Below are positions 1-64,000 of a DNA stretch of 64,000 nt, piece by piece. The first letter of the stretch is position 1. Each line of letters opens with the position of its first letter. The DNA is from a virus, in IMG/VR virus record IMGVR_UViG_3300031857_000076, positions 1-64,000 of that record, one strand, 5' to 3'. The position numbers were made by a program, and so were the translations under genes. The notes below the pieces were generated by a model. The model was given only the letters and a program-made list of their open reading frames with translations, was not told where the DNA came from and searched no databases.

Positions 1-59
1 TGGAGTTCTGCGCTTGTGCGATTGAAGTTAGTGATGTTCTTGGGGTCAATGTGGTTCAT
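1..59 (-). CDS. 5' end of a gene truncated by the window edge (MNHIDPKNITNFNRTSAEL...)
   Basis: ATG at 59, 6 nt downstream of a TTGACG-N16-TATATT promoter; not in ORF track. Confidence 0.6.
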   Translation of the reverse strand, partial: MNHIDPKNITNFNRTSAEL

Positions 60-89
60 AGCAACAATATAATGCAATAAAAACTCCCG

Positions 90-260
90 TCAAATGATTT
101 CACATTCTTTTTTTAACGCACGAATAATTTCATTCTGCTCTGATTTGGTGCAACCGAGTTGTTTTAAATGTTTTTTAATGCGCGAGTAGGTGCGCAGACG
201 CGCCAAAACACCAAAAATACTCTTGTGGTAATTGAGCTTATTTGGCGAAATGTCGCTCAT
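90..260 (-). CDS. small hypothetical protein, 56 aa (MSDISPNK...)
   Basis: read by hand; open ATG..TGA, with the stop inside the next -35 box. Confidence 0.55.
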   Translation of the reverse strand: MSDISPNKLNYHKSIFGVLARLRTYSRIKKHLKQLGCTKSEQNEIIRALKKECEII

Positions 261-314
261 TTTTTATTTGCTTTAATAACGCTCACATTTATTACGGCAA
301 AAATCATTCATAAT

Positions 315-389
315 TGGCTCCCAAGGTAGGGGTCGAACCTACGACATCAAAATTAACAATTTCGCGCTCTACCTCTGAGCTACTTGGGA
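315..389 (-). tRNA. tRNA-Asn(GTT)
   Basis: reverse complement TCCCAAG...TGTTAA...GGTTCGACCC...CTTGGGAGCCA; cloverleaf with encoded CCA. Confidence 0.93.
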
Positions 390-416
390 TTATTAAGAAA
401 AATCGCGTTCATAAAT

Positions 417-492
417 TGGTTGCGGCTCTGAGAATCGAACTCAGGTTGCGAGCTTATGAGACTCGCCAGACTACCAAGCCTAGCCAACCGCT
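417..492 (-). tRNA. tRNA with CAT anticodon (Met, fMet-like acceptor)
   Basis: CTCATAA loop, TTCGATT T-loop, 3' GCCGCAACCA, 1:72 mismatch. Confidence 0.85.
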
Positions 493-898
493 ATGAGTTA
501 ATGCTGTTACGCTTTTCTCCCCAAACTATACCCAACTTTCGCCGCTGGTCAAGAGAAAAATTGCTCAAATTATGTAAAACACTTTCTGCGCCAAGTTTAA
601 ATGCAGTATTTAATGCCTGGGCCATTTGTTTTGCTTCTTCTCTAGTGCCGCAAACAACTCGGCGTTCCTCTGAATTGTCGCAAACAATGTATTTGCCGCT
701 GTTTGATTCAAAAATTTTATACTCATCAACTGGAAAGAACGGTGGAATTGTAATGTGTTCCTCATCTTCCTCTAAGCTCTCCCACGCTAGAGAGAATGCA
801 TCGCCCCTTTTGTTTTTGCAGCGACTGCATTTTTTTTCTTTTGTTGCGCGATGAATGTATTCTGCTGGCGCTCCGCAGAGCAGTGTGCTGCATCTCAT
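491..898 (-). CDS. hypothetical protein with CxxC motifs
   Basis: ORF track; downstream of the promoter at 983-1010; start uncertain. Confidence 0.55.
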   Translation of the reverse strand: MRCSTLLCGAPAEYIHRATKEKKCSRCKNKRGDAFSLAWESLEEDEEHITIPPFFPVDEYKIFESNSGKYIVCDNSEERRVVCGTREEAKQMAQALNTAFKLGAESVLHNLSNFSLDQRRKLGIVWGEKRNSINS

Positions 899-982
899 AA
901 ATGTTCTTATTTGGGTGAGAATGGTTCAAAAATTCTTTATTTGGCTGAAAAGCGTTCAAATTTTATCAACGCTTCTCTCTAT

Positions 983-1010
983 ATTATAGAGGGGGAAACT
1001 CTTTTGTCAA
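983..1010 (-). promoter_or_regulatory. sigma70-type promoter TTGACA-N16-TATAAT
   Basis: perfect consensus hexamers. Confidence 0.8.
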
Positions 1011-1739
1011 CGCATATTAAACAAAATCTCGCTCAAGAATCACAAAAGTATCAACAATCAGTGGCCAAACGGTTAAAAATAGTGTTTTACCCTGTGCAAA
1101 AACACACTTTTTGGGTTGTGGTGGTATTTTTATGATTTTTGGCGGGGGATTTTGCAGCGAAATTTGGGCCGTTTTGATTAAAAAAGGGCAATATTTAATA
1201 CATTTAAATTGCCGTGGAAGCTTTCTCCACCATTCTAATAACAAATCTCATCAAAAATGTTTGTTTTCTCTTCTATGTTTATCCCTTATATGTTTCTTAC
1301 ATCTATCTTGTATTCTACCTATACAGTGGTCAGTGAGCTTGGCACTATCTTACCCTTTAAAATCCAAACGCCCACAAGGGCATTTCTCCTTGATAATCAA
1401 GGAAAAACTCAGTCCTTCTTGGCACCAAAATTCTTTCTTTTCTTAGGGCGATATTTGGGCTTTTTGCGGCTATAAACTTTGTTGTTTTGAGGGAGTTTTT
1501 GAGGCTCTAAACACCGCAAGCATTTACTCAATTCAGACTCTCTTTCTCTCTTGCTTGTGAACCAGTAGGTTAAAAATTTACAAAGTAGCTTTCCTAAAAA
1601 TTTCATTTGTTGTTTTAATTGGTTTATAATAGCATTATAATATTACACAATGCGGCAAAAATGTGGAGATTCATTAAGAAATCATTACAAATTGCGCCAG
1701 GATGTTTTTTTTCGGGTGTTTTAAGGCATTATTTATTAT

Positions 1740-1901
1740 CTAATCTTTTCTCCTTGATGCTGCCAAACAGATTAAAAACAATAAAATTCCGCCAAAAATT
1801 GCCACACATACAGACTCGATTGAGTGTTCAGTTTCTTTTCTTTCGCGAGAAACATTCGAATGGGGAACGATTCGAATATTGGAGTGGTGAGGCATGTTCA
1901 T
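1740..1901 (-). CDS. small membrane protein, 53 aa
   Basis: read by hand: MNMPHHSN...VAIFGGILLFLICLAASRRKD; C-terminal TM plus basic tail. Confidence 0.5.
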   Translation of the reverse strand: MNMPHHSNIRIVPHSNVSRERKETEHSIESVCVAIFGGILLFLICLAASRRKD

Positions 1902-1905
1902 ATCT

Positions 1906-2127
1906 TTACTCCAAGCAAAGATTCTCTTCCGTCATTCTTTGAAAGATGAAAGCTCGCACGCTTTCAAGGTTTCTAACTGTTTCAGAGTTTAAATCATTAT
2001 TATATTTTAAATCATGGCGAAGATTTTCGAGCGTTTCGTTCACAATCATGCGCCATTTCCAGCCGTCAAGGGCTGTTTGATGCTCTCCAGAGTCTTGCGG
2101 CAGTTCAAATTCAAGAGTTGCTTTCAT
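1906..2127 (-). CDS. conserved phage hypothetical protein (MKATLEFELP...)
   Basis: ORF with TTGACT-N16-TATAAT promoter at 2134-2161. Confidence 0.75.
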   Translation of the reverse strand: MKATLEFELPQDSGEHQTALDGWKWRMIVNETLENLRHDLKYNNDLNSETVRNLESVRAFIFQRMTEENLCLE

Positions 2128-2157
2128 GTTTTTATTATAGTGATTGCCTCAAGTTAG

Positions 2158-2397
2158 TCAAGAGATTTTATCATGATTTTTAAGGTGTTCAGCCATTTTA
2201 ATCATTGCTTCTGCCAGTAGCAAAGCCATGTCTGGAGGAATAAATTCCATTTCTCCATCACTTTTTTGCAAGCAAACACAGTCTAAACCATCAGGGTCAT
2301 CGCAAACAATAAATGTTTTTATTGGCGGGTCAGTAGTGTGGTCAAAGATTTCGTATTTGGGGGAGAGGGAGTATTGTTTCATTTGTTTTCTTTCCAT
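2158..2397 (-). CDS. hypothetical protein
   Basis: ORF in tightly packed minus-strand run. Confidence 0.6.
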   Translation of the reverse strand: MERKQMKQYSLSPKYEIFDHTTDPPIKTFIVCDDPDGLDCVCLQKSDGEMEFIPPDMALLLAEAMIKMAEHLKNHDKIS

Positions 2398-2564
2398 TTA
2401 AATTCAACTTCTTTAGTTCCTGCGACAATTTGCCACTCTGCAAAACCTTTGTCAACAAGTTCTTGCCGCCAAGAGTCTGAACAAATGCACCAACTAAGCA
2501 CGCCTCCAAAAATCAGTGCCATTGTTGCTACCATCGCAAAAATAATAGGACTATCTTCGTTCAT
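2379..2564 (-). CDS. small membrane protein
   Basis: N-terminal TM; ATGA overlap with upstream gene. Confidence 0.65.
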   Translation of the reverse strand: MNEDSPIIFAMVATMALIFGGVLSWCICSDSWRQELVDKGFAEWQIVAGTKEVEFKWKENK

Positions 2565-2797
2565 TGATCTATTTGTTTTTTAACAGTTTTAGGAATTAAA
2601 CACCAGCATCCTTGAGAGTCTTGAACGATTTTCCACTGACAGGTTGCTTCTGCGCCAAGAAAGATGGCATTTTCAGCATATTCGCCAAAGTAACGCAAGC
2701 TGATCATGGAATCATAGGGGCGAAATGCGTCATTGATTCTGCTCAAAGAAGCGTTCTCATTGAGTTTAGAGAGAGCTTTGGTCGGCTGTTTGTTCAT
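2561..2797 (-). CDS. hypothetical protein
   Basis: TTGACA-N16-CATAAT promoter at 2804-2831, 6 nt before ATG. Confidence 0.7.
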   Translation of the reverse strand: MNKQPTKALSKLNENASLSRINDAFRPYDSMISLRYFGEYAENAIFLGAEATCQWKIVQDSQGCWCLIPKTVKKQIDQ

Positions 2798-2847
2798 GCT
2801 CTCATTATGGAGAGGTCTTGGCCGCTGTCAAGATTTTTCTCAATATA

Positions 2848-3894
2848 TTATTCCAGCGTGCTAAATCTACCTCTCGAACTAATTACTCTATCAACTTCAA
2901 AAGTGATATATTTTAAACGCTCCATTGTGCGATTAAAAAATGGCGTATGCGTAATCACTTCAAGAGTGTATAAGCCATCTGCTGATGCATAATTTGATAA
3001 ATCATTAATAGTTAATGTTAAATTTTGAGGTATGTTTGTAGCTTCGTCTGTTTGGTTGTAATAAGAACCAAATTTTATTTCGGTTCCGTCCACTATTTTA
3101 CCTTTAGTTCCAAGAACTTGATTGCCTTTATAAATCTGGATAAAGGTATGAGAATCGGGATATAAGTGATTAAATTCAATAATAATAGAAGGAATGCGAT
3201 CAATAAAAACCTGTTTAGGTGTGATGTTATTTATAGTGGCAGAAGCTAATGGCCAAATTTCTATTTTAGGCTGCGCTAGAACAGTATCAGGAACATTGTA
3301 GGATGAATAACGAACAAATGTAAAAGTTTGTTCTCCATTGCCTGAACTTATTGTTGGTGAAGTAAGCTGATGATACAATGGATTTAAATTATATGTTCCG
3401 TTTGTAAGATTGCTTTCTTCAATCAAATATTGTTCTCTGTTAAGAGAAGAGTATGTTTTTGCATCATAATTTTTACCTTGAACATTAAAATATATATATT
3501 TTGTTGTTAATTCATTACCCGCCAATCCTTGAACTTGTATATTAACAGCAAACGGACGATCTGCGCGAGTGCGTTTAACATAAGTTAAGCTATTCGCTTC
3601 ACCTTTTAAGTAAGGGTCTTCCGAAACAATGTCAACAACCACTTGCGGGTTATAAGTTCCAACTATTTTAGTGTCAAGCAAATAAATATTATTGTCCCAT
3701 GCTGTGCCGCGAGCAAAGAGTTCAAACATTGCCCCTTCTTTGTTTATTTTTAGCGGAGTTATGTATTTGCCGCTTTTTTCATCAATAAATGTGTCGTAAA
3801 TTTGTCCAGTGGATAAATCGGTTTGACGCACCCAAGATTCCGTGTTTTGTGCGAGCAATGATACAGTGAGCAAGCAAAAAAATAATATTTTCAT
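2848..3894 (-). CDS. secreted beta-rich protein, Verrucomicrobiaceae-like family (SEDPY...RTRADRPF motif)
   Basis: signal peptide MKILFFCLLTVSLLA; motifs recalled from Luteolibacter-type hypothetical proteins (not searched). Confidence 0.6.
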   Translation of the reverse strand: MKILFFCLLTVSLLAQNTESWVRQTDLSTGQIYDTFIDEKSGKYITPLKINKEGAMFELFARGTAWDNNIYLLDTKIVGTYNPQVVVDIVSEDPYLKGEANSLTYVKRTRADRPFAVNIQVQGLAGNELTTKYIYFNVQGKNYDAKTYSSLNREQYLIEESNLTNGTYNLNPLYHQLTSPTISSGNGEQTFTFVRYSSYNVPDTVLAQPKIEIWPLASATINNITPKQVFIDRIPSIIIEFNHLYPDSHTFIQIYKGNQVLGTKGKIVDGTEIKFGSYYNQTDEATNIPQNLTLTINDLSNYASADGLYTLEVITHTPFFNRTMERLKYITFEVDRVISSRGRFSTLE

Positions 3895-3895
3895 T

Positions 3896-4468
3896 TTAAT
3901 CTCGGATGACTTTTATAGAGGCTTCTGGGTTGCTTTCACCTTCAATTGCTAAATTGCCAAGATTAAAAATAATTGAACCAGTTGGAATTGGCGGGTCTTT
4001 TTGATACTCTCCTAAAATATTAAAAACTCCATTTGGTTTATGCGCGTTTCCCTCTCCACTCCATTTCAAAACAATTTCAATCGGATGATCGCTTGATTGA
4101 AAAACAGCGGCAGGATAAATTAATAGTGTTTGTATCGGAGATAGATTAAAATCTTGAATATTGCGAAACTCAAGCAATCCAGCTTTTTCAAATTCTTTTG
4201 CACTACTTGAAACGGAGGCTTTTAAGTGAAATTGACCACCATTACCAGTTATGCCAGAATAACCTTGAGCACCTAGCGTATCGCCTTTAGCTTGAATACC
4301 ATAAAAAATAAATCTATATGAATTTGATAATGTGTAATCAATTTGAAATGGAACCTTAGTAGCGATTCGTGAGCCAATACTTATGCCAGGCGCTCCGAGC
4401 AAAATATCAGCATAAGCTGTTGTGACGCTTGCTGTCAGTAAAAAAAATAACGTAAGCAATGTTTTCAT
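3896..4468 (-). CDS. secreted hypothetical protein, possible divergent paralog of 2848..3894
   Basis: signal peptide ending AYA. Confidence 0.65.
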   Translation of the reverse strand: MKTLLTLFFLLTASVTTAYADILLGAPGISIGSRIATKVPFQIDYTLSNSYRFIFYGIQAKGDTLGAQGYSGITGNGGQFHLKASVSSSAKEFEKAGLLEFRNIQDFNLSPIQTLLIYPAAVFQSSDHPIEIVLKWSGEGNAHKPNGVFNILGEYQKDPPIPTGSIIFNLGNLAIEGESNPEASIKVIRD

Positions 4469-4472
4469 AATT

Positions 4473-4724
4473 TTATTTTTTCTTCCAAGATACTATTTTA
4501 TTTAAATACTTTTTGCGTTTTGAACACCCACACTCTTTGAGGTTAAACCAAGATTTAAACTTTTCTTCTGTGATGCCAAACTTTGTTAGCACGTTTTCCA
4601 CCAAGTCTCCCAAGCCAGTTTCCTCAACAACATCGAGCGAAATGTTTTGAGCTTCAAGGTCTTTGATGACCTCATCCATTTCTTTTTGAATTTTTAAGTT
4701 TGCTTGTTGCTCTTCTGGAGTCAT
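4473..4724 (-). CDS. conserved phage hypothetical protein (GLGD...CGC..RK motif)
   Basis: ORF and motif. Confidence 0.7.
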   Translation of the reverse strand: MTPEEQQANLKIQKEMDEVIKDLEAQNISLDVVEETGLGDLVENVLTKFGITEEKFKSWFNLKECGCSKRKKYLNKIVSWKKK

Positions 4725-4725
4725 G

Positions 4726-5199
4726 TTAAAGATTGTTAACGAAAAATTCGCGATAGTTTTTAACTTCGCGGCTGTTTAATTTCTTACTATCATTATAATC
4801 ATGATACATGATAAAATCCACACTTTCTGCATGTGGCAAAGCAAAAACATGACCAAATTCATGCAGTGCGGACGATCTTAGATCATATCCAATGCCAAGC
4901 GTTTTGCGCCAGCCACCAACATGCCATTTTTCGCGACTGTCAAAAGAGATTTCCCAACGACGAGGGTTTCGAAAAGCGCGGCACTCTGCGATTCTGTTGG
5001 GGTTGAGTTTTTTATCTATTTTTTGATCAAAGCAGATGCGTATTTGAAGTTCGCCGCTTCCTTCTTTTAGCTCTACTAATCCTTTCATGCAAAGATTCCA
5101 CTCGTTCGTAGCGTGGCGGATAGCAGAAAGAATTTGCTCATGGGATAGGTTCTTTGGCTTCCAGAGAGGTAAATAAGTCCAGTGAACAATGTCGCTCAT
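4726..5199 (-). CDS. matrixin/M10-like zinc metalloprotease
   Basis: HEFGHVFALPH zinc motif plus Met-turn (FIMY); start moved to 5199 because the longer ORF overlaps tRNA-Leu. Confidence 0.85.
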   Translation of the reverse strand: MSDIVHWTYLPLWKPKNLSHEQILSAIRHATNEWNLCMKGLVELKEGSGELQIRICFDQKIDKKLNPNRIAECRAFRNPRRWEISFDSREKWHVGGWRKTLGIGYDLRSSALHEFGHVFALPHAESVDFIMYHDYNDSKKLNSREVKNYREFFVNNL

Positions 5200-5231
5200 G
5201 AATTTATTTACACTAATAATGTTGAAAATAG

Positions 5232-5315
5232 TGCCGATAGCCAGGCTCGAACTGGCAAGGAGTTTCCTCCAGCAGATTTTAAGTCTGCTATGTTTACCTG
5301 TTTCATCATATCGGC
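5232..5315 (-). tRNA. tRNA-Leu(TAA)
   Basis: GCCGATA/TATCGGC acceptor, GCAGA-CTTAAAA-TCTGC anticodon arm, long variable arm; followed by CTA, not CCA. Confidence 0.9.
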
Positions 5316-5372
5316 ATTTCAAAGATCAAAAGTTTTTTAACTTCTAGCGGCGAACCGCCTTGTAACAACTCT

Positions 5373-5400
5373 ATTATGCCTTGGCTTTAGTGTTTGTCAA
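5373..5400 (-). promoter_or_regulatory. sigma70-type promoter upstream of tRNA-Leu (TTGACA-N16-CATAAT)
   Basis: sequence; followed by a GCGG-TTCG-CCGC hairpin. Confidence 0.7.
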
Positions 5401-5645
5401 AGGTATTTTGACAAATGTTTGTAGCAAAGAAATTTATAGCCTTCTGGAGTGGGCGTGCCTCCACTAACGGGATTGATGCAGTCGTCGCTGTCGCAAAGAG
5501 CCGTGAATCCTTCTTCGCATTGCTGGCAGTGAGGACAGCCAAAGATTTCCGCTCCCTCAATAAAAGGATGGGGAGCGACTAGTTTTTCCGCTGGGAAATT
5601 AAATATAATTTTATCGCACGAACGGCATTGGAATTTGTTCTTCAT
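5397..5645 (-). CDS. Cys-rich putative zinc-finger protein
   Basis: CRSC, CPHC, CDSDDC, CYKH. Confidence 0.7.
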   Translation of the reverse strand: MKNKFQCRSCDKIIFNFPAEKLVAPHPFIEGAEIFGCPHCQQCEEGFTALCDSDDCINPVSGGTPTPEGYKFLCYKHLSKYL

Positions 5646-5673
5646 AGTGTATTATCTTTTGAAAGGAGTTTTT

Positions 5674-6096
5674 ATGATTATTCTCGTCACTGGCAAAAGC
5701 GGAGCAGGCAAAACATATTTCTGCAAGAGATTCTTGGAGCAGTGTTACGCTGCGCATTTTAATAACGATTATATTCGTAACCTCACTAAAAATCAAGACT
5801 TCTCAATGGAAGGCCGCATTCTCGCGGCAAAAAACATGAGAAAAGCTATTGATGAAAGCGATGCTAGAGTGAAACTGGTTGATATGATTTGCCCAACAAA
5901 AGAATTGCGCGAAATCATTTCTCCTGACACAATCGTTTACATCAAAACAGATTGCCCGTCAAAATATAGCGACACTGATGCTCTTTATCAAGAGCCGTCA
6001 ATTGAAGAAGCAAAATACTTCTTTAGCTGCTATACTCGCAAGACTGATCAGCTTGTTGATCGTGTTGTGTATTGGCTTCAAAAGGGCCATCACTAA
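5674..6096 (+). CDS. cysC: adenylylsulfate (APS) kinase-like P-loop kinase
   Basis: GKSGAGKT P-loop, D.IR, DFSMEGR, ICP and YQEP motifs of CysC; GGAG SD upstream. Confidence 0.7.
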   Translation: MIILVTGKSGAGKTYFCKRFLEQCYAAHFNNDYIRNLTKNQDFSMEGRILAAKNMRKAIDESDARVKLVDMICPTKELREIISPDTIVYIKTDCPSKYSDTDALYQEPSIEEAKYFFSCYTRKTDQLVDRVVYWLQKGHH

Positions 6097-6175
6097 GCTC
6101 TTCTGCGCCTTCGATTTCCCAAGGTTGAATGGGAAGATACTCGTATTCGGTATTTTGGTCGTTGTTGTTCATAAT

Positions 6176-6532
6176 TTATTGATTTAAAAGTTCACTATTC
6201 TCAAAAATATTACCAATTACTTCATTATGCTCTTGCGCCAACATTGCAACATTATCCCACTCTTCGCATGGATAATATTTAATTTTAGTATAAAAAATCC
6301 AAAAAGTATCAAAGCCAACAACGCAAATTTGTGGCCCATCATTTAAGCAGATACCAGAAACAATGTCGCCTTCGTAAATGTCTTTTCCATGTTTGTCCTG
6401 CAAGCCAGTGTATTGTTGAACAGGATATTTGTGTTGATACAGGTAACGATCTGAGTAATCGAAATTACCCAAGGTAAAATAACAAAACTTCTCATGATCG
6501 GGAATATAGACTCGAAATTTTAGTTCTCTCAT
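6176..6532 (-). CDS. YopX family protein
   Basis: MRELKFR...QYTGLQDKHGKDIYEGDIV...EVIGNIFEN. Confidence 0.9.
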   Translation of the reverse strand: MRELKFRVYIPDHEKFCYFTLGNFDYSDRYLYQHKYPVQQYTGLQDKHGKDIYEGDIVSGICLNDGPQICVVGFDTFWIFYTKIKYYPCEEWDNVAMLAQEHNEVIGNIFENSELLNQ

Positions 6533-6533
6533 A

Positions 6534-7046
6534 TTATTTTAGGAGATCAGGGGTTTCAAAGATGTTGCCAATGACCTCATATCTATGCGATGCACCAGTC
6601 ATATTTTCAATATCATCATATCTCTTGTGATCATAAGACCAGCAAAAGCTTGGAAAAAGGAAAATAATTTCACCAACAAAATCACCATCTTCGATGAGTT
6701 TTGAACTGAAAACATTTTTGCGTTCTTCAACAGAAACTACATGGCATCTGCTGTACTTAACAATATCGCCTTCGTAGATTTCAGCATTGTTCTTGTCTTT
6801 CAAGCCAATGTATTGCTGGATAACATAACGAGAATCTTTTACAATTTTCCCACCCTGCATGTAATAATCAGGAGCAGGGGATGCAGTGTATTTGTCGCCA
6901 TGATCGCCGTCAATTGCACCAATGTAATCAACTAGTTTACCTGTGAAGGGGCAAATGCTCCAATTGCTGAAACAGTGCAAAGAACAACTGTTCTCCAGCC
7001 AAGTTTTGTTTTGTTTGTCCCAAATGCGAAATTTTAGTTCTCTCAT
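6534..7046 (-). CDS. YopX family protein (tandem paralog)
   Basis: MRELKFR...QYIGLKDKN..IYEGDIV...EVIGNIFE. Confidence 0.9.
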   Translation of the reverse strand: MRELKFRIWDKQNKTWLENSCSLHCFSNWSICPFTGKLVDYIGAIDGDHGDKYTASPAPDYYMQGGKIVKDSRYVIQQYIGLKDKNNAEIYEGDIVKYSRCHVVSVEERKNVFSSKLIEDGDFVGEIIFLFPSFCWSYDHKRYDDIENMTGASHRYEVIGNIFETPDLLK

Positions 7047-7148
7047 GTTATTTTAAATAAACATAAATTAGACCCAAAACAAGCAAAATCCACATTATGA
7101 TTGTGGGCCAACCATCCATCACTTCATTGTTTGGGTTATTGTATCCGC

Positions 7149-7409
7149 TCATGCCTTTAATCTATACTCGATTTCAATTTCCACAAGCTCAAATTCATGA
7201 AAGTTTAGTGCAGCATATCGCTCACCATTCATGGTACTGCGCAGCAAGTCTTCTTCAATGATGTTGCGAGCATTGTAAAGCATACCTTCTGGTGAAAATT
7301 CATCAACAAGATGCATATATACATCCCAATTACTGATGAATGTTTCTAATACAACCCACTTGCCCGTTGGCTTGTGACGGTATGCGAATTTTGTTTCAGT
7401 GTGAATCAT
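7149..7409 (-). CDS. hypothetical protein
   Basis: ORF with ATGA coupling. Confidence 0.65.
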   Translation of the reverse strand: MIHTETKFAYRHKPTGKWVVLETFISNWDVYMHLVDEFSPEGMLYNARNIIEEDLLRSTMNGERYAALNFHEFELVEIEIEYRLKA

Positions 7410-7636
7410 ACTTTTGTTATAAAGAATCTCCTTTGACAGCTTGGTTGATTGTATCCTTCTACATGATCAGGGAAATAAATTTCATCCTCGTATAGATCAA
7501 TTGTTTTTTCGTATCCATCAAGCCTGATTCGATGCATTTTGTATTTTCCAACGAACCATGATTTGATTGTTTCTCCAGTATGACCGAAGAAAAATTTTGG
7601 GGTAGAAATAATATCAACTGCGATAGCGACTCTCAT
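7406..7636 (-). CDS. hypothetical protein
   Basis: promoter at 7648-7675. Confidence 0.65.
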   Translation of the reverse strand: MRVAIAVDIISTPKFFFGHTGETIKSWFVGKYKMHRIRLDGYEKTIDLYEDEIYFPDHVEGYNQPSCQRRFFITKV

Positions 7637-7671
7637 ATTATGACTTTACTGTAGAGAGATTTCTTTGCTTG

Positions 7672-7980
7672 TCAAATGGTTTTTTGCTTGGAAAGTTCCT
7701 GCATTTTTACCTCAATAAATGCTTTCATGAGCTTGTTTAGCTCTTCGCTGTCACCACCATATTCTGCGCCCAACACTGTGAGCAAGTTGCTTTTGAACGA
7801 TGACTCTGCGAGAGAATGCACCCATTTCTCAACATCTTTTACGTTGATGGGCTGCACAATCTGCACTTTGTTCATTTGATTGATGGGGCTTTCGTTCCAA
7901 AAACACCAAATAAAAAGTGTAACAAATGCGGTGCCAATCATGGTGATTAAGATGCTGGATTGAGTTTTTGATTCGTTCAT
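7672..7980 (-). CDS. membrane-anchored hypothetical protein
   Basis: N-terminal TM; TTGACA-N16-TATAGT promoter at 7986-8013. Confidence 0.7.
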   Translation of the reverse strand: MNESKTQSSILITMIGTAFVTLFIWCFWNESPINQMNKVQIVQPINVKDVEKWVHSLAESSFKSNLLTVLGAEYGGDSEELNKLMKAFIEVKMQELSKQKTI

Positions 7981-8009
7981 TCCAAACTATAGAACGAAAA
8001 TCTAACTTG

Positions 8010-8762
8010 TCAACAACTTTTTTGAATTGAATCAAGCTCTGCAAGCGAAATCATTGTAGCTCCTGCGGTTTTGTCATAGTAGGCTGTTTCGAGCCATTTT
8101 TCGCGCCAAAAGATTTTGCCGCTGACTGATTTTAAACCTTTTTTAATGTCTTCGTCCGAATATCCTTTGAGTTTTAGAATCGGCGCAAGAGGCGCAAAAC
8201 TTGGTGCTAGTGTTGGCGGAGGACTGTTTGTGTATTTAAAATCTTTGATCAAGTCAATCACCCAAGGCTTCTGAACCTTTGTGCCAGGGCATGTTTTGGT
8301 TGTGCGTGGGTCGTCACGATGAAACAATACAGTTTTATCATTCACTGGCAGTTTGAGCCAATCTAACAGCATTTTTGTTGCGGCTGCTGCTGTTTTCCAG
8401 CACTCGAAACCTCTACCTTTCTTGGGGTCTTCGTTGTCGTAGTCTCCAAGCACTTCAATGCCCAAAGCGGTGCGATTAAAGCTAGAAGCATGAACGCCAG
8501 TTTCAGTTAATGGAGTCATGCCCCAAACTTGATCGTCATCAATGAATAAATGTGGTGCGCTGCGCCAACCTAATTGATTGGAATAGTAGTCTTTGAGGTT
8601 TTCCAAGTGTTTTGCTAGGAAACCATCTGGCCTTTGATTCAGGGAAGGCGCGGCTGTATGATGGAGGCAAACAGATTTAGCCCAAGTTGGAGCTTTAATT
8701 CCATTTAAATATTGAGCGAAACCGCTCACGGTCCAAACTTTTCCAGTGTTGCTAAAAGACAT
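8010..8762 (-). CDS. N-acetylmuramoyl-L-alanine amidase (probable endolysin)
   Basis: Amidase_2 motifs LHHT, GVHA, GIEVLG, FHRD...KTCPG. Confidence 0.85.
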   Translation of the reverse strand: MSFSNTGKVWTVSGFAQYLNGIKAPTWAKSVCLHHTAAPSLNQRPDGFLAKHLENLKDYYSNQLGWRSAPHLFIDDDQVWGMTPLTETGVHASSFNRTALGIEVLGDYDNEDPKKGRGFECWKTAAAATKMLLDWLKLPVNDKTVLFHRDDPRTTKTCPGTKVQKPWVIDLIKDFKYTNSPPPTLAPSFAPLAPILKLKGYSDEDIKKGLKSVSGKIFWREKWLETAYYDKTAGATMISLAELDSIQKSC

Positions 8763-8795
8763 ATACTAATAGTAACAAATTGGATGATATTTTAA

Positions 8796-9110
8796 ACCCT
8801 TGTAATCCTCTTGCCGCACAATGCTCTCGCGGGAGCGACCCGCATCCACTTCGGTAAGAGCATTGTTACTTTCCGTCATTTGGGTGACACCCTCTTTTGC
8901 AAGAGGCAGTTCCATCGGGATTTCGCTTGTGGCAGCGCGGCAATTTGTTAGTTGTGAGTATTGATTCACGGGGAATTTCGGCCCTCTCTTTTGGATACTT
9001 GCCACCCTTGTAACTAACTCGGATTACCTGCGTTCCGATTTGGAAGGTTCATTAGCAGGTGAGTTATTCCCTTCCAAAATTGCTTGAACTTTGCGGCGAA
9101 CGCGCAGTTC
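8796..9110 (-). ncRNA. putative large structured RNA (nested stems, pseudoknots or kissing loop), family unknown
   Basis: about ten complementary segments, a GCAA tetraloop and a G-U pair on the minus strand, GC-rich relative to flanks. Confidence 0.6.
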
Positions 9111-9371
9111 TGTATTGCTTTCCCAATATTCTGTAAAATAAAGCATTTGTTCAATCAACAAATCTTGCAGTCCTTTTTCTGCTTCTTTATAAGTGGGAAA
9201 AGTTTTTTCATAATCGCCAATCAAGTAACCGCGATGATGCAGTCGCCATTCTGATTTTTCGTAAGTTGAAAAGTTTTTTTCGATGTAGAAGTGACAGTCG
9301 CGATCCTTGTGATGATCGCCGCCAATTAATTCATACCATAGTTCAAGAAGTTGTTCGGTGAGTGCTTGCAT
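9024..9371 (-). CDS. hypothetical protein (HHKDRDCHF motif); 3' end runs into the structured element
   Basis: ORF with TTGACA-N16-TATAAT promoter at 9381-9408. Confidence 0.7.
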   Translation of the reverse strand: MQALTEQLLELWYELIGGDHHKDRDCHFYIEKNFSTYEKSEWRLHHRGYLIGDYEKTFPTYKEAEKGLQDLLIEQMLYFTEYWESNTELRVRRKVQAILEGNNSPANEPSKSERR

Positions 9372-9423
9372 GGGTAGCTAATTATAATATGAAAAATGAG
9401 CTTGTCAAGTGTATAATTCATAT

Positions 9424-9825
9424 ATGAATGTTGAAGTTGATTTTTCCGAAAAAATCGTCGCCTCTGGTCGCGCCTCTCTGATTACAAAATTGATTTACCT
9501 GCAAAATCAATTCAAAATTTTTCATTGGCAAACCTTTTCTTATGCAAATCATCAAGCTTTTGGTCATCTTTATGATGAATTAAGCGAAAAAATTGATGAG
9601 TTTGTGGAAACCTATCAAGGAATCTATGAGCGTCTTGACTTTAGCGGCGAAATGATTGCGTTCTCTAATCTGCGCGAAACAAATTTTGCAATGATTCTTT
9701 CAGAACAAGCAACAACTTTAAAAAGCTACGATGAAGTTTTCGCTGGACACACTGATTTGCTCAACCTTCGCGATGAAATGCTCGCAGTCTTGCACAAGAC
9801 ATCTTACTTGCTCACGCTAGTTTAA
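9424..9825 (+). CDS. ferritin/Dps-like four-helix protein (DUF5856-like)
   Basis: HWQT.SYA.H.A....Y......D.FVE.YQG...LLNLRDEM...YLLTL. Confidence 0.8.
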   Translation: MNVEVDFSEKIVASGRASLITKLIYLQNQFKIFHWQTFSYANHQAFGHLYDELSEKIDEFVETYQGIYERLDFSGEMIAFSNLRETNFAMILSEQATTLKSYDEVFAGHTDLLNLRDEMLAVLHKTSYLLTLV

Positions 9826-9832
9826 AACCAAT

Positions 9833-9863
9833 AAAAAAGGGCGGCTTTTCAGCCGCCCTTTTT
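9833..9863. terminator. bidirectional intrinsic terminator
   Basis: A6-GGGCGGCT-TTTC-AGCCGCCC-T5 between convergent genes. Confidence 0.9.
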
Positions 9864-9865
9864 GT

Positions 9866-11101
9866 TTACGCCAACAGTGATGGAATTGGCTTGCCTTTAT
9901 CAGCGATTTTGAATGGTCGCCCTTCTGGAGAAATTAACACTTGTTCAGTTTGTAATCCAGCAGCAGCAGCAATGGTAGCATTGAAATCTTGCGGAGAAAC
10001 AATGCCATCCAAAACTTTCATGCCTTTGTCATCGCTCTTGCCATAAACTTGACCGCCTTTGATGCCAGCACCAATGAGAGCACTAGAGAATGCGCCAGGA
10101 TGATGATCGCGCCCATCGTTCACGTTGATGATTGGCGTGCGTCCAAAGTCAGTAGTCACAACAATGAGAGTTTTCTTTAACAAGCCAGAAGCTTGCAAGT
10201 CTTCAATGAGAGCAGTTAAAGCTGTGTCAAGAATTGCTAATTTATCTTCTAGTGCATCAAAGTTGTTAACGTGAGTGTCCCAACCACCATCTGACACTTC
10301 AATAAATTTGCATCCACCTTGCTCAATAAGTCTCTTGGCAAGGCAAACACCTTGGCCAAAACGATTGTTGCCATATTTTTCTCTCTTGTCTGCGGACTCT
10401 TTTGTGAGGTCAAAAATATCAAGCTCGGATGAGTTGAGCAAACGAACAGTTTGATCGTAGAATTCTGTGTAGCTCTTTTCAGAAGGATTTGCGCCCTTCA
10501 TTGCATCGCGTTCAATTTGCTTGAGAACTTCAATGCGTTTGCTGAATTCTTCTTTGTTTCTAATCTTTGCGTTCTCCAAGCCGCGAAGAGGGTCTTGAAT
10601 TGGAATAGGAGAATATTTCTTTGCCATCCAACCAGCGCCAGGATGGTCTGCTGGACCACTAATCAAAACATTTTGAGGGATGCTGATTTTTTCTCCCTTG
10701 TCTTGCATCTTACACATCCATGCGCCCATGTTTGGGTGAATGATTGTGCCGATCTTTTTGTAGCTTGTGCGTTGAAGATACTGAGCTTGCTCATGTGCGC
10801 CAGTATTGACCATCATGCTGCGAATCACTGCCATCTTGTCGCCGTGTTTGGCGAGTTTTGGCAAGTGTTCGCTGATAGCATAATCAGCGTTTGTGTTGAT
10901 GGAATTGAATTTGCCTTTTACTTCTGCGTCTTTCTTGGGGTCAAAAGTATCAAGATGGCTCATGCCACCATTCATAAACAAGTAAATAATGTGTTCTGCT
11001 TTGTTGGCAGACTGTGCAGCGTGAATTTCTGGTAGCACAGAAACGCCCAAGCCTGCACTGGCTAGACGAAGAACGAAGTCGCGACGATTGATAGAGTTCA
11101 T
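9866..11101 (-). CDS. DUF1501 protein with Tat signal (sulfatase-fold, PVC-typical)
   Basis: NRRDFV Tat motif; GGMSHLDTFDPK, GGWDTH, DFGRTP, GRDHHP motifs. Confidence 0.9.
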   Translation of the reverse strand: MNSINRRDFVLRLASAGLGVSVLPEIHAAQSANKAEHIIYLFMNGGMSHLDTFDPKKDAEVKGKFNSINTNADYAISEHLPKLAKHGDKMAVIRSMMVNTGAHEQAQYLQRTSYKKIGTIIHPNMGAWMCKMQDKGEKISIPQNVLISGPADHPGAGWMAKKYSPIPIQDPLRGLENAKIRNKEEFSKRIEVLKQIERDAMKGANPSEKSYTEFYDQTVRLLNSSELDIFDLTKESADKREKYGNNRFGQGVCLAKRLIEQGGCKFIEVSDGGWDTHVNNFDALEDKLAILDTALTALIEDLQASGLLKKTLIVVTTDFGRTPIINVNDGRDHHPGAFSSALIGAGIKGGQVYGKSDDKGMKVLDGIVSPQDFNATIAAAAGLQTEQVLISPEGRPFKIADKGKPIPSLLA

Positions 11102-11105
11102 AAGA

Positions 11106-12875
11106 TTAATTAGAGAATTTAAATTCGGTTGAATTGAGCAATGCCCAAATAACATCATCGTCATTTGCGCCAGAGAATGCGGCCTTCTCTGATAGTGTGG
11201 GTTTGCGGCTCAAAATGCTTTTGTAAATGATTTCCATCTTTTCGGATGGAGACTTGCCTGCCAAGGACTTGATGAGAGATGTTTCTTTGTTTGTGGCAAT
11301 GTTTGCAAGCTGACCATTCATGAATGAGATTACTTGCGTCACAGAACCTTCCAAGGAAGATGTTTGAATGAGTTCACGATCACTGCGGCCAAGTTGAGCA
11401 AGAATAGTGTTTGTTTGATTGGCATCATTGATTTCAGAAGCTCTTGCAACAACAACATTTGCAATCTTTGGCGCGAGAGAGTATTTGTCGCGCATAATTT
11501 GATTATACTTTTCGAGCTTCATTCTCATCTTCTCTAACGAAATATCCTCAATGGTTGTTTGCATGTTTTTTGCGTATTCAGTGTGAAATTCTGTTTTATA
11601 TTGTTCTGGACTCTCCACGCAAAGAGCCACAACAGAATCCCAAAGCTGTTCTGCGGTGAGTCTGCGCTTCACTGGACCAATGAAAATAAAGTTTTCGCTG
11701 TTGGCGAAAGCTCCACTGTATGTTTGACGCTGAAAGAGTTTCGTGTTGCAAAGCACAAAAAGAAACTTTTGGCTATCATAGTTTAGTTCAACAAAAATGT
11801 TCGCCAAAGTGTTCATGAGTTCACTGTTCAAAGCGTCAGAGTCGTGAATGTTGTCGTATTCTGAAATGATATACTTGCCAAACACCAAGTTCCAGTAGCG
11901 ATTCACAATGTTCTTTGTGAATGTGGGATGGTTGGGATTGGCGAGCCAAGCCACAGCGTCTTGCCGCAAATCTTCTTTGTTTTTGATTTCTCCTTTGCCG
12001 TCAAGAGTGCTTGGAACAACAGAGTCGTTTGGCTTTGCATCCTTGTATTGATAATCATGAGGAAGCTTGAGTTCTTTTGTGGAGAGGATTTCAAGATCAG
12101 CTTGAGTAGCGCGAACAAAGTTATTAATTTGATTGTTTAAGCCGCGATTCTTAACAGGGTCGCTTTTAATGAGAGCGTCAATGGTTTCTCTCAAGGCTTT
12201 GATCTTTTCGCGTGTTTCTTTTGATTCTTTGGGGCGAAGCTCAATTTGATTAAACATTGCAGCCATTTTGTAGAACTGCATTTGTGTGAAGTCTTGGAAG
12301 GGGTCATCGTGACACTGTGCGCAGCCAATGTCTGTGCCTAGAAATACTTTGTTTGTGGCAATCAAGTTGTCAAGAGGCATTCCAACGTCTCTGTAGTAGT
12401 AACCAGTAGCAGGGTTGGAATAGTAATTGCCAGAGCTTAGGAGCAAATCTTTAACGAATAAATGATATGGTTTGTTTGCTGCAATGCAGTCTTTCACATA
12501 GTCAATGTATGGTCCACCATTAAAATTATTGATTGGCGAGAGTCTTTCGCGCATTCTAAGAGCGTCTGCCCAAAAATTAAACATGTGCGAAATGTGGCCA
12601 GGATGTTTTAATAGATATTTAATTAGTTCTGTTTTTTTATTTTCGGCAGAAGCAGAGAAATAAGCATTGTATTCGCTAAACGTGGGATTGCGGCCAATGA
12701 TGGTCAAATATGCTCTGCGCAAGAAAACGTCTTCGCTAACTGGTGCAAGAGGTTTGATTTTGGCATTTAAACACTGCTTTTCTAGCACGTTGTCAATCTT
12801 GAAAGAGGCGAGATTCAAGTCTGCGCCAAAGGTTGATGCCAACAGACAAAATAAGATTAAAACTATTTTTTTCAT
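11106..12875 (-). CDS. DUF1549/DUF1553 (PSCyt2/PSD1) protein with CxxCH motif
   Basis: signal peptide; FLRRAYL.IIGR.PT, FLG.DIGCAQCHDDPF, IVNRYW..VFG, RRLTAEQLWDS, WALLNSTEF. Confidence 0.9.
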   Translation of the reverse strand: MKKIVLILFCLLASTFGADLNLASFKIDNVLEKQCLNAKIKPLAPVSEDVFLRRAYLTIIGRNPTFSEYNAYFSASAENKKTELIKYLLKHPGHISHMFNFWADALRMRERLSPINNFNGGPYIDYVKDCIAANKPYHLFVKDLLLSSGNYYSNPATGYYYRDVGMPLDNLIATNKVFLGTDIGCAQCHDDPFQDFTQMQFYKMAAMFNQIELRPKESKETREKIKALRETIDALIKSDPVKNRGLNNQINNFVRATQADLEILSTKELKLPHDYQYKDAKPNDSVVPSTLDGKGEIKNKEDLRQDAVAWLANPNHPTFTKNIVNRYWNLVFGKYIISEYDNIHDSDALNSELMNTLANIFVELNYDSQKFLFVLCNTKLFQRQTYSGAFANSENFIFIGPVKRRLTAEQLWDSVVALCVESPEQYKTEFHTEYAKNMQTTIEDISLEKMRMKLEKYNQIMRDKYSLAPKIANVVVARASEINDANQTNTILAQLGRSDRELIQTSSLEGSVTQVISFMNGQLANIATNKETSLIKSLAGKSPSEKMEIIYKSILSRKPTLSEKAAFSGANDDDVIWALLNSTEFKFSN

Positions 12876-12889
12876 AAGCCTTTAGTATT

Positions 12890-12942
12890 TTACACTTTTT
12901 AAAAAGCTTTTGAAAGATGGAATCTTTCAAGGATAAGTGTAA
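12890..12942. promoter_or_regulatory. divergent pair of GTGTAA motifs flanking a 9-bp inverted repeat
   Basis: TTACAC 12890-12895; TTGAAAGAT-GGA-ATCTTTCAA 12910-12930; GTGTAA 12937-12942. Confidence 0.6.
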
Positions 12943-12950
12943 AAATAATT

Positions 12951-14699
12951 ATGCCTCCAACGCCATCGCCTACGCCAACGCCGCCGCCCACTCCGCCGCC
13001 AACGCCTCCGCCGCCGCCAACGCCTCCGCCGCCGCCTACTCCACCACCGCCTCCTACGCCGCCGCCTCCGCCAACGCCTCCACCAACCTATTATCCTTAC
13101 ACTGGAACAGATTGCAGCGGAACGCCTGTTACAATTTACACACTTAATAATTCCTTTAGTGTTAGTGATACTGCTTATTCAGACACCGCTAATCCAGCCC
13201 AACCCTATACTGGAGCTTTTGTTTATAATAATGCTTATTATACTTATACCTCTGGAAACGGGTCGCTTGTTACTAATACTTACGCCCATTCTGGAACAGA
13301 TTGCAGCAATGCTTCTGTAACGATTTACACAAACCAAAGCTCTTTTGCATATACCGATACTGCTTATACTAATCAATGTTTAACAACAACTTATACTGGA
13401 GACTTTATTCATAGTGGAAGCGTTTACGCATATAGCAATGGTGTTGGTAGTTTCAGTGGCATTCCTTATGTTTATTCTGGAACGAATTGCAGCGGTGGTG
13501 CTGCAACAATTTACACGGGATACAGTTCTTTTAGTTCTTCCGATACTGCATACAGCGATCAGTGTTTTAAAACGCTTTTTAGTGGCATTTTTATTCGCAG
13601 CGGAAATACCTATAAATATGTTGATGGCGTAGCCACACAATACTACGCTCATGTTGGAACAGATTGTAATGGCGGAAGCGTAACAATTTATACAGTCGCT
13701 AGTAGTTTTGCTTATACTGATACAGCATATTCAGACTGCAATATATCGTCTCTTTTTGATGGCACTTTTGTAAAAAATAATACGATCTATACTTACACTT
13801 CGGGTAGCGGAACAGCGGGGAATGCGACCCATGCTCATGCTGGCACAGATTGCAGCGGAAGCAGTGTAACAATTTACACAAACTCTAGCAGTTTTGCTTA
13901 TACCGATACTGCCTACAGTGATTTGTGCCAAACAACAGCTTACACTGGATATTTTATTCTTAGTGGAGCGGTTTATTCATACAGCAGTGGCACTGGAACT
14001 CCCGTAACTTCTTATTCCCACTCTGTAACAAATTGCAGTGGTGGTTCTATTACGATTTATACTAATGCTACTCCGTTTAGTGCCAGTGATACGGCCTATA
14101 GTAACCCATGCCTAACCACAACTTTTAATGGAGCCATCTCCAGTGGCGGTGGCATTTACAAGTATAGCAGCGGTGTCTCTACACAATACTACGCTCATGT
14201 TGGAATTGATTGCGACAGTGTTTCTACTACAATTTATACTAATAGCAATACGTTTAATGTTGGTCAGACAGCGTATGCCTCTTCTTGCATCTCCACACTG
14301 TATAATGGATATTTTATTTTTGCTAGTTTTACATATTCATATACTGATGGTGTTGGAGGCGCAAGTTCTTGTCCAAGTCCACCAACGCCTCCGCCAACAC
14401 CACCACCAACGCCTCCACCTTCGCCACCAACGCCGCCGCCGTCTCCACCAGCATATACCAATCCAAACATTTTACGAGCAGACATTCACTCAAGCTATGC
14501 GACTGGTTCTGGAACGTGGCAAACTTACCGAACCAATGTGACAGGTTTGTTTGTGGCAAATTCTGGAACCAACAGGTCAGACTATCGCGACCACGTTATC
14601 CGAGAATTTAATCGTAAAATTAGCGTTTTAAATCAGCCCACAGGCTTGTTTATCAAACCGTTTGACGATGGTTTTAGGTTTACGGGAGTTTCAATATAA
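12951..14699 (+). CDS. extensin-like Pro-rich protein with seven Cys-containing ~60-aa repeats; putative virion fibre or decoration
   Basis: N- and C-proximal (PTPPP)n tracts; repeat GTDCSG..VTIYT...F...DTAYSD; same unit begins the tail fibre at 41399. Confidence 0.7.
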   Translation: MPPTPSPTPTPPPTPPPTPPPPPTPPPPPTPPPPPTPPPPPTPPPTYYPYTGTDCSGTPVTIYTLNNSFSVSDTAYSDTANPAQPYTGAFVYNNAYYTYTSGNGSLVTNTYAHSGTDCSNASVTIYTNQSSFAYTDTAYTNQCLTTTYTGDFIHSGSVYAYSNGVGSFSGIPYVYSGTNCSGGAATIYTGYSSFSSSDTAYSDQCFKTLFSGIFIRSGNTYKYVDGVATQYYAHVGTDCNGGSVTIYTVASSFAYTDTAYSDCNISSLFDGTFVKNNTIYTYTSGSGTAGNATHAHAGTDCSGSSVTIYTNSSSFAYTDTAYSDLCQTTAYTGYFILSGAVYSYSSGTGTPVTSYSHSVTNCSGGSITIYTNATPFSASDTAYSNPCLTTTFNGAISSGGGIYKYSSGVSTQYYAHVGIDCDSVSTTIYTNSNTFNVGQTAYASSCISTLYNGYFIFASFTYSYTDGVGGASSCPSPPTPPPTPPPTPPPSPPTPPPSPPAYTNPNILRADIHSSYATGSGTWQTYRTNVTGLFVANSGTNRSDYRDHVIREFNRKISVLNQPTGLFIKPFDDGFRFTGVSI

Positions 14700-14700
14700 T

Positions 14701-14731
14701 AAAAAGGGCGGGATTTCTCCCGCCCTTTTTT
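14701..14731. terminator. bidirectional intrinsic terminator
   Basis: A5-GGGCGGGA-TTTC-TCCCGCCC-T6. Confidence 0.9.
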
Positions 14732-14737
14732 GTGATC

Positions 14738-15730
14738 TTAATCTTCCAAGTCAACTTCCCAACCCTCTTCTCCCTCATACCAGAAGTAACCAAGTTCATC
14801 AAGTGCATCCAGCACGCGATTCCTTGAGGGATATTCGGGTGAAAAGCTGTTCTGAATCTTGCGAATGCCAACAGCAGAGTAGCCTTTCTTTTTGCAATTT
14901 TCAAGATACTTCTCAACACGCTCCACAAATTCACTGCGCTTTTGAACAGTTTCGTTTTGCACAGGTTCGTTGTCTTCATCCACAACAGGAGCTTTGATTT
15001 CCTGCTCGAACACAGAAACAACCTTGTAAGCTGAAACTCGGCACTTTTGGCAGTTATAATCTGTGGGAACGCTCACAACATCTTTGGGATTCACTTTAAC
15101 AACAACCACAGAGCCGCGAGCAAAGCCGCGAGCATAGTCGAGACTGCCAACATGAAGACCAAACGAGCAATGATTGTCGCGATTGTCGTCCACATCACGG
15201 CGCTTTACTTCAATCTCTGCGCCAACAGAGTTAAGAATGCGACCATGATTATCAATCTGACCCTTGACAACCTTCGTGTCCTTGTTGCCGCTAATGCTCC
15301 AGAAATCGCTTTCCAAGCCCTTGTAAGCAAGGAAGCAGCCATCGTCAGTGATGGGGAGTTCCTTGTAAGCAAGGAAGTCATAAAGCTCACGAACAGAAGA
15401 TGAAGATGGATTGTCTTGAATGTTTTGCCAGAACTTCTCAAACAAGTTGAGTGGCAAACCTTCACGATGAATGGAGCGCACCTTTTCAGCAAGAGCTTTT
15501 GGAAGAGTTTCGCCTTTGTAGGAAACCTCTTCTGGAGAGATTTTAAATCCATTCTTTTCAGCGCGTTCAGCAGTCTTTTCGAGAGCTTTGCGAATTGCCG
15601 CTTCTTGTTCGTTTTCGGGAAGGTCAAACGCTTCAATGATTTTGGCGTATTGGCTGGAACCCTTTTCGAGTTTGACTGGCTTGTTGTCGAGGAACAGGAC
15701 AATGCCTGCTTGGTTGATGATGTAGTTCAT
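14738..15730 (-). CDS. rIIB: rIIB-like protein
   Basis: ELYDFL...LPITDDGCFLAYKG...CSFGLHVG...VKVNPKDVVSVP.DY. Confidence 0.9.
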   Translation of the reverse strand: MNYIINQAGIVLFLDNKPVKLEKGSSQYAKIIEAFDLPENEQEAAIRKALEKTAERAEKNGFKISPEEVSYKGETLPKALAEKVRSIHREGLPLNLFEKFWQNIQDNPSSSSVRELYDFLAYKELPITDDGCFLAYKGLESDFWSISGNKDTKVVKGQIDNHGRILNSVGAEIEVKRRDVDDNRDNHCSFGLHVGSLDYARGFARGSVVVVKVNPKDVVSVPTDYNCQKCRVSAYKVVSVFEQEIKAPVVDEDNEPVQNETVQKRSEFVERVEKYLENCKKKGYSAVGIRKIQNSFSPEYPSRNRVLDALDELGYFWYEGEEGWEVDLED

Positions 15731-15739
15731 AGTGCAGTT

Positions 15740-15767
15740 ATTATAGTTTGGTTTTAGGGTTTGTCAA
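15740..15767 (-). promoter_or_regulatory. sigma70-type promoter TTGACA-N16-TATAAT
   Basis: perfect consensus, 9 nt before ATG. Confidence 0.85.
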
Positions 15768-15770
15768 GAA

Positions 15771-17714
15771 TTATTTGAGGCGAAGAATGGTGCGAAGTTC
15801 TTGGCGAGAGAGGTTTGGCTTGCTGGAGTAGTAATATCCACTGTTGTCATTCATGGTTTTGATGATTTTGCCGCGAATAGAAATTTCATCCGCAATCTTT
15901 TCAAACACGCAGTTGGCTTTTTTAGCAAATTTAATGTTTCGCTTGGCCTTTTCAACTAGAGAGTTTGAGAGATCAATGCTCAAAAATTTCTTTTTGAGAT
16001 TGTCAATGTTTTGGCGAGCTTTGGATTTTTCAGCCTCAAGTTCGCTGATTTGCTTGTGTTTGTCCTTGTATTCTTGGCTTTCTGCATCCAAGAAACCAAG
16101 AGAGACTAGGTTCTTGTGCATGGTTGAACTGCGAGTCACTGTGGTATTGCAATTTCTGGTTGAATTGGCTTGCTTGACCGTGAAGTTGTTGAGCTTCTTC
16201 AAAGAATCAAAAGTGATTTTGCTCATGTTTTCCTTGGCTTCCTCAATGGTGTTGGCGGTTTGAGGATAACCAGTAACCATTGTGCAAATGTGATTATAAA
16301 CTTCCAAAGCATTTAAATCATAAGTTAGGTAATAACCACTAACACTATTGATTTGAACACAGAAGGAGGCATTCATGGACAAATCAACCTTAGCTCCTGC
16401 TGTTTTTGGCCAGCCAAAGATGGTGCTCTTCACATTGCGCATTTCAAAAACCTCATTGATCTTGCTCATGTCGCAGCCGCTCAAACCTTCTGCATACACT
16501 AGATAGTATTTTTTACCATTTTTATTGGCAAGAGTTTCAAACTTGTTTCTCCAATATGCGAGAGTTTTGCGAGATTTGATGATGGCACACAAGGGCTTGC
16601 CTTTGACTTTTTCAAAGTCTGCACCAGCGCCAGCGGTTGAAATTCCAGTGATAAAAGGATAAACGTCAGAATAAATGTTCTTCTTATAGACTGAAAAGTT
16701 TTCGCCATGAAGGAATACATTGTTGCGATCTTCAACGAGTTCTTGAAGAGACATTGGCTTGATGGAATCAATGTCTTCTTTGGCGATTTCACGCAAAGCG
16801 TGCTGCATGTTAGCAAGAACTCGGTTATTGCTTGCTGTGTTTTCAAAATTCTCACGCGAGATTGGCAAGCTCATTGCGCCAATAGGCACATCAATAAACA
16901 ACATGAGATTTTCTTTGAGCTTCGGGCTTTTTAAAACTTCATTAGAAAATGTGTTTTTGTAAACCACGTTACCCATTGCAACATAAATATGAGCACGAAC
17001 GTAAAAACTTGGCTCTCTTTCAAAAAACCTGAAAACAAAACCGTCCTTCTCAATTTGAGAAACTGGCTTGAGAGGTTCCGTGCGATGATAAAAAGCATCA
17101 AAAACAATATTCGCAGAGCAAAACTTCACAAAAAACTCGCTTTTTTCTCTGAACCAGTTTATGTCTAAAGCTGTTTTAATTTCCAAATAAACTTCCAAGC
17201 CAGTCTCTTCTGTGGGAGATTCGCTCACTTTCAAGATGTGGCCAACAGGAACTCCTGTCTCTCCGCCACCAAGAGCGCAAGCATAGAGCGAGCAAACGCC
17301 ATTGTGGTAACTCTTCACATAAAAAGTGTCAGTGTAGCTGTGCGCAGCTTTGCTGCCAATGCCAAAGCCGCCAATCTGCTCATTGTTGCCGCTCTTTGTG
17401 CTGCGGAAATACATGCCAAACACGTTGCGAATATCGTTTTCGCTCAAACCCTTGGCAAAGTCGCGAACAAAAAAGATGTTGGAGCCATCTTCATCACGAA
17501 TTCCAACCTCCACTGCACGATCAATATTGTGCTTCTTGTGCTCATCAAGAGCATTGCAAATGTATTCGCGCACAACAGCAAGAATCTTGTCGCTGTAAAT
17601 CTTGTCGCGAAGATAATAAGTAGCCATGTCTGCGCCTTTAGCGTCCATGCCCATGATGGAGGAAGACATGTTTTCCGAAGTGATGAGTGGGTTTGCAAGA
17701 GTTTGTGTTTTCAT
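15771..17714 (-). CDS. rIIA: rIIA-like protein (GHKL/HATPase N-terminal domain)
   Basis: IYSDKILAVVREYICNALD, RDFAKGLS, STK...IGGFGIGSK; adjacent to rIIB. Confidence 0.9.
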   Translation of the reverse strand: MKTQTLANPLITSENMSSSIMGMDAKGADMATYYLRDKIYSDKILAVVREYICNALDEHKKHNIDRAVEVGIRDEDGSNIFFVRDFAKGLSENDIRNVFGMYFRSTKSGNNEQIGGFGIGSKAAHSYTDTFYVKSYHNGVCSLYACALGGGETGVPVGHILKVSESPTEETGLEVYLEIKTALDINWFREKSEFFVKFCSANIVFDAFYHRTEPLKPVSQIEKDGFVFRFFEREPSFYVRAHIYVAMGNVVYKNTFSNEVLKSPKLKENLMLFIDVPIGAMSLPISRENFENTASNNRVLANMQHALREIAKEDIDSIKPMSLQELVEDRNNVFLHGENFSVYKKNIYSDVYPFITGISTAGAGADFEKVKGKPLCAIIKSRKTLAYWRNKFETLANKNGKKYYLVYAEGLSGCDMSKINEVFEMRNVKSTIFGWPKTAGAKVDLSMNASFCVQINSVSGYYLTYDLNALEVYNHICTMVTGYPQTANTIEEAKENMSKITFDSLKKLNNFTVKQANSTRNCNTTVTRSSTMHKNLVSLGFLDAESQEYKDKHKQISELEAEKSKARQNIDNLKKKFLSIDLSNSLVEKAKRNIKFAKKANCVFEKIADEISIRGKIIKTMNDNSGYYYSSKPNLSRQELRTILRLK

Positions 17715-17722
17715 TGTGCGTT

Positions 17723-17750
17723 AGTATAGGCTCAAAAAGCAGCTTGTCAA
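17723..17750 (-). promoter_or_regulatory. sigma70-type promoter TTGACA-N16-TATACT
   Basis: sequence, 8 nt before ATG. Confidence 0.8.
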
Positions 17751-17804
17751 GAGCAAAGTCAAAATCTTCTTCAAAATTGTTGGTTAAAAAGTGTAATTAA
17801 ATGG

Positions 17805-19151
17805 ATGGCTGACTTATACGCTTTTCAAAACCTTGCAGAGTTATCGCATACCGCTGGTCAAATTCCATTTATTTTGGACAAGGCCAACGATTGTTATAGG
17901 CCGCTTGGACAAGATGATTTAAGTTTTGCAAATAGTGCTGGTTCCACTACTTTTGATGCGTTTGGGCGCATGAGAACTTCTCAGCCTTTGACTCTGTTCG
18001 ATTCAAGTCACAGATACGCTGATAATGGTCTTTGGGCATCTGCTAGTGGAACTGGTGGATATGTTTCTTTTAACCAAAACCAAGGCTTGATAGACATGAA
18101 CGTGACCAGTGGTTCTGGCTCTTATGTCACAAGAGAAACAACAAAAGTTTTTGCCTATCAGCCTGGCAAGTCTCTTTTGAATTTAAATACATTTGTAATG
18201 TCGCCAGCCAAAACTGGTCTAAGACAAAGGGTTGGTTATTTTGGCGCGGATAATGGAATGTTTTTGGAACTTGACGGCTCTACACTAAACTTTGTTGAGC
18301 GTTCATTGGTTGATGGTTCTCCCCCAACAGAAACAAGAGTTCAGCAGTCTAGCTGGAATGGAGACAAACTAGATGGCAACGGCGCATCTGGCTTAACTCT
18401 TGACATTACCAAAGCTCAAATTTTATGGATGGACATTGAGTGGTTGGGTCTTGGCTCTGTGAGAATGGGTTTTGTTATTGACGGCAAATTTATTTTGTGC
18501 CACACCTTTCAACACGCAAACGTCATTGATTCAACATACATTACCACTGCTTCTCTTCCTTTAAGATATGAAATAATTAATACCGCCAACACTTCTGGCA
18601 ACAGCACACTCAAACAAATATGTAGTTCTCTTATTTCAGAGGGTGGTTATGAACTAAGAGGTGCGCAGCAATCAATCAGCAGCAATGTTGCTGCTCCATA
18701 CGAATTAATCACTGCAACAAATACTGATTATCCAATCATAACAATTAGATTAAAATCAACCAAACTTGACGCTATTGTTATTTTGACAGCTATATCTTTG
18801 TTACCCGCTTCTTCTGGAAATTTTCGATGGAAATTAATTCTCAGTGGCACAACGAGTGGTGGCAGCGAAACTTGGACACCTACTGGAACAAATTCAGCAG
18901 TGGAATATAAAATGGATGCTACAAGTATTTCGGGCGGTAGAACTGTCGCCTCTGGATTTATTAGCCAGTCTAATCAGTCTAATCCTGCCTTAGACATTTT
19001 AAAAGAGGCTTTATTTAAATTCCAGTTAGAAAGAAATGGGTTAACCAATACGCCTTATGAACTAACTCTTGTTGTTGCTGCTGGAAGCGCTACTGGCGGT
19101 AATCCAGCCAAAGTTCTCGCCTCTCTTGATTGGGAAGAAATTAGTAGATAA
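17805..19151 (+). CDS. putative virion structural protein
   Basis: DAFGRMRTSQP.TLFDS, YQPGKS, EWLGLGSVR.GF motifs recalled from phage structural proteins; GTGTAA motif 14 nt upstream. Confidence 0.7.
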   Translation: MADLYAFQNLAELSHTAGQIPFILDKANDCYRPLGQDDLSFANSAGSTTFDAFGRMRTSQPLTLFDSSHRYADNGLWASASGTGGYVSFNQNQGLIDMNVTSGSGSYVTRETTKVFAYQPGKSLLNLNTFVMSPAKTGLRQRVGYFGADNGMFLELDGSTLNFVERSLVDGSPPTETRVQQSSWNGDKLDGNGASGLTLDITKAQILWMDIEWLGLGSVRMGFVIDGKFILCHTFQHANVIDSTYITTASLPLRYEIINTANTSGNSTLKQICSSLISEGGYELRGAQQSISSNVAAPYELITATNTDYPIITIRLKSTKLDAIVILTAISLLPASSGNFRWKLILSGTTSGGSETWTPTGTNSAVEYKMDATSISGGRTVASGFISQSNQSNPALDILKEALFKFQLERNGLTNTPYELTLVVAAGSATGGNPAKVLASLDWEEISR

Positions 19152-19154
19152 TTT

Positions 19155-19240
19155 TGGTGGGCAAGGTAGAATTCGAATCTACTCAATCAAAGATAAAAGA
19201 TTTACAGTCTTTCGCATCTCTCCAACTATGCCGCTTGCCC
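19155..19240 (-). tRNA. tRNA-Tyr(GTA)
   Basis: GGGCAAG/CTTGCCC-ACCA, AAAGA-CTGTAAA-TCTTT, long variable arm. Confidence 0.9.
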
Positions 19241-19248
19241 CAAAATTT

Positions 19249-19608
19249 TTATGAATTGATTAGCTTATCAACGTCTTCATTGATGTTTTTGACAAACTTG
19301 TAGTCTCCATCATTCAAAAAACTAAGAATAGTGCCAAAACCAACAGGCTCAGGAAAGTCTGAATACACTTTCAAACCGTTAAGTCCAGCAATTTGATAAC
19401 GCTTCGGTCTGCCGTAATCATTGTTAGTTTCCAAGATTAGCACAAAGCCGTTTTCATGGCAAAAAACATCACCAGCTTCAAACCATTCGATCTTATTGTC
19501 GAGGTCTTCTTCGGTGCTAGTGTCAAGGTCTTCGACCACGCCAAGCTGCATGAGCTTGTTGAGGTTAACTTTGTATTCTTTGTTGTTTAGTGTGAGGGTT
19601 GCTTTCAT
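19249..19608 (-). CDS. hypothetical protein
   Basis: promoter at 19615-19642, 6 nt before ATG. Confidence 0.7.
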   Translation of the reverse strand: MKATLTLNNKEYKVNLNKLMQLGVVEDLDTSTEEDLDNKIEWFEAGDVFCHENGFVLILETNNDYGRPKRYQIAGLNGLKVYSDFPEPVGFGTILSFLNDGDYKFVKNINEDVDKLINS

Positions 19609-19871
19609 GGGTTTACTGTATCAGTGGTTTGAGAGTTGTCAACCATAAAGTTGAACTTGAGTTGATTTTGGTTATCAATCAGGGGAGTTTGAATCTCTTC
19701 AACAATATCTGGAAATCCATTAACGAGACAGTCAAAAGCTTCTGCGCCAGACAAGATAGCTGCTGAAAGGCTATGATTTGCCACAATGTCTTTTTGATCT
19801 TCAAGAAGCATGGAGGCAATTTGAAGTTTTTTAATAGCGTTTTTAATTGCAGTTTTTTGTGTTTTATTCAT
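19605..19871 (-). CDS. hypothetical protein
   Basis: ORF. Confidence 0.6.
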   Translation of the reverse strand: MNKTQKTAIKNAIKKLQIASMLLEDQKDIVANHSLSAAILSGAEAFDCLVNGFPDIVEEIQTPLIDNQNQLKFNFMVDNSQTTDTVNP

Positions 19872-19945
19872 GAGTAGAGAGTATCATTTTAATTCCAATA
19901 AAAATACCAAAACCTGCTAAAAATAGCAGCCCAAGTAATTGAAGA

Positions 19946-20158
19946 TCAGTTAGTGGTTGGTGCATCGGAGTTTTGCACTCGTTGTTGAAAAATCAAAAGC
20001 AATAGTTTTAATTGTTCTGTTGTGCAGTTGCATATTACGTCTTCGCCCGTCTCAACATTAAAGCCAATCACTAAATATTTGTCAAAAATAGAGCCAAGAT
20101 GAGCTTCTGCTAGAGCTTTTGCGGTTTCAACTTTACTCTTGTCCATAAAAGATTTCAA
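19946..20158 (-). CDS. hypothetical protein
   Basis: ORF; start uncertain. Confidence 0.55.
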   Translation of the reverse strand: MKSFMDKSKVETAKALAEAHLGSIFDKYLVIGFNVETGEDVICNCTTEQLKLLLLIFQQRVQNSDAPTTN

Positions 20159-20321
20159 AAGTGTCTTTGTTGAGTTGGCGGGAGTCTTCTAGCTGTTCTG
20201 ACAATTCGCGCAAACGATCTGCTGCTTCTAGCAAGCAAGAGTTAACAATGCCGTCTTCTGTTTCAATATCTTGCGCCAAGACTCTAAGAGCAGCGATCAA
20301 AGTTTGTGTTGATGATTTCAT
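20133..20321 (-). CDS. hypothetical protein (EAADRLREL motif)
   Basis: ORF. Confidence 0.65.
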   Translation of the reverse strand: MKSSTQTLIAALRVLAQDIETEDGIVNSCLLEAADRLRELSEQLEDSRQLNKDTFEIFYGQE

Positions 20322-20358
20322 ATTTCTTAAAAAAGGTTACATGGGCAAGGAACTTTTG

Positions 20359-20877
20359 TCAACAGAAATCTGGTTTACAAATATAAACGTCATTAAAACT
20401 CTTTTCAAATATTTTGTGCAAGATTTCTTCTATAATGTTCCAATCAGCACCACCCAAACCGCAGCCGATTTTATATGGAATGTAAATGTCTGTTAAATCA
20501 ATAGGCACTTTTTCATAGCCAATTCCACAAAAATGAATCGTTTCTTTGTCATTACCGTGAAAATTCGTACTAGCAATACTCTTAAAGCCTGCAATGAGAG
20601 CAGAGTATTCTGTTTGTCTTTCTCTGGTGCCAACATTGTTCTGACCAAACAGATTTGCTACAACAACATTATGCGCCACATTCACTTCAAAAACGCTGCC
20701 TAGCAGCATAATGGGCAGCTTTTGACGTTTCACATGAGCACGGTATTCTTCTGCATTCTTGGGCCATTTGCGAGCAATTGCGCCTGCTAATCCACCTACT
20801 GCTCCAATGCAATTGACAGAGTGAACAATCACTCCTTTGTCAACTGTCAGAATGTCTTTATTAATTGTTGTGATCAT
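20359..20877 (-). CDS. macro domain protein (ADP-ribose binding or hydrolase)
   Basis: IVHSVNC.G..GGLA.AIA.KW, NLFGQ, PYKIGCGLGGADW. Confidence 0.88.
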   Translation of the reverse strand: MITTINKDILTVDKGVIVHSVNCIGAVGGLAGAIARKWPKNAEEYRAHVKRQKLPIMLLGSVFEVNVAHNVVVANLFGQNNVGTRERQTEYSALIAGFKSIASTNFHGNDKETIHFCGIGYEKVPIDLTDIYIPYKIGCGLGGADWNIIEEILHKIFEKSFNDVYICKPDFC

Positions 20878-21368
20878 TCTTTACTATAGAGTTTGTCCCA
20901 TTCTTTGTCAACTGCATTTAATGCGTTTATTGCAACTTTATTATCATCAAAATCTGCAAGTTCTCCTAAAGCCTTACGCATAATCTCCCATTGGTTGAGA
21001 GTGCATTCATAGTCTTTTAAATTGATTTCGCCGTATTTGCATTTGACTGCTTGGCAGTTGATTGGAGAGCAGCAGCCAGTTTCACCACAACTGCCGCAAG
21101 TTTTGCAGTAGTCAGAATCTTCTGGATAATTGTCAGGGTCACAAATTAGTGGTCTGACTTGATTATCGTCAGCAATTTCCGCAACAATGTCTGTTTCAAG
21201 AAAGAAACAAGTTTCTTCATCAAGGGGAATTTTAAATCCATAGGTAAAAGTATCGCCGTTTTCACCGCAAAAGCCATTAACATCACCCGTGCATACGCCT
21301 TCACCAACATAAGACCCCCAATGGCCTTTGAAATTGATCATGTATTTTTTGTCTTTGATTGGAATCAT
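20874..21368 (-). CDS. Cys-rich hypothetical protein
   Basis: CKTCGSCGETGCC motif. Confidence 0.7.
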   Translation of the reverse strand: MIPIKDKKYMINFKGHWGSYVGEGVCTGDVNGFCGENGDTFTYGFKIPLDEETCFFLETDIVAEIADDNQVRPLICDPDNYPEDSDYCKTCGSCGETGCCSPINCQAVKCKYGEINLKDYECTLNQWEIMRKALGELADFDDNKVAINALNAVDKEWDKLYSKE

Positions 21369-21542
21369 AATTTAAAATGGGCATTTATTTTCACTGCATG
21401 ATTTGAGTAAGTTTAAGACGCTCACGATAAACAAGCTCATACCTCCTACCATATAAATTTTCTCCCACCATGCCATAGGTGGTGGAACATAGTCTTCATC
21501 TTCATCATTTGGTCCGTTTGGAAATCCTTCAAACATAATTTT

Positions 21543-21815
21543 TTATTCTTTAATGGGCCATTCAAACATAGAGAGATGAAAGAAATGATCGCCCTCAATT
21601 TCTTCCAACCATACCGCACACCACGAAGAGTAAACTTCACAATTTCGAACTGTATAGATTTTTCCAACCTCTAAATTGTCTTTGGCAAATTGAATGACAT
21701 TGACATGGTGTGGATAGAACATCCCATCAGCACCTTTGAATTTCGCTTTGTCGCCAATATGAGGCCATTCCCATTCACGACCTTTGTATCTTTCTTTGAA
21801 TTGTTCTTCGTTCAT
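21543..21815 (-). CDS. hypothetical protein
   Basis: ORF. Confidence 0.65.
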   Translation of the reverse strand: MNEEQFKERYKGREWEWPHIGDKAKFKGADGMFYPHHVNVIQFAKDNLEVGKIYTVRNCEVYSSWCAVWLEEIEGDHFFHLSMFEWPIKE

Positions 21816-21997
21816 CGTCCAAAAGGGTTAAAGTTTGCGGCTGCAAAGAGTATGAGTGCTACTCCAATTCCAACAGCTGTGAAAAATCCACTCCAAAATC
21901 CGCCATCAAATAGCCAATCAGGAAGTTCAAGTGTGAGTGCTAGTAGTGTGTTCATAAATTAATAACTGATTTCGTGTTCATCAAGTCTAAACTTGTA

Positions 21998-22390
21998 TTA
22001 AACTTCATTTAAGTTTTCTTTCATTTTATCATCAACCTTTTGCATTAGTTCTTTATGTCTGTCTTTCCAGCGTTTGTTTGGAATGCCTCGTTTGTCTGCA
22101 ACGTATTGCGCTACACCATTATAGCCGTCTTTGCGATACATGTCAAACAGTTTTGGAATATCTTTCCAAGGCAAATCTTCGCTATCAGCAGCAGGATGAA
22201 AATAATCATTAATATTGATGCAAAGATATGCGCCTTCGTTGTTTTCAGCATCCCACATTGCTGATAAGTAAACAACTCCTTCATCTAGCAAAAAAGCAGC
22301 CATACTTTCATGGTCTGGCGTGATGCCGTGCTCACCCAAGTCATAGTAATAGGTGCGGTAAATGGTGAGTGTTTCAGTCATGTCTTTCAT
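21998..22390 (-). CDS. hypothetical protein
   Basis: ORF with ATGA coupling. Confidence 0.7.
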   Translation of the reverse strand: MKDMTETLTIYRTYYYDLGEHGITPDHESMAAFLLDEGVVYLSAMWDAENNEGAYLCININDYFHPAADSEDLPWKDIPKLFDMYRKDGYNGVAQYVADKRGIPNKRWKDRHKELMQKVDDKMKENLNEV

Positions 22391-22785
22391 TTCTTTTCAC
22401 CAATTAAGGCTTTGACAATCTTTTCGGCGTTTTCTTGAAAAGATGGGTAGTAGATTGTGCTGAGTTCTTTTCCATGTTTCTCTATCAGGACTTGCCAATC
22501 TTTGCGGCATTGTTTACTCATGGGAATTGCTTCTTTGGGCTTGGCTTCACTAGCTTCACGAATGATTGCCACAAGCTCATCTTCCTTGTCCTTGGCAGCG
22601 GCAATGATTTCTGCATTGTCTGGGTAAACAATTGAGCGAATAGTTTTGCTATTTGGCGCGACTTTTACAAGCCACCAGCCATCTTCCAAACCATCCAATA
22701 AATAAGGATCATTATGTTCGATGTATTTTTTACCAACTTTTTTATAGAGTTGAGTTTTGTGGCTGATGCGAGCGAAGGCGTTCAT
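22387..22785 (-). CDS. hypothetical protein
   Basis: ORF with ATGA coupling. Confidence 0.7.
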   Translation of the reverse strand: MNAFARISHKTQLYKKVGKKYIEHNDPYLLDGLEDGWWLVKVAPNSKTIRSIVYPDNAEIIAAAKDKEDELVAIIREASEAKPKEAIPMSKQCRKDWQVLIEKHGKELSTIYYPSFQENAEKIVKALIGEKK

Positions 22786-23210
22786 GATAGTAATTGTTTG
22801 AGTTCAGTAACAATGTCTTCTAGTTTGCTCATTTTACCCTTTTGCATGTAAAAGTCAAGCTCATTTTCGACATAATTATAACCCTCTTCAAACTGTTTTA
22901 GATCAGCTTCGTAGGAAGAAATGAGTTCTCCGAGGCGAGTTTGGAGTTTTTGGTTTTCTTCAATAAATTTTGACATGCGATTTGCGCGATCTTTAAGGTC
23001 TGGACGTTGGATTAAAATGCTTTTTAATTTTACCTGATTGTCGTGGTTGGCTTTCCATTGTTTGATTTCTTTGTTGAGAGCGCTCATGGTTTCTCGCGAA
23101 CAAACATCAGCAATGCACCAATCGCCGCTCCAGCCTTGCTTTTTGGCGTAGTTAGAAACAGTGAGCGCGGCTTCCCACACATCGTTTGGAATGGCGACAT
23201 CTTCAATCAT
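22782..23210 (-). CDS. hypothetical coiled-coil protein
   Basis: ORF. Confidence 0.7.
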   Translation of the reverse strand: MIEDVAIPNDVWEAALTVSNYAKKQGWSGDWCIADVCSRETMSALNKEIKQWKANHDNQVKLKSILIQRPDLKDRANRMSKFIEENQKLQTRLGELISSYEADLKQFEEGYNYVENELDFYMQKGKMSKLEDIVTELKQLLS

Positions 23211-23430
23211 TGATTTGTTTCCATAGTTTTTCTTCTTCTGCTTCCAGCATGTTTGTTAGATAGCGAAGAATGTTGTATTTTTCTTCGTCGCTGAAAGGAA
23301 CAGCATCCTCATACATCGAGTATGAGGGATTGTCCAAACGATCTATGACGTTAATAAAGAGAGTTTGCGCTTCTGAAATTAATTTCATATTTAAATTTCC
23401 CAAGTTGTTGTTGTGACTGAATCGCCACAC
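23203..23430 (-). CDS. hypothetical protein (start probably internal, at MKLIS)
   Basis: ORF. Confidence 0.55.
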   Translation of the reverse strand: MWRFSHNNNLGNLNMKLISEAQTLFINVIDRLDNPSYSMYEDAVPFSDEEKYNILRYLTNMLEAEEEKLWKQIND

Positions 23431-23726
23431 TGGTCACAAACTATTCCATCGTTTTCATAATCATCATAACGAAAAACTTCTACAAAATCAGTAAGCGACA
23501 AACAGCCGTCTTTCATTTTTTCTTGAAATTTCAAACAAAGGTAAATAAAAATTTGCCTCTCTTCTTCTGGAGATAGGTCCACTGAGCTTTTACCGTCAAA
23601 AGACCAGCCATAGGCTGTGCAGCCTTCTGTTTTAATGATTTTCATGGGAGAATTTATATGCTTTTTTATACTCGTCTTCCGTGAGAAGATCGTCCGAATT
23701 ATATTCGCGGAAACCACTAAAGTCAA
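23391..23726 (-). CDS. hypothetical protein (start probably internal, at MKIIKT)
   Basis: ORF; CDQC motif. Confidence 0.6.
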   Translation of the reverse strand: MTLVVSANIIRTIFSRKTSIKKHINSPMKIIKTEGCTAYGWSFDGKSSVDLSPEEERQIFIYLCLKFQEKMKDGCLSLTDFVEVFRYDDYENDGIVCDQCGDSVTTTTWEI

Positions 23727-23856
23727 GAATCAAATGGCCAAAATGTTTTTGCCACTCTTTCATGGTTTTTCTCTTAGCAAAGATTTTATCATAGTTCTCC
23801 CAATAAGAGGGAAGATTTGCGCCTTTGCGGAGTTTATCGCCTTTGCCTGCTGACAT
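23632..23856 (-). CDS. conserved phage hypothetical protein (MSAGKGDK.R...Y.ENYDKIF)
   Basis: motif. Confidence 0.7.
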   Translation of the reverse strand: MSAGKGDKLRKGANLPSYWENYDKIFAKRKTMKEWQKHFGHLILDFSGFREYNSDDLLTEDEYKKAYKFSHENH

Positions 23857-23864
23857 TGTTTTTT

Positions 23865-24470
23865 TTATTTTTGTTTAGCTATTTTATAGCCTTTGTATGG
23901 CTCTTGCTCAAGCAGCTTTGGAGAGAGTGTTCGCAACCAACCTCCCCTAATGCAGAGAGCGCCCTCTTCTCCACTAGCTTCGCAAGTTTTGCTGCACAAA
24001 TATTCTGCAAAGTTAATCATTCCTTGAATTTGTTCATCTCCACCGCTCACATATACTCTCAGGTCAGAGTATTTCTCTTTGATTTGTTCTATCTTTACAG
24101 CGGGTGGATATATTTTAATCCATTTTGCGTGTTTTAATGCATTGGCCGAAAGCTTGTGCAGAAAATTATAAAATGGTTTATTTAACTCATAACCGTTCAG
24201 CTTTGGAAAGAGGTTAATGATTTTATAGTGAATTTTTTTAAGCAAGAAATGCGGAACGCGCCAAAGGTAATATTTCTTTGACAGGATTTCCTGACCTTGG
24301 CGATATGTAAGAGTGGTGTAATCCACGATTGCGCCACAAAGATTATCCACGATTTTTTCCCATCCTTCGGGAACCCAAACGCCACAAGGACATGTTGGTT
24401 CTTCAAGCTCGTTCTTGTAAAACAAACTTGGATATTTATTCATGAGACGCATTTCAAAATCTTCTTCCAT
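23865..24470 (-). CDS. conserved phage protein (QIKEK..LRVY...C...G family)
   Basis: motif; start adjusted to MEEDF. Confidence 0.75.
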   Translation of the reverse strand: MEEDFEMRLMNKYPSLFYKNELEEPTCPCGVWVPEGWEKIVDNLCGAIVDYTTLTYRQGQEILSKKYYLWRVPHFLLKKIHYKIINLFPKLNGYELNKPFYNFLHKLSANALKHAKWIKIYPPAVKIEQIKEKYSDLRVYVSGGDEQIQGMINFAEYLCSKTCEASGEEGALCIRGGWLRTLSPKLLEQEPYKGYKIAKQK

Positions 24471-24471
24471 A

Positions 24472-25032
24472 TTAGAATTTGAATGAAATTCGTTGTATGA
24501 GATTGCCAAAATTAATAATCTTGCGTGCGAACTTGCGCAAAAATTGCCCAAAAGCTCCCTGCACTTTGCCTCGAAAAGTTTTGCCGAATGCAATTGATTC
24601 TGCCAACTTTTTTTGGAATTGTTTTTCTCGCTCAATTCTGATTGCTGCATCCGTTTCCTCATATCCTACCAGTGAGGCTTTTTGCAAAAACCCATCAATA
24701 AATACAAACTGAATTTCAATCCAAATATCAACCTCTTCCGAATTAAGCGCGTCATAAGCTTGAATGGTGCAAGTTTTATTGCACGGTTTCTTTTCTTTGG
24801 AAATTGGTTCCATGAAACCGCCAAAAGGACCGTTCTCTTCAACCCATTGGGCTTCAATGTGTTCTGCAAAAAGACGGCCTTCTTCAATAAAGAAGTTTTT
24901 TAAGGCGCAGTCAAAGTCTTTGGTTTGAAAGGTGACTTCTTCTTGTCTCAAGAGTCGCAGATATTTATCAACTTCTGGCGCAATTCCTTGGATAACTGAC
25001 TTGTTAAAAATGATATTGTCAAAAAGGCCCAT
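24472..25032 (-). CDS. conserved phage protein (MGLFD...FQTKDF family)
   Basis: motif. Confidence 0.75.
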   Translation of the reverse strand: MGLFDNIIFNKSVIQGIAPEVDKYLRLLRQEEVTFQTKDFDCALKNFFIEEGRLFAEHIEAQWVEENGPFGGFMEPISKEKKPCNKTCTIQAYDALNSEEVDIWIEIQFVFIDGFLQKASLVGYEETDAAIRIEREKQFQKKLAESIAFGKTFRGKVQGAFGQFLRKFARKIINFGNLIQRISFKF

Positions 25033-25036
25033 TTTA

Positions 25037-25243
25037 TTAGTTCATGTTTGGTTCTCTGAAAAGTTTTTCAATCTCTTCAATGCCTGCAACAACGGCTTCA
25101 TTGCTCATTGCAATGCGACCATAATAAATGCGCAAGCATGGACTATAAAACGCTTCATAGTATTCTTTCTTTTTGCGCATGATTAGCAAGTCAGTTTGCA
25201 GTTGCGCAATTTGGTCATTTAACATTTCTTCGTTCATAATCAT
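25037..25243 (-). CDS. hypothetical protein
   Basis: ORF. Confidence 0.6.
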   Translation of the reverse strand: MIMNEEMLNDQIAQLQTDLLIMRKKKEYYEAFYSPCLRIYYGRIAMSNEAVVAGIEEIEKLFREPNMN

Positions 25244-25359
25244 CGTTTAAAAAAGCTCTCAAATAGTTCCGTGTCACTCGAAAACGCAGCAATCATTGCT
25301 AATACAAAAATAAAAAATAGTGTCATGTGAGCAACACTATAACCCCAAAGGTTTAGTTG

Positions 25360-26172
25360 TCAAGAAAGATTTTGGTAAGGTTTTTCGCGAAACCATTTTG
25401 TCAGAATGAATTTTTCTCCTTCTTCAACTGGCATTCCCCAATGCTTTGATTCAGGAATGTTTGAACCTTCTCTAGTGTTTTGCCAAAGAATCATTGTGCC
25501 AGTTTCGGGTTTTGTTTCCAAGTCTATTTCTGTGAATCTAGTGTGACCTCCTTTGGGAGTGTCATTCAAGTAAACCATTGCTGTCCAAGTGCGGTTGCCG
25601 TGTCGCTCTAGCTGTTTTTTTTGGTCATCACTAAGAGGAAAGAAAGAATCAAAATGAGGCTTAAATTGCTCGCCAACTTTGTAGTATTGGCCTTGAACTT
25701 GCTCGCTGTATTGCTCTGGAATGCCAACAATGTTTAAAATAGCATCTTCAATCTCAGCAATTGTGGGGTCAGAATTGCGGAACAAATGAGCAGTGGAGCT
25801 TGTGCGAAAGTCGGAAATCTTGCTGCCGCCGTTATCGTAGTCAATCACAGAAGATTTTTGGCAACGATTCTTGATGATTTCAATGGCGCGAGAACACTGG
25901 TCCTGTGTCAAAGCGTTCTTGATTTTAAAGATGTTTAATTTATCAGAGATTTTTTCTGCGCCAAATTTAGCAGTCAAATCTTCAATTTTAACGGGTGGAG
26001 AAATGCCTTCAACCTTTTTTAAGATGTCTGGCATGGAAAATTCTTGAATGATTAGGCTTTCATCAAAGCCTTTGTCAAGCAAAATTTGTGCCAATTCTCT
26101 CTTGGAGGAACCTCTCTTTACGTTGTCCCAAATCCAAAATTTCCAAGAATCGTCAAAACTGGTCTTTTTCAT
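25360..26172 (-). CDS. prolyl 4-hydroxylase-like 2OG-Fe(II) oxygenase
   Basis: RTSSTA, QGQYYKVGEQFKPHFD, RTWTAMVYLND...GG.T.F, H.G.PV..GEK...TKW. Confidence 0.85.
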   Translation of the reverse strand: MKKTSFDDSWKFWIWDNVKRGSSKRELAQILLDKGFDESLIIQEFSMPDILKKVEGISPPVKIEDLTAKFGAEKISDKLNIFKIKNALTQDQCSRAIEIIKNRCQKSSVIDYDNGGSKISDFRTSSTAHLFRNSDPTIAEIEDAILNIVGIPEQYSEQVQGQYYKVGEQFKPHFDSFFPLSDDQKKQLERHGNRTWTAMVYLNDTPKGGHTRFTEIDLETKPETGTMILWQNTREGSNIPESKHWGMPVEEGEKFILTKWFREKPYQNLS

Positions 26173-26206
26173 GCAAGAAGTACGGTTCCAAGGTGTAAAT
26201 ATTTCT

Positions 26207-26872
26207 GTGAAAATAGACAAGAAAGCTCGCGCCATCTTAAACTCTTTTCCCAAAGATGTGCAGGACTATTTTTACGAAATCAACGAAAAATGCGCAAAAC
26301 ATGGAGTCAAGTTTAGAGTTTCCAGCGGTTCTGTTGTTTATTCTGGAGGCGGGAGTTGCGGCGGTTTCTTCTCTGATTCTCCCAAGGAACTAGCCATTGC
26401 AGTGAATAAACCTTTAAAATGGGTCATTGCCACTCTTGTTCACGAAGATTCCCACTTTGATCAGTGGCTAAACCGTCAGTCTATATGGCACAATCAGAAA
26501 GTTTCGCGCAATTTTAATAGTTTTTTTGATTGGTTGCTCAAGATTAAAAACATTAAAAATCCCACAGAAACAGCAAAACATGTGATTGCTCTTGAGTCTG
26601 ACTGCGAGAGACGGTCCATCAAAAAAATAAAAAAGAGATGGTCGCACATTATTTCGCCCGAAACTTATGCTCAGTCTGCTAATGCTTACATGTTTTCCTA
26701 CTTGTATATGGCGCAATCGCGCAAGTGGATTTCTGAAACTATAGAGATTAAAAACAAATGTTTCTATAGGAATTTCCCGCAAAAAATCCTTAGTAAGTTT
26801 GAAAACTTATCAGAAGAGTATTTTGAGCTTTTTCAGCGCTATGACAAAAAATGCAAGAGCGGCTCAAAATAG
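26207..26872 (+). CDS. HExxH putative metallopeptidase
   Basis: LVHEDSH...E motif; GTG start 14 nt after GTGTAA. Confidence 0.65.
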   Translation: MKIDKKARAILNSFPKDVQDYFYEINEKCAKHGVKFRVSSGSVVYSGGGSCGGFFSDSPKELAIAVNKPLKWVIATLVHEDSHFDQWLNRQSIWHNQKVSRNFNSFFDWLLKIKNIKNPTETAKHVIALESDCERRSIKKIKKRWSHIISPETYAQSANAYMFSYLYMAQSRKWISETIEIKNKCFYRNFPQKILSKFENLSEEYFELFQRYDKKCKSGSK

Positions 26873-26880
26873 AGCCGCTC
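26857..26880. terminator. hairpin between convergent genes
   Basis: GAGCGGCTC-AAAATA-GAGCCGCTC. Confidence 0.7.
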
Positions 26881-26914
26881 TGCGTCCTATAAACCGAAGT
26901 CTATAAGAGGGGTA

Positions 26915-27094
26915 TTATTTATCCTTGGCTTTGCCAACATTGAGAGCGAGCCAATCCACAATCTTGTAGAGCTTGCCTGCCCAAGTGTCGTCTTTCGGAG
27001 TTGGAGTCAAAGCTGCAATTGCAGCAAAGGCCGCAATCGTGGCTGTAACTGCATGAAAGATGTCAAGTTGATGAGTGATAATCCAATTAATCAT
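26915..27094 (-). CDS. small membrane protein, putative holin (59 aa, TPTPKDD motif)
   Basis: read by hand: MINWIITHQLDIFHAVTATIAAFAAIAALTPTPKDDTWAGKLYKIVDWLALNVGKAKDK; GTGTAA 14 nt upstream. Confidence 0.65.
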   Translation of the reverse strand: MINWIITHQLDIFHAVTATIAAFAAIAALTPTPKDDTWAGKLYKIVDWLALNVGKAKDK

Positions 27095-27095
27095 A

Positions 27096-27587
27096 CTATT
27101 CTTTACACTTTTGGCTGACCCAAAAATTGACTATTTTTAGTAATGAATTGTTTTTGCGCTTTTCGCATAGTTCTTTAATGTTTATTAAATGTTCAGGCGA
27201 ACAGTCTTTCAGCATAATATAAGAAGTTGGTTGATCGCCATTAATTCCACACGTTCCCCAAATAGCGTTTTCAGCTTGCCACTCAAAACTTTCAGTATTG
27301 GGAACCTCTTCTGGCGTTAGGATTTTTACTTCATTATAGTTCCAAGTTCCATATTTTCTTGGTTTATTAAGTGACTGGTTCCAATCATTGTAGAGTTCGG
27401 CAAAAGTTTGAGGAACCTCGAACCAAACTCGTTTGCCATGTTTCCTATTGTAACCTGCTGAGTCTCCAATGTTCGGTTGGCCACCATCAGCCATAATGTA
27501 TTCAGTTCCCTCGCCAAGACTATTGTAGTCATGACGTGCAATTGACGCTACAATTTGTTTGCCGTTTGTAAATCCTAGTAGTTTCAT
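27096..27587 (-). CDS. conserved phage hypothetical protein (RHDY...MADGG...WGT.G.NGDQP)
   Basis: motif. Confidence 0.75.
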   Translation of the reverse strand: MKLLGFTNGKQIVASIARHDYNSLGEGTEYIMADGGQPNIGDSAGYNRKHGKRVWFEVPQTFAELYNDWNQSLNKPRKYGTWNYNEVKILTPEEVPNTESFEWQAENAIWGTCGINGDQPTSYIMLKDCSPEHLINIKELCEKRKNNSLLKIVNFWVSQKCKE

Positions 27588-28018
27588 CGAATCATTGTGT
27601 ATTGATGAAGTATTACATCGTTTGGATGTGGCTTCAATTTGTCTGGAATCCTTGCATCATACAACTCTTGTAGAGCGATGTCAAGGCTTTTTCTATCACG
27701 CTCGCATTTTGCGATTGCGACTGCTGCTGGGCTGCGGCTGTATCCAGCAAAACAATGAACCAACAACTTGTCAATAGGATACAAATCGCGAATGAAATCC
27801 AAAAACTTTTGTATATGGGATTCTTGGGGAGCATATTTTGCATTAGTTGGGTCTATATTAATAGAGGCAAAGGTTTCGTCTTCAAAATCTAAAAACAGAT
27901 ATTTTTTCCCTTCACGAAATCTTTCAGGAAGAAAATGACCAAGAGAAACTACTGCGTCATAATTTTTAGCATATTTTTCAGCATTGGCAAAGTCTGTGTA
28001 GTGGTTGATTGTATTCAT
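27584..28018 (-). CDS. tyrosine/dual-specificity phosphatase-like protein
   Basis: VHCFAGYSRS (CX5R) active-site loop. Confidence 0.85.
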   Translation of the reverse strand: MNTINHYTDFANAEKYAKNYDAVVSLGHFLPERFREGKKYLFLDFEDETFASINIDPTNAKYAPQESHIQKFLDFIRDLYPIDKLLVHCFAGYSRSPAAVAIAKCERDRKSLDIALQELYDARIPDKLKPHPNDVILHQYTMIR

Positions 28019-28031
28019 GCTGCAATATAGA

Positions 28032-28709
28032 CTAATATCCAAAAGCGTCAAGTGCGTATTTGAAGGGGTTGCCTTCAATATATTTTACAAGAAGAAGCAT
28101 ATATTCTGCAATATCGCGAATTTCTTTCTGCGCCTCTGGTTTGTTGCGAAGCTCTAAGAAATGATGGAAGCTGCGCCAATTGAACATCACATCAGCTTGA
28201 ATTTGCGAATTGTAAGTCTTGAAGAAGCGAGCAGATTCTTTTGCGCGTTTGCGACCAAGAACGGGTTCAAGCTCTTTGAGGCACTGATGGTATAATGCAT
28301 TACCTTCTTCGGTAAACTTTTGAAGTGTTTCTGCCCAACTATCAACAGAAAAATTTGTCCAAGGACAGTCCCATTCCTCACCACTATGACCATCTAATGC
28401 AGCCCAATCATCAGGAATATAAAACTTATCTTCTTTCAGTTCTTTGTACCTAGCACTTTCTCCATTGATCGAAACGCCAATACGGTGCTTGAGTAGGTGG
28501 ATGTGAGAAGCAATGTCGCAATCCACAAGAAAATGCAGGCTGCTTTTTTCAAAAGGAGTGTGATGTCCCTGTTCTGCAAGCATCTTCAAAAGCTTGGGAA
28601 TACGTTCGCGCTTTTCTTCCGTGATGTCGCGGCTAGTGGATGTCCAAGCAGAACATGCATGAATCTCGTCGCTACCATAGAATCCAATGAGTTCAACTTT
28701 ATTAGTCAT
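28032..28709 (-). CDS. thyX: FAD-dependent thymidylate synthase
   Basis: GHHTPFE, HLLKHR...NGESARY, NWRSF.HFL.LR...AQKEIR. Confidence 0.93.
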   Translation of the reverse strand: MTNKVELIGFYGSDEIHACSAWTSTSRDITEEKRERIPKLLKMLAEQGHHTPFEKSSLHFLVDCDIASHIHLLKHRIGVSINGESARYKELKEDKFYIPDDWAALDGHSGEEWDCPWTNFSVDSWAETLQKFTEEGNALYHQCLKELEPVLGRKRAKESARFFKTYNSQIQADVMFNWRSFHHFLELRNKPEAQKEIRDIAEYMLLLVKYIEGNPFKYALDAFGY

Positions 28710-28856
28710 TTTTAATTAGTTCGGGGTTTTGTTCTAGAACTCTCGATACAAGATACACGCATTCTTGTGCAGTGAAATGCGTTTTCCAATCGCACTCGTC
28801 AAGAATTTCATCCATTGCTTGTAGATAAAGTTCGTATAGTTTTTCTCTATTGATTT

Positions 28857-29426
28857 TCATGTCCAAAAGTAATCGCGGTATTCAACCATTTGTTTGAGAA
28901 TGCTAGTGTCTGTTTGAGCAATCAGTGCTTCAACTTTATTAAGTTCACCATAAAGTTCATCATAAGTTTTATTTTTTAATTCTGGTGGCAGAGGATGTGG
29001 AGGATACAAAACGTCTCGCTGCGCTTCACAATTTGGCCTGCCTTCTTCAATCCAATGAACAGCAGAATCAAGCCAGTTCTTGAATTTGCGATGTTCGGGT
29101 GTGCCATCCCAATCTACAAAAGAAGATTCAGCCTCTTTCTTAAACGAAAGAATCATGGCAAAATTAACCTCAACAATTAAATTAGAGATGTCGCTCCACT
29201 GACGAGGAATAACCTTGCGAATATCCTTATGACATGGCTTGAAAAAACGATAAACTTTCCAGTATAGTTCTCGACATGGCCATTTGATATGAATTGAGAA
29301 CCAATGAGGCGCAGTTTCGCGCATCCAATACTGAATTGGATATTGTTTCTTAATGTTTTTGCGCCAAGTTTCCCAACCCTCCCATGTTTGAGAAGCTGGA
29401 ACAGGGTACCAAAATTTGTTTTTCAT
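28857..29426 (-). CDS. Trp-rich conserved phage hypothetical protein
   Basis: ORF; promoter at 29433-29460. Confidence 0.75.
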   Translation of the reverse strand: MKNKFWYPVPASQTWEGWETWRKNIKKQYPIQYWMRETAPHWFSIHIKWPCRELYWKVYRFFKPCHKDIRKVIPRQWSDISNLIVEVNFAMILSFKKEAESSFVDWDGTPEHRKFKNWLDSAVHWIEEGRPNCEAQRDVLYPPHPLPPELKNKTYDELYGELNKVEALIAQTDTSILKQMVEYRDYFWT

Positions 29427-29433
29427 GCTTACA

Positions 29434-30345
29434 TTATGCGGAGATTGCTTGCTTTGTCAACTCACGAATGCGGAAAATAGCTTGGCATTTGTGTTTGAGT
29501 TCCACATCAAAATAAACATCACGGCCATAGTTGTTGGGAATTGAAACTGGCATGTCAGCATGTTTACGAGTGCCATCAATGCCTTCGCTGTAGTGAAACA
29601 GTGGAGTAGTTGGCCAAGTTTCGTAAGCAAGATTGAATGCTTCCTCTGCTGCTAGATTGTCATGCAAGATGCTGTGATGCAAAGAGTCGTAAGTGATGGG
29701 GATGTTGCGAGAACCGTAGAAATACTTGACAAGATTCTTGATGCCCCAAACACCTTTGGCATTGTCATTGTTCTCAAGCACAAGGCGTTGACGAATATTG
29801 TCTGGCAGTTGATCGTAAACGCGCAATACCTTGTCTGCAATGGTTTGAGGGTCGCCATCCTGTCTAACATGTATGTTGAGCGGCGAACGATAGTCTTGAG
29901 GAAGACCAAGCAAGTCAAACACTTCTGCATGTTGCTGTAGGTCAAGGATGCTGTTATTGATGCATTCTGGATTGTCAGACGATAGTGTGATGTATTCGCT
30001 AGGATGAGCAGACAAGCGAAGAGGATGCTGCGCCAAAAGTTGCTTGATAGAGTCACAAACACTACGGATAGCAGCGATGTTGGGCAGGTCTGCAATGCGC
30101 AGATTGACGTTCTTGTGCGTCAATACTGGAGCAAGAGAAGAGGACAAGCGATAGCCTTGAATGTTGTTAAGCTGACAGAAGCGAATAGTATTGAGCGTCA
30201 TCTTGAAATTGTGCAAGATGCGCTCGGAAAGCTCGCTGATAGCAGCGTTGAATGGCAGCTTGGCAAACTGCGTATAAGTCATAGAGCGAAAGCTCTGCCC
30301 GTTATCAGACAATGTTTTTGAGATGCAGCAAAGGGATAGGTTCAT
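29434..30345 (-). CDS. uvsE: UV DNA damage endonuclease
   Basis: YRLSS, RLSAHP, NIH, RLVLEN.D, YDSLHH, HYSE, HAD, ELKHK; start at MNLSLCC behind promoter 30351-30378. Confidence 0.9.
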   Translation of the reverse strand: MNLSLCCISKTLSDNGQSFRSMTYTQFAKLPFNAAISELSERILHNFKMTLNTIRFCQLNNIQGYRLSSSLAPVLTHKNVNLRIADLPNIAAIRSVCDSIKQLLAQHPLRLSAHPSEYITLSSDNPECINNSILDLQQHAEVFDLLGLPQDYRSPLNIHVRQDGDPQTIADKVLRVYDQLPDNIRQRLVLENNDNAKGVWGIKNLVKYFYGSRNIPITYDSLHHSILHDNLAAEEAFNLAYETWPTTPLFHYSEGIDGTRKHADMPVSIPNNYGRDVYFDVELKHKCQAIFRIRELTKQAISA

Positions 30346-30374
30346 AGTAAACAGTAACCCATGCTTGTCTTTTG

Positions 30375-30806
30375 TCAAGATAAGATTTTTTCAGGGTCGC
30401 GCTCTTTGGAGCCTTTTTCTGTTGAGGTCCAAGATTCAAAATCAATTAAAAACAATTTGCCGTCATCAGACTCTACCACATTTTTCCACCGAATGTCATT
30501 GTGATGAATTCCATAAACATGAACTAATTCATGATTCATATTTTGGATTTGAGTTTTAAACTTTTTTCTCTCTGGTGGAAGGTATTTTAAATTTAACGAT
30601 TGGCCAACATATTTAGTGACAATCACTCTATCATCTATGGAACTTGCCAATAATTTTGGCACAAACTCGCAAGACTCCAGTATTCTGTAAGCATCTAGTT
30701 CTCTTATGAATTTGCCATTTGTTTTTAGGTATTTAAAAACAGCAGTTTCTCCGCGCCAGTTTCCTAACTCTACCTTCTCTGTTGAAACACCTTTTTTAAA
30801 CTGCAT
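30375..30806 (-). CDS. minimal protein kinase-like protein (RIO/Bud32/Kdo-like)
   Basis: VFK...RE...VPKLL, IHHNDIRWKN, LIDFE. Confidence 0.8.
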   Translation of the reverse strand: MQFKKGVSTEKVELGNWRGETAVFKYLKTNGKFIRELDAYRILESCEFVPKLLASSIDDRVIVTKYVGQSLNLKYLPPERKKFKTQIQNMNHELVHVYGIHHNDIRWKNVVESDDGKLFLIDFESWTSTEKGSKERDPEKILS

Positions 30807-31393
30807 TAGTAGTTTGGCTCTTCGCAGAGGATTCTGCTGACTTCCTCTTTGATTTTTTTGATCATGCGGTGTTTAGCAATGTAAACTGTGCCACAGTTCA
30901 CTTTGTATTTCTTCATCAACTGATCATTATTTAGTTGGTTAAAATGCATATCGCAAAAGATCATATAGTCTTTGCTCTTGTGAACTTTGCCAAGATTTTT
31001 CAAAGCTTGAACAAAGAGTTTTTGCTGATAATTATTCTCAAGTTTTGCATCAAGGTCTTGATTCTCGTCTGGCTGCATTTCCATGAGAAGATCGTCGCCA
31101 GTTGTAACATGCTTGTGCTGACGTTGATTGCGGCGAATAATGTCAACCATTCTCCACTTGGCAAATGTTGTGACCCAAGAATAAATGTTTCCCTTTGACG
31201 AGTCGAACTTATTTTCGCGAAAGTAATTCGCCATTGAAATGAAAACCTCTTGAACAACATCATCCACATCTTGTGATGGAAGTTTGTATGAGTGGGCCAA
31301 TGTTTTTAAATACTCATTAAATTGTTCAAAAAATGCATTCCAGCTTTGGCTGTTATTCCAATCGGAGAGTTGACGCTCTTGTAGTTCGCTCAT
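30806..31393 (-). CDS. ECF sigma factor, PVC-type
   Basis: SWNAFF...DVDDVVQEVF...FDSSKG...WV...WRMVD..RR; VYIAKHR in region 4. Confidence 0.85.
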   Translation of the reverse strand: MSELQERQLSDWNNSQSWNAFFEQFNEYLKTLAHSYKLPSQDVDDVVQEVFISMANYFRENKFDSSKGNIYSWVTTFAKWRMVDIIRRNQRQHKHVTTGDDLLMEMQPDENQDLDAKLENNYQQKLFVQALKNLGKVHKSKDYMIFCDMHFNQLNNDQLMKKYKVNCGTVYIAKHRMIKKIKEEVSRILCEEPNY

Positions 31394-31399
31394 TAGTCT

Positions 31400-31624
31400 T
31401 TAGTTTAGTGGTCTGAATTTGGAAAGCTCGTCTTGCAAAGAAGAGTATTTCTTGTGAGAGTGCCAGATTTCAATGTCTTTACCAGTGGTATAGACTCCTT
31501 GAGTAGTGGCTACGCTTGTGTTTGGCGGAATGAAAAGCTCTGGAGGTTGCTGTTCCAGATTCCTTTCGGGAATGTATTTTTGGCAACATCCGCAAATCAT
31601 TAATGCTAGAATAGTCTTTTTCAT
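31400..31624 (-). CDS. lipoprotein, possible o-spanin
   Basis: MKKTILALMICGC lipobox-like; Pro-rich; ATGA overlap. Confidence 0.45.
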   Translation of the reverse strand: MKKTILALMICGCCQKYIPERNLEQQPPELFIPPNTSVATTQGVYTTGKDIEIWHSHKKYSSLQDELSKFRPLN

Positions 31625-31869
31625 TTTTTTAAATCTTGTAGGAAGATGTGCATTTTTTGCTGCTCTTCAATAATTTCTTCATCGAATTCAGTGGCTCTTT
31701 TCTGGCCTTCGGGAGTGGGTATTTGACGCGCTTGATTTCTTTGAGAGGTTAGTTTATCAATCCTGTTGTCAAACTTCTCCAAAATATCGAAAAGAAAGGA
31801 TTTATTACGCAACTTGAAGTATTCAACCGCAAGCTGCAATAACAAAGGAATTGCGTCCAATATTTTCAC
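31621..31869 (-). CDS. coiled-coil protein with hydrophobic N-terminus, possible i-spanin
   Basis: GTG start overlapping upstream stop; precedes the lipoprotein. Confidence 0.4.
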   Translation of the reverse strand: MKILDAIPLLLQLAVEYFKLRNKSFLFDILEKFDNRIDKLTSQRNQARQIPTPEGQKRATEFDEEIIEEQQKMHIFLQDLKK

Positions 31870-32063
31870 GGCTGCTTTTTGAGAGCATTGAAAATCACTT
31901 TTTCCTCTTGGCCAACCTCGCACTCGCAAATGTAGCCACCAATATGTTTGGCACAATCTAAGGCCCAAACATACGCATCAGAGAAATACTGATCATAAGA
32001 GGCTTGATGCTCGCCCTTTTGACTATAAACTGAATACCACTTAACGCCTGATTTGTTTTCCAT
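31866..32063 (-). CDS. hypothetical protein
   Basis: ORF. Confidence 0.65.
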   Translation of the reverse strand: MENKSGVKWYSVYSQKGEHQASYDQYFSDAYVWALDCAKHIGGYICECEVGQEEKVIFNALKKQP

Positions 32064-32064
32064 G

Positions 32065-32316
32065 TTATTGCTTGTTGATTTTGGTCATCTTGATAAGGGA
32101 GTCGTGAATCATGTGACGGGTTTCCCAATCAATGATGCGACCATTTTCTTCTTTTGGAAGCTCGGACACTACTTGTTCCAAGTCCAAACCAAATGCCGAA
32201 CAAAGGGCTTTGACTTTGCGAAGAACGCCGATTTCCTTATACTTGAGGATTGCCCAACAGAGGTCAATCTGTTCGGGTCCGCTTTTTTCAATTGCCTTGG
32301 CAATGGTGTTGCTCAT
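32065..32316 (-). CDS. hypothetical protein
   Basis: ORF; promoter at 32364-32391. Confidence 0.7.
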   Translation of the reverse strand: MSNTIAKAIEKSGPEQIDLCWAILKYKEIGVLRKVKALCSAFGLDLEQVVSELPKEENGRIIDWETRHMIHDSLIKMTKINKQ

Positions 32317-32361
32317 AGGTTTTATTTATTTTTTATTTGTTTGTGGTTGTGTTGTTGTTAA

Positions 32362-33285
32362 CTATTCTACAATGAGAAGGATTTTTGTCAAGGTTTCTTT
32401 TACCTCTTCTGCTGCTTTTTCTTTCCAGACTCGCAAACAATAGTCGCGAATTTCTGGCATTTGAAATTGAGTTTTTAGTGCGAGTTCTTGCTCATTACCA
32501 ATAATGCAATAAGGAGGTACGTCATAACCAGACATGGCAATGGTGTTTTTACACTCATAATCGAATAGAGTAAGAACGCTATAATTGAGAGCTTCATAGA
32601 ATCGGTTAGCCAAACAATTATAGTTGACATGGTTAATCTCGTCCTCAATGTAGAGACTAGAGTAGAAAGCAGAGAGTCCTTCTTTTGACCAGTTGATTCG
32701 ATCAATGAATGGGCCGTTGACCTCAATTGCGTTAAATTTTTCACGGTTTTTTTGGTGTGTTGAAACAGTTACTTTGCCTTTTAAATATTTACGGAATGAG
32801 ACTTCGCGATTCTTGCGAAAAGAACCATAATAAATGCATCCTTCTTTTGGGGCCGTTGTTTCTTTGGGGTCAAAAACTAGACAGTTCAAATTAACAAAGT
32901 GCCAACCGTTCAAATATTTTTCTACGATTTTAGAAATGCTGCCACCATGATTGGCAATAACTTCGTAGCGACGACCTTCTTTCACTCCCATCCACAAAGC
33001 TCTTGGTTCGCCAAGGTTGTATTCGTTTGTGATGTAAAAGATTTTTGCTTCTGGACTAGCTTTTAGCCAAGCGTAGTCAACGTAAGAATAGTGACTTGCA
33101 TGATTAAAAATGATTCGGTCATAGCCACCTTTAATGTTGTCGTTGACTGTTGGATAGCTCCAGATGAGGTCAGCCTCATGGCCGCTTTGAATCAAAAAGT
33201 CTTTGATCTTTTTGGCATTTAGCCAGTGAAGATTTTGAGGTTCTTTCAGCGAACCTTTGTGAGAATCAATAATTAAATATTTCAT
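32362..33285 (-). CDS. T4 beta-glucosyltransferase-like GT-B enzyme
   Basis: IYYGSFR, LYIED, ANRFYEAL, LFDYE line up with T4 BGT IYGGSFR, LIIGD, TLRVWETM, LIDEE. Confidence 0.65.
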   Translation of the reverse strand: MKYLIIDSHKGSLKEPQNLHWLNAKKIKDFLIQSGHEADLIWSYPTVNDNIKGGYDRIIFNHASHYSYVDYAWLKASPEAKIFYITNEYNLGEPRALWMGVKEGRRYEVIANHGGSISKIVEKYLNGWHFVNLNCLVFDPKETTAPKEGCIYYGSFRKNREVSFRKYLKGKVTVSTHQKNREKFNAIEVNGPFIDRINWSKEGLSAFYSSLYIEDEINHVNYNCLANRFYEALNYSVLTLFDYECKNTIAMSGYDVPPYCIIGNEQELALKTQFQMPEIRDYCLRVWKEKAAEEVKETLTKILLIVE

Positions 33286-33536
33286 TGAGGAAAGAATTCG
33301 ATTGCTAAACGGCCAAGATTATCTTCAAAATGAGCATAGCCCTCAAAGATGATGCGGTCTTGAATAACAATAGTTTTGTAAAGCTCAAAAGGAAACTCGC
33401 CTCGATCTGGAACTTTAACACTGTGAACTGCTGCGTTTCCGCCAGCGTGTTCAATCGTGCAGTTCTCAAATTCTTTTTCCATCCAATCAAGATGGGCTTG
33501 ATTGTTTGCGCCAATGATTTTAATTTTACCAGTCAT
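33282..33536 (-). CDS. hypothetical protein
   Basis: ORF. Confidence 0.65.
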   Translation of the reverse strand: MTGKIKIIGANNQAHLDWMEKEFENCTIEHAGGNAAVHSVKVPDRGEFPFELYKTIVIQDRIIFEGYAHFEDNLGRLAIEFFPQ

Positions 33537-33544
33537 GTCTTACC

Positions 33545-34201
33545 TTAATAGGTATATTTGAATGTGTCAATGTCTTTTTCAAAGATTTTTTCAACTATCT
33601 TTTTTGTATTGGAATTGTAATAGTCTTTATAATCTGATCTTTTGCTTGCGTTTTCGTGCGGAATATCTGGATTAATGTGTTTGATTTCGCAAAGATCAAG
33701 CATTTCTTTAAAATCATTTTTAATATTTTCGAAACGAAGAATAAAATTAGGCTGAAATGCGCCTTCGAACCACTCAACTTGTTGATGAGTAGCAATAAAA
33801 TCTTTTGTATTATTTGCGTAATTTTCACTCATAATTTCGCAAAAATCTTCGAAAGATGCGTCATTTGATCTTTGATAAAGATTGCCTAGTTTTTTTTCTT
33901 TGGCATACTGAAATAAGGAAACTGTACGATCAAATGGATTTCTAACTACAGAAAAAGACATGTAATTGTGAACCATTGAACCAAAAATTTGATAAATTTC
34001 GTTTGGTTTAACGTGCGTAGTCGAGACTCGTTGATTATATGGGTTTCTTTTAAAGAAAACATCATGAAAGGTTTTTTCATGTTTTTTAATCAAATTAAGA
34101 TCGCCAAGGTGAGAATAGATAGAAGTGCTGGCGTTTTTAGGAACACGAATAAAAATCATGCTCCAAATCCATTTATGCTTGCATGGAGAAAATTCCATCA
34201 T
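33545..34201 (-). CDS. sulfotransferase (Sulfotransfer_2-like)
   Basis: 5'-PSB FIRVPKNASTSI; 3'-PB VRNPFDRTVS. Confidence 0.85.
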   Translation of the reverse strand: MMEFSPCKHKWIWSMIFIRVPKNASTSIYSHLGDLNLIKKHEKTFHDVFFKRNPYNQRVSTTHVKPNEIYQIFGSMVHNYMSFSVVRNPFDRTVSLFQYAKEKKLGNLYQRSNDASFEDFCEIMSENYANNTKDFIATHQQVEWFEGAFQPNFILRFENIKNDFKEMLDLCEIKHINPDIPHENASKRSDYKDYYNSNTKKIVEKIFEKDIDTFKYTY

Positions 34202-34716
34202 GGCTTCTTCCAAAGAGAATAAGATAAATGCTCTCTAATATCTTTTATAGGAATCAGTGAAATCTCATCTTTGCGGCCTTTTCGCTGATAAATGCGATAC
34301 ACTGCCTCACCAGAACTCTCAACCTTATCAGAGAAGTCCACGTTCTTTTCGCAGAAATCTAACAAAGCTTGTCTCCTAACAATTAAGAAATTCTTCTCTT
34401 GTTCAAAAGCAATCAAATCAGCACTGCCGCGAAGCCAACCCTCTTTGCCAGCCACATTCGCGAACTCTACCCACAAATATTTATCGTTTGTATTTGAGTC
34501 TGTGCGTTTCACTTTCTTTTGAGCTTTAACATCAAAAGAAACAGTGCCGTGTTTTTTGTGGTCTAAATAAACATCAACATGGGAGAGTTGTTGTTTGCGG
34601 TCTGCTTTTAAGACTTTCCAACCTCGTTTTTCAGCCATTTCTGAAAAAAGAGTTTCGGCAGAGTATCCTGAATCGGAACATTGGCCATTATAGTCAAACT
34701 GATTACGGTATTTCAT
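34198..34716 (-). CDS. PD-(D/E)xK nuclease-like protein
   Basis: E...HVD...FDVKA...WVEF.N..GKEGWL. Confidence 0.65.
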   Translation of the reverse strand: MKYRNQFDYNGQCSDSGYSAETLFSEMAEKRGWKVLKADRKQQLSHVDVYLDHKKHGTVSFDVKAQKKVKRTDSNTNDKYLWVEFANVAGKEGWLRGSADLIAFEQEKNFLIVRRQALLDFCEKNVDFSDKVESSGEAVYRIYQRKGRKDEISLIPIKDIREHLSYSLWKKP

Positions 34717-35242
34717 AATATGCGAAGTCTTCTATGGTTTTAAATTTAAAAAGTTTTTGGGCAATTGCAATGAATTGTCTTTTTTTATGTTTTCTGCGCA
34801 CGTTTCCAGCTATATATTTTACATTATATTTGGCCTTAATCAACTGAAAAATTCCAAAAGCTGATTGTTGAAAAAGGTTCCAATTAAAATATCTCGAAGC
34901 AGCAAAAACAAATTCGCATGTGTGTTGTGGTTTGATGATTTGTTCTAGTTCTTTTGGAATTTCAAGTGTTTTTAAGCCAATATCAAAAGATATGAATCCA
35001 ATAAAGCGATTGTCTTGCAATACATAGAATATTTTCGTTTGATCAATTAGGTATTTAAAATGTTCGTCGTATTTGGTTTTTTGCTCAGAAAGAGTTTTGT
35101 ATTTGAAGTCTAATGGCCTAGAGCGATTGAAGAATTCCAAATAAACAAGCAGCAGTTTTTGCCTTTCGTCCTCACTTCCTAAAAATTCGTGTAATTTATA
35201 GTTTGAACCGTTATTATTTTTAGTCATGCCCATTAACAACAA
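34703..35242 (-). CDS. hypothetical protein, possible GNAT fold
   Basis: ORF; FIGFISF motif. Confidence 0.5.
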   Translation of the reverse strand: MLLMGMTKNNNGSNYKLHEFLGSEDERQKLLLVYLEFFNRSRPLDFKYKTLSEQKTKYDEHFKYLIDQTKIFYVLQDNRFIGFISFDIGLKTLEIPKELEQIIKPQHTCEFVFAASRYFNWNLFQQSAFGIFQLIKAKYNVKYIAGNVRRKHKKRQFIAIAQKLFKFKTIEDFAYYEIP

Positions 35243-36242
35243 AGTTTCTAAAGACTTACTTGATTTAGAGCCAACAGCCGTTTTAGAGTTTTACAAAATC
35301 TATTACGATACGGTTAATGAGCCAGACTCTTTCTTCCCGTTCCATCCATGCTCTAATGGATTACAAGGCAAGATTGTGTTGAATAACATTGCTTATGTGC
35401 CTTTGGCAGTTGAAGTTGAGGATTTTGAAACAAATATTTTCAATCGAATCAGTCGTCCAAAGATTAGAATCAGCAATGAACAGTTGGTAATTAGTCAGAT
35501 TTTGCGCCGAAAAAACGATTTTAAATTCGCAAAACTAGAAAGAATTAAAATTTTTGTTAAATACATTGACGATGTAAATTTTGAAGGAGGCATTAATCCT
35601 TATGGAGTTGCAGACCCAAATTCTGAAATTTCTCGCGACTCTTATGTAATTTCTCAAAAGACACAAGAAAACAAGTCTCTTGTGGAGTTTGAATTGACTG
35701 CTCCATTTGACTTGGAAAACTTTTCCATCCCTGGAAGATTGGTGATGGGAAGATACTGTTATTGGCAGTATCGCGGATTGGGATGTCACTATTTTGGTGC
35801 TCCAGTTTGCCAAGAAGATGACACGCCATTTACTTATGTTCCAACTGGCAGCTTTAACTTTCAAAGCAGTAGTAATGAGTGGACCTATAATATAACCTAC
35901 AATCCAGGAATGATTGTTTATGTTTCTACTCCGAAAGACCCGTTTAGAACTTGGTATGTTTGCACACAAACGCATGTAGCAACAGAAAACAACATGCCTG
36001 GCCTTGATGACGCTCCTTGGGAAAAAGATGGCTGTTCCAAGTCTATTGGAGCTTGCAAAAAGCGGTTTTATAATTCCACCCTATCTTATAGCGGTATTTC
36101 TGGCTCTCAAACGGTTACTGGCTCCGTTTATAATCCTGTTCCTAGCGCTCAAACAGCTAGTTTAGGCGCATTTTATCTGCCATTTGGGGGCTTTCCAGCC
36201 ACAGACAATTATCAATATGGACAATCCTATCGTCAAAAATAA
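35226..36242 (+). CDS. lambda gpL-like minor tail protein
   Basis: RPKIRISN, VKYIDDVNF, VEFELTAPFDLE, CYWQYRG.GC, C.K...CK.RF, LPFGGFP. Confidence 0.9.
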   Translation: MPINNKVSKDLLDLEPTAVLEFYKIYYDTVNEPDSFFPFHPCSNGLQGKIVLNNIAYVPLAVEVEDFETNIFNRISRPKIRISNEQLVISQILRRKNDFKFAKLERIKIFVKYIDDVNFEGGINPYGVADPNSEISRDSYVISQKTQENKSLVEFELTAPFDLENFSIPGRLVMGRYCYWQYRGLGCHYFGAPVCQEDDTPFTYVPTGSFNFQSSSNEWTYNITYNPGMIVYVSTPKDPFRTWYVCTQTHVATENNMPGLDDAPWEKDGCSKSIGACKKRFYNSTLSYSGISGSQTVTGSVYNPVPSAQTASLGAFYLPFGGFPATDNYQYGQSYRQK

Positions 36243-36621
36243 AAGCTTTAAAAAAATTCTGGAGTCTGTTCGTGAGCATTGTGATAGATATTTCTCGTTA
36301 GAGTGCTGCGGTTTTGTTGGCAAAAATGGCAAAGACTATATAGTGCAGTTTGTTAATAATCGCTCACCAAATCCAAAACAGTTTTTTTGTGTTGATCCTT
36401 TGGACTATTTGAGGTTCAAAAACGAAAACGAATTTATTTCATTGATTCACTCTCACCCTGATGGAGACGAGTCTTTTTCAGAAATGGACCAAGCAAATTC
36501 AGAGGCTACTTGTTTGCCGTCCATTATTTACTCACTCCAAACTAAGAAATTTGCAATTTATGAGCCAAAAGAGCATGAAGTTGATGTAAATACTCTTAAT
36601 AAGGTAAAAGGCTTCTTATGA
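36217..36621 (+). CDS. gpK-like JAB/MPN tail assembly protein (no NlpC/P60 domain)
   Basis: ECCG...IHSHP....FS..D JAMM motif; lies between L and I. Confidence 0.85.
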   Translation: MDNPIVKNKSFKKILESVREHCDRYFSLECCGFVGKNGKDYIVQFVNNRSPNPKQFFCVDPLDYLRFKNENEFISLIHSHPDGDESFSEMDQANSEATCLPSIIYSLQTKKFAIYEPKEHEVDVNTLNKVKGFL

Positions 36622-37226
36622 CAGAAATTCATCTACATGGTATTTTAGGCAAAAAATATGGGCGATTGCATAGATTTGCAATCAAAGAACCTAGAGATGT
36701 GGTTCGAGCTTTAGAAGCTAATTATGAAAATTTCTCAAAAGACCTCAAAGACTTATTAAAGAAAAAAATTGTTTACTCAATTGTTGCTGACAACCAGTGG
36801 GTTCAAGGCAACTCTTTTACAGAGATTAAAAAAATCAAGAAAATTGATTTTGTGCCAACAATTATTGGTTCAACAGTAGGGCAAATTATTATGTTAGTTA
36901 TTGCTGTGGCTTCTGCGGTATATTCCTATGTTCAAGCTGGCAAGCAACAATATCCTCAAATTCCTGGAGCAGAAGGAATTTCATCAGCTAATTCTAAATC
37001 ATTAGCTTTCTCCAATCGAGAAAATATCACTGAGCAAGGCAATCCAGTTCCTCTTGTTTATGGGCGATTAAAAGTTGGCTCTTTTGTTGTTCAAAGCTCC
37101 ATTAAATCTTTCCCGCTCACACTCACTTTAACAGACGAATTTTTAAATTCAACAGCTAAAAAATCTGCCAACCAAGTTGCTATTATTGATAGTGCCGATT
37201 CGGTTTTGAGCAATCCAAAATACTAA
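36618..37226 (+). CDS. lambda gpI-like tail assembly protein
   Basis: LHGILGKKYG; N...QGNPVPLVYGRL.VGS. Confidence 0.9.
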   Translation: MTEIHLHGILGKKYGRLHRFAIKEPRDVVRALEANYENFSKDLKDLLKKKIVYSIVADNQWVQGNSFTEIKKIKKIDFVPTIIGSTVGQIIMLVIAVASAVYSYVQAGKQQYPQIPGAEGISSANSKSLAFSNRENITEQGNPVPLVYGRLKVGSFVVQSSIKSFPLTLTLTDEFLNSTAKKSANQVAIIDSADSVLSNPKY

Positions 37227-37227
37227 A

Positions 37228-40200
37228 ATGAGCCATTTTTCTAAAAAATATATCAAAGGAATTGTTGGTGCGGGTGGAGGTCCAGATGCTCCACCACCAC
37301 CTACTCCACCAACATTTAAGCCGCCAAAGTTAGGAGACTTGCAAGCTGTTTCTTCTTATGACTATGTAGAAAATATTGATCTTATTTCAGACGGAGAAAT
37401 TGATGGTTTTGTTGGGCAGAATGGCGAATATGTTGACAATATCCGTTTATTTGAAAGTATTTATTTGGAAGATGTTATTGTGCGTCAGCCAGTTGACAGC
37501 GATTCATTTAACACTATTGCGGACCTTGACTTGAGTTTTATTGGCTCCGCTTTTCAAAATAAGTTCTACTCTAATTCGGAGTTTATTGAAACTTTAATAA
37601 CAGATTTGAGTGATTTAAGTGGTTCAAACACTCAAGGTGTTTCATTTTCTGTTTTATCTGGCAAAGATAGAATAGCTGATTCTATTTTTCAATCAATTCA
37701 AAATATTGAGAATGTGTATGCTGGTATTCAACCATCGGCTCAAAATGATTCGATTTTTAAACAATTGAGATTATTAAGAGCACAGTTTAATTTCACTTCT
37801 CAGAGAGAGGTTTTAGCTTATCTTTTACCAGATTTTCCAGAATATTTCGCCACTGATTATCCGTTTTTGGCATTAAAAATTTCTTTAAATGTTGATCTTG
37901 CTCCTGATGGATACGTTCACTCCATTGATGATTTGATTATCTTGTCTAATGACATTTATAATCAGATATATTATGATTTAGAGTCAACAGAATTGCAAAA
38001 TAAAAAGATTTTATCTCCTAAAAAGAAAATTAACACATGTTTTTTTCAAAGTGCTGGTGGCAATACGTCAGCAAAAGGGGATTTTTATGTTTTCTTCTAT
38101 CAAAGAAATAATTATGTTTTAAAAAATGGAGTTGATGCAATAATTAATTTCATCAAATCTGTTAAGATTATCAATACCACGGCTAAATTTAATTATGCTA
38201 ACGCGACCTTTGAAACAAGAGACGGAGCTGATCTTCAAAAACCATTAAGTTTATTCAATAAAACTTATTTAGATACTCAATTTAACTCTAAACTTAGGGG
38301 TCCGTTTGAGCAAGGCAAGCCTGTATTAACGCTGTTAAATAAAGAATACACTGAGGTTGATTCAAGATACAACGAATCATCTGTTATGGCGAGTTCTGGA
38401 TTAATATCTGATTCTGAATTCAAACAAGGAACAACTGAATTCTTTTCAATTCAAGAACTAAGTGAATTAAAAACTTTGCATACTGATTTATTTAAAAATG
38501 AATCTGAATTTGTTAGTTTAACAAAACAACTAATGAGCGGTAATACTTTATCCCTTGGCCTTTTAAATCCTAATCCAGAATTTAGAAGTAGTTCTTGGTC
38601 CATTGAATCATTGAATAAAACTGGAAATATCATTCAGATGGTATTAGCTGGCAAGGTAAGTTATCGCTTTTATTCAAATGATATAAAAATTACGCTTTCT
38701 TTTGATAAATCAACAAAATGTTTTAAAAGAAACATTGTTAAAAACAATGGTGATCAGTTTAATATATTAGCCACGGATACTGTTTACATAACGGATTATC
38801 AAAAAGATTTGATAAATGCAAATAATTTTGATTTTACTTTAATATATGAATATTCTTCTTTTAGTGGTCAAGTATTTTTAACATCCTACTCTCCTTCAAC
38901 TGGTTGGCCTTTATTTTTCAGAATCGCTTTTCGCGCTTTATTAGAAGGCGCTTACGCCAACGAAGGAAGTGATGATTTTAGAAAAGTTAATGGTGCTATT
39001 GAGAGCTATACTAATTGGAATAAAAATTATGTCAAGTATTTATCGGAACCTGGATCAAGAATTACGCATATAGTTTTAAATCCCAATGTTGATCAAGTAT
39101 TTATTTCTTTGCAGATCACAAGTTTACAAGATACGGCTCAACAAAATTTACTTTTATTGAAGTCAGATGGCACAAAAGAAGACGTTCAAGCTGGCACAAG
39201 CATTCCTTCCGTAATAGAATTTAGAATTGAAACTGGATACCAAACGCTAACTGGAGAAGAAGAGTTGTTTGTTTCAAGATTGTTCCAAGTTAGAGGCTTG
39301 GTTAATTCGCCAGTATCAATTGATGTTGGTCGAGAAGAAAACGCTTCAGTAATTCAACAATATAGCCGCTTTATTCTAGGAAGTCAGAATATTGCACAGC
39401 CAATTTCTCTTCCTCCCCATGTAGTTAATAAAAATAGATTTGTAAGAGCCTATAGAACAACTGCGGAATCTTACTCTTCACTTATCCGCCGTGAAATATA
39501 TTTGCAAAAAATCACCGAAATTATTAATGTTCCATTTTCTTATCCATACTCAACCATTTGTGGTTTAAAATTAGATGCTAGAACATTCACTTCCATTCCT
39601 GCTCGCAGTTATGACGCGAGATTTAAGAAAGTTTTCGTCCCAAGCAATTATTTTCCACTCAAGGCAAATGGTCAAGACAAAAGATATATTGCTGGAAAGA
39701 ATTTGGCTTCATTCAATAGCCTAAGCAATTCTAGTGATGAAAAAACAATTTATAAAGGCAATTGGGATGGAACATTTAAACTAGCTTGGACCGATAATCC
39801 TGTTTGGGTTCTTTTTGATATTCTAATCAATCGTAGATATGGATTAGGCAACTTTATTTCGCCATCTGAGGTTAACTATTGGGAGCTTTATAAGATTGGC
39901 CGCTATTGTGATGGTGTTGATATTAATGGCGTATTTGTTGGCGTTCCTGCTGCTGATGGCGGACTAGAGCCAAGATATGCCTTTAATGGCGTAATTGCTG
40001 ATAAAACCAATGTGTTTGAATCATTGAAGTCTCTAGTGGCTTGCTTTAGAGGCAACATGTTTTACACAAACTCAGAAATCAACTTCACAAACGATAGGCT
40101 CAAGCCAATCATGGGCTTCTTCAATAATTCGAATGTGAAAGATGGTATGTTCAACTACTCAAATGAGCGTCGAGATTTACAATACAATGTTATTGAAGTG

Positions 40201-41394
40201 ACTTATTTAGATCGCGACGACTTGTTCAAACAGAAAATTGAATATGTGGAAGACCCTGATGACATTAAAACTCGCGGCATTTTAAGAACCACAGCGCAAA
40301 CTTTTGGCATTACTAGCCGCGCTCACGCCAAACGCCTTGGTGAACACATCATCTACTCCACCATTAATGAAGACGAAAATGTGGCCTTTGTTGGCAACTT
40401 GGAAACTCTCTTATGCAGGCCAGGAGATTTGATCGCAATCAATGACAATGTTAAAACCCTTAAAAATCATGTGGGGCGAGTTTTAGATGTTGATACAATT
40501 AATAACTCTATATATACTAATGTTTCTCTTAAATCGTCTGATTTTAGCTCTTCTGGACTAACGGGAGAAATTTCTGTTCTGATTCCAACTGGCAAATATC
40601 AGTCTAATGACTTTTATGATTTGGCCAAGTCTCCAACAAAGTTAAGTGTTTCTGAACTCTATCAAACAGATGTTCCGATCAGAGTGACGCTTCAAGCAAC
40701 TGGAACTCAAGTCATTGACTCTTCTCCAGCATTGGATTATGGTTCCAAGTTCTTTATTGATACTGGATGTTCTGGCTATCCATTGTTGCAGCAAGTTCGC
40801 GCTGGAACACCTTGCTCCATTACAATCGCTAACACTAAACAGCAGGTTTATAAAATTCAATCAATCAAAGAACTAAACCTCAATGAATATGAGGTCATTG
40901 CTTCAAAGTTTGACACTGGTAAATTTGCAGAGATTGAACAAGGCGAAACTGGCTTGATGCAAGATTTCTTCTCCGCCTTCCCACCAGCTAGAAATACAGC
41001 AGTGAGCGAAGGCCAAGCAGAATTGCTGCAAAATAAATATGTGTATGACTTGGGATTCCCAAGAATTTTAACATTAAGAACTGGCAATTGGGACATGCAA
41101 GCAGATACAGCAGATTTGTCTGGAAGCTGGTTGCCTGTTAATGGCGCAAACGCCTACAATGTTGAATTAATTACTCCAAAATTTAAAAGCATCAAACAAA
41201 CTGTTACTGGTAACTCTGCTATTTTTGAAGATCAAACAGAAGTTGGAACCTTTACTTTAAAAGTAACTGCCAGAAACACTGGTTCATATCCAAACCCAAT
41301 ATCAGCAACCGCATCCAGATCACTATCTGTTGTTTCTTATGTGGCTCCAGTAAGAACAAACGGAATCATTCAAGGATTCGTAATTAATAAATAA
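37228..41394 (+). CDS. lambda gpJ-like central tail fibre / host-specificity protein
   Basis: DLISDGEIDG, YPYS, WDGTFKLAWTDNP.W, RYGLG, EPRY.FNG, G.TSR..A.R, RPGD. Confidence 0.9.
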   Translation: MSHFSKKYIKGIVGAGGGPDAPPPPTPPTFKPPKLGDLQAVSSYDYVENIDLISDGEIDGFVGQNGEYVDNIRLFESIYLEDVIVRQPVDSDSFNTIADLDLSFIGSAFQNKFYSNSEFIETLITDLSDLSGSNTQGVSFSVLSGKDRIADSIFQSIQNIENVYAGIQPSAQNDSIFKQLRLLRAQFNFTSQREVLAYLLPDFPEYFATDYPFLALKISLNVDLAPDGYVHSIDDLIILSNDIYNQIYYDLESTELQNKKILSPKKKINTCFFQSAGGNTSAKGDFYVFFYQRNNYVLKNGVDAIINFIKSVKIINTTAKFNYANATFETRDGADLQKPLSLFNKTYLDTQFNSKLRGPFEQGKPVLTLLNKEYTEVDSRYNESSVMASSGLISDSEFKQGTTEFFSIQELSELKTLHTDLFKNESEFVSLTKQLMSGNTLSLGLLNPNPEFRSSSWSIESLNKTGNIIQMVLAGKVSYRFYSNDIKITLSFDKSTKCFKRNIVKNNGDQFNILATDTVYITDYQKDLINANNFDFTLIYEYSSFSGQVFLTSYSPSTGWPLFFRIAFRALLEGAYANEGSDDFRKVNGAIESYTNWNKNYVKYLSEPGSRITHIVLNPNVDQVFISLQITSLQDTAQQNLLLLKSDGTKEDVQAGTSIPSVIEFRIETGYQTLTGEEELFVSRLFQVRGLVNSPVSIDVGREENASVIQQYSRFILGSQNIAQPISLPPHVVNKNRFVRAYRTTAESYSSLIRREIYLQKITEIINVPFSYPYSTICGLKLDARTFTSIPARSYDARFKKVFVPSNYFPLKANGQDKRYIAGKNLASFNSLSNSSDEKTIYKGNWDGTFKLAWTDNPVWVLFDILINRRYGLGNFISPSEVNYWELYKIGRYCDGVDINGVFVGVPAADGGLEPRYAFNGVIADKTNVFESLKSLVACFRGNMFYTNSEINFTNDRLKPIMGFFNNSNVKDGMFNYSNERRDLQYNVIEVTYLDRDDLFKQKIEYVEDPDDIKTRGILRTTAQTFGITSRAHAKRLGEHIIYSTINEDENVAFVGNLETLLCRPGDLIAINDNVKTLKNHVGRVLDVDTINNSIYTNVSLKSSDFSSSGLTGEISVLIPTGKYQSNDFYDLAKSPTKLSVSELYQTDVPIRVTLQATGTQVIDSSPALDYGSKFFIDTGCSGYPLLQQVRAGTPCSITIANTKQQVYKIQSIKELNLNEYEVIASKFDTGKFAEIEQGETGLMQDFFSAFPPARNTAVSEGQAELLQNKYVYDLGFPRILTLRTGNWDMQADTADLSGSWLPVNGANAYNVELITPKFKSIKQTVTGNSAIFEDQTEVGTFTLKVTARNTGSYPNPISATASRSLSVVSYVAPVRTNGIIQGFVINK

Positions 41395-41398
41395 CTCT

Positions 41399-44389
41399 AT
41401 GCCTTCTTATTTTCATACTGGTCAAGATTGTAGTGGTAATACAGTAGGTCTTTATACTGAAAATCCCACATGGGTTTCAACTGATATTGCTTATTCTGAC
41501 TCCGCTTTATCTTCGTTTTTTAATGGGGAATTTAATTCTTTATTTTATTCTGACGGTATATCATATCCTTACGATTGTCCATCTCCGCCTCCCTCACCAA
41601 CGCCTTCACCGCCTTCACCGCCGTCTCCGCCTACACCGCCTCCTACACCGCCTCCTACACCGCCTCCTACACCGCCTCCTACACCGCCACCTCCTTCGCC
41701 TACACCGCCGCCAATTATTCCGCCAGCGCCTCCAGCGCCACCGTTTCCAGTTGGTTTTTATCCATCTGCAACGTCCAAAGGCACGGGAGAGAGTTTCTAT
41801 TATTCAAGATTTAAAGACTCTTCTTTCAATTTTCAATATAGAGATATTTATGATAATGAAATCACAAGCGATTTACAGTTAGCGCAAAATCAAGGCTTCT
41901 CCAACTATAATTTCTCGTATAAAGCTTCTTTGCTTTCCACTGGAGCTACGCCTGCCACTGCTCAATCGCATTTAATTGCCTCAAATTTTGCAACAAATCA
42001 AACAAGCTTATCTTTTAATTTTCCTCAAACTAAAAATGCTGAACTTTTTGGACTGCCTTCTGGAGAAAGATATTATTCATTACTATTCAACATCAAAAAT
42101 CAAGGTGCTGAAAACTCTGTATTAGCAACAGTTTACCATTTGCCAGCTAATATTGATTTTATTAGTGTTGAAGATTATTTCTCATCTCAAACTTCTGGAG
42201 TTCTTAATAATGTTTTAACAACATGGAATTATGTTGGAGACGGGGTTTTGACGGGGTTTGATGTCACTGGTAAAACTAATTCATTTATTACTGGATTGAC
42301 CTCTGGCCTTACTCAAGTTTTAAATTGGAGTTATAATCCGACTGGAGATGTTTCTGGTTTTGCTATCACTGGCTACATCAATAGCGGAGATTTTTACAGT
42401 GTTTATTCTGGAGGTAACTTAGTGCCTTCGAGCGAATACGAAATTAAGTTCACCCCAACACCACAAGTTAATTTTTATAGTTTGCCTAATTTATTTGCCC
42501 TTAATATTGTTGAATCAACAGGAAACACAGGATTCTTATCAACGAACTATAGAGCGTTTATTGGTGGCTTTGAAGAGCTTTCGGGAGATTATTCTATTGA
42601 TGGAAATAATGATCAATTAATTTTTAATGTCCCTCCAGCAAGCGGTTCAACAATTGTCATTCAAGAGCTTACAGGTGTCACACAATTATTAAATGCTCCC
42701 TTGAGTGGCCAAATTAATTTTACAGTTAACTTCGATGCCGATGCTGTCGAAAATTATATTACAAAAGGTATTGATGTTTATACTGGTGCTAATACTGGAA
42801 CGCCATATTCATTATCTGGTTTCGCATTATTAAAAACAGTCAATTTCTTGGAAAACGCCTCTTCACAAAGCTTTTCAATTTTTGCCAATGAAGTGCCAAA
42901 CAATCAGTTTGTTTACTATAAATTTGTGGGTCAAGATGATTTTGGAACTGGCTACGTTTATGGCGCAGAAACGAGTGGGTATTTGTTCTCTCCACCAGAA
43001 CAATTATTTTATACAAATGGTATTCCTCCTACCTTATCTTTTGATCGGAGAACGGGTAATTTCTTTAGTGGCTATAATTCACCTGCTAATGTTCCAAATT
43101 CAGATGGAGCACTTATTTACCAAACGGGAAGCTCTGGACAAAATCTTTATTTAGTCAAGTCTGGACAATGGAAAACTATTCTGCCCTACGAGGAAATTAC
43201 TGGAAACATTGATCAAACATATTTAAAAAAATCTGATGGCCTATATATTAGTGGTCGCGCAATTACTGGATACAATCAATCAATTACTGGTTTACAATTT
43301 TCTGGTACAACAACAAAAACTCTTTTCTTATATCCTAGAAATGGGCAAACAATTTCTGGTTCATTTACCGATAATGCTTCTATTGGTGATGTAGTTTATG
43401 CAACTGGAAACCAAACCATCAGTGGAGAAAAAACTTTTATCGGAAAGCTTATTACTGAAACTGGGTTTTTTGGTAAAAATAATTCTTTTGGTAGTTATGT
43501 TCAAAATTACTATCCAACAATTGCTGGTGGTTCTGGAAACTCTGGAAATTCTCGCTATGGTTTGATTGGTGGCGGTCAAGGTAATGTATTAAATACTGGT
43601 TCTCATAATACAATTGCTGGTGGATGGAACAATAAAACAGATGATGGAAGTTGGCAATCTATCTTGGGCGGGGTAGGTAATATCACTTCTGGTTCTTTTA
43701 CCACAATTGGCGGTGGTCAAGATAATTTAGCAAGTAATAGTTACGCTTCTGTTTTAGGGGGCTATTATAATACTTCTAGTGGATATTCAGCGTCTTGTTT
43801 GGGTGGAGAGAATAATAGTGCTGGAGGTTTGTGTTCAGTTATTTTGGCAGGTATAGGCTGTAGCACAACTCCAAATGCGGCATATTCAATTGCTGGTGGA
43901 TACTACTCTAAAGCTGATCGTTATGGTTCAAGGGCTTACAGTTCAGATAAATTTAGTGCCGATGGAGATTGTCAAAATATTCAGTTTGTTTTAAACGCTA
44001 CTACTTATGATTCTGGAGTTTCAGTTTTATCTATGGATGGTGCAGGTTTATATTTTAATATTTTAGAAAACCAAACCGATAAAATCATGATGCTTACAGT
44101 TAAAGTTCTTGGTGTAGATGAAGACGCTAATCTTTCTCAATATATGAGAAAAGCAGTCATTAGCACCCTTGCATCCAATACAGGCTATCAAAGAATCCAT
44201 CATATTGAATCAATAGGAACCGATTTAGAAAACGCTGGTAAAGCGGTCTTTTCTGTAACAGGCAGTTTTAATACAGGAAGCTATAGTGATGTTTTTTGTA
44301 TTTTTGGCAGCGGAGTTAGCGGCCAAAATACTAGATGGGCAGCTAGTATAGATGCTATTGAATTAATTAAACCAGCCGCTTATCCATAA
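41399..44389 (+). CDS. tail fibre or adhesin with Cys-repeat unit, Pro-rich linker and GGxxN beta-solenoid repeats
   Basis: directly after gpJ; IAGGSGN/IGGGQGN/ILGGVGN repeats; VYATGNQTISGEKTF. Confidence 0.75.
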   Translation: MPSYFHTGQDCSGNTVGLYTENPTWVSTDIAYSDSALSSFFNGEFNSLFYSDGISYPYDCPSPPPSPTPSPPSPPSPPTPPPTPPPTPPPTPPPTPPPPSPTPPPIIPPAPPAPPFPVGFYPSATSKGTGESFYYSRFKDSSFNFQYRDIYDNEITSDLQLAQNQGFSNYNFSYKASLLSTGATPATAQSHLIASNFATNQTSLSFNFPQTKNAELFGLPSGERYYSLLFNIKNQGAENSVLATVYHLPANIDFISVEDYFSSQTSGVLNNVLTTWNYVGDGVLTGFDVTGKTNSFITGLTSGLTQVLNWSYNPTGDVSGFAITGYINSGDFYSVYSGGNLVPSSEYEIKFTPTPQVNFYSLPNLFALNIVESTGNTGFLSTNYRAFIGGFEELSGDYSIDGNNDQLIFNVPPASGSTIVIQELTGVTQLLNAPLSGQINFTVNFDADAVENYITKGIDVYTGANTGTPYSLSGFALLKTVNFLENASSQSFSIFANEVPNNQFVYYKFVGQDDFGTGYVYGAETSGYLFSPPEQLFYTNGIPPTLSFDRRTGNFFSGYNSPANVPNSDGALIYQTGSSGQNLYLVKSGQWKTILPYEEITGNIDQTYLKKSDGLYISGRAITGYNQSITGLQFSGTTTKTLFLYPRNGQTISGSFTDNASIGDVVYATGNQTISGEKTFIGKLITETGFFGKNNSFGSYVQNYYPTIAGGSGNSGNSRYGLIGGGQGNVLNTGSHNTIAGGWNNKTDDGSWQSILGGVGNITSGSFTTIGGGQDNLASNSYASVLGGYYNTSSGYSASCLGGENNSAGGLCSVILAGIGCSTTPNAAYSIAGGYYSKADRYGSRAYSSDKFSADGDCQNIQFVLNATTYDSGVSVLSMDGAGLYFNILENQTDKIMMLTVKVLGVDEDANLSQYMRKAVISTLASNTGYQRIHHIESIGTDLENAGKAVFSVTGSFNTGSYSDVFCIFGSGVSGQNTRWAASIDAIELIKPAAYP
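41630..41689 (+). repeat. 12-bp tandem repeat CCTACACCGCCT (4 perfect copies plus 1 near-perfect), encoding (PTPP)n
   Basis: read directly. Confidence 0.9.
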
Positions 44390-44390
44390 A

Positions 44391-45578
44391 ATGATAAAAT
44401 TGATTCCTTTTGCGAATTTAAACTTAAAAGAAATTAATAAAGCCTCTTTAAGAGTATGGTATAGCGATCATGATTATGAAGATTTATTTTTAGACCCTAG
44501 CAAAATTAGGCAAGATCATTTTCAAATGCCCAAGAAAGAATTTGACAAATGTGCATTTTTGGTATTAATCGTAGAATACAAAGATGGGTCAATTCAAAAA
44601 TTTAGAAGAAGCGATAAATATGAATGGCTTAATGGCCAAAAACCCAAGAACATTCAGTTCTATTTAAGAAAGAATGAAAACTCTTTTTATGATGATAGCG
44701 ATTTTGGCAAAAAAACCGTTTTAAAAATACTAGACGCTCGCTTCTCAAAAATTCAAAATTGCTCAAAAGAAACGGTTGGAACTAAAAATTTAATATACTA
44801 TGCTGTTGGCGGAGATTTAAATTATCTAAACTTATTAGACACTTCCATTAATTCGATTGTTGATTTAGCAAGCGAAAAGAGTTTTGAGTTTTTATTTATA
44901 TGCCCCGAATCTTGGCAATCTAAAATTAGAAATTTAGACGGATTAAGGGGTATTAACTATCATTTTCACACAGTAGATGACTCAACTGACGGCGTTGAAA
45001 TCTCAAAAAATAAAACGAAGATTTATGATTTTGATAAAGTTAATGAATTCGCAAAAATTCTTTTTATTGATAGCGATGTGATTGCTATTAAAAATATCAA
45101 TGAAGTATTTGATCTTGAAATCAAGAACGGCAAACTATACACAGCATATAGCGAAAAAATTATTAAATTAGATTCTCACTTGGGTCAATATCACGGCATA
45201 GTGAAAGACGATGTATTCTATAAGAGAATATGTGAAAATCAACAAATGCCATTTAATGCTGGTCAGTTTTTATTCATGAACTGCGAGTTGATGAAAGAGC
45301 ATTTTTATAATGTCAATTGGCTGATGAAATCGTGGCCAAGTGAATACTTTTTTGAGCAAGCATTCATGAATTACTATTTTTGCAACTATAATTTAACCGA
45401 ATATGTTACTTTTAATAGTAAGGTAAAAATTCATTCCGCCATAGATCAAAACAAATCTAGGTACAATCCTGAAATAAAAGACTCAGATGTTTTGATACAT
45501 TTCATCGGTCCTTGTTTGGAGCCAATCGCAAAATCAAACTTCATCAAAGAATATTCTCATGCCTATTTGTCAAGATAA
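44391..45578 (+). CDS. glycosyltransferase, GT8-like (GT-A)
   Basis: ILFIDSDV DxD motif, FNAG, EQAFMN, IHF.G. Confidence 0.85.
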   Translation: MIKLIPFANLNLKEINKASLRVWYSDHDYEDLFLDPSKIRQDHFQMPKKEFDKCAFLVLIVEYKDGSIQKFRRSDKYEWLNGQKPKNIQFYLRKNENSFYDDSDFGKKTVLKILDARFSKIQNCSKETVGTKNLIYYAVGGDLNYLNLLDTSINSIVDLASEKSFEFLFICPESWQSKIRNLDGLRGINYHFHTVDDSTDGVEISKNKTKIYDFDKVNEFAKILFIDSDVIAIKNINEVFDLEIKNGKLYTAYSEKIIKLDSHLGQYHGIVKDDVFYKRICENQQMPFNAGQFLFMNCELMKEHFYNVNWLMKSWPSEYFFEQAFMNYYFCNYNLTEYVTFNSKVKIHSAIDQNKSRYNPEIKDSDVLIHFIGPCLEPIAKSNFIKEYSHAYLSR

Positions 45579-46149
45579 AAAATTAGCTTTTATACATATT
45601 CCGAAAACTGCTGGAACCACAATTGAAACAGCTTTGGGCATGAAAACTATTAATAATTTCTATAATGAATATAAGTTCAAACACTATTGCGTTTGTCCGC
45701 AGCACTTGACATGCGAAGAACTATCACATGAAATTGACTTAGCCGATCTTGAACTATTTACAATTGTTCGAAACCCCTATGATAGATTGGTTTCTGAATA
45801 TAACTATATTCAGAATAACGAATGGCTATTCAAACTCAAACACGCAACATTTAAAGAATTTATTAAACTAATTCCAAACTTGGACCAAGTAGAGAGAAAA
45901 TACATTTTTGATGGTCACTTAGAGACTCAGAGTTCCTTTGTTAAAGGTTATGAAGACAGAATCAAAATCTTTCATTACGAGAAAATAAATGAATGTTTTG
46001 ACTATTTAAATTCTAAATATGGTCCGCTAGAATTTGGACTCGAAAGAAAACCAATTGAGAAAAAAAATATTAAATGGACGAAAGAACTAAAAAAAATAGT
46101 TCAATCAGTTTACGCAGAAGACTTTGATAGATTTAATTATAAAATGTAA
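45559..46149 (+). CDS. sulfotransferase (Sulfotransfer_2-like)
   Basis: FIHIPKTAGTTIE; VRNPYDRLVSEY. Confidence 0.88.
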   Translation: MPICQDKKLAFIHIPKTAGTTIETALGMKTINNFYNEYKFKHYCVCPQHLTCEELSHEIDLADLELFTIVRNPYDRLVSEYNYIQNNEWLFKLKHATFKEFIKLIPNLDQVERKYIFDGHLETQSSFVKGYEDRIKIFHYEKINECFDYLNSKYGPLEFGLERKPIEKKNIKWTKELKKIVQSVYAEDFDRFNYKM

Positions 46150-46392
46150 TCAGTTTTGATTTGCCTCAAAAGGCTTAAAGATTACATAATCTGGATGATT
46201 GTCTTTTTCTTTATACTTGTTTTTAAAAACAATAATATTTTGAGTGATTGTTTCTCCGTTTGAGTCTTGCAGCACTATCTTACCAGATAGATATTTGCTA
46301 TTCTTGCCCTGTTTCAGCCACAGGCTCCCTAGATTGTTTTTGGACCAATTCGTAGAATTGCTTTGTTGCTTCGATGAAGTCTTTTCGTGCAT
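46150..46392 (-). CDS. DUF736-like small protein
   Basis: GSLW....YLSG...FKN..K....PDY. Confidence 0.65.
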   Translation of the reverse strand: MHEKTSSKQQSNSTNWSKNNLGSLWLKQGKNSKYLSGKIVLQDSNGETITQNIIVFKNKYKEKDNHPDYVIFKPFEANQN

Positions 46393-46504
46393 GTTTTGGA
46401 ACCTTGTTGTATTGCTTCTTTAAACGTCTATAAACTCTTTTGTTGATAGCGTTATCTTCTGCGTTAGTGATTGCTCTAAGTTGTTTTGCGATTGTTTTTC
46501 TCAT
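46298..46504 (-). CDS. small basic hypothetical protein
   Basis: ORF with ATGA coupling. Confidence 0.55.
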   Translation of the reverse strand: MRKTIAKQLRAITNAEDNAINKRVYRRLKKQYNKVPKHARKDFIEATKQFYELVQKQSREPVAETGQE

Positions 46505-46956
46505 ATTCTTTTGATATACGATTCTGAATCTTTTTTAAAACCCATTTTTTGATAAATTTTCTTTAACTTATTAGATGTTGGATAGTTTTCAACACAGTTC
46601 ATGATAACATATTCTATGCCTCTTTTTTGGGCAAATTTAATTGCTGTCTTGTATAAGGCAAATGATTTTTTTGGATTTTTACTAACCCAACAATATTCAG
46701 TAAACATTCTTTTGCCTAAAAATGGATGCATACCATCCATAAACATAATTAAGCCATCCACTTGATTATTTTCAAAATTTGCCCAACAGTGAATACTATT
46801 ATTTAGTAACGCTGGATGAGCAAATGAATCAATGACACATTGAGGATTGATCGGCAAATATGCGTGTCCATATTTGGAGTTTTCCTCTTTAAAAATAGAC
46901 TCTAAATCTCTGAAAGCTTTTTCAAACTTTTGAGCAGATATGACTTTTTCAATCAT
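46501..46956 (-). CDS. GNAT-like protein
   Basis: E..W; LKKIYQKMGFK motif. Confidence 0.6.
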   Translation of the reverse strand: MIEKVISAQKFEKAFRDLESIFKEENSKYGHAYLPINPQCVIDSFAHPALLNNSIHCWANFENNQVDGLIMFMDGMHPFLGKRMFTEYCWVSKNPKKSFALYKTAIKFAQKRGIEYVIMNCVENYPTSNKLKKIYQKMGFKKDSESYIKRI

Positions 46957-47687
46957 TTTGTCACAAGGGACAATAGCTTACGGCTTTCTTTAATTGGAAT
47001 ATCTTCGAAAGAGTTCCAATTTGCAGCCTCTTCATTCTTATAGGTTTCGTCTTTCCACATCTTCCTCAAATGCTTTTTGAAAGCTTCAAAATCTGCGCAG
47101 CCAAGATTTTGTTTAGCTGCATTCTTGAGAGCGTTCTGTGGTGTTAGCGATTGAACAATTGCTTCGCTTTCCTCATAAGCGACCTTGTTTTTAGACTTAT
47201 CAATTTCATCATCACCAACAATATGAATATTGAGATAATTGCGAACAGCGCGAACAAAAGCGCGATTTTCAGCGATAGTCTCAAGAAACTTAATGCCAAA
47301 GCCTGAACAGTTGTCAAACGTGGCGTTTGCGGTGCTGCTGAAAATTTGGGAAATTCCATTTGTTTCATAGTTTGGCATCCAACGAATTTCGCAAACCGCT
47401 GTTGCGTAATTTGAAGATACAGTGTTAATTGTATAACGAACAGTTTCAAGACCACGAAAACGAGCTAGTTCTTTGATGCCTGCAAGCTTAATAAGAAGCT
47501 GATGATCACCAAGACCTTCAATTGAATCTGGCATTTGCATTTTACGAGTTTCAAACCAATCCTTGTTAGGATATAAATGCTCTGGTTTGATCATTGCTCG
47601 CCAGTTAATTGAGCCGTCTTCATTGAATTTATATTCAACGCCTTCGATAAGGCCCATTTCGTTACGCTTGTATTTGTTAGGATTCAT
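46953..47687 (-). CDS. putative single-strand annealing or recombination protein
   Basis: IAENRAFVRAVR resembles the AETRA..RA.R motif of phage SSAP-like proteins. Confidence 0.4.
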   Translation of the reverse strand: MNPNKYKRNEMGLIEGVEYKFNEDGSINWRAMIKPEHLYPNKDWFETRKMQMPDSIEGLGDHQLLIKLAGIKELARFRGLETVRYTINTVSSNYATAVCEIRWMPNYETNGISQIFSSTANATFDNCSGFGIKFLETIAENRAFVRAVRNYLNIHIVGDDEIDKSKNKVAYEESEAIVQSLTPQNALKNAAKQNLGCADFEAFKKHLRKMWKDETYKNEEAANWNSFEDIPIKESRKLLSLVTK

Positions 47688-48840
47688 AAATAAAATAGTG
47701 ATCTAAATCTGTCCAGAATGATTCATTATAGATCACATCTGATGCTCTGTCAACAAAAACTTGATCACAATCAACATGAGCTTTGGAAGGATAACGCTTG
47801 CCGCTGGAAAAAATATCCTTTTTGGTCAAAAATTTCAAATTTGGAATTTGAGATAGCTCACTTACTCTTTCTTGATTTGGTGGTTCGTCAAGTTCAACTC
47901 TAAAATCAAAATAAAAATTACGAATCTCTGCTAACTCTTCTTTATTTTTAGTTGAACAAGAAATATCTAAACCCAAGTTCTTGACTGATTCTAAATATTC
48001 TTTGGAAAAGTCTTTTGTGTTTTGGATTTGAAAAGTGATTTTTTTGATATTGTTTTTGCACTGAGCTAAGAGATTAGTCTCAATTGGTTGACTCGCTATA
48101 ACGTGGCAAGCATAGTTTGAGCACCAAGCAAGTAGATTGTTTTCATTATGAAAATAATCCATTCTGATATTGATGAGTCTATTTTTTAATTCTTCGGCAA
48201 AGCCATAAAAGTCTGGAATGATTTCAACAACAGCTTGTGAATAAAGTTCGCCAATGAATTTGGTGTTGATGCTTTTTGTGTATGGCACATTTAACAATTC
48301 ACACACATTTTTAACAACATCTTCTGGCTTAATGGTATTGATTGATTTGGGCTTTTCGTGATAAGTGTAGCTTGGTTTACGGCCACCGCGATCAGCCTCT
48401 AAGATGCGAACTTTGCTTGGAGTGCTCCAATACGGATTGGCATGGCTTGGATAAATGTGAGAGTAAAGAACAACAATTGGCACATCAAAAGCGCTCGCTT
48501 GATGAACAGGAAAACTATCAATTCCCAAATGAAGGCTTGAATTCTTAACAATGTATGATGTTTGCTTTCTGGAGAAACCAAGGAAAGCTTTGTCAACAAG
48601 AGGCAACTGAGGATCATCGCCGCCGCCAATTTGATAAATTTTGTATCCAAGTGGTCGCAGCAAATTCTTCAAAAGCTCAATAACTTCTGGAAAGAACTCA
48701 TAAAATTTTGAGTCAATTTTGTTATCCACATGAACCGTGATATATTTATCGTCAATCACAGGAATGTAGTGGGTGGGGAAAATTGGTTTGCCGATTTTTA
48801 CCCCTAAACTTTTAGCGTATTCTTGTATTAAATGACTCAT
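47677..48840 (-). CDS. glycosyltransferase, GT9-like
   Basis: YQIGG, HLGIDSFPVH.A, P.V.LY. Confidence 0.75.
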   Translation of the reverse strand: MSHLIQEYAKSLGVKIGKPIFPTHYIPVIDDKYITVHVDNKIDSKFYEFFPEVIELLKNLLRPLGYKIYQIGGGDDPQLPLVDKAFLGFSRKQTSYIVKNSSLHLGIDSFPVHQASAFDVPIVVLYSHIYPSHANPYWSTPSKVRILEADRGGRKPSYTYHEKPKSINTIKPEDVVKNVCELLNVPYTKSINTKFIGELYSQAVVEIIPDFYGFAEELKNRLINIRMDYFHNENNLLAWCSNYACHVIASQPIETNLLAQCKNNIKKITFQIQNTKDFSKEYLESVKNLGLDISCSTKNKEELAEIRNFYFDFRVELDEPPNQERVSELSQIPNLKFLTKKDIFSSGKRYPSKAHVDCDQVFVDRASDVIYNESFWTDLDHYFIYES

Positions 48841-48841
48841 A

Positions 48842-49234
48842 TTAATCTCCTTTTTCAATGCGAATAGAATCGCTATCCTCATGGTGAGTGGAAAACTCAA
48901 TAATTTCTGAATTTTCCAAAGCTAATAGGCGATGCCGCAAACCAACTGGAACATGAAAAATATCTCCTTCATAAAGCTCTTGCATGATAGCTGCATTTAT
49001 ATCGTTGCCAGTTCCATAATAAAGAACAACAGAGCCTTTGTTCACATAGAAGGTTTCAGTTTTCTTTTCGTGGTAATGCCAAGAAAGCTTTTTTCCTTTA
49101 AAAAGAAAAAGAAGTTTGCCGCAATAATCATCGCGATTTACTAACCATTTTTCATATCCCCATCCTTTAGGGACATAGTGTGAAGTTTTGCATCCTTCTT
49201 TAATGAAATTGCAATTGAGTTCGGTCTTTTCCAT
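48842..49234 (-). CDS. cupin (mannose-6-phosphate or sugar isomerase-like)
   Basis: VPKGWGYE, SWHYH..K.ETFYV, HR, EFST. Confidence 0.8.
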   Translation of the reverse strand: MEKTELNCNFIKEGCKTSHYVPKGWGYEKWLVNRDDYCGKLLFLFKGKKLSWHYHEKKTETFYVNKGSVVLYYGTGNDINAAIMQELYEGDIFHVPVGLRHRLLALENSEIIEFSTHHEDSDSIRIEKGD

Positions 49235-51089
49235 TATGTTGATAGGTAAAATGTCTTTGTGTTGTGATGAAAGGTAAGAACGCTAGTTCAAAATATCCTT
49301 TGTGCTCACCTTGCCCTTCCAAGAAAAGAAGATTGTCAAAGATTGGCGAATATGGTAAAATTTTGTGAACGCATGGATGCTCATCTACAATCTCAAAAAA
49401 CTGTGGCAGCGTAATAAAGTAAATATGATGGTCTGGATAAAGTTCTTGCAAATTTTCTAGCAACGCATTCACCATTAATACGTCACCAGCAGATTGAGGC
49501 ATAACAACAGCAATTCTTTTTCCTTCATCATCTTTATCCAAAACATCTCCAATATCAATTGTTTTGGGTTCAATTTTAGCAGCAGTATTTTTAAAATGAT
49601 TTAAAACTTGCTCTCTATTAAGGTCTGATTTGAGCCTTTCAATCCAATGCAAGCAGCCTTGATGATTGCGATCAACTGTTTCTCCAAGAATATTCTTGTA
49701 TAAGTCAATGATCCATTCACAATTATCTTCAATATTTGGAGGTTGATAGTTGGGATTTTTAACTCTCTCTTGAATGCTCCAATCTTCAACAAAAGGCGCA
49801 TTATCAAACATCTCTTCTAATTGCTTGCAAACAACCTCAATAGAGCAATGATTGATTACAAAATCTCTGGCCTTTTTGCCAATTTCAGCACGTTTTTCAG
49901 GCTTCATATTGTAAACTTTTTCTAATTGTTTACAAATGCTAAATGCACTGGTTGATGCCTTAATAAATTGAGTTCCTGGCTCACGATACTCTGACCAATC
50001 CAAGGGCAAGCCTCCACTCTCATCTGTGCAGTAGTCTTCGCCGCAAGAATAATTTGTAACAAGCGTGATGAGTTCAGCGAGTTTGGCTTCTTGAACAGGA
50101 ATCTCTTGTCCTCCGCTTGTGAATGGATGACAATAAACATCCATAAGATTATAAACCTCATTCAATTGAGCCTCATTGACTCCATGAACAATATTGGTTG
50201 TGGAAACGCTTTTTTGAGCTTTGCAGTATGGACAGTTCAAGTCTTGGCCCTGATATGGCTTAATTTCGTATTGGCGGCAATTCTTGCAGAAGTATGTTGT
50301 TAAAACATCAGAATTGTCAATATTCTTTTCTCTCAAGAGTCTTGGAATATCCCATCCCTCCATCCAGTGAGTATGAAGCAATAGCTTGGGTTTTGATTCT
50401 GGATTTTTTGCTTTGAATTCACAAAAACCATCTAAAAGATTTGGGACGCTTTTTCTAAGCTGATTGCGAAACACAAACCCAATAATAAAGTTATCTTTGA
50501 TATTGAATTTTTTTCTCAGGTCGTTTTTAATTTTTGGACCAAGGTTGTAGAACTGGTTGACATCGAGAGTTCCAGGGAGTGTTCTCACATGGCCATATCC
50601 CATCTCTTTTAAAGCCTTTTCTGCGAACGAGGCCCATACAAGATAGTTCTTGACCTTTGGCGCTGCATCAACAGCGTCAGGAAGGATTGGAAGCGAATCT
50701 AGCGTGGTCCAAATGATTGAGGTGATGTGATTCCACCAAGGCTTGTCACAAAAACCATTAAAGGCCCAAATATCTTCAATGCCAAGATAAACATCTGGCT
50801 TTAATTTTTCAATAGCATTGTCAATGCCGTAAGCACCATAATGGGCCGCTCTTTCTTTTCCAGCGTCTCCCTTAATTTGTGCCATGACATTTGGATTTGG
50901 CATGGAACCATAGCACTGCCAAGGTTGAAACTTACAATCTGGCGCATCCCAAGGCAAGCCATTAGCGAATTCTATGAGTTCATATTTGCCAGTTTCATGC
51001 AGTTTGCGTAAAATGTTTTTATTATTTTTCCCGAAGCCAGTAAAGAGTCGCGAAAAATTAGTATGAAATAGAATTCTTTTTTTTCTCAT
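49200..51089 (-). CDS. glycosyltransferase GT4 with C-terminal GT9-like domain
   Basis: TGFG, FRNQLRK, YNLMDVYCHP..SGG.EIP..EA; SAGDVL. Confidence 0.85.
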   Translation of the reverse strand: MRKKRILFHTNFSRLFTGFGKNNKNILRKLHETGKYELIEFANGLPWDAPDCKFQPWQCYGSMPNPNVMAQIKGDAGKERAAHYGAYGIDNAIEKLKPDVYLGIEDIWAFNGFCDKPWWNHITSIIWTTLDSLPILPDAVDAAPKVKNYLVWASFAEKALKEMGYGHVRTLPGTLDVNQFYNLGPKIKNDLRKKFNIKDNFIIGFVFRNQLRKSVPNLLDGFCEFKAKNPESKPKLLLHTHWMEGWDIPRLLREKNIDNSDVLTTYFCKNCRQYEIKPYQGQDLNCPYCKAQKSVSTTNIVHGVNEAQLNEVYNLMDVYCHPFTSGGQEIPVQEAKLAELITLVTNYSCGEDYCTDESGGLPLDWSEYREPGTQFIKASTSAFSICKQLEKVYNMKPEKRAEIGKKARDFVINHCSIEVVCKQLEEMFDNAPFVEDWSIQERVKNPNYQPPNIEDNCEWIIDLYKNILGETVDRNHQGCLHWIERLKSDLNREQVLNHFKNTAAKIEPKTIDIGDVLDKDDEGKRIAVVMPQSAGDVLMVNALLENLQELYPDHHIYFITLPQFFEIVDEHPCVHKILPYSPIFDNLLFLEGQGEHKGYFELAFLPFITTQRHFTYQHNGKDRTQLQFH

Positions 51090-51090
51090 G

Positions 51091-51549
51091 TTATTCTGAG
51101 GCTTGGGCTTTTGATTCAAAAATTTTAACTAGGCAGGTTTCAAGAAACACTCTTAGAGCTTCTGCTTCTGAAAGCTCTACACCCATGCCAAATTTTTGAT
51201 TGCCGTTGCGAGAAACAGAGAACGAGAAGGCATCTGCGCCATCTTTCTTTTTGTATCGAGTCCAAGAGATTTGAGTTTTATTTTCTTCAAATGAGTGAAA
51301 AGCTTTCCATTCGCCATAAGTGCGAATTGCATGAATCAATCCACCAATCTCATTTTCGTTGAGCTTAATGGCTATGGTCTTTTCAGGGTTCTTTTGGTTG
51401 CCAGAAAATGATCCATTTTTTGTTTGCTCATTCCAAGAGAATTGTTGAATACCGTTTACATAAACGGTTGGTTGTCCTTTGGAAGATAGTTGGAAAGAAA
51501 AGGCGCAACCAGTATTTTTGCTATTTGGCTTGTAGAAGGCGAGATTCAT
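51091..51549 (-). CDS. conserved phage protein, possibly Whirly/PC4-like ssDNA-binding
   Basis: FYKPN..TG.A.SF; KL...EIG. Confidence 0.45.
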   Translation of the reverse strand: MNLAFYKPNSKNTGCAFSFQLSSKGQPTVYVNGIQQFSWNEQTKNGSFSGNQKNPEKTIAIKLNENEIGGLIHAIRTYGEWKAFHSFEENKTQISWTRYKKKDGADAFSFSVSRNGNQKFGMGVELSEAEALRVFLETCLVKIFESKAQASE

Positions 51550-51563
51550 ATAGGATAGTAAAT

Positions 51564-52181
51564 TTACTGTTTCAAAAATCTATGATATAAAGCAATAGAT
51601 TGATAATGAACAGAAGTAAATTTATCCTTCATTTCTTTGGACCAAGACTCTCCAGTATATGTTGTGGCCCAAAGTTTTTTATCTCTTTCAATTTTTAAGT
51701 CAAATTGTTTTTCTACAAAATCCTGCGCTTCATGGTAACGATCAAAAACAAATACTTTATCAATAGCTAGTTCACCATTAAGGTGAGTGTATTCGTATTG
51801 ATTAATGTAGTGATTTAAATTCTGAAATGAGTTCTTTTCATCTGATAAGATGAAGTGCTCCAATGAAGGAATCTTCATGGACGATTTCATCTGGTTATAT
51901 AGGCTAGTAACCTGATCAAATGGATTTCTTAATACAGTAAATTTTAAATAAGAATTAATCTGTAAGAATTTGTGATACTCTGAAATATAACTATGAGGGT
52001 GTCCGCGAGGCGTGTTTTTTTCTATGCAACACATTGCGCCTCTGATGGTGAATATCTTATAAGAGTCTTCGTTTAAGTTGGAGCTTTCTGGAAGATGTTT
52101 TTTACAAATAGCAAATTCTAAACTGGAACCTCCAGTTTTAGGAATATGCACAAAGATGGTTTTATAGACCGAAAAAAACAT
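51564..52181 (-). CDS. sulfotransferase (Sulfotransfer_2-like)
   Basis: FVHIPKTGGSSLE; LRNPFDQVTSLY. Confidence 0.85.
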   Translation of the reverse strand: MFFSVYKTIFVHIPKTGGSSLEFAICKKHLPESSNLNEDSYKIFTIRGAMCCIEKNTPRGHPHSYISEYHKFLQINSYLKFTVLRNPFDQVTSLYNQMKSSMKIPSLEHFILSDEKNSFQNLNHYINQYEYTHLNGELAIDKVFVFDRYHEAQDFVEKQFDLKIERDKKLWATTYTGESWSKEMKDKFTSVHYQSIALYHRFLKQ

Positions 52182-52741
52182 TATTCTAGTGTGAAGTGAC
52201 AATACATGTTGGCATAATAATTGCCGTTAAACGATGTTTTACGTCCATGAAGACAGAGAGCAGATTCATAATAAACACATTCTCCAGGTTCTATTAAAAC
52301 TTGATGCTCAACTCCAGAATGGTCCACAATGTCAAATAGCCAAGGTTGCCCATCTAATGCCACGCTCATGTTTACACTAATATGATGCGTTTCTTTTTTA
52401 TCCACATGCATTCCTAAAGTGGCCCCATTCTTATAGAAGCGAATGCCGTAAATGATTCCTTTGGGGTTTAGTTTTGCACCCGACCAAGATGAAAGAGCAT
52501 CATACATTTCTAGTATAACTTGTTTTTTAAGTTCTGGAAATCTCTGCAAGCAAAGTAGGTCTGTGGCAACTTCAAATTGACTTGATTTAATCCACCCTTT
52601 TAAGTCTGGCTTTAGGGTATCAGAATATTCTGGAACTCGCTCATTAATATGATTGGCCAAAACCTCTTGAATCATTTGCCATGATTTTTCTGGAATTTTT
52701 GTTTTATAAAAACCCTTATCAGTAAACTTAGGGATGTTCAT
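52181..52741 (-). CDS. 2OG-Fe(II) oxygenase
   Basis: YGIRFY..GA.L.MHVD...HGR facial triad. Confidence 0.8.
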   Translation of the reverse strand: MNIPKFTDKGFYKTKIPEKSWQMIQEVLANHINERVPEYSDTLKPDLKGWIKSSQFEVATDLLCLQRFPELKKQVILEMYDALSSWSGAKLNPKGIIYGIRFYKNGATLGMHVDKKETHHISVNMSVALDGQPWLFDIVDHSGVEHQVLIEPGECVYYESALCLHGRKTSFNGNYYANMYCHFTLE

Positions 52742-53121
52742 AATTCGACCTTAATGTTTTTGCTCTCAATGGTTTTAGGTTGCTCTGAGGCGTGTTTTGC
52801 ACCATTTCTCTTTTTAGAATAGTCTTCCAAGTATTGCTTTTTAACAGGGTCAACACCGCCAGCTTTCTCTGCTCGTTGAGCACTCATTTCTGCGCTATAA
52901 TTAAGCAAGTCTCCATAAGAACCTTTCTTGGCCGCTGTGCGCTCTACAAACTTCTGTTGACTAAAAGCATCCATCTTTGTATCAATGCTTGCATTGGGCG
53001 AAAAAAACACTCTGTCCCATTTTAGTCCATTTGAATCAACGAATTCATGAATGTCATTCATTCTTTGAATGATTTCAATCTCTTCACCAGTTTGCGGGTT
53101 ACGATAGCAGTATAGCGGCAT
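52738..53121 (-). CDS. FmdB-like small regulatory protein
   Basis: MPLYCY...E.IQRMND. Confidence 0.65.
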   Translation of the reverse strand: MPLYCYRNPQTGEEIEIIQRMNDIHEFVDSNGLKWDRVFFSPNASIDTKMDAFSQQKFVERTAAKKGSYGDLLNYSAEMSAQRAEKAGGVDPVKKQYLEDYSKKRNGAKHASEQPKTIESKNIKVEL

Positions 53122-53136
53122 AACCATTTTAAAACA

Positions 53137-53163
53137 AAAAAGCGGGTTTTTCAACCCGCTTTT
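53137..53163. terminator. intrinsic terminator
   Basis: A5-GCGGGTT-TTTC-AACCCGC-T4. Confidence 0.8.
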
Positions 53164-53167
53164 CTTA

Positions 53168-53413
53168 TTATTGAATTTGAACAACTCTTGTTTCTTTTGG
53201 CTTTTGAGGAATCCTGATTTCTAGGATGCCATCTTCAAGTTTAGCAGAAGTGCTGGTAATCTCATAAGCTTGAGGAATAGTTTCTGCAAGATAACTCGAA
53301 CCATACTTTTCGCTATTTGCTGAAATGATTAAGTAGCGGTTATCGAATTCGATTTGAATTTCGTTTTTCTTATATCCAGGCGCTTGGATTTCTAATACTA
53401 GGTCTTCTTTCAT
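53168..53413 (-). CDS. small heat-shock protein (Hsp20)
   Basis: PGYKKNEI, AKLEDGILEIRIP, VQIQ. Confidence 0.85.
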   Translation of the reverse strand: MKEDLVLEIQAPGYKKNEIQIEFDNRYLIISANSEKYGSSYLAETIPQAYEITSTSAKLEDGILEIRIPQKPKETRVVQIQ

Positions 53414-54480
53414 AGGTGAGAGATGATTTGGTTAAGAGTGTTTTCGTAGGTTAGTTCTTTGGAGAGTTGAATGCCAGCCTCGTTAACTGTTCCAACTTTT
53501 TGCTCTGCTCTTTCAAACGCAGAAATCACAGATTCCTTACTCCAATTCCACATATTTCCTTGATTATACATGTCATTTTCGCGGAAGAAAACTCCATCAT
53601 AAATTGGAATCATACCATTAGGTTCAACAAGAATAGTGTTGGTTTCATTGGCCCAATCTTTGTGAGCGGTTGCATTCAAGACAATTGACCACTTACCTAA
53701 ACAAGTAGCATTGAAAGCTGGCAAGTTCCAACCTTCTGCTCCACTCAAGCCAGTGAGGTCAATGTCAATAGCATTGAGAAAATCATTGACTTCCGCATTG
53801 GTTTGAAGGAATGGCAAGAAGTTGATGTTGCTATACCTCTTTCCTCCAAGAACAGAATCATAAATCTGCTTCATTTGCTCATGCGGCAAGAATGGATTTG
53901 TAACGCAGCAACTTAACAAGTAGCGTGGATTATTACCATATTTTTCTAGCCAAGTTTGAATGATTTTAGCAGTATGTTTGCGATTTTCAAACTTGCCCAT
54001 GAGTCCAAAGTGAATTCTTTCTGGCAAGTATTTTTTACCAGTGACATGAAAGGTTTGGTCAAATCCAAGTTTATATGAGGCGATGTTTTCGCAACCTTCT
54101 TTCCTAAAGGCATTTGCGGCATAATCTCCACAAAATAGAGTTTTTGTCTGTAGATTGGAGAGGGCTTTTTCAACAAATGTTGGTTGAGACGCTTCGTAAA
54201 AAGTAATTAAATATTGCTTTTCAGTTTTGCGATTATCGCTACCGTTTAGATGCCAAAGTTTCAAACTTGGCACTTCTTTCTTCAAGTATAAGAACCGATT
54301 ATTAACTGCGTTTTGAAGCCAATTGGAGAACTCTGGTTCAAGATTGTGAGCAGATGGGTCAACTTTTCCAATGGGGAAAAGACCAACTTGCATATTTTTG
54401 CGCCACATCTCGCGCAGTAGATTAATTGCCACATTTCCAAAGGAAAGGGAATTAATTGGAGCTTCAACAATTAATTGCAT
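53410..54480 (-). CDS. glycosyltransferase GT4-like
   Basis: GKFENRK; SGAEGWNLP. Confidence 0.85.
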   Translation of the reverse strand: MQLIVEAPINSLSFGNVAINLLREMWRKNMQVGLFPIGKVDPSAHNLEPEFSNWLQNAVNNRFLYLKKEVPSLKLWHLNGSDNRKTEKQYLITFYEASQPTFVEKALSNLQTKTLFCGDYAANAFRKEGCENIASYKLGFDQTFHVTGKKYLPERIHFGLMGKFENRKHTAKIIQTWLEKYGNNPRYLLSCCVTNPFLPHEQMKQIYDSVLGGKRYSNINFLPFLQTNAEVNDFLNAIDIDLTGLSGAEGWNLPAFNATCLGKWSIVLNATAHKDWANETNTILVEPNGMIPIYDGVFFRENDMYNQGNMWNWSKESVISAFERAEQKVGTVNEAGIQLSKELTYENTLNQIISHL

Positions 54481-54482
54481 AA

Positions 54483-54926
54483 TTAAAATGGAATGTCATC
54501 ACCCTCTTCACCGCCAGTCCCAGACTCTTCTTCCTCAACTGTGGCTGTGATCTTCTTTGGCGCGACTTTCTTTTCTTTTTGTGTCGGGGAGCTTTCAGTC
54601 TTTTCAGACTTTTCAAATCGAGGAACAAAGTTAACACGATCAGCAACAATAAAGGTCTTGGTAGTTTTCTTACCTTCTTTGTTTTCGTAAGTATCGGTAG
54701 CCAAGCGACCATCAACAATAACACTAGAACCTTTCTTGAGATTTTTGGCGCAAATTTCGCCTTGTTTATCCCAAACATCAACGCTCATATAAAGAGGGTC
54801 TTTGTTTTCATCCTTATAATTTTCGCGATGAGCAATGCGAAGATTGCAAACGCACTTGCCAGTTTTTGTGTATCGAGCTTCGGGGTCAGCGACCAAAAAG
54901 CCGTAGAGAATTGTTTTATTTACCAT
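54483..54926 (-). CDS. ssb: single-stranded DNA-binding protein
   Basis: NK..L.G.L..DPE.RYT, LKKGS.V.V.GRL, C-terminal DDIPF. Confidence 0.95.
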   Translation of the reverse strand: MVNKTILYGFLVADPEARYTKTGKCVCNLRIAHRENYKDENKDPLYMSVDVWDKQGEICAKNLKKGSSVIVDGRLATDTYENKEGKKTTKTFIVADRVNFVPRFEKSEKTESSPTQKEKKVAPKKITATVEEEESGTGGEEGDDIPF

Positions 54927-54934
54927 ATTCGTGT

Positions 54935-55501
54935 TTAATTATTGTTTAATTCGTGTTTAATTTCCTTGATGAACCTATTGTGAATATTAATGCATCCTTG
55001 TATTGATAATTTCAATTTTTTTGCAATTCTTTTCCACGGTGTTAGTTTATTCTTTTTGCAATCTCTATAACGCATTTGAATAATTTTTCTTACCCTTTCA
55101 TCGTGGTATTTGTCTGCCTTATCATAAATCAGTGAGATGATTTCTTGGTTAATATACTCGCCAATATAATCTTTGTCAACTAAATGTTCAGACAAATCAC
55201 CAACATCACAGTATTCATACTTTTTAACCTTGTTATGAATATTCAAGCATTTCCATTTTATTTCGTTGCCTAAATAAGTTGAAAACTTGATTCTTCTGTT
55301 GGGGTCAAACTTTAGAGCCTTCTCATAGATGAAAAGGTCTTTATCGTCAATAATATCGTTTTTATTGATATTTGACTGATCAGAAATTGTTTGGTTAACA
55401 ATCTGTAAATAAATTCCAGAGTGTTTTGCGATCAATTCTTTTAAACAACTTTCGTTGTTATTTATTTTGATTTCTTCGATAAGGGATAAGTCGTCTGCCA
55501 T
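54935..55501 (-). CDS. phage sigma-70-family factor (candidate late sigma)
   Basis: ALKFDPNR.IKFSTYL; C-terminal HTH WKRIAKKLKLS. Confidence 0.75.
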   Translation of the reverse strand: MADDLSLIEEIKINNNESCLKELIAKHSGIYLQIVNQTISDQSNINKNDIIDDKDLFIYEKALKFDPNRRIKFSTYLGNEIKWKCLNIHNKVKKYEYCDVGDLSEHLVDKDYIGEYINQEIISLIYDKADKYHDERVRKIIQMRYRDCKKNKLTPWKRIAKKLKLSIQGCINIHNRFIKEIKHELNNN

Positions 55502-56076
55502 TGTGTGATTTCCTCCGAGTCGAAGCATTGTTCAAAAATAGCCCAGCTATATTCAGAAAGCGAGAATGGATTGTCTTTTTCCTTGCTTTCTTCTACTGTT
55601 TGCCAAACATAAGACAAGTTGGCTTGTGCTTGTAGAATAGGGTCATTTTCAAGCTCTTCTGAATTTGCTGGTTTGATGAGATTGTTTTCTTTGTCAAGCC
55701 TCGCAATATGAATAAGAAAGCCATTTTTTTGAATCCAATCAGCCTCGTTCTTGTATCGAACGTCAGAAATGATTGCGATTTCGTTATTTTTTAAATATGA
55801 AGAAAGAGTATCAATCCAGCAGTTCTCATTGAGCGCTCTGCGAATATGCGTGCCATAAGCAACAAGAAATGGACGAATCATTTTCTTTTCGTCATCATTT
55901 TGAGTGAAGGAGTCTAATCCAGTTTTCTTTTTAAGAAATGGTCGCACTTCTCTCTTTAGCTCATCTGCAAAAGCATATCTCTTGGCTTTGATGCCAAGAT
56001 GTTTAAAAATTTTTACAAAGTTGTTGGCAAGAGTGTCTTTGCCACTTCGGGCTACTCCTGAAATTCCAATAATCAT
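55462..56076 (-). CDS. deoxynucleoside monophosphate kinase
   Basis: GISGVARSGKDT, FADELK, ISDVRY.NE. Confidence 0.88.
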   Translation of the reverse strand: MIIGISGVARSGKDTLANNFVKIFKHLGIKAKRYAFADELKREVRPFLKKKTGLDSFTQNDDEKKMIRPFLVAYGTHIRRALNENCWIDTLSSYLKNNEIAIISDVRYKNEADWIQKNGFLIHIARLDKENNLIKPANSEELENDPILQAQANLSYVWQTVEESKEKDNPFSLSEYSWAIFEQCFDSEEITQWQTTYPLSKKSK

Positions 56077-56606
56077 AAGCCAGTGCTGCCAAAGCCTCCT
56101 TCGTTTCTTTCTGTTTGTTCAAGCTCTTCAACAAATTCAATAGATGGGTGAAAATGCTTTTGAAATACTAATTGGCAAACTTTATCACCTTTTTGATAAA
56201 TTTTATTTTCATTAACTATACAGAGAATTTTATTATCAAAAAATACTAAATCTTCTGGCTGCATGATATACTTAAATCTAACTTTAATTGTAGATCGAAA
56301 ACCAGAGTCAACAACTCCAATGGAGTTTGCTAAAAGCAAGTTATATTTGCTCACGCTTGATCTTGGAAAAACAAGAGTGTAGATGTCTTCATTTGGCGAA
56401 TTGACTGGTTGAAAGCCGTCAACCTTGACGTTTAAATCATACTCAATGTAATCAATTCTTTTGTAAATGTTGGTGTCTTCAAAACATTCACCAACAATTT
56501 TTGGATTTGAAGCTGCAACTACATCATATCCAACATCGCCATCATGGGCAGGATGGGATAAATTTGAATCTTGATCAACAACATAAAGCAGGTCAGGAAA
56601 ATTCAT
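56073..56606 (-). CDS. dut: dUTPase
   Basis: GYD, PRSS, NSIGVVDSG.R, GDKVCQL, RNEGGFGSTG. Confidence 0.92.
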   Translation of the reverse strand: MNFPDLLYVVDQDSNLSHPAHDGDVGYDVVAASNPKIVGECFEDTNIYKRIDYIEYDLNVKVDGFQPVNSPNEDIYTLVFPRSSVSKYNLLLANSIGVVDSGFRSTIKVRFKYIMQPEDLVFFDNKILCIVNENKIYQKGDKVCQLVFQKHFHPSIEFVEELEQTERNEGGFGSTGL

Positions 56607-56880
56607 TATCTAAATTTTTAGCGAGTTCGTAGTGGCCATTGTTTGCTAAAATAGCCGCTGTATGAACATACGAAATATTTTCTAAATCTTCCTGAATTTC
56701 TTGACAAGACATTAAAAAACCAAGACTGATATTTTCAAGACCAGCTTCTTTGTAGCAAGCCATTGCTTGTTCTAGTGCTTTTGAGCAAGCATCTGTAACG
56801 TCTTCTGCGTTAACTACACACTCCCAATCGCCACTTTGGACAAGGAAGATTTTTTGTTTGAAGTTTTTGAGGATAACCAT
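56593..56880 (-). CDS. hypothetical protein
   Basis: ORF. Confidence 0.65.
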   Translation of the reverse strand: MVILKNFKQKIFLVQSGDWECVVNAEDVTDACSKALEQAMACYKEAGLENISLGFLMSCQEIQEDLENISYVHTAAILANNGHYELAKNLDNEFS

Positions 56881-57087
56881 ATCTCAACTTCTTCCAGAAA
56901 ACATCTTCTGTCAAGAAGATTTTTCTATATTTATACGATATATACTTTAAAGAAACTTTAGTATAAATATTATTTTAAGGACTATTTACGTTCGGCAAGG
57001 AAAGAACGCTAGGGATACGAAGGGAGAGGGGGTATTTCTTTCAAAAAATGTGAAAAAAGTTTGAGAAATTTTTCTGTTTCAAAATTC

Positions 57088-57115
57088 TTGACAGCGACCA
57101 ACCAGTGTGTAATAT
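57088..57115 (+). promoter_or_regulatory. overlapping TTGACA-N16-TAATAT and GTGTAA promoters of nrdB
   Basis: -10 box 5 nt before ATG 57121; GTGTAA at 57107. Confidence 0.7.
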
Positions 57116-57120
57116 ATCGT

Positions 57121-58095
57121 ATGACTATTTTCGACGAGCAAATTTCGCGCAAGCCAGATCGGTATCCTTGGGTTCAAGATTTTATTTCAGCAATGCACGA
57201 AGGGTTCTGGACGCATAAAGAATTTAGCTTCTCCAGTGATCTTCAAGATTTCAAAGTAAATCTAAGCAAAGAAGAGCAAGAAGTTATTATTCGCACGCTT
57301 TCTGCCATTGGTCAGATCGAAGTGGCGGTTAAAAAGTTTTGGGCCAAGCTCGGAGACAATCTTCCCCACCCATCACTCACTGATCTTGGTTATGTGATGG
57401 CTGGAGTGGAAGTGATTCACAACAATGCTTATCAGCGTCTTCTTGAAGTTCTTGATATGGAAGAAATCTTTGAGGAAAATCTCAAGCTTGATGTTGTGTC
57501 TGGTCGTGTCAACTATCTTCGCAAATACACTCATCGTTTCTACAAAGACTCTCGTAAACAATATGTTTATGCACTCATTCTTTTTACTCTTTTCATTGAG
57601 AATGTTTCTTTGTTTTCTCAATTTTACATTATTCTTTGGTTCGGGCGTTATCGCAATGTGCTAAAAGACACAACTCAACAAGTCACCTATACCAAGAACG
57701 AAGAACTCATTCATGCTAAAGTTGGCATGAAACTTGTGAACGTGATTCGCAAAGAGTGTCCAGAGCTTTTCGATGCTGATTTGGAGCAAAGAATCTTGCA
57801 CGAAGCAGAAGAAGCTTTCAAAGCAGAATCCAAGATTATTGATTGGATTATTGGCGACTTTAGCGCACAAAGAATGAATGCTAATATTCTCAAAGAGTAT
57901 GTGAAAAATAGAATCAATGATTCTTTGAAAGAGATTGGTTTCAAACCCTTATTTACCATTGACAAAACGCTTGCTAGAGACTATGAGTGGATGGATGAAG
58001 AAGTCTTGGCAAACAATGCTGTTGACTTTTTCTACCAACGTCCTGTTGACTACGCAAAGAAAAATAAAACATTCGAACTAGAAGAACTCGTTTAA
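57121..58095 (+). CDS. nrdB: ribonucleotide reductase class I beta subunit
   Basis: FW...E, EVIH..AY, IEN.SLFSQF, EE.IH, DFF. Confidence 0.93.
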   Translation: MTIFDEQISRKPDRYPWVQDFISAMHEGFWTHKEFSFSSDLQDFKVNLSKEEQEVIIRTLSAIGQIEVAVKKFWAKLGDNLPHPSLTDLGYVMAGVEVIHNNAYQRLLEVLDMEEIFEENLKLDVVSGRVNYLRKYTHRFYKDSRKQYVYALILFTLFIENVSLFSQFYIILWFGRYRNVLKDTTQQVTYTKNEELIHAKVGMKLVNVIRKECPELFDADLEQRILHEAEEAFKAESKIIDWIIGDFSAQRMNANILKEYVKNRINDSLKEIGFKPLFTIDKTLARDYEWMDEEVLANNAVDFFYQRPVDYAKKNKTFELEELV

Positions 58096-58096
58096 A

Positions 58097-59743
58097 ATGA
58101 CAAAATACTACTGGCTAAATCAAAAATCCCGCGAATTTCTTGCTCGCGGTTACGTTAGAGAAGATCAAACCGCAGAAGAAAGAGTTAGAGAAATTGCTGA
58201 AACTGCCGAAAAGTATTTGAAGATCAGAGGCTTTGCAGACAAGTTCGAAGATTACATGTCGCGTGGCTGGTTTAGTTTGTCCTCTCCAGTATGGGCAAAC
58301 TATGGTCTTGAAAGAGGCTTACCTTGCTCATGCAATGGCTCATTCATTGACGATACAATGGATAGCATTTTGTATAAGAATGCTGAAATTGGAATGATGA
58401 CAAAGAACGCTGCTGGAACATCTGCTTATTTTGGCAAGCTGCGTCCAAGAGGCGCAACCATTAGTTCTGGCGGAACATCAAGTGGCAGCGTTCATTTCAT
58501 GGAACTCTTTGACAAGGTAGCCAACATTGTTTCTCAATCCAATGTCCGCCGTGGTTCAATGGCAGCGTATTTGGATATTGATCATCCAGATTTAGAAGAG
58601 TTTCTTCGTATTCGTAGCGAAGGACATCCAATCCAAGAACTCAGCATTGGTGTTTGCATTTCAAACGAATGGATGGAAGGTCTTTTGAACAAAGACAAAG
58701 ATAAGCTCAAAATTTGGGGCCAAGTTATCAAGAAGCGTTTTGAAAGTGGCTATCCATATATTCACTTCACTGGCAACGCAAATGAGCAAGCGCCAGCAGT
58801 TTATAAAGACAAAGGCGTAAAAATTTATGCCAGCAATCTCTGTAATGAGATTAATCTTTCTTCTGACAAGGATACTTCGTTTGTTTGCGTGCTTTCAAGC
58901 ATTAATCTATTGCATTACGATGAATGGAAGGACACTGACGCTGTTGAAGTATTGACCTACTTCCTTGATACTGTGACCGAAGAATACATTCGTAAGACTG
59001 AAAATATGCCGTTCATGGCTGCTGCTAATAAGTTTGCAAAAGAGCAGAGAGCGGTTGGTCTTGGAGTTTTAGGTTGGCATTCTCTCTTGCAAGCCAAAAA
59101 CATTGCATGGGAAAGCATGGAAGCCAAACTATTGAACGCAAGCGTTTTCAAGCTCATTTCAGAAAAAAGCTTGAAGGCAAGCAAAGAAATGGCTGAAAAA
59201 TATGGTGAGCCAGAAATGCTCAAAGGATATGGCGAAAGAATGGTTACTCGTTTAGCTATTGCTCCAACAGTTTCTTCTTCTTTTATTCTTGGTCAAGTTT
59301 CTCAAGGTATTGAGCCTCAAAACTCCAATTACTATGTCAAGAAACTTGCCAAAGGCTCTTTCACATACAAGAATCCATATCTTAAAGAACTCTTGAAGCA
59401 AAAAGATAAAGACGACCAAGAAGTTTGGAAGAGCATTCTGGAAAATGGCGGCTCAGTTCAGCATCTTGATTTCTTGACAGATCACGAAAAGGATGTGTTC
59501 AAGACCTTTGGAGAAATCTCCCAAAAGGAAATTGTTATCCAAGCTGCTCAACGCCAAAAGTTCATTGATCAAGGTCAGAGCCTCAATCTTATGATTCCTC
59601 CAGCAACAACCGTTGGAGAAGTAAGTAAACTAATGATCTTTGGCTGGCAGCAAGGCATCAAAGGCTTTTACTACCAAAAATCAAGCAATCCAAGTCAATT
59701 ATTGGCTCGCTCCCTTAATGAGTGTAAGTCTTGCGAAGCTTAA
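58097..59743 (+). CDS. nrdA: ribonucleotide reductase class I alpha subunit (short, no ATP cone)
   Basis: SSPV, SC, RRG, SNLCNEI, AIAPT.SSS, IDQGQSLN, C-terminal CKSC. Confidence 0.95.
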   Translation: MTKYYWLNQKSREFLARGYVREDQTAEERVREIAETAEKYLKIRGFADKFEDYMSRGWFSLSSPVWANYGLERGLPCSCNGSFIDDTMDSILYKNAEIGMMTKNAAGTSAYFGKLRPRGATISSGGTSSGSVHFMELFDKVANIVSQSNVRRGSMAAYLDIDHPDLEEFLRIRSEGHPIQELSIGVCISNEWMEGLLNKDKDKLKIWGQVIKKRFESGYPYIHFTGNANEQAPAVYKDKGVKIYASNLCNEINLSSDKDTSFVCVLSSINLLHYDEWKDTDAVEVLTYFLDTVTEEYIRKTENMPFMAAANKFAKEQRAVGLGVLGWHSLLQAKNIAWESMEAKLLNASVFKLISEKSLKASKEMAEKYGEPEMLKGYGERMVTRLAIAPTVSSSFILGQVSQGIEPQNSNYYVKKLAKGSFTYKNPYLKELLKQKDKDDQEVWKSILENGGSVQHLDFLTDHEKDVFKTFGEISQKEIVIQAAQRQKFIDQGQSLNLMIPPATTVGEVSKLMIFGWQQGIKGFYYQKSSNPSQLLARSLNECKSCEA

Positions 59744-59786
59744 CTAATTGTTGATAAAAATAATTTTTTAAGTGTAAAAAGTAAAC

Positions 59787-60821
59787 ATGGAAGTAGATTT
59801 TTCTCAACAGATTTTAGAGGCCAAGAACCGCCCTGGACCAAAAAGCTCCGCACAAACTCCTGCGAAGCCAGATGAGCGTAAAAAGGGTTCAAAAATGAAT
59901 GAGCCAGGCTCTGCTGGCACTACTCCAGATGCTAAAGAACGCGCTGAGAAAAATCTTGAGAAAGATGATAAAAAAGAAGTTGTTAAGGCCGAAATCACTT
60001 TCAATGATAAAATCACTGAGTCTCTAAAAAAGAAAGTTGAAGATCATAACTCCAAGCACAGCCGTAAAGTTTCTCTTTCTCAATTAAAGAAAGTTTATCG
60101 CCGTGGCTTGGGTGCTTTTAGTTCCACTCATCGTCCAGGCAAGAGTCGTCAGCAGTGGGCAATGGCTCGCGTCAATACTTTCTTGAAAATGATGCGTGGC
60201 GAAAAAGTCAAAGATGCATATAAAGCTGCTGATGGCGACATTGCCAAAGGTTCCGAAGCTTTTGATCATAATCACGACTATTATGATTTTGAAGACCTTG
60301 AGCTTCAATTAGCTCATATTAATCTAATCGAAGCTGGTGTTTTATTCGAAGAAATGGACATCTTCAATGAAGACATTGACTATACCGAAGCAGAAAAGAA
60401 AACTCTTAATAAGCCTTTCAGACTTCCTTCTGGCTCTAATAAGAAATTTGGCGTTTATGTTAAAAACGACAAAGGCAACACTGTGATGGTTAAATTTGGC
60501 GACCCTAACATGGAAATCAAACGCGATGACCCTGAACGCCGCAAGAATTTCCGCGCAAGACATCAATGCGACAGCAACCCTGGTCCTAAATGGAAAGCTA
60601 GATATTGGGCTTGTAGAACTTGGGAGAAGGGCAAGACTGTTACTGAAATCACTAGCAGTGAAGACCCAATCGAAGCCTTTTATATCAAACAGGCCGAAAG
60701 AGAAATCAGAATGTCTGATGCTATTTTGAATGAAGAAGACTTTCCTTCTCAAGAAGAAGTTTTAGCTCTTAATCCTCTATTAGACAATGTTTATTACATT
60801 GAAGAGGAAGTGGGAATTTAA
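59787..60821 (+). CDS. multi-domain conserved phage protein, probable head or internal protein
   Basis: KKVYRRG.GAF...HRPG...WAMARVN domain plus LNKPFR...VKFGDP...RRKNFRARH.C...ARYW.C domain; acidic linkers. Confidence 0.7.
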   Translation: MEVDFSQQILEAKNRPGPKSSAQTPAKPDERKKGSKMNEPGSAGTTPDAKERAEKNLEKDDKKEVVKAEITFNDKITESLKKKVEDHNSKHSRKVSLSQLKKVYRRGLGAFSSTHRPGKSRQQWAMARVNTFLKMMRGEKVKDAYKAADGDIAKGSEAFDHNHDYYDFEDLELQLAHINLIEAGVLFEEMDIFNEDIDYTEAEKKTLNKPFRLPSGSNKKFGVYVKNDKGNTVMVKFGDPNMEIKRDDPERRKNFRARHQCDSNPGPKWKARYWACRTWEKGKTVTEITSSEDPIEAFYIKQAEREIRMSDAILNEEDFPSQEEVLALNPLLDNVYYIEEEVGI

Positions 60822-60836
60822 TTAGAAAATTCTTTA

Positions 60837-61121
60837 TTGTTTCGTATTATCCTAGTGATCGAACAGATTCTAGGTGTTATTTATACGTTCTGCTTCTCAG
60901 TCTGCTACATTCCTCAAATCTCCAAAAGTTTGAGGACAAAAAATGTGCAAGACGTTAGCGTTGGCATGTTTATTCTTTCAATAATTGGGTATGTCTCAGC
61001 AATGGGATATACCCTTTTGCGTGTTGGATGGGATTTTTGGTGGATAGTAAATTATTTTTGTGGCCTAGTTTCTGCAACAGTCATGGTGGCAATTTATTAC
61101 ATTTACAAAAAACATGTTTAG
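60837..61121 (+). CDS. PQ-loop / SemiSWEET-like transporter
   Basis: YIPQI.K..RTK...DVS; three TM helices. Confidence 0.8.
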   Translation: MFRIILVIEQILGVIYTFCFSVCYIPQISKSLRTKNVQDVSVGMFILSIIGYVSAMGYTLLRVGWDFWWIVNYFCGLVSATVMVAIYYIYKKHV

Positions 61122-61884
61122 CATTTATCATTCAGCATTTAACCTCATCAAGCATGGCTTTGTTGGTTGGGAAAACAGCGTTCAAAATTCATGCAAATTT
61201 GCAGATGAAGTAATCATCGCAGTTAATACTTCCGTAGATAATACAAAGGAAGCAATCTCAGAAACTTTAAAAGACTTTTCTAACTGGAAAATTATAGAAA
61301 CCGATTTTTCATATCAAGACCCTTGGCTTGATGGCAAGATTAAAAATGCCGCCCTTCAAGCTTGCACGCAAGATTTTAAGATTCAACTCGATCTCGATGA
61401 GTACATTCCATTGTGGCAAAAACCACTGTGGGAAATTTTAGCCATGCAAATTGCTCTTAGTCCAGTTCAGTGTGCAGCAGTTGCATCTGTGAATCTTTAT
61501 AAAGATTGGAATCACTATTCTTCAATTACTAACAAGCAATATTTCAATAAAGGACAAGCTTATCGTGCGCCAAGTAAAGCGGCCAGAAAACAAGACGGCA
61601 CAATTAATACTAAAATGAGCGATGGTTGTGACTTGGTTAATGCTGATGGAGAATTTGTTTCAACAATGGCAACCACAACTGATCTACAACGCTTGGAGCT
61701 TGGTGTTTCACCATTTGTTGTTCATTTTGGTTATGTAGATTTAGACTCTCGACTAAAGAGAAACCATGAGTTCTGGCACGAACATTGGTATGTTGAAGGC
61801 GGTGGGCAAGACCCCGCTCACAAGATTCACATGAAACACGAAGACTTTGAATACCCTTATCTTAAACATAAATTAAAATTATAA
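61114..61884 (+). CDS. glycosyltransferase GT2-like
   Basis: DEVIIAV..S.D.T, KNAALQ.C, QLDLDE, HFGY. Confidence 0.8.
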   Translation: MFSIYHSAFNLIKHGFVGWENSVQNSCKFADEVIIAVNTSVDNTKEAISETLKDFSNWKIIETDFSYQDPWLDGKIKNAALQACTQDFKIQLDLDEYIPLWQKPLWEILAMQIALSPVQCAAVASVNLYKDWNHYSSITNKQYFNKGQAYRAPSKAARKQDGTINTKMSDGCDLVNADGEFVSTMATTTDLQRLELGVSPFVVHFGYVDLDSRLKRNHEFWHEHWYVEGGGQDPAHKIHMKHEDFEYPYLKHKLKL

Positions 61885-61885
61885 C

Positions 61886-62584
61886 ATGGATAATTTAATT
61901 AAATTATCTTGTCCATCCGAGGGGTTAGGTGATACGTTAATACTTACTTGTATTTGTAAGCACTTGCTTGCAAATAATAAAAAACCAATTGTTTCATTGC
62001 CTGCTAAAATAAAAAGGTTTTCTATTTTATTTGATGGCATCGCTGATGTTATAATAGAAGACGTTAATCAATATTTGCCCGATCTTGGTGGGGGTCACTA
62101 TGCTACACGAAAACTAAGAAATTTTTTTCAACATGCAGAATTATTAGATAATAGACCTTTAGTTTTACATTCAAATCAAGAATCAGAAATTTGGACTGCA
62201 AATTATCTTATCAATAAGATTAATCCAGTAATTTTTGTGCCGCATTGTGCAAAACAGTGGCATGAAGTAAGAAGCTTAAAGGTTGATAGTTATGAGCAGT
62301 TATTTGATAAATTAATTTCTGATGGCTTAACTCCAATTATTTGTCAAAGCTCTAGTAATCCAGTTTCTATTAAATATGAAAATATTTTAACAGACTTGGA
62401 ACTGAGTAAATATATTTGCTTATTGAGAAAAGTGGGCCTTTATGTTGGATGCAATACTGGAGATATGCACTTGGCTATTTCTGTTGGCGCTCATTGTCAA
62501 GTTATTCAGCCACAAAATCATCCACTATTCAATGCAGATGAGTGGAATTACAATCATCCATCAATTACATATTATCAATTATGA
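61886..62584 (+). CDS. glycosyltransferase GT9-like
   Basis: GLGD.L; YVGCNTG.MHLA. Confidence 0.8.
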   Translation: MDNLIKLSCPSEGLGDTLILTCICKHLLANNKKPIVSLPAKIKRFSILFDGIADVIIEDVNQYLPDLGGGHYATRKLRNFFQHAELLDNRPLVLHSNQESEIWTANYLINKINPVIFVPHCAKQWHEVRSLKVDSYEQLFDKLISDGLTPIICQSSSNPVSIKYENILTDLELSKYICLLRKVGLYVGCNTGDMHLAISVGAHCQVIQPQNHPLFNADEWNYNHPSITYYQL

Positions 62585-62928
62585 TCACAATTTTAGTAGA
62601 TGAGGGGTACGCTTATGATTATTTAGCCATCCTTGCGGTTAAACACAAAATATTCAATAATGAAAAAACCCTTACCGCAAGAACTTTATGTAATGAACAT
62701 ATCCTGAATCAAATACCAGAAGACCAACATATTAAAATTGTGCGTTCTCAAGAATTTAAAAATTTAATTGACGCTAATTTTAAAACTTTTGAAGCTGTAG
62801 AAGAAGCTCGTTATGGAAAGATTTCCGCAAAAGAAGTGGACGATTTAAATATGAAAAGGTATTATTGCAAAGTGGCTTTACAAAATAAATTTTTCCCCGA
62901 TATACAAACTACAGAACTTAAATCATGA
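62581..62928 (+). CDS. DUF6165-like helical protein
   Basis: I.V..G...D...IL.VK...N..R...K. Confidence 0.55.
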   Translation: MITILVDEGYAYDYLAILAVKHKIFNNEKTLTARTLCNEHILNQIPEDQHIKIVRSQEFKNLIDANFKTFEAVEEARYGKISAKEVDDLNMKRYYCKVALQNKFFPDIQTTELKS

Positions 62929-63962
62929 AAACAATTATTATAACTGGTATTACTGGTCAAGATGGCTCGCTGATGGCAGACCATCTGCTAAAAGACCCAA
63001 ACAACTTTGTTTACGGGGCGCATAGACGCTTGAGTGTTCCAAATCATCAAAACATTGAAAATATCAAGAACCACGAAAGATTTAAATTGTTAGAGTTGGA
63101 CCTTACTGATGCGGAAAGCATTAATCAAGCAATTAGAGAAATCAAGCCAGATTACTTCATCAACTTCGCTGCAAACTCTTTTGTTGGCAATAGTTGGAAG
63201 ATGCCAATTAATCACATGCAAACAAACTGCATGGGAGTGCTTCATTGTCTTGAAGCTATTAGAAACCTTTCTCCAGAAACTAGATTCTATAATGCTGGCA
63301 GCAGCGAACAGTTCGGAGATGTTGCATATTCTCCACAAGACATCAACCATCCATTTCGTCCAAGATCGCCATACGGCGCTTCTAAGTGCGCTGCGCATCA
63401 TTTGGTAAAGGTTTACCGAGAGTCTTATGGCATTTATGCTGTTCAAGGAATCTTATTTAATCACGAAGGCGTTCGTCGCGGAGAAGAGTTCGTAACGCGA
63501 AAAATCACTAAAAATGTAGCAAGAATCTATAACGCCAAAAAAAGTGACGAATCTTTCTTGCCAATGGAGCTTGGCAATGTTGACGCCAAAAGAGATTGGA
63601 GCGATGCTCAAGATTTTGTGCGCGGTGTTTGGCTGATGCTTAATCAAGAAAAGCCAAAAGACTATGTTCTCTCTGCTAATGAAACTCACTCAGTAAGAGA
63701 ATTTATTGAACTAGCCTTCGAAGCTGCTTCTATTGAAGGTGAGTGGATTGGCAACGGTTTAGATGAAGTTTTTATTGACAAAAACACGAAACAAAAGCTT
63801 GTAGTAATTAATCCAGCTTTCTATCGTCCAGCAGAAGTTGATCTTCTTTGGGGTGATTCGACACCAGCAAGAGAAGAGCTTGGCTGGATTCCAAACACAT
63901 CTTTCTCGCAACTTGTTGAGAAAATGGTTGCGCGAGACTCAGGTTGGCCTTACATTAATTAA
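62925..63962 (+). CDS. gmd: GDP-mannose 4,6-dehydratase
   Basis: ITGITGQDG, SSE.FG, PRSPYGASK, GILFNHE..RRGEEFVTRKIT, LGN.DAKRDW, YRPAEVDLL.GD. Confidence 0.95.
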   Translation: MKTIIITGITGQDGSLMADHLLKDPNNFVYGAHRRLSVPNHQNIENIKNHERFKLLELDLTDAESINQAIREIKPDYFINFAANSFVGNSWKMPINHMQTNCMGVLHCLEAIRNLSPETRFYNAGSSEQFGDVAYSPQDINHPFRPRSPYGASKCAAHHLVKVYRESYGIYAVQGILFNHEGVRRGEEFVTRKITKNVARIYNAKKSDESFLPMELGNVDAKRDWSDAQDFVRGVWLMLNQEKPKDYVLSANETHSVREFIELAFEAASIEGEWIGNGLDEVFIDKNTKQKLVVINPAFYRPAEVDLLWGDSTPAREELGWIPNTSFSQLVEKMVARDSGWPYIN

Positions 63963-64000
63963 TTTTATGAATATTCTTCAAATAGGATGTAATAATTGTG

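Follow-up and report, generated by a model that had tools for sequence, protein, structure and literature searches.

A collagen-type prolyl 4-hydroxylase and proline/threonine/serine-rich fibre tails in one clade of large uncultured phages, with possible modification of the fibre

Background

In plants and algae, hydroxyproline-rich glycoproteins (HRGPs) such as extensins and pherophorins carry Ser/Thr-Pro(3-5) repeats with O-glycans on hydroxyproline (Hyp), motifs that resemble the phage tracts described here. In bacterial glycoside hydrolases such as CenA and Cex of Cellulomonas fimi, (PT)n and PTPS runs join binding modules to the body of the protein and some of these linkers are natively O-glycosylated; PT-rich tracts are widespread and common as unmodified linkers. 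Virus-encoded glycosylation of virions has a precedent in the chloroviruses, which glycosylate their capsid with self-encoded enzymes (PMC11571054). The prolyl 4-hydroxylase (P4H) of PBCV-1 has no known role, and virions of PBCV-1 gave no detectable hydroxyproline (PMC7019647). Virions of the mycobacteriophages Che8 and Rita are glycosylated on capsid proteins, as far as the work of Freeman et al. 2023 is described in PMC11256854.

The window analysed here covers the initial 64 kb of an IMG/VR phage contig of 91.6 kb, a member of a clade of large uncultured phages with a lambda-type tail tip (gpL-K-I-J). The hosts of this clade are probably Verrucomicrobia (Verrucomicrobiales), an assignment with moderate support; the DUF1501 gene of the phage has its nearest relatives in Verrucomicrobiales MAGs (43-45% identity) and is, like DUF1549/DUF1553, a host-like envelope gene. 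The phage appears to be lytic; it has replication genes of its own, no integrase was seen, and it carries ThyX and a dUTPase/dCTP-deaminase-like gene.

Results

Long Pro tracts number just three in the whole contig and are confined to two proteins, encoded at 12951 and 41399. The first-pass annotation had described these tracts as extensin/pherophorin-like, and they are real (residues 2-46 and 474-501 of the former protein, 60-116 of the latter). ORF 12951 (P0001; 12951-14699), a lone plus-strand gene amid minus-strand genes, encodes a modular 582-aa protein, at most a candidate virion component, made up of an N-terminal PTPPP tract (12954-13088), eight Cys/Tyr/Thr-rich repeats of about 60 aa each (13089-14360), the second Pro tract (14370-14453) and a conserved C-terminal domain of about 80 aa (14454-14696). 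Its family is rare, counting only 8 representatives in a set of 1.84 billion proteins; members have one to eight repeats and PT/T linkers. The repeat is predicted to form a small beta domain (pLDDT >90), and the predicted structure matched no known fold; the same Cys-rich domain forms the N-terminus of the fibre. The motif AAGTGTAAA-N8-ATG lies 5' of ORF 12951 and also precedes the tail gene at 83499.

The tail-tip operon (35226-41394, plus strand) comprises gpL (35226-36242; PF05100, 2.7e-32), a gpK-like JAB protein (36184-36621; PF14464, 1.1e-11), a gpI-like protein (36618-37226) and gpJ (37228-41394; PF13550, 6e-13). A further extensin-like tract had been reported at the gpJ N-terminus. It is just a 21-residue Pro motif, GGGPDAPPPPTPPTFKPPKLG (37273-37335), and because it is conserved in clades lacking P4H we rule it out as an extensin-like repeat. 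The tail fibre (996 aa; 41399-44389, plus strand) follows gpJ directly, and consists of one Cys-repeat domain (41399-41575), a Pro/Ser/Thr tract (41576-41746; 7 aa longer in a sister contig), a shaft, and a repetitive Gly/Asn/Ser-rich C-terminal region that is missing from the 600-700-aa fibres of relatives. The gene after gpJ is visible in 30 contigs of clade A, to which this phage belongs. In all 30 it begins with a P/T/S-rich tail of low complexity, 25-137 aa long; 25 of these tails are Pro-rich, three Thr-rich and two poly-Ser, and none of nine outgroup loci has one. In most of these phages the fibre opens with the tail itself and no module stands before it, so that it does not link two domains; the small Cys-rich domain precedes it in this phage and in contig L033.

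The P4H that had been placed at 25360 is borne out as a collagen-type enzyme (25360-26253, minus strand; PF13640, 1e-14). The start codon is probably Met28 (26172), where relatives begin, so that the real gene product has about 270 aa. Searches of the PDB with phmmer returned human C-P4H alpha-2 (4e-23) and Bacillus anthracis P4H (3e-22) within a range of 4e-23 to 8e-21 that includes Chlamydomonas P4H, and the PBCV-1 structure 5c5t at 4e-7. HFD200 (HxD), H271 (distal His) and K286 (Lys) all align, leaving the iron and 2-oxoglutarate (2OG) ligands intact, and the catalytic domain is a close homologue of enzymes acting on Pro-rich peptides. The gene sits in an early or nucleotide-metabolism block (ThyX, UvdE, sigma factor), outside the late genes. 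P4H was present in 13 of the 13 clade-A loci covering the syntenic site, a count that excludes the Thr-rich and poly-Ser tail variants, whose contigs are too short to cover it. It is absent from a complete 165-kb relative, G032, which also lacks such tails. PF13640 did not reach its cut-off in any of 20 other contigs with a gene like T4 beta-glucosyltransferase (BGT), of which four are 90% complete or more. P4H-like genes also occur in three independent phages, of Erwinia, Salmonella and Microcystis, that have no poly-Pro tracts; in the Erwinia and Salmonella phages these genes lie beside asparagine synthase, in replication regions.

Behind the fibre stand a GT8 glycosyltransferase with an N-terminal extension of about 130 aa (44391-45578, plus strand; PF01501, 4e-11; DSD motif) and the sulfotransferase ST2 (45559-46149, plus strand; PF03567, 1.5e-12; motifs IPKTAGTT and RNPYDRLVS). 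The tight spacing noted earlier is confirmed, GT8 starting 1 nt past the fibre stop and overlapping ST2 by 20 nt, and the translation of both genes is coupled to that of the fibre. Apart from this phage, one sister contig alone has this arrangement, and it also holds the only close GT8 relative in IMG/VR; 92 wider homologues lie on contigs of at most 240 kb. The post-fibre position holds no glycosyltransferase (GT) or sulfotransferase in 16 other clade-A loci.

All three sulfotransferases named at the outset belong to PF03567 (Sulfotransfer_2) and have the PAPS-binding motifs PKxxS/T and RNPxDxxxS. ST1 (33545-34213, minus strand; 4e-18) is a lineage core gene, present in all 11 searchable clade-A contigs carrying a P4H relative and in G032 and G034, and absent from clade B. 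ST3 (51564-52202, minus strand; 2e-4, exactly at the cut-off) forms a variable tailoring cassette with P0126 (52181-52741, minus strand). The latter had been called a second 2OG oxygenase beside a sulfotransferase: the neighbour stands, but the oxygenase identity is weak, with an HxD...H...R pattern, no Pfam match, a weak AlkB match (0.0056), PF13640 as the nearest named Atlas clusters (0.90) and a PHROG labelled ferrochelatase. The partners of P0126 are two GT2 genes and a sulfotransferase in L258, and a sugar-transferase/methyltransferase-like protein (weak matches) with one ORF without match in L257; the corresponding position in G032 holds homing endonucleases only. The cassette carries a sulfotransferase in three of four contigs. 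Such swapping of putative glycan-tailoring genes among close relatives is commonly seen where a variable glycan is exposed on a surface. A claimed APS kinase is not in the contig, where PF01583 gave nothing at E<=1 and ATP sulfurylase is likewise absent; the likely source of that reading is a P-loop gene (55462-56076, minus strand) that encodes a T4 gp1-type dNMP kinase (PF21448, 1.7e-10).

Convergent with the tail tip runs a conserved minus-strand block (46501-51549) of a GNAT-like gene (46501-46956), a 244-aa ORF with no assigned function (46953-47687), a weak GT9-like gene (407 aa; 47677-48900; sole match RfaQ, E 0.0035), a cupin that is variable within the block (48842-49234), a GT4-like glycosyltransferase (639 aa; 49200-51119; phrog_2170, 2e-16) and a 152-aa ORF with no assigned function (51091-51549). 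Clade A, clade B and G032 all have homologues of the block, apart from the cupin, next to the tail tip; within clade A the core GTs equal gpL in conservation, at 75-92% identity. A second GT4-like gene (356 aa; 53410-54480, minus strand; phrog_2170, 2.2e-10) is kept in G032 at 47% identity. A plus-strand sugar-nucleotide cluster (61114-64000) contains weak GT2-like (61114-61884) and GT9-like (61886-62584) genes, both with E ~0.007, an ORF with no assigned function (62542-62928), Gmd (62925-63962; 1.7e-112) and an FkbM-like methyltransferase (63838-64533 of the contig) that extends beyond the window end. The earlier calls of a cupin, Gmd and two GT4 enzymes are therefore sound, the last as GT4-like, whereas those of a GT2 and two GT9-like enzymes stand on weak matches.

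P0125 (307 aa; 32362-33285, minus strand) is a GT-B enzyme with a T4 BGT-like predicted fold (AF2 pLDDT 91.9). T4 BGT made up six of its seven best Foldseek matches (best E 1.5e-9, TMq 0.67-0.69), other GT-B enzymes being clearly lower (TMq ~0.5); sequence similarity to T4 BGT is undetectable. The gene is highly conserved, with relatives in 276 viral contigs, mostly without P4H, and is absent from G032, though the core GT block is kept there.

P4H, the P/T/S-rich fibre tail and the 2OG-like cassette were found only in clade A, in a comparison with the complete G032 and sampled contigs of clade B. In the seven clade-B tail regions covered, gpJ is a giant fusion and a P/T/S tail is missing, and none of nine clade-B contigs has a sulfotransferase or P0126 homologue. 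Among relatives that lack such tails, the core GT block, the GT at 53410-54480 and ST1 are likewise found. On the co-occurrence across related phages that the first-pass annotation had suggested checking, P4H was seen in 13/13 clade-A loci and tails in 30/30, and ST1 is present in the tail-less G032 as well. As it is limited to one clade, the co-occurrence of P4H and tail is in effect one evolutionary event.

Discussion

Because P4H and the swappable cassette were found only in the clade with Pro/Thr tails, hydroxylation and glycosylation of the fibre are possible. We tentatively propose, as a reading with clearly less than an even chance of being right, that the clade-specific P4H and accessory sugar and sulfate genes modify the P/T/S fibre tracts. 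A cytoplasmic collagen-type P4H would hydroxylate prolines of PTPPP-type tracts ahead of assembly, which would stiffen a polyproline-II stalk and supply hydroxyl acceptors. Part of the accessory set, namely GT8 with ST2 and the swappable cassette in which the 2OG-like gene is partnered by a sulfotransferase, GT2 or methyltransferase-like gene, would then decorate Hyp, Thr or Ser residues within the tract, drawing PAPS from the host and nucleotide sugars from either phage or host. The outcome would be a mucin- or extensin-like appendage, variable between strains; the Thr-rich and poly-Ser tails would fit an O-glycosylation acceptor. Because relatives without such tails also have them, the BGT-like enzyme, ST1 and the conserved GT block probably act on another acceptor. 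The first-pass annotation had envisaged a single pathway that hydroxylates, glycosylates and sulfates the phage's own fibres. That idea appears partly supported: the clade restriction of P4H, tail and cassette speaks for it, while the core GTs and ST1 in tail-less relatives, the T4 BGT-like fold of the GT near P4H (P0125) and the lack of an APS kinase speak against it. Mimicry of algal glycan by the fibre is pure speculation. The early-block location of P4H, the lack of poly-Pro in other phages with P4H-like genes, the failure to detect Hyp in PBCV-1 virions (PMC7019647), the frequency of unmodified PT-rich linkers, the single evolutionary event behind the co-occurrence and the restriction of GT8 with ST2 to two contigs count against modification of the fibre.

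It is also conceivable, if rather doubtful, that the GTs, sulfotransferases, Gmd, cupin and FkbM-like methyltransferase alter host LPS, capsule or exopolysaccharide, blocking superinfection or keeping progeny from sticking to debris, and that the tails are plain spacers. GT8, GT4 and GT9-like families are typical of LPS or capsule synthesis, the GT8 homologues being named generically for LPS biosynthesis; GT8 and ST2, in two contigs only, end the tail operon in the classic moron position; the swappable cassette resembles O-antigen locus variation; and the occurrence of the conserved GT block in clades lacking P/T/S tails, together with the host-like DUF1549/DUF1553 and DUF1501 genes, points the same way. 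However, about 100 ORFs searched against Pfam, PHROGs or NCBIfam yielded no flippase, polymerase, initiating transferase or GtrA/B-type membrane protein, the phage looks lytic with no integrase seen, and 75-92% identity of core GTs across clade A is unusual for accessory morons. Nor would envelope remodelling explain why P4H and the cassette are restricted to the clade with P/T/S tails.

We consider it unlikely that the parts are unrelated, the tails serving without modification as flexible or polyproline-II spacers that hold a binding module, P4H acting on some other protein of phage or host (a translation factor, for example) and the sugar enzymes having targets of their own. The module-linker architecture of this phage and L033 (Cys-rich domain, tail, fibre) would suit such spacers, as would the wide occurrence of PT linkers; yet most clade-A tails are N-terminal without a preceding module and hence join no two domains. 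Separate targets for P4H are suggested by its early gene block, by the Erwinia and Salmonella P4H-like genes beside asparagine synthase without Pro tracts, and by the PBCV-1 virions without detected Hyp (PMC7019647), but P4H was found only in clade A.

Very unlikely is DNA hypermodification, in which the BGT-like enzyme, perhaps with more GTs, would glycosylate phage bases against restriction on a hydroxylated base made by the oxygenases: the predicted fold of P0125 (TMq 0.69, E 1.5e-9, against ~0.5 for other GT-B enzymes), its high conservation with relatives in 276 viral contigs, and the dNMP kinase, dUTPase/dCTP-deaminase-like gene and ThyX are consistent with it, but ThyA-type hydroxymethylase and Tet/JBP oxygenase were not found in the 91.6 kb, P4H is a homologue of protein hydroxylases and not of TET/JBP, the BGT-like gene is missing in G032, the idea explains one enzyme at most, and we know of no role of carbohydrate-type sulfotransferases on DNA.

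Among known systems, T4 beta-glucosyltransferase (GT63) resembles P0125 in predicted fold, with no detectable sequence similarity and no hydroxymethyl-base pathway found in the 91.6-kb contig. The PT linkers of C. fimi belong to secreted proteins, whereas the tract here usually forms a free N-terminal end on a virion protein that is assembled in the cytoplasm, and it co-occurs with P4H. Plant and algal HRGPs share with the phage a P4H of the same catalytic family; the phage has neither a secretory pathway nor a homologue of the GT77/GT95/GT31 Hyp-glycosyltransferases, and its repeats are PTPPP, PT or PTPS, not SPPPP with Tyr cross-link motifs, so that the apparent resemblance is a functional analogy only and not membership. 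In mycobacteriophages Che8 and Rita, as in the modification proposed for our fibre, phage-encoded cytoplasmic GTs modify the phage's own structural proteins; there the targets are capsid proteins, with no hydroxylation or sulfation mentioned in the account cited above, while here the target is a candidate fibre tract and most GTs lie away from the presumed acceptor. PBCV-1 differs in its eukaryotic host and in the N-linked glycans on its capsid protein, the candidate substrate here being a tail-fibre tract, and to our knowledge has no sulfotransferases, unlike this phage. It nevertheless shares with this phage a small collagen-type P4H (A085R in PBCV-1), Gmd and several soluble GTs, a set able to work without the host secretory pathway.

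Results

Gene content of the contig and candidate host

The new element described here is a bacteriophage clade that combines a Pro-rich fibre acceptor, a prolyl 4-hydroxylase (P4H) confined to the clade and swappable, sulfotransferase-containing cassettes. The window comprises bases 1-64000 of a single 91,625-bp IMG/VR viral contig, a linear record with a CheckV completeness of 66%. The tail tip it encodes is lambda-like, with gpL, gpI, a gpK of the JAB type and a 1388-aa gpJ, and for replication and nucleotide metabolism the phage has genes of its own (RNR, ThyX, dUTPase, dNMP kinase, SSB, DnaB, primase and a split Pol III). Searched by megablast against 50,697 GenBank phages, the tail region had no match, and the phage has no close GenBank relative in DNA. 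Because the DUF1501 gene is closest to those of Verrucomicrobiales, Verrucomicrobiia and Opitutae MAGs (43-45% identity, Planctomycetes following at 33-38%), Verrucomicrobia are a reasonable guess, from sequence similarity, for the host.

The DUF1501 gene is part of a PVC-typical DUF1549/DUF1553 (PSCyt2/PSD1) + DUF1501 pair carried by the phage (window 9866-12875(-)); a 97%-identical fragment lies in L198, a 2.6-kb contig binned as Crocinitomicaceae that is probably a mis-binned piece of phage. Also encoded are a matrixin-type metallopeptidase (Peptidase_M10, 5.6e-11; window 4726-5322(-)), an Amidase_2 endolysin (window 8010-8762(-)) and, amid structural genes, a 219-aa protein (contig 80929-81588; 17929-18588 of L001, a later stretch of the contig) matching PHROG 3704, labelled 'ferredoxin', at 1e-52. 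The ThyX site (window 28032-28709(-), and in the relatives L011, L013, L092 and G032) holds one of two types, only ~30% identical, that interchange among close relatives.

A promoter and terminator scan of 34-47 kb gave counts not above chance, so operon structure is read from gene spacing alone. Several long ORFs, among them P0001, ORF 17805, a DUF5824 protein and a tail gene, have the element AAGTGTAA(A/T) 8-10 nt 5' of their start codons (window 12937, 17791 and 59772; contig 83513 and 72713). It resembles a promoter for leaderless mRNAs and is a candidate for one; GTGTAA as a whole is no more frequent than expected by chance, though its placement before starts is striking.

Low-complexity tails on the fibre and on P0001

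The first-pass annotation had placed extensin-like Pro tracts in two putative virion proteins and at the N-terminus of gpJ. The first two lie exactly where claimed: P0001, the 582-aa product of ORF 12951-14699(+), starts MPPTPSPTPTPPPTPPPTPPPPP... and continues its tract to residue 46, with a second tract at residues 474-501, and the 996-aa fibre (41399-44389(+)) carries the tract CPSPPPSPTPSPPSPPSPPTPPPTPPP... at residues 60-116. No further long Pro tract was found in a six-frame scan of the 91.6-kb contig. The gpJ tract did not survive inspection, being merely GGGPDAPPPPTPPTFKPPKLG; its prolines are invariant in an alignment of six gpJ homologues, and relatives devoid of P4H have similar motifs, so that it counts as a conserved structural motif and not as an extensin-like repeat.

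A gpJ profile retrieved 53 viral loci. Wherever gpJ was at least 48% identical and the next gene was visible (30 of 30 loci), that gene opens with a low-complexity tail of 25-137 residues, which is Pro-rich in 25 loci, with (PT)n, (PTPS)n, (PPTT)n or (PTPPP)n repeats, Thr-rich in three and poly-Ser in two. Contigs 3300042887_004279 and 3300034061_006697 are examples of the Thr-rich form, 3300047564_005382 of the poly-Ser form. The tail was absent from all nine outgroup loci, whose gpJ is 26-47% identical. We refer to this phage and the relatives with a P/T/S-rich tail as clade A; the tail is lacking in clade B and in the lineage of contig G032. Since the tail is the extreme N-terminus in most clade-A loci, beginning M-PTPTPT, it is a free appendage and not an interdomain linker. 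A ~57-aa Cys/Tyr/Thr-rich domain stands ahead of the tract only in this phage, its sister contig and L033. Between this phage and the sister contig the tract differs in length by 7 residues in an otherwise 94%-identical fibre, which suggests repeat slippage. Recoding that fuses gpJ to the fibre was considered and rejected, since by our own deduction from the spacings the frame relation between gpJ stop and fibre start varies among relatives. In the clade-B contigs L167-L173, fusion of gpJ with distal fibre regions gives giant proteins (gpJ of 963-2892 aa), directly convergent with the conserved glycosyltransferase (GT) block.

P0001 consists, in order, of a Pro tract, eight Cys-containing repeats, the second Pro tract and a conserved ~80-aa C-terminal domain. 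A full HMMER search through 1.84 billion representatives yielded eight relatives only, with 1-8 repeats and PT- or T-rich linkers; the terminal domain is present in five of them (C-terminal in four, N-terminal and divergent in one) and missing or truncated-looking in the other three. The ~57-aa repeat, YxHxGTDCSGxxVTIYT...DTAYSD.C, occurs at window 13089-14360(+) and 41399-41575(+) and is confidently predicted to form a small beta domain; the terminal domain received no confident prediction. Foldseek matched the repeat to nothing in the PDB at E<=0.001, VIA-align gave the repeat and C-terminal domain only Z<=4.4, on a low-confidence helical part, and a PHROGs search assigned neither P0001 nor the fibre to a family. 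The P0001 gene is a lone plus-strand gene adjoining the host-like DUF1549/DUF1553 + DUF1501 pair, preceded by AAGTGTAAA-N8-ATG, a layout repeated before tail gene 83499 and ORF 17805. A virion-attached adhesin is a plausible role for P0001.

A prolyl 4-hydroxylase restricted to clade A

The prolyl 4-hydroxylase proposed at 25360-26253(-) is borne out by a PF13640 match (1.2e-14), by phmmer matches over residues 93-294 to human C-P4H alpha-2 (3.7e-23) and B. anthracis P4H (~3e-22), and by similarity to all four solved P4Hs compared (human C-P4H alpha-2, B. anthracis, Chlamydomonas and PBCV-1; 4e-23 to 4e-7). Enzymes of this type hold iron through a His-x-Asp...His triad and bind the C5 carboxylate of 2OG with a Lys; in the printed alignment H200-F-D202, H271 and K286 line up with the PHFD, H and K of human C-P4H. 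By these similarities the protein is a member of the collagen-type prolyl 4-hydroxylases (P4Hc, PF13640 branch of the 2OG-Fe(II) oxygenases) and, judged by its conserved ligands, catalytically competent. In the relatives it begins at Met28.

P4H was present in 13 of 13 clade-A loci, a count that covers the loci spanning its site; the contigs with Thr-rich or poly-Ser fibres (G018, G020 and G028) are too short to do so, and a viral scan with the Thr-rich fibre as query returned the same two contigs only. It was absent from clade B and from G032, a complete 165-kb relative (CheckV 100%; gpJ 47% identical) without a fibre tail. Among 20 more contigs with the BGT-like gene discussed below, four of them at least 90% complete, no PF13640 match attained the family cut-off, and one contig gave a weak sub-threshold match. 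The P4H neighbourhood looks early, with ThyX, UvdE, a sigma factor and a kinase-like gene.

Sulfotransferases, glycosyltransferases and the swappable cassette

All three predicted sulfotransferases match PF03567 (Sulfotransfer_2; cut-off 22 bits) and carry both PAPS-binding motifs, which we take to be PKxxS/T for the 5'-phosphosulfate and RNPxxRxxS for the 3'-phosphate: ST1 (33545-34213(-); 66.9 bits; VPKNASTS and VRNPFDRTVS), ST2 (45559-46149(+); 48.6 bits; IPKTAGTT and VRNPYDRLVS) and ST3 (51564-52202(-); 22.0 bits, exactly the cut-off; IPKTGGSS and LRNPFDQVTS, with Gln replacing the second Arg). On profile and motif evidence they belong to the PAPS-dependent carbohydrate sulfotransferase family, with both binding motifs intact. 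The APS kinase proposed alongside them had to be abandoned: PF01583 found no match at E<=1 in a six-frame search of the whole 91.6-kb contig (the control was matched in 14 of 14 genomes), and the P-loop gene (55462-56076) encodes a dNMP kinase. ATP sulfurylase is likewise absent from the whole contig. Any PAPS would have to be supplied by the host or by the third of the genome that the contig lacks.

The GT8 gene (44391-45578(+); PF01501, 43.4 bits against a cut-off of 24.3, residues 139-374; DxD motif in FIDSDVI) starts 1 nt past the fibre stop and is overlapped by ST2 over 20 nt, as the first pass had described. This pair stands behind the fibre only in this contig and the sister contig; at 16 other clade-A loci a 430-1080-aa fibre leads directly to the convergent block or to further fibre genes. 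In this phage GT8 and ST2 arrived together with an extra ~360-aa C-terminal region of the fibre, as would be expected of a module for modifying the fibre specifically, but equally of a moron placed where the operon ends.

The remaining sugar genes fared unevenly: GT8, the cupin and Gmd are clear and two GT4-like enzymes stand (PHROG 2170), whereas the GT2-like and two GT9-like enzymes and the second 2OG oxygenase, P0126 (52181-52741(-)), are recognized by weak matches or motifs only, phmmer finding no PDB match for P0126. Convergent to the tail tip lies a conserved GT block encoding a GNAT-like protein, a 244-aa unknown, a 407-aa GT9-like protein, a 639-aa GT, a 152-aa unknown and a 356-aa GT. 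As this block is shared by clade A, clade B and G032, the P/T/S tail cannot be its sole target. ST1 is present in clade A and in the G032 lineage (G032 and G034) and absent from clade B; the BGT-like gene is present in clades A and B and absent from the G032 lineage.

Inside the block is a swappable slot (window 51564-52741(-); relatives L256, L257 and L258) in which P0126 is always kept and its neighbours vary. Its partner is ST3 in this phage and L256, two GT2 genes and a sulfotransferase in L258, and in L257 a protein with weak nucleotide-sugar-transferase and methyltransferase matches plus an ORF without match. The P0126 cassette was found in four of four clade-A contigs covering the site and is absent from the G032 lineage, the slot of G032 holding homing endonucleases only. 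Nine clade-B contigs of 30-86 kb contained no Sulfotransfer_2 gene and no P0126 homologue, the cassette site itself lying outside their coverage. The GT block of G032 carries GIY-YIG and NUMOD homing endonuclease insertions (12195-13397, 15552-16286 and 18286-18978 of L087, the DNA of G032); genes of the LAGLIDADG type are found at 71912-72697 of the present contig and in L256.

P4H, the tailoring cassette and the P/T/S tail are thus all found only in clade A, which is one clade and not a series of independent gains; this shared restriction is the main new support for fibre modification.

A protein resembling T4 DNA beta-glucosyltransferase

P0125 (307 aa; 32362-33285(-)), encoded two genes from ST1, has no Pfam match and no PDB sequence match by phmmer. 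Its model is confident (pLDDT 91.9), and six of its seven best Foldseek matches in the PDB are T4 DNA beta-glucosyltransferase (BGT), at TMq 0.67-0.69 against ~0.5 for other GT-B enzymes (1nzd, 1qkj, 1c3j and 1j39: E 1.5e-9 to 2.8e-9, TMq 0.69). The family spans 276 IMG/VR viral contigs, most without P4H, and 446 database proteins, all unnamed. Given the resemblance of the modelled fold to T4 BGT and the lack of P4H in most of these contigs, at least one "sugar" gene may act on DNA.

Discussion

The first-pass annotation had joined these genes into one hydroxylate-glycosylate-sulfate pathway. In such a pathway P4H would hydroxylate the tails of the fibre and P0001 in the cytoplasm, accessory GTs and sulfotransferases would then decorate Hyp, Thr or Ser of the tails, and the end product would be a strain-variable, anionic, mucin-like whisker. 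The clade restriction of tails, P4H and cassette and the coupling of GT8 and ST2 to the fibre uphold part of this proposal; the GT block and ST1 in tail-less relatives, the occurrence of GT8 and ST2 behind the fibre in just two contigs, the early-looking surroundings of P4H, the missing APS kinase and the BGT-like P0125 do not fit it. That P4H acts on the fibre and P0001 tracts appears to us an evenly balanced proposition, and the joint mechanism, the likeliest of the readings, is held only tentatively. It is unlikely, in our estimate, that the locus builds the first known hydroxyproline-containing, O-glycosylated, sulfated bacteriophage virion protein, a whisker resembling mucin or extensin, N-terminal on the fibre and also on P0001, made cytoplasmically by phage P4H, GTs and sulfotransferases, with a glycan diversified between strains by the cassette.

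Remodelling of the host envelope, for which the genes might serve instead, is a somewhat doubtful alternative, against which stands the confinement of P4H, cassette and P/T/S tail to the same clade. That the separate parts have unrelated functions seems rather improbable, though three independent cultured phages, Erwinia Y3, Salmonella Sen-NF and Microcystis Mel-JY01, speak for it: they carry P4H-like genes and no PPPxPPP tracts, so the association of P4H with Pro tracts is not general. In the same direction, hydroxyproline was not detected in PBCV-1 virions, where according to a chlorovirus review the role of P4H is unknown (PMC7019647). DNA modification as the main role is very improbable despite the fold of P0125, as neither a ThyA-type hydroxymethylase (PF00303) nor a TET/JBP enzyme (PF12851) was seen at E<=1 in the 91.6 kb, which are ~66% of the genome.

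Were hydroxylation and decoration of the fibre tails correct, they would constitute a new phage route to adhesive or shielding appendages, and the viral P4H genes, long a puzzle, would gain a substrate that can be seen. Phage sulfotransferases feature in the literature on auxiliary metabolic genes, and such "auxiliary metabolic genes" would become directly testable. A concrete test system is available in at least 30 contigs with a clade-wide P/T/S tail, a clade-only P4H and a swappable tailoring cassette. Should the host envelope be the target, the locus would still offer, in compact form, a case of glycan remodelling that adds sulfate and varies between strains, in phages of an under-studied phylum.

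To our knowledge, neither protein hydroxylation nor sulfated glycans are known from bacteriophage virions, and virions that glycosylate themselves have been demonstrated only for a few mycobacteriophages and for giant algal viruses; our literature search found no paper linking a phage P4H to Pro-rich virion proteins, and none on the present combination of features. In HRGPs of the extensin and pherophorin type, the secretory pathway hydroxylates Ser-Pro(3-5) repeats and adds O-linked arabinose or galactose. The Thr/Ser-Pro(3-5) repeats found here resemble them by analogy only, and no Hyp-glycosyltransferase family was named among the Pfam, PHROG and NCBIfam matches. Chloroviruses encode a P4H together with Gmd and GTs (PMC7019647, PMC11571054). 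With the T4 beta-glucosyltransferase (GT63) system the phage shares, in P0125, a BGT-like GT-B fold, whereas the hydroxymethylated-base pathway of that system was not found in the contig. Mycobacteriophage virions are described as self-glycosylated (PMC11256854). If a GT gene inside or directly behind the structural operon of the acceptor is taken as a mark of that type, GT8 behind the fibre agrees with it, in this contig and its sister only.
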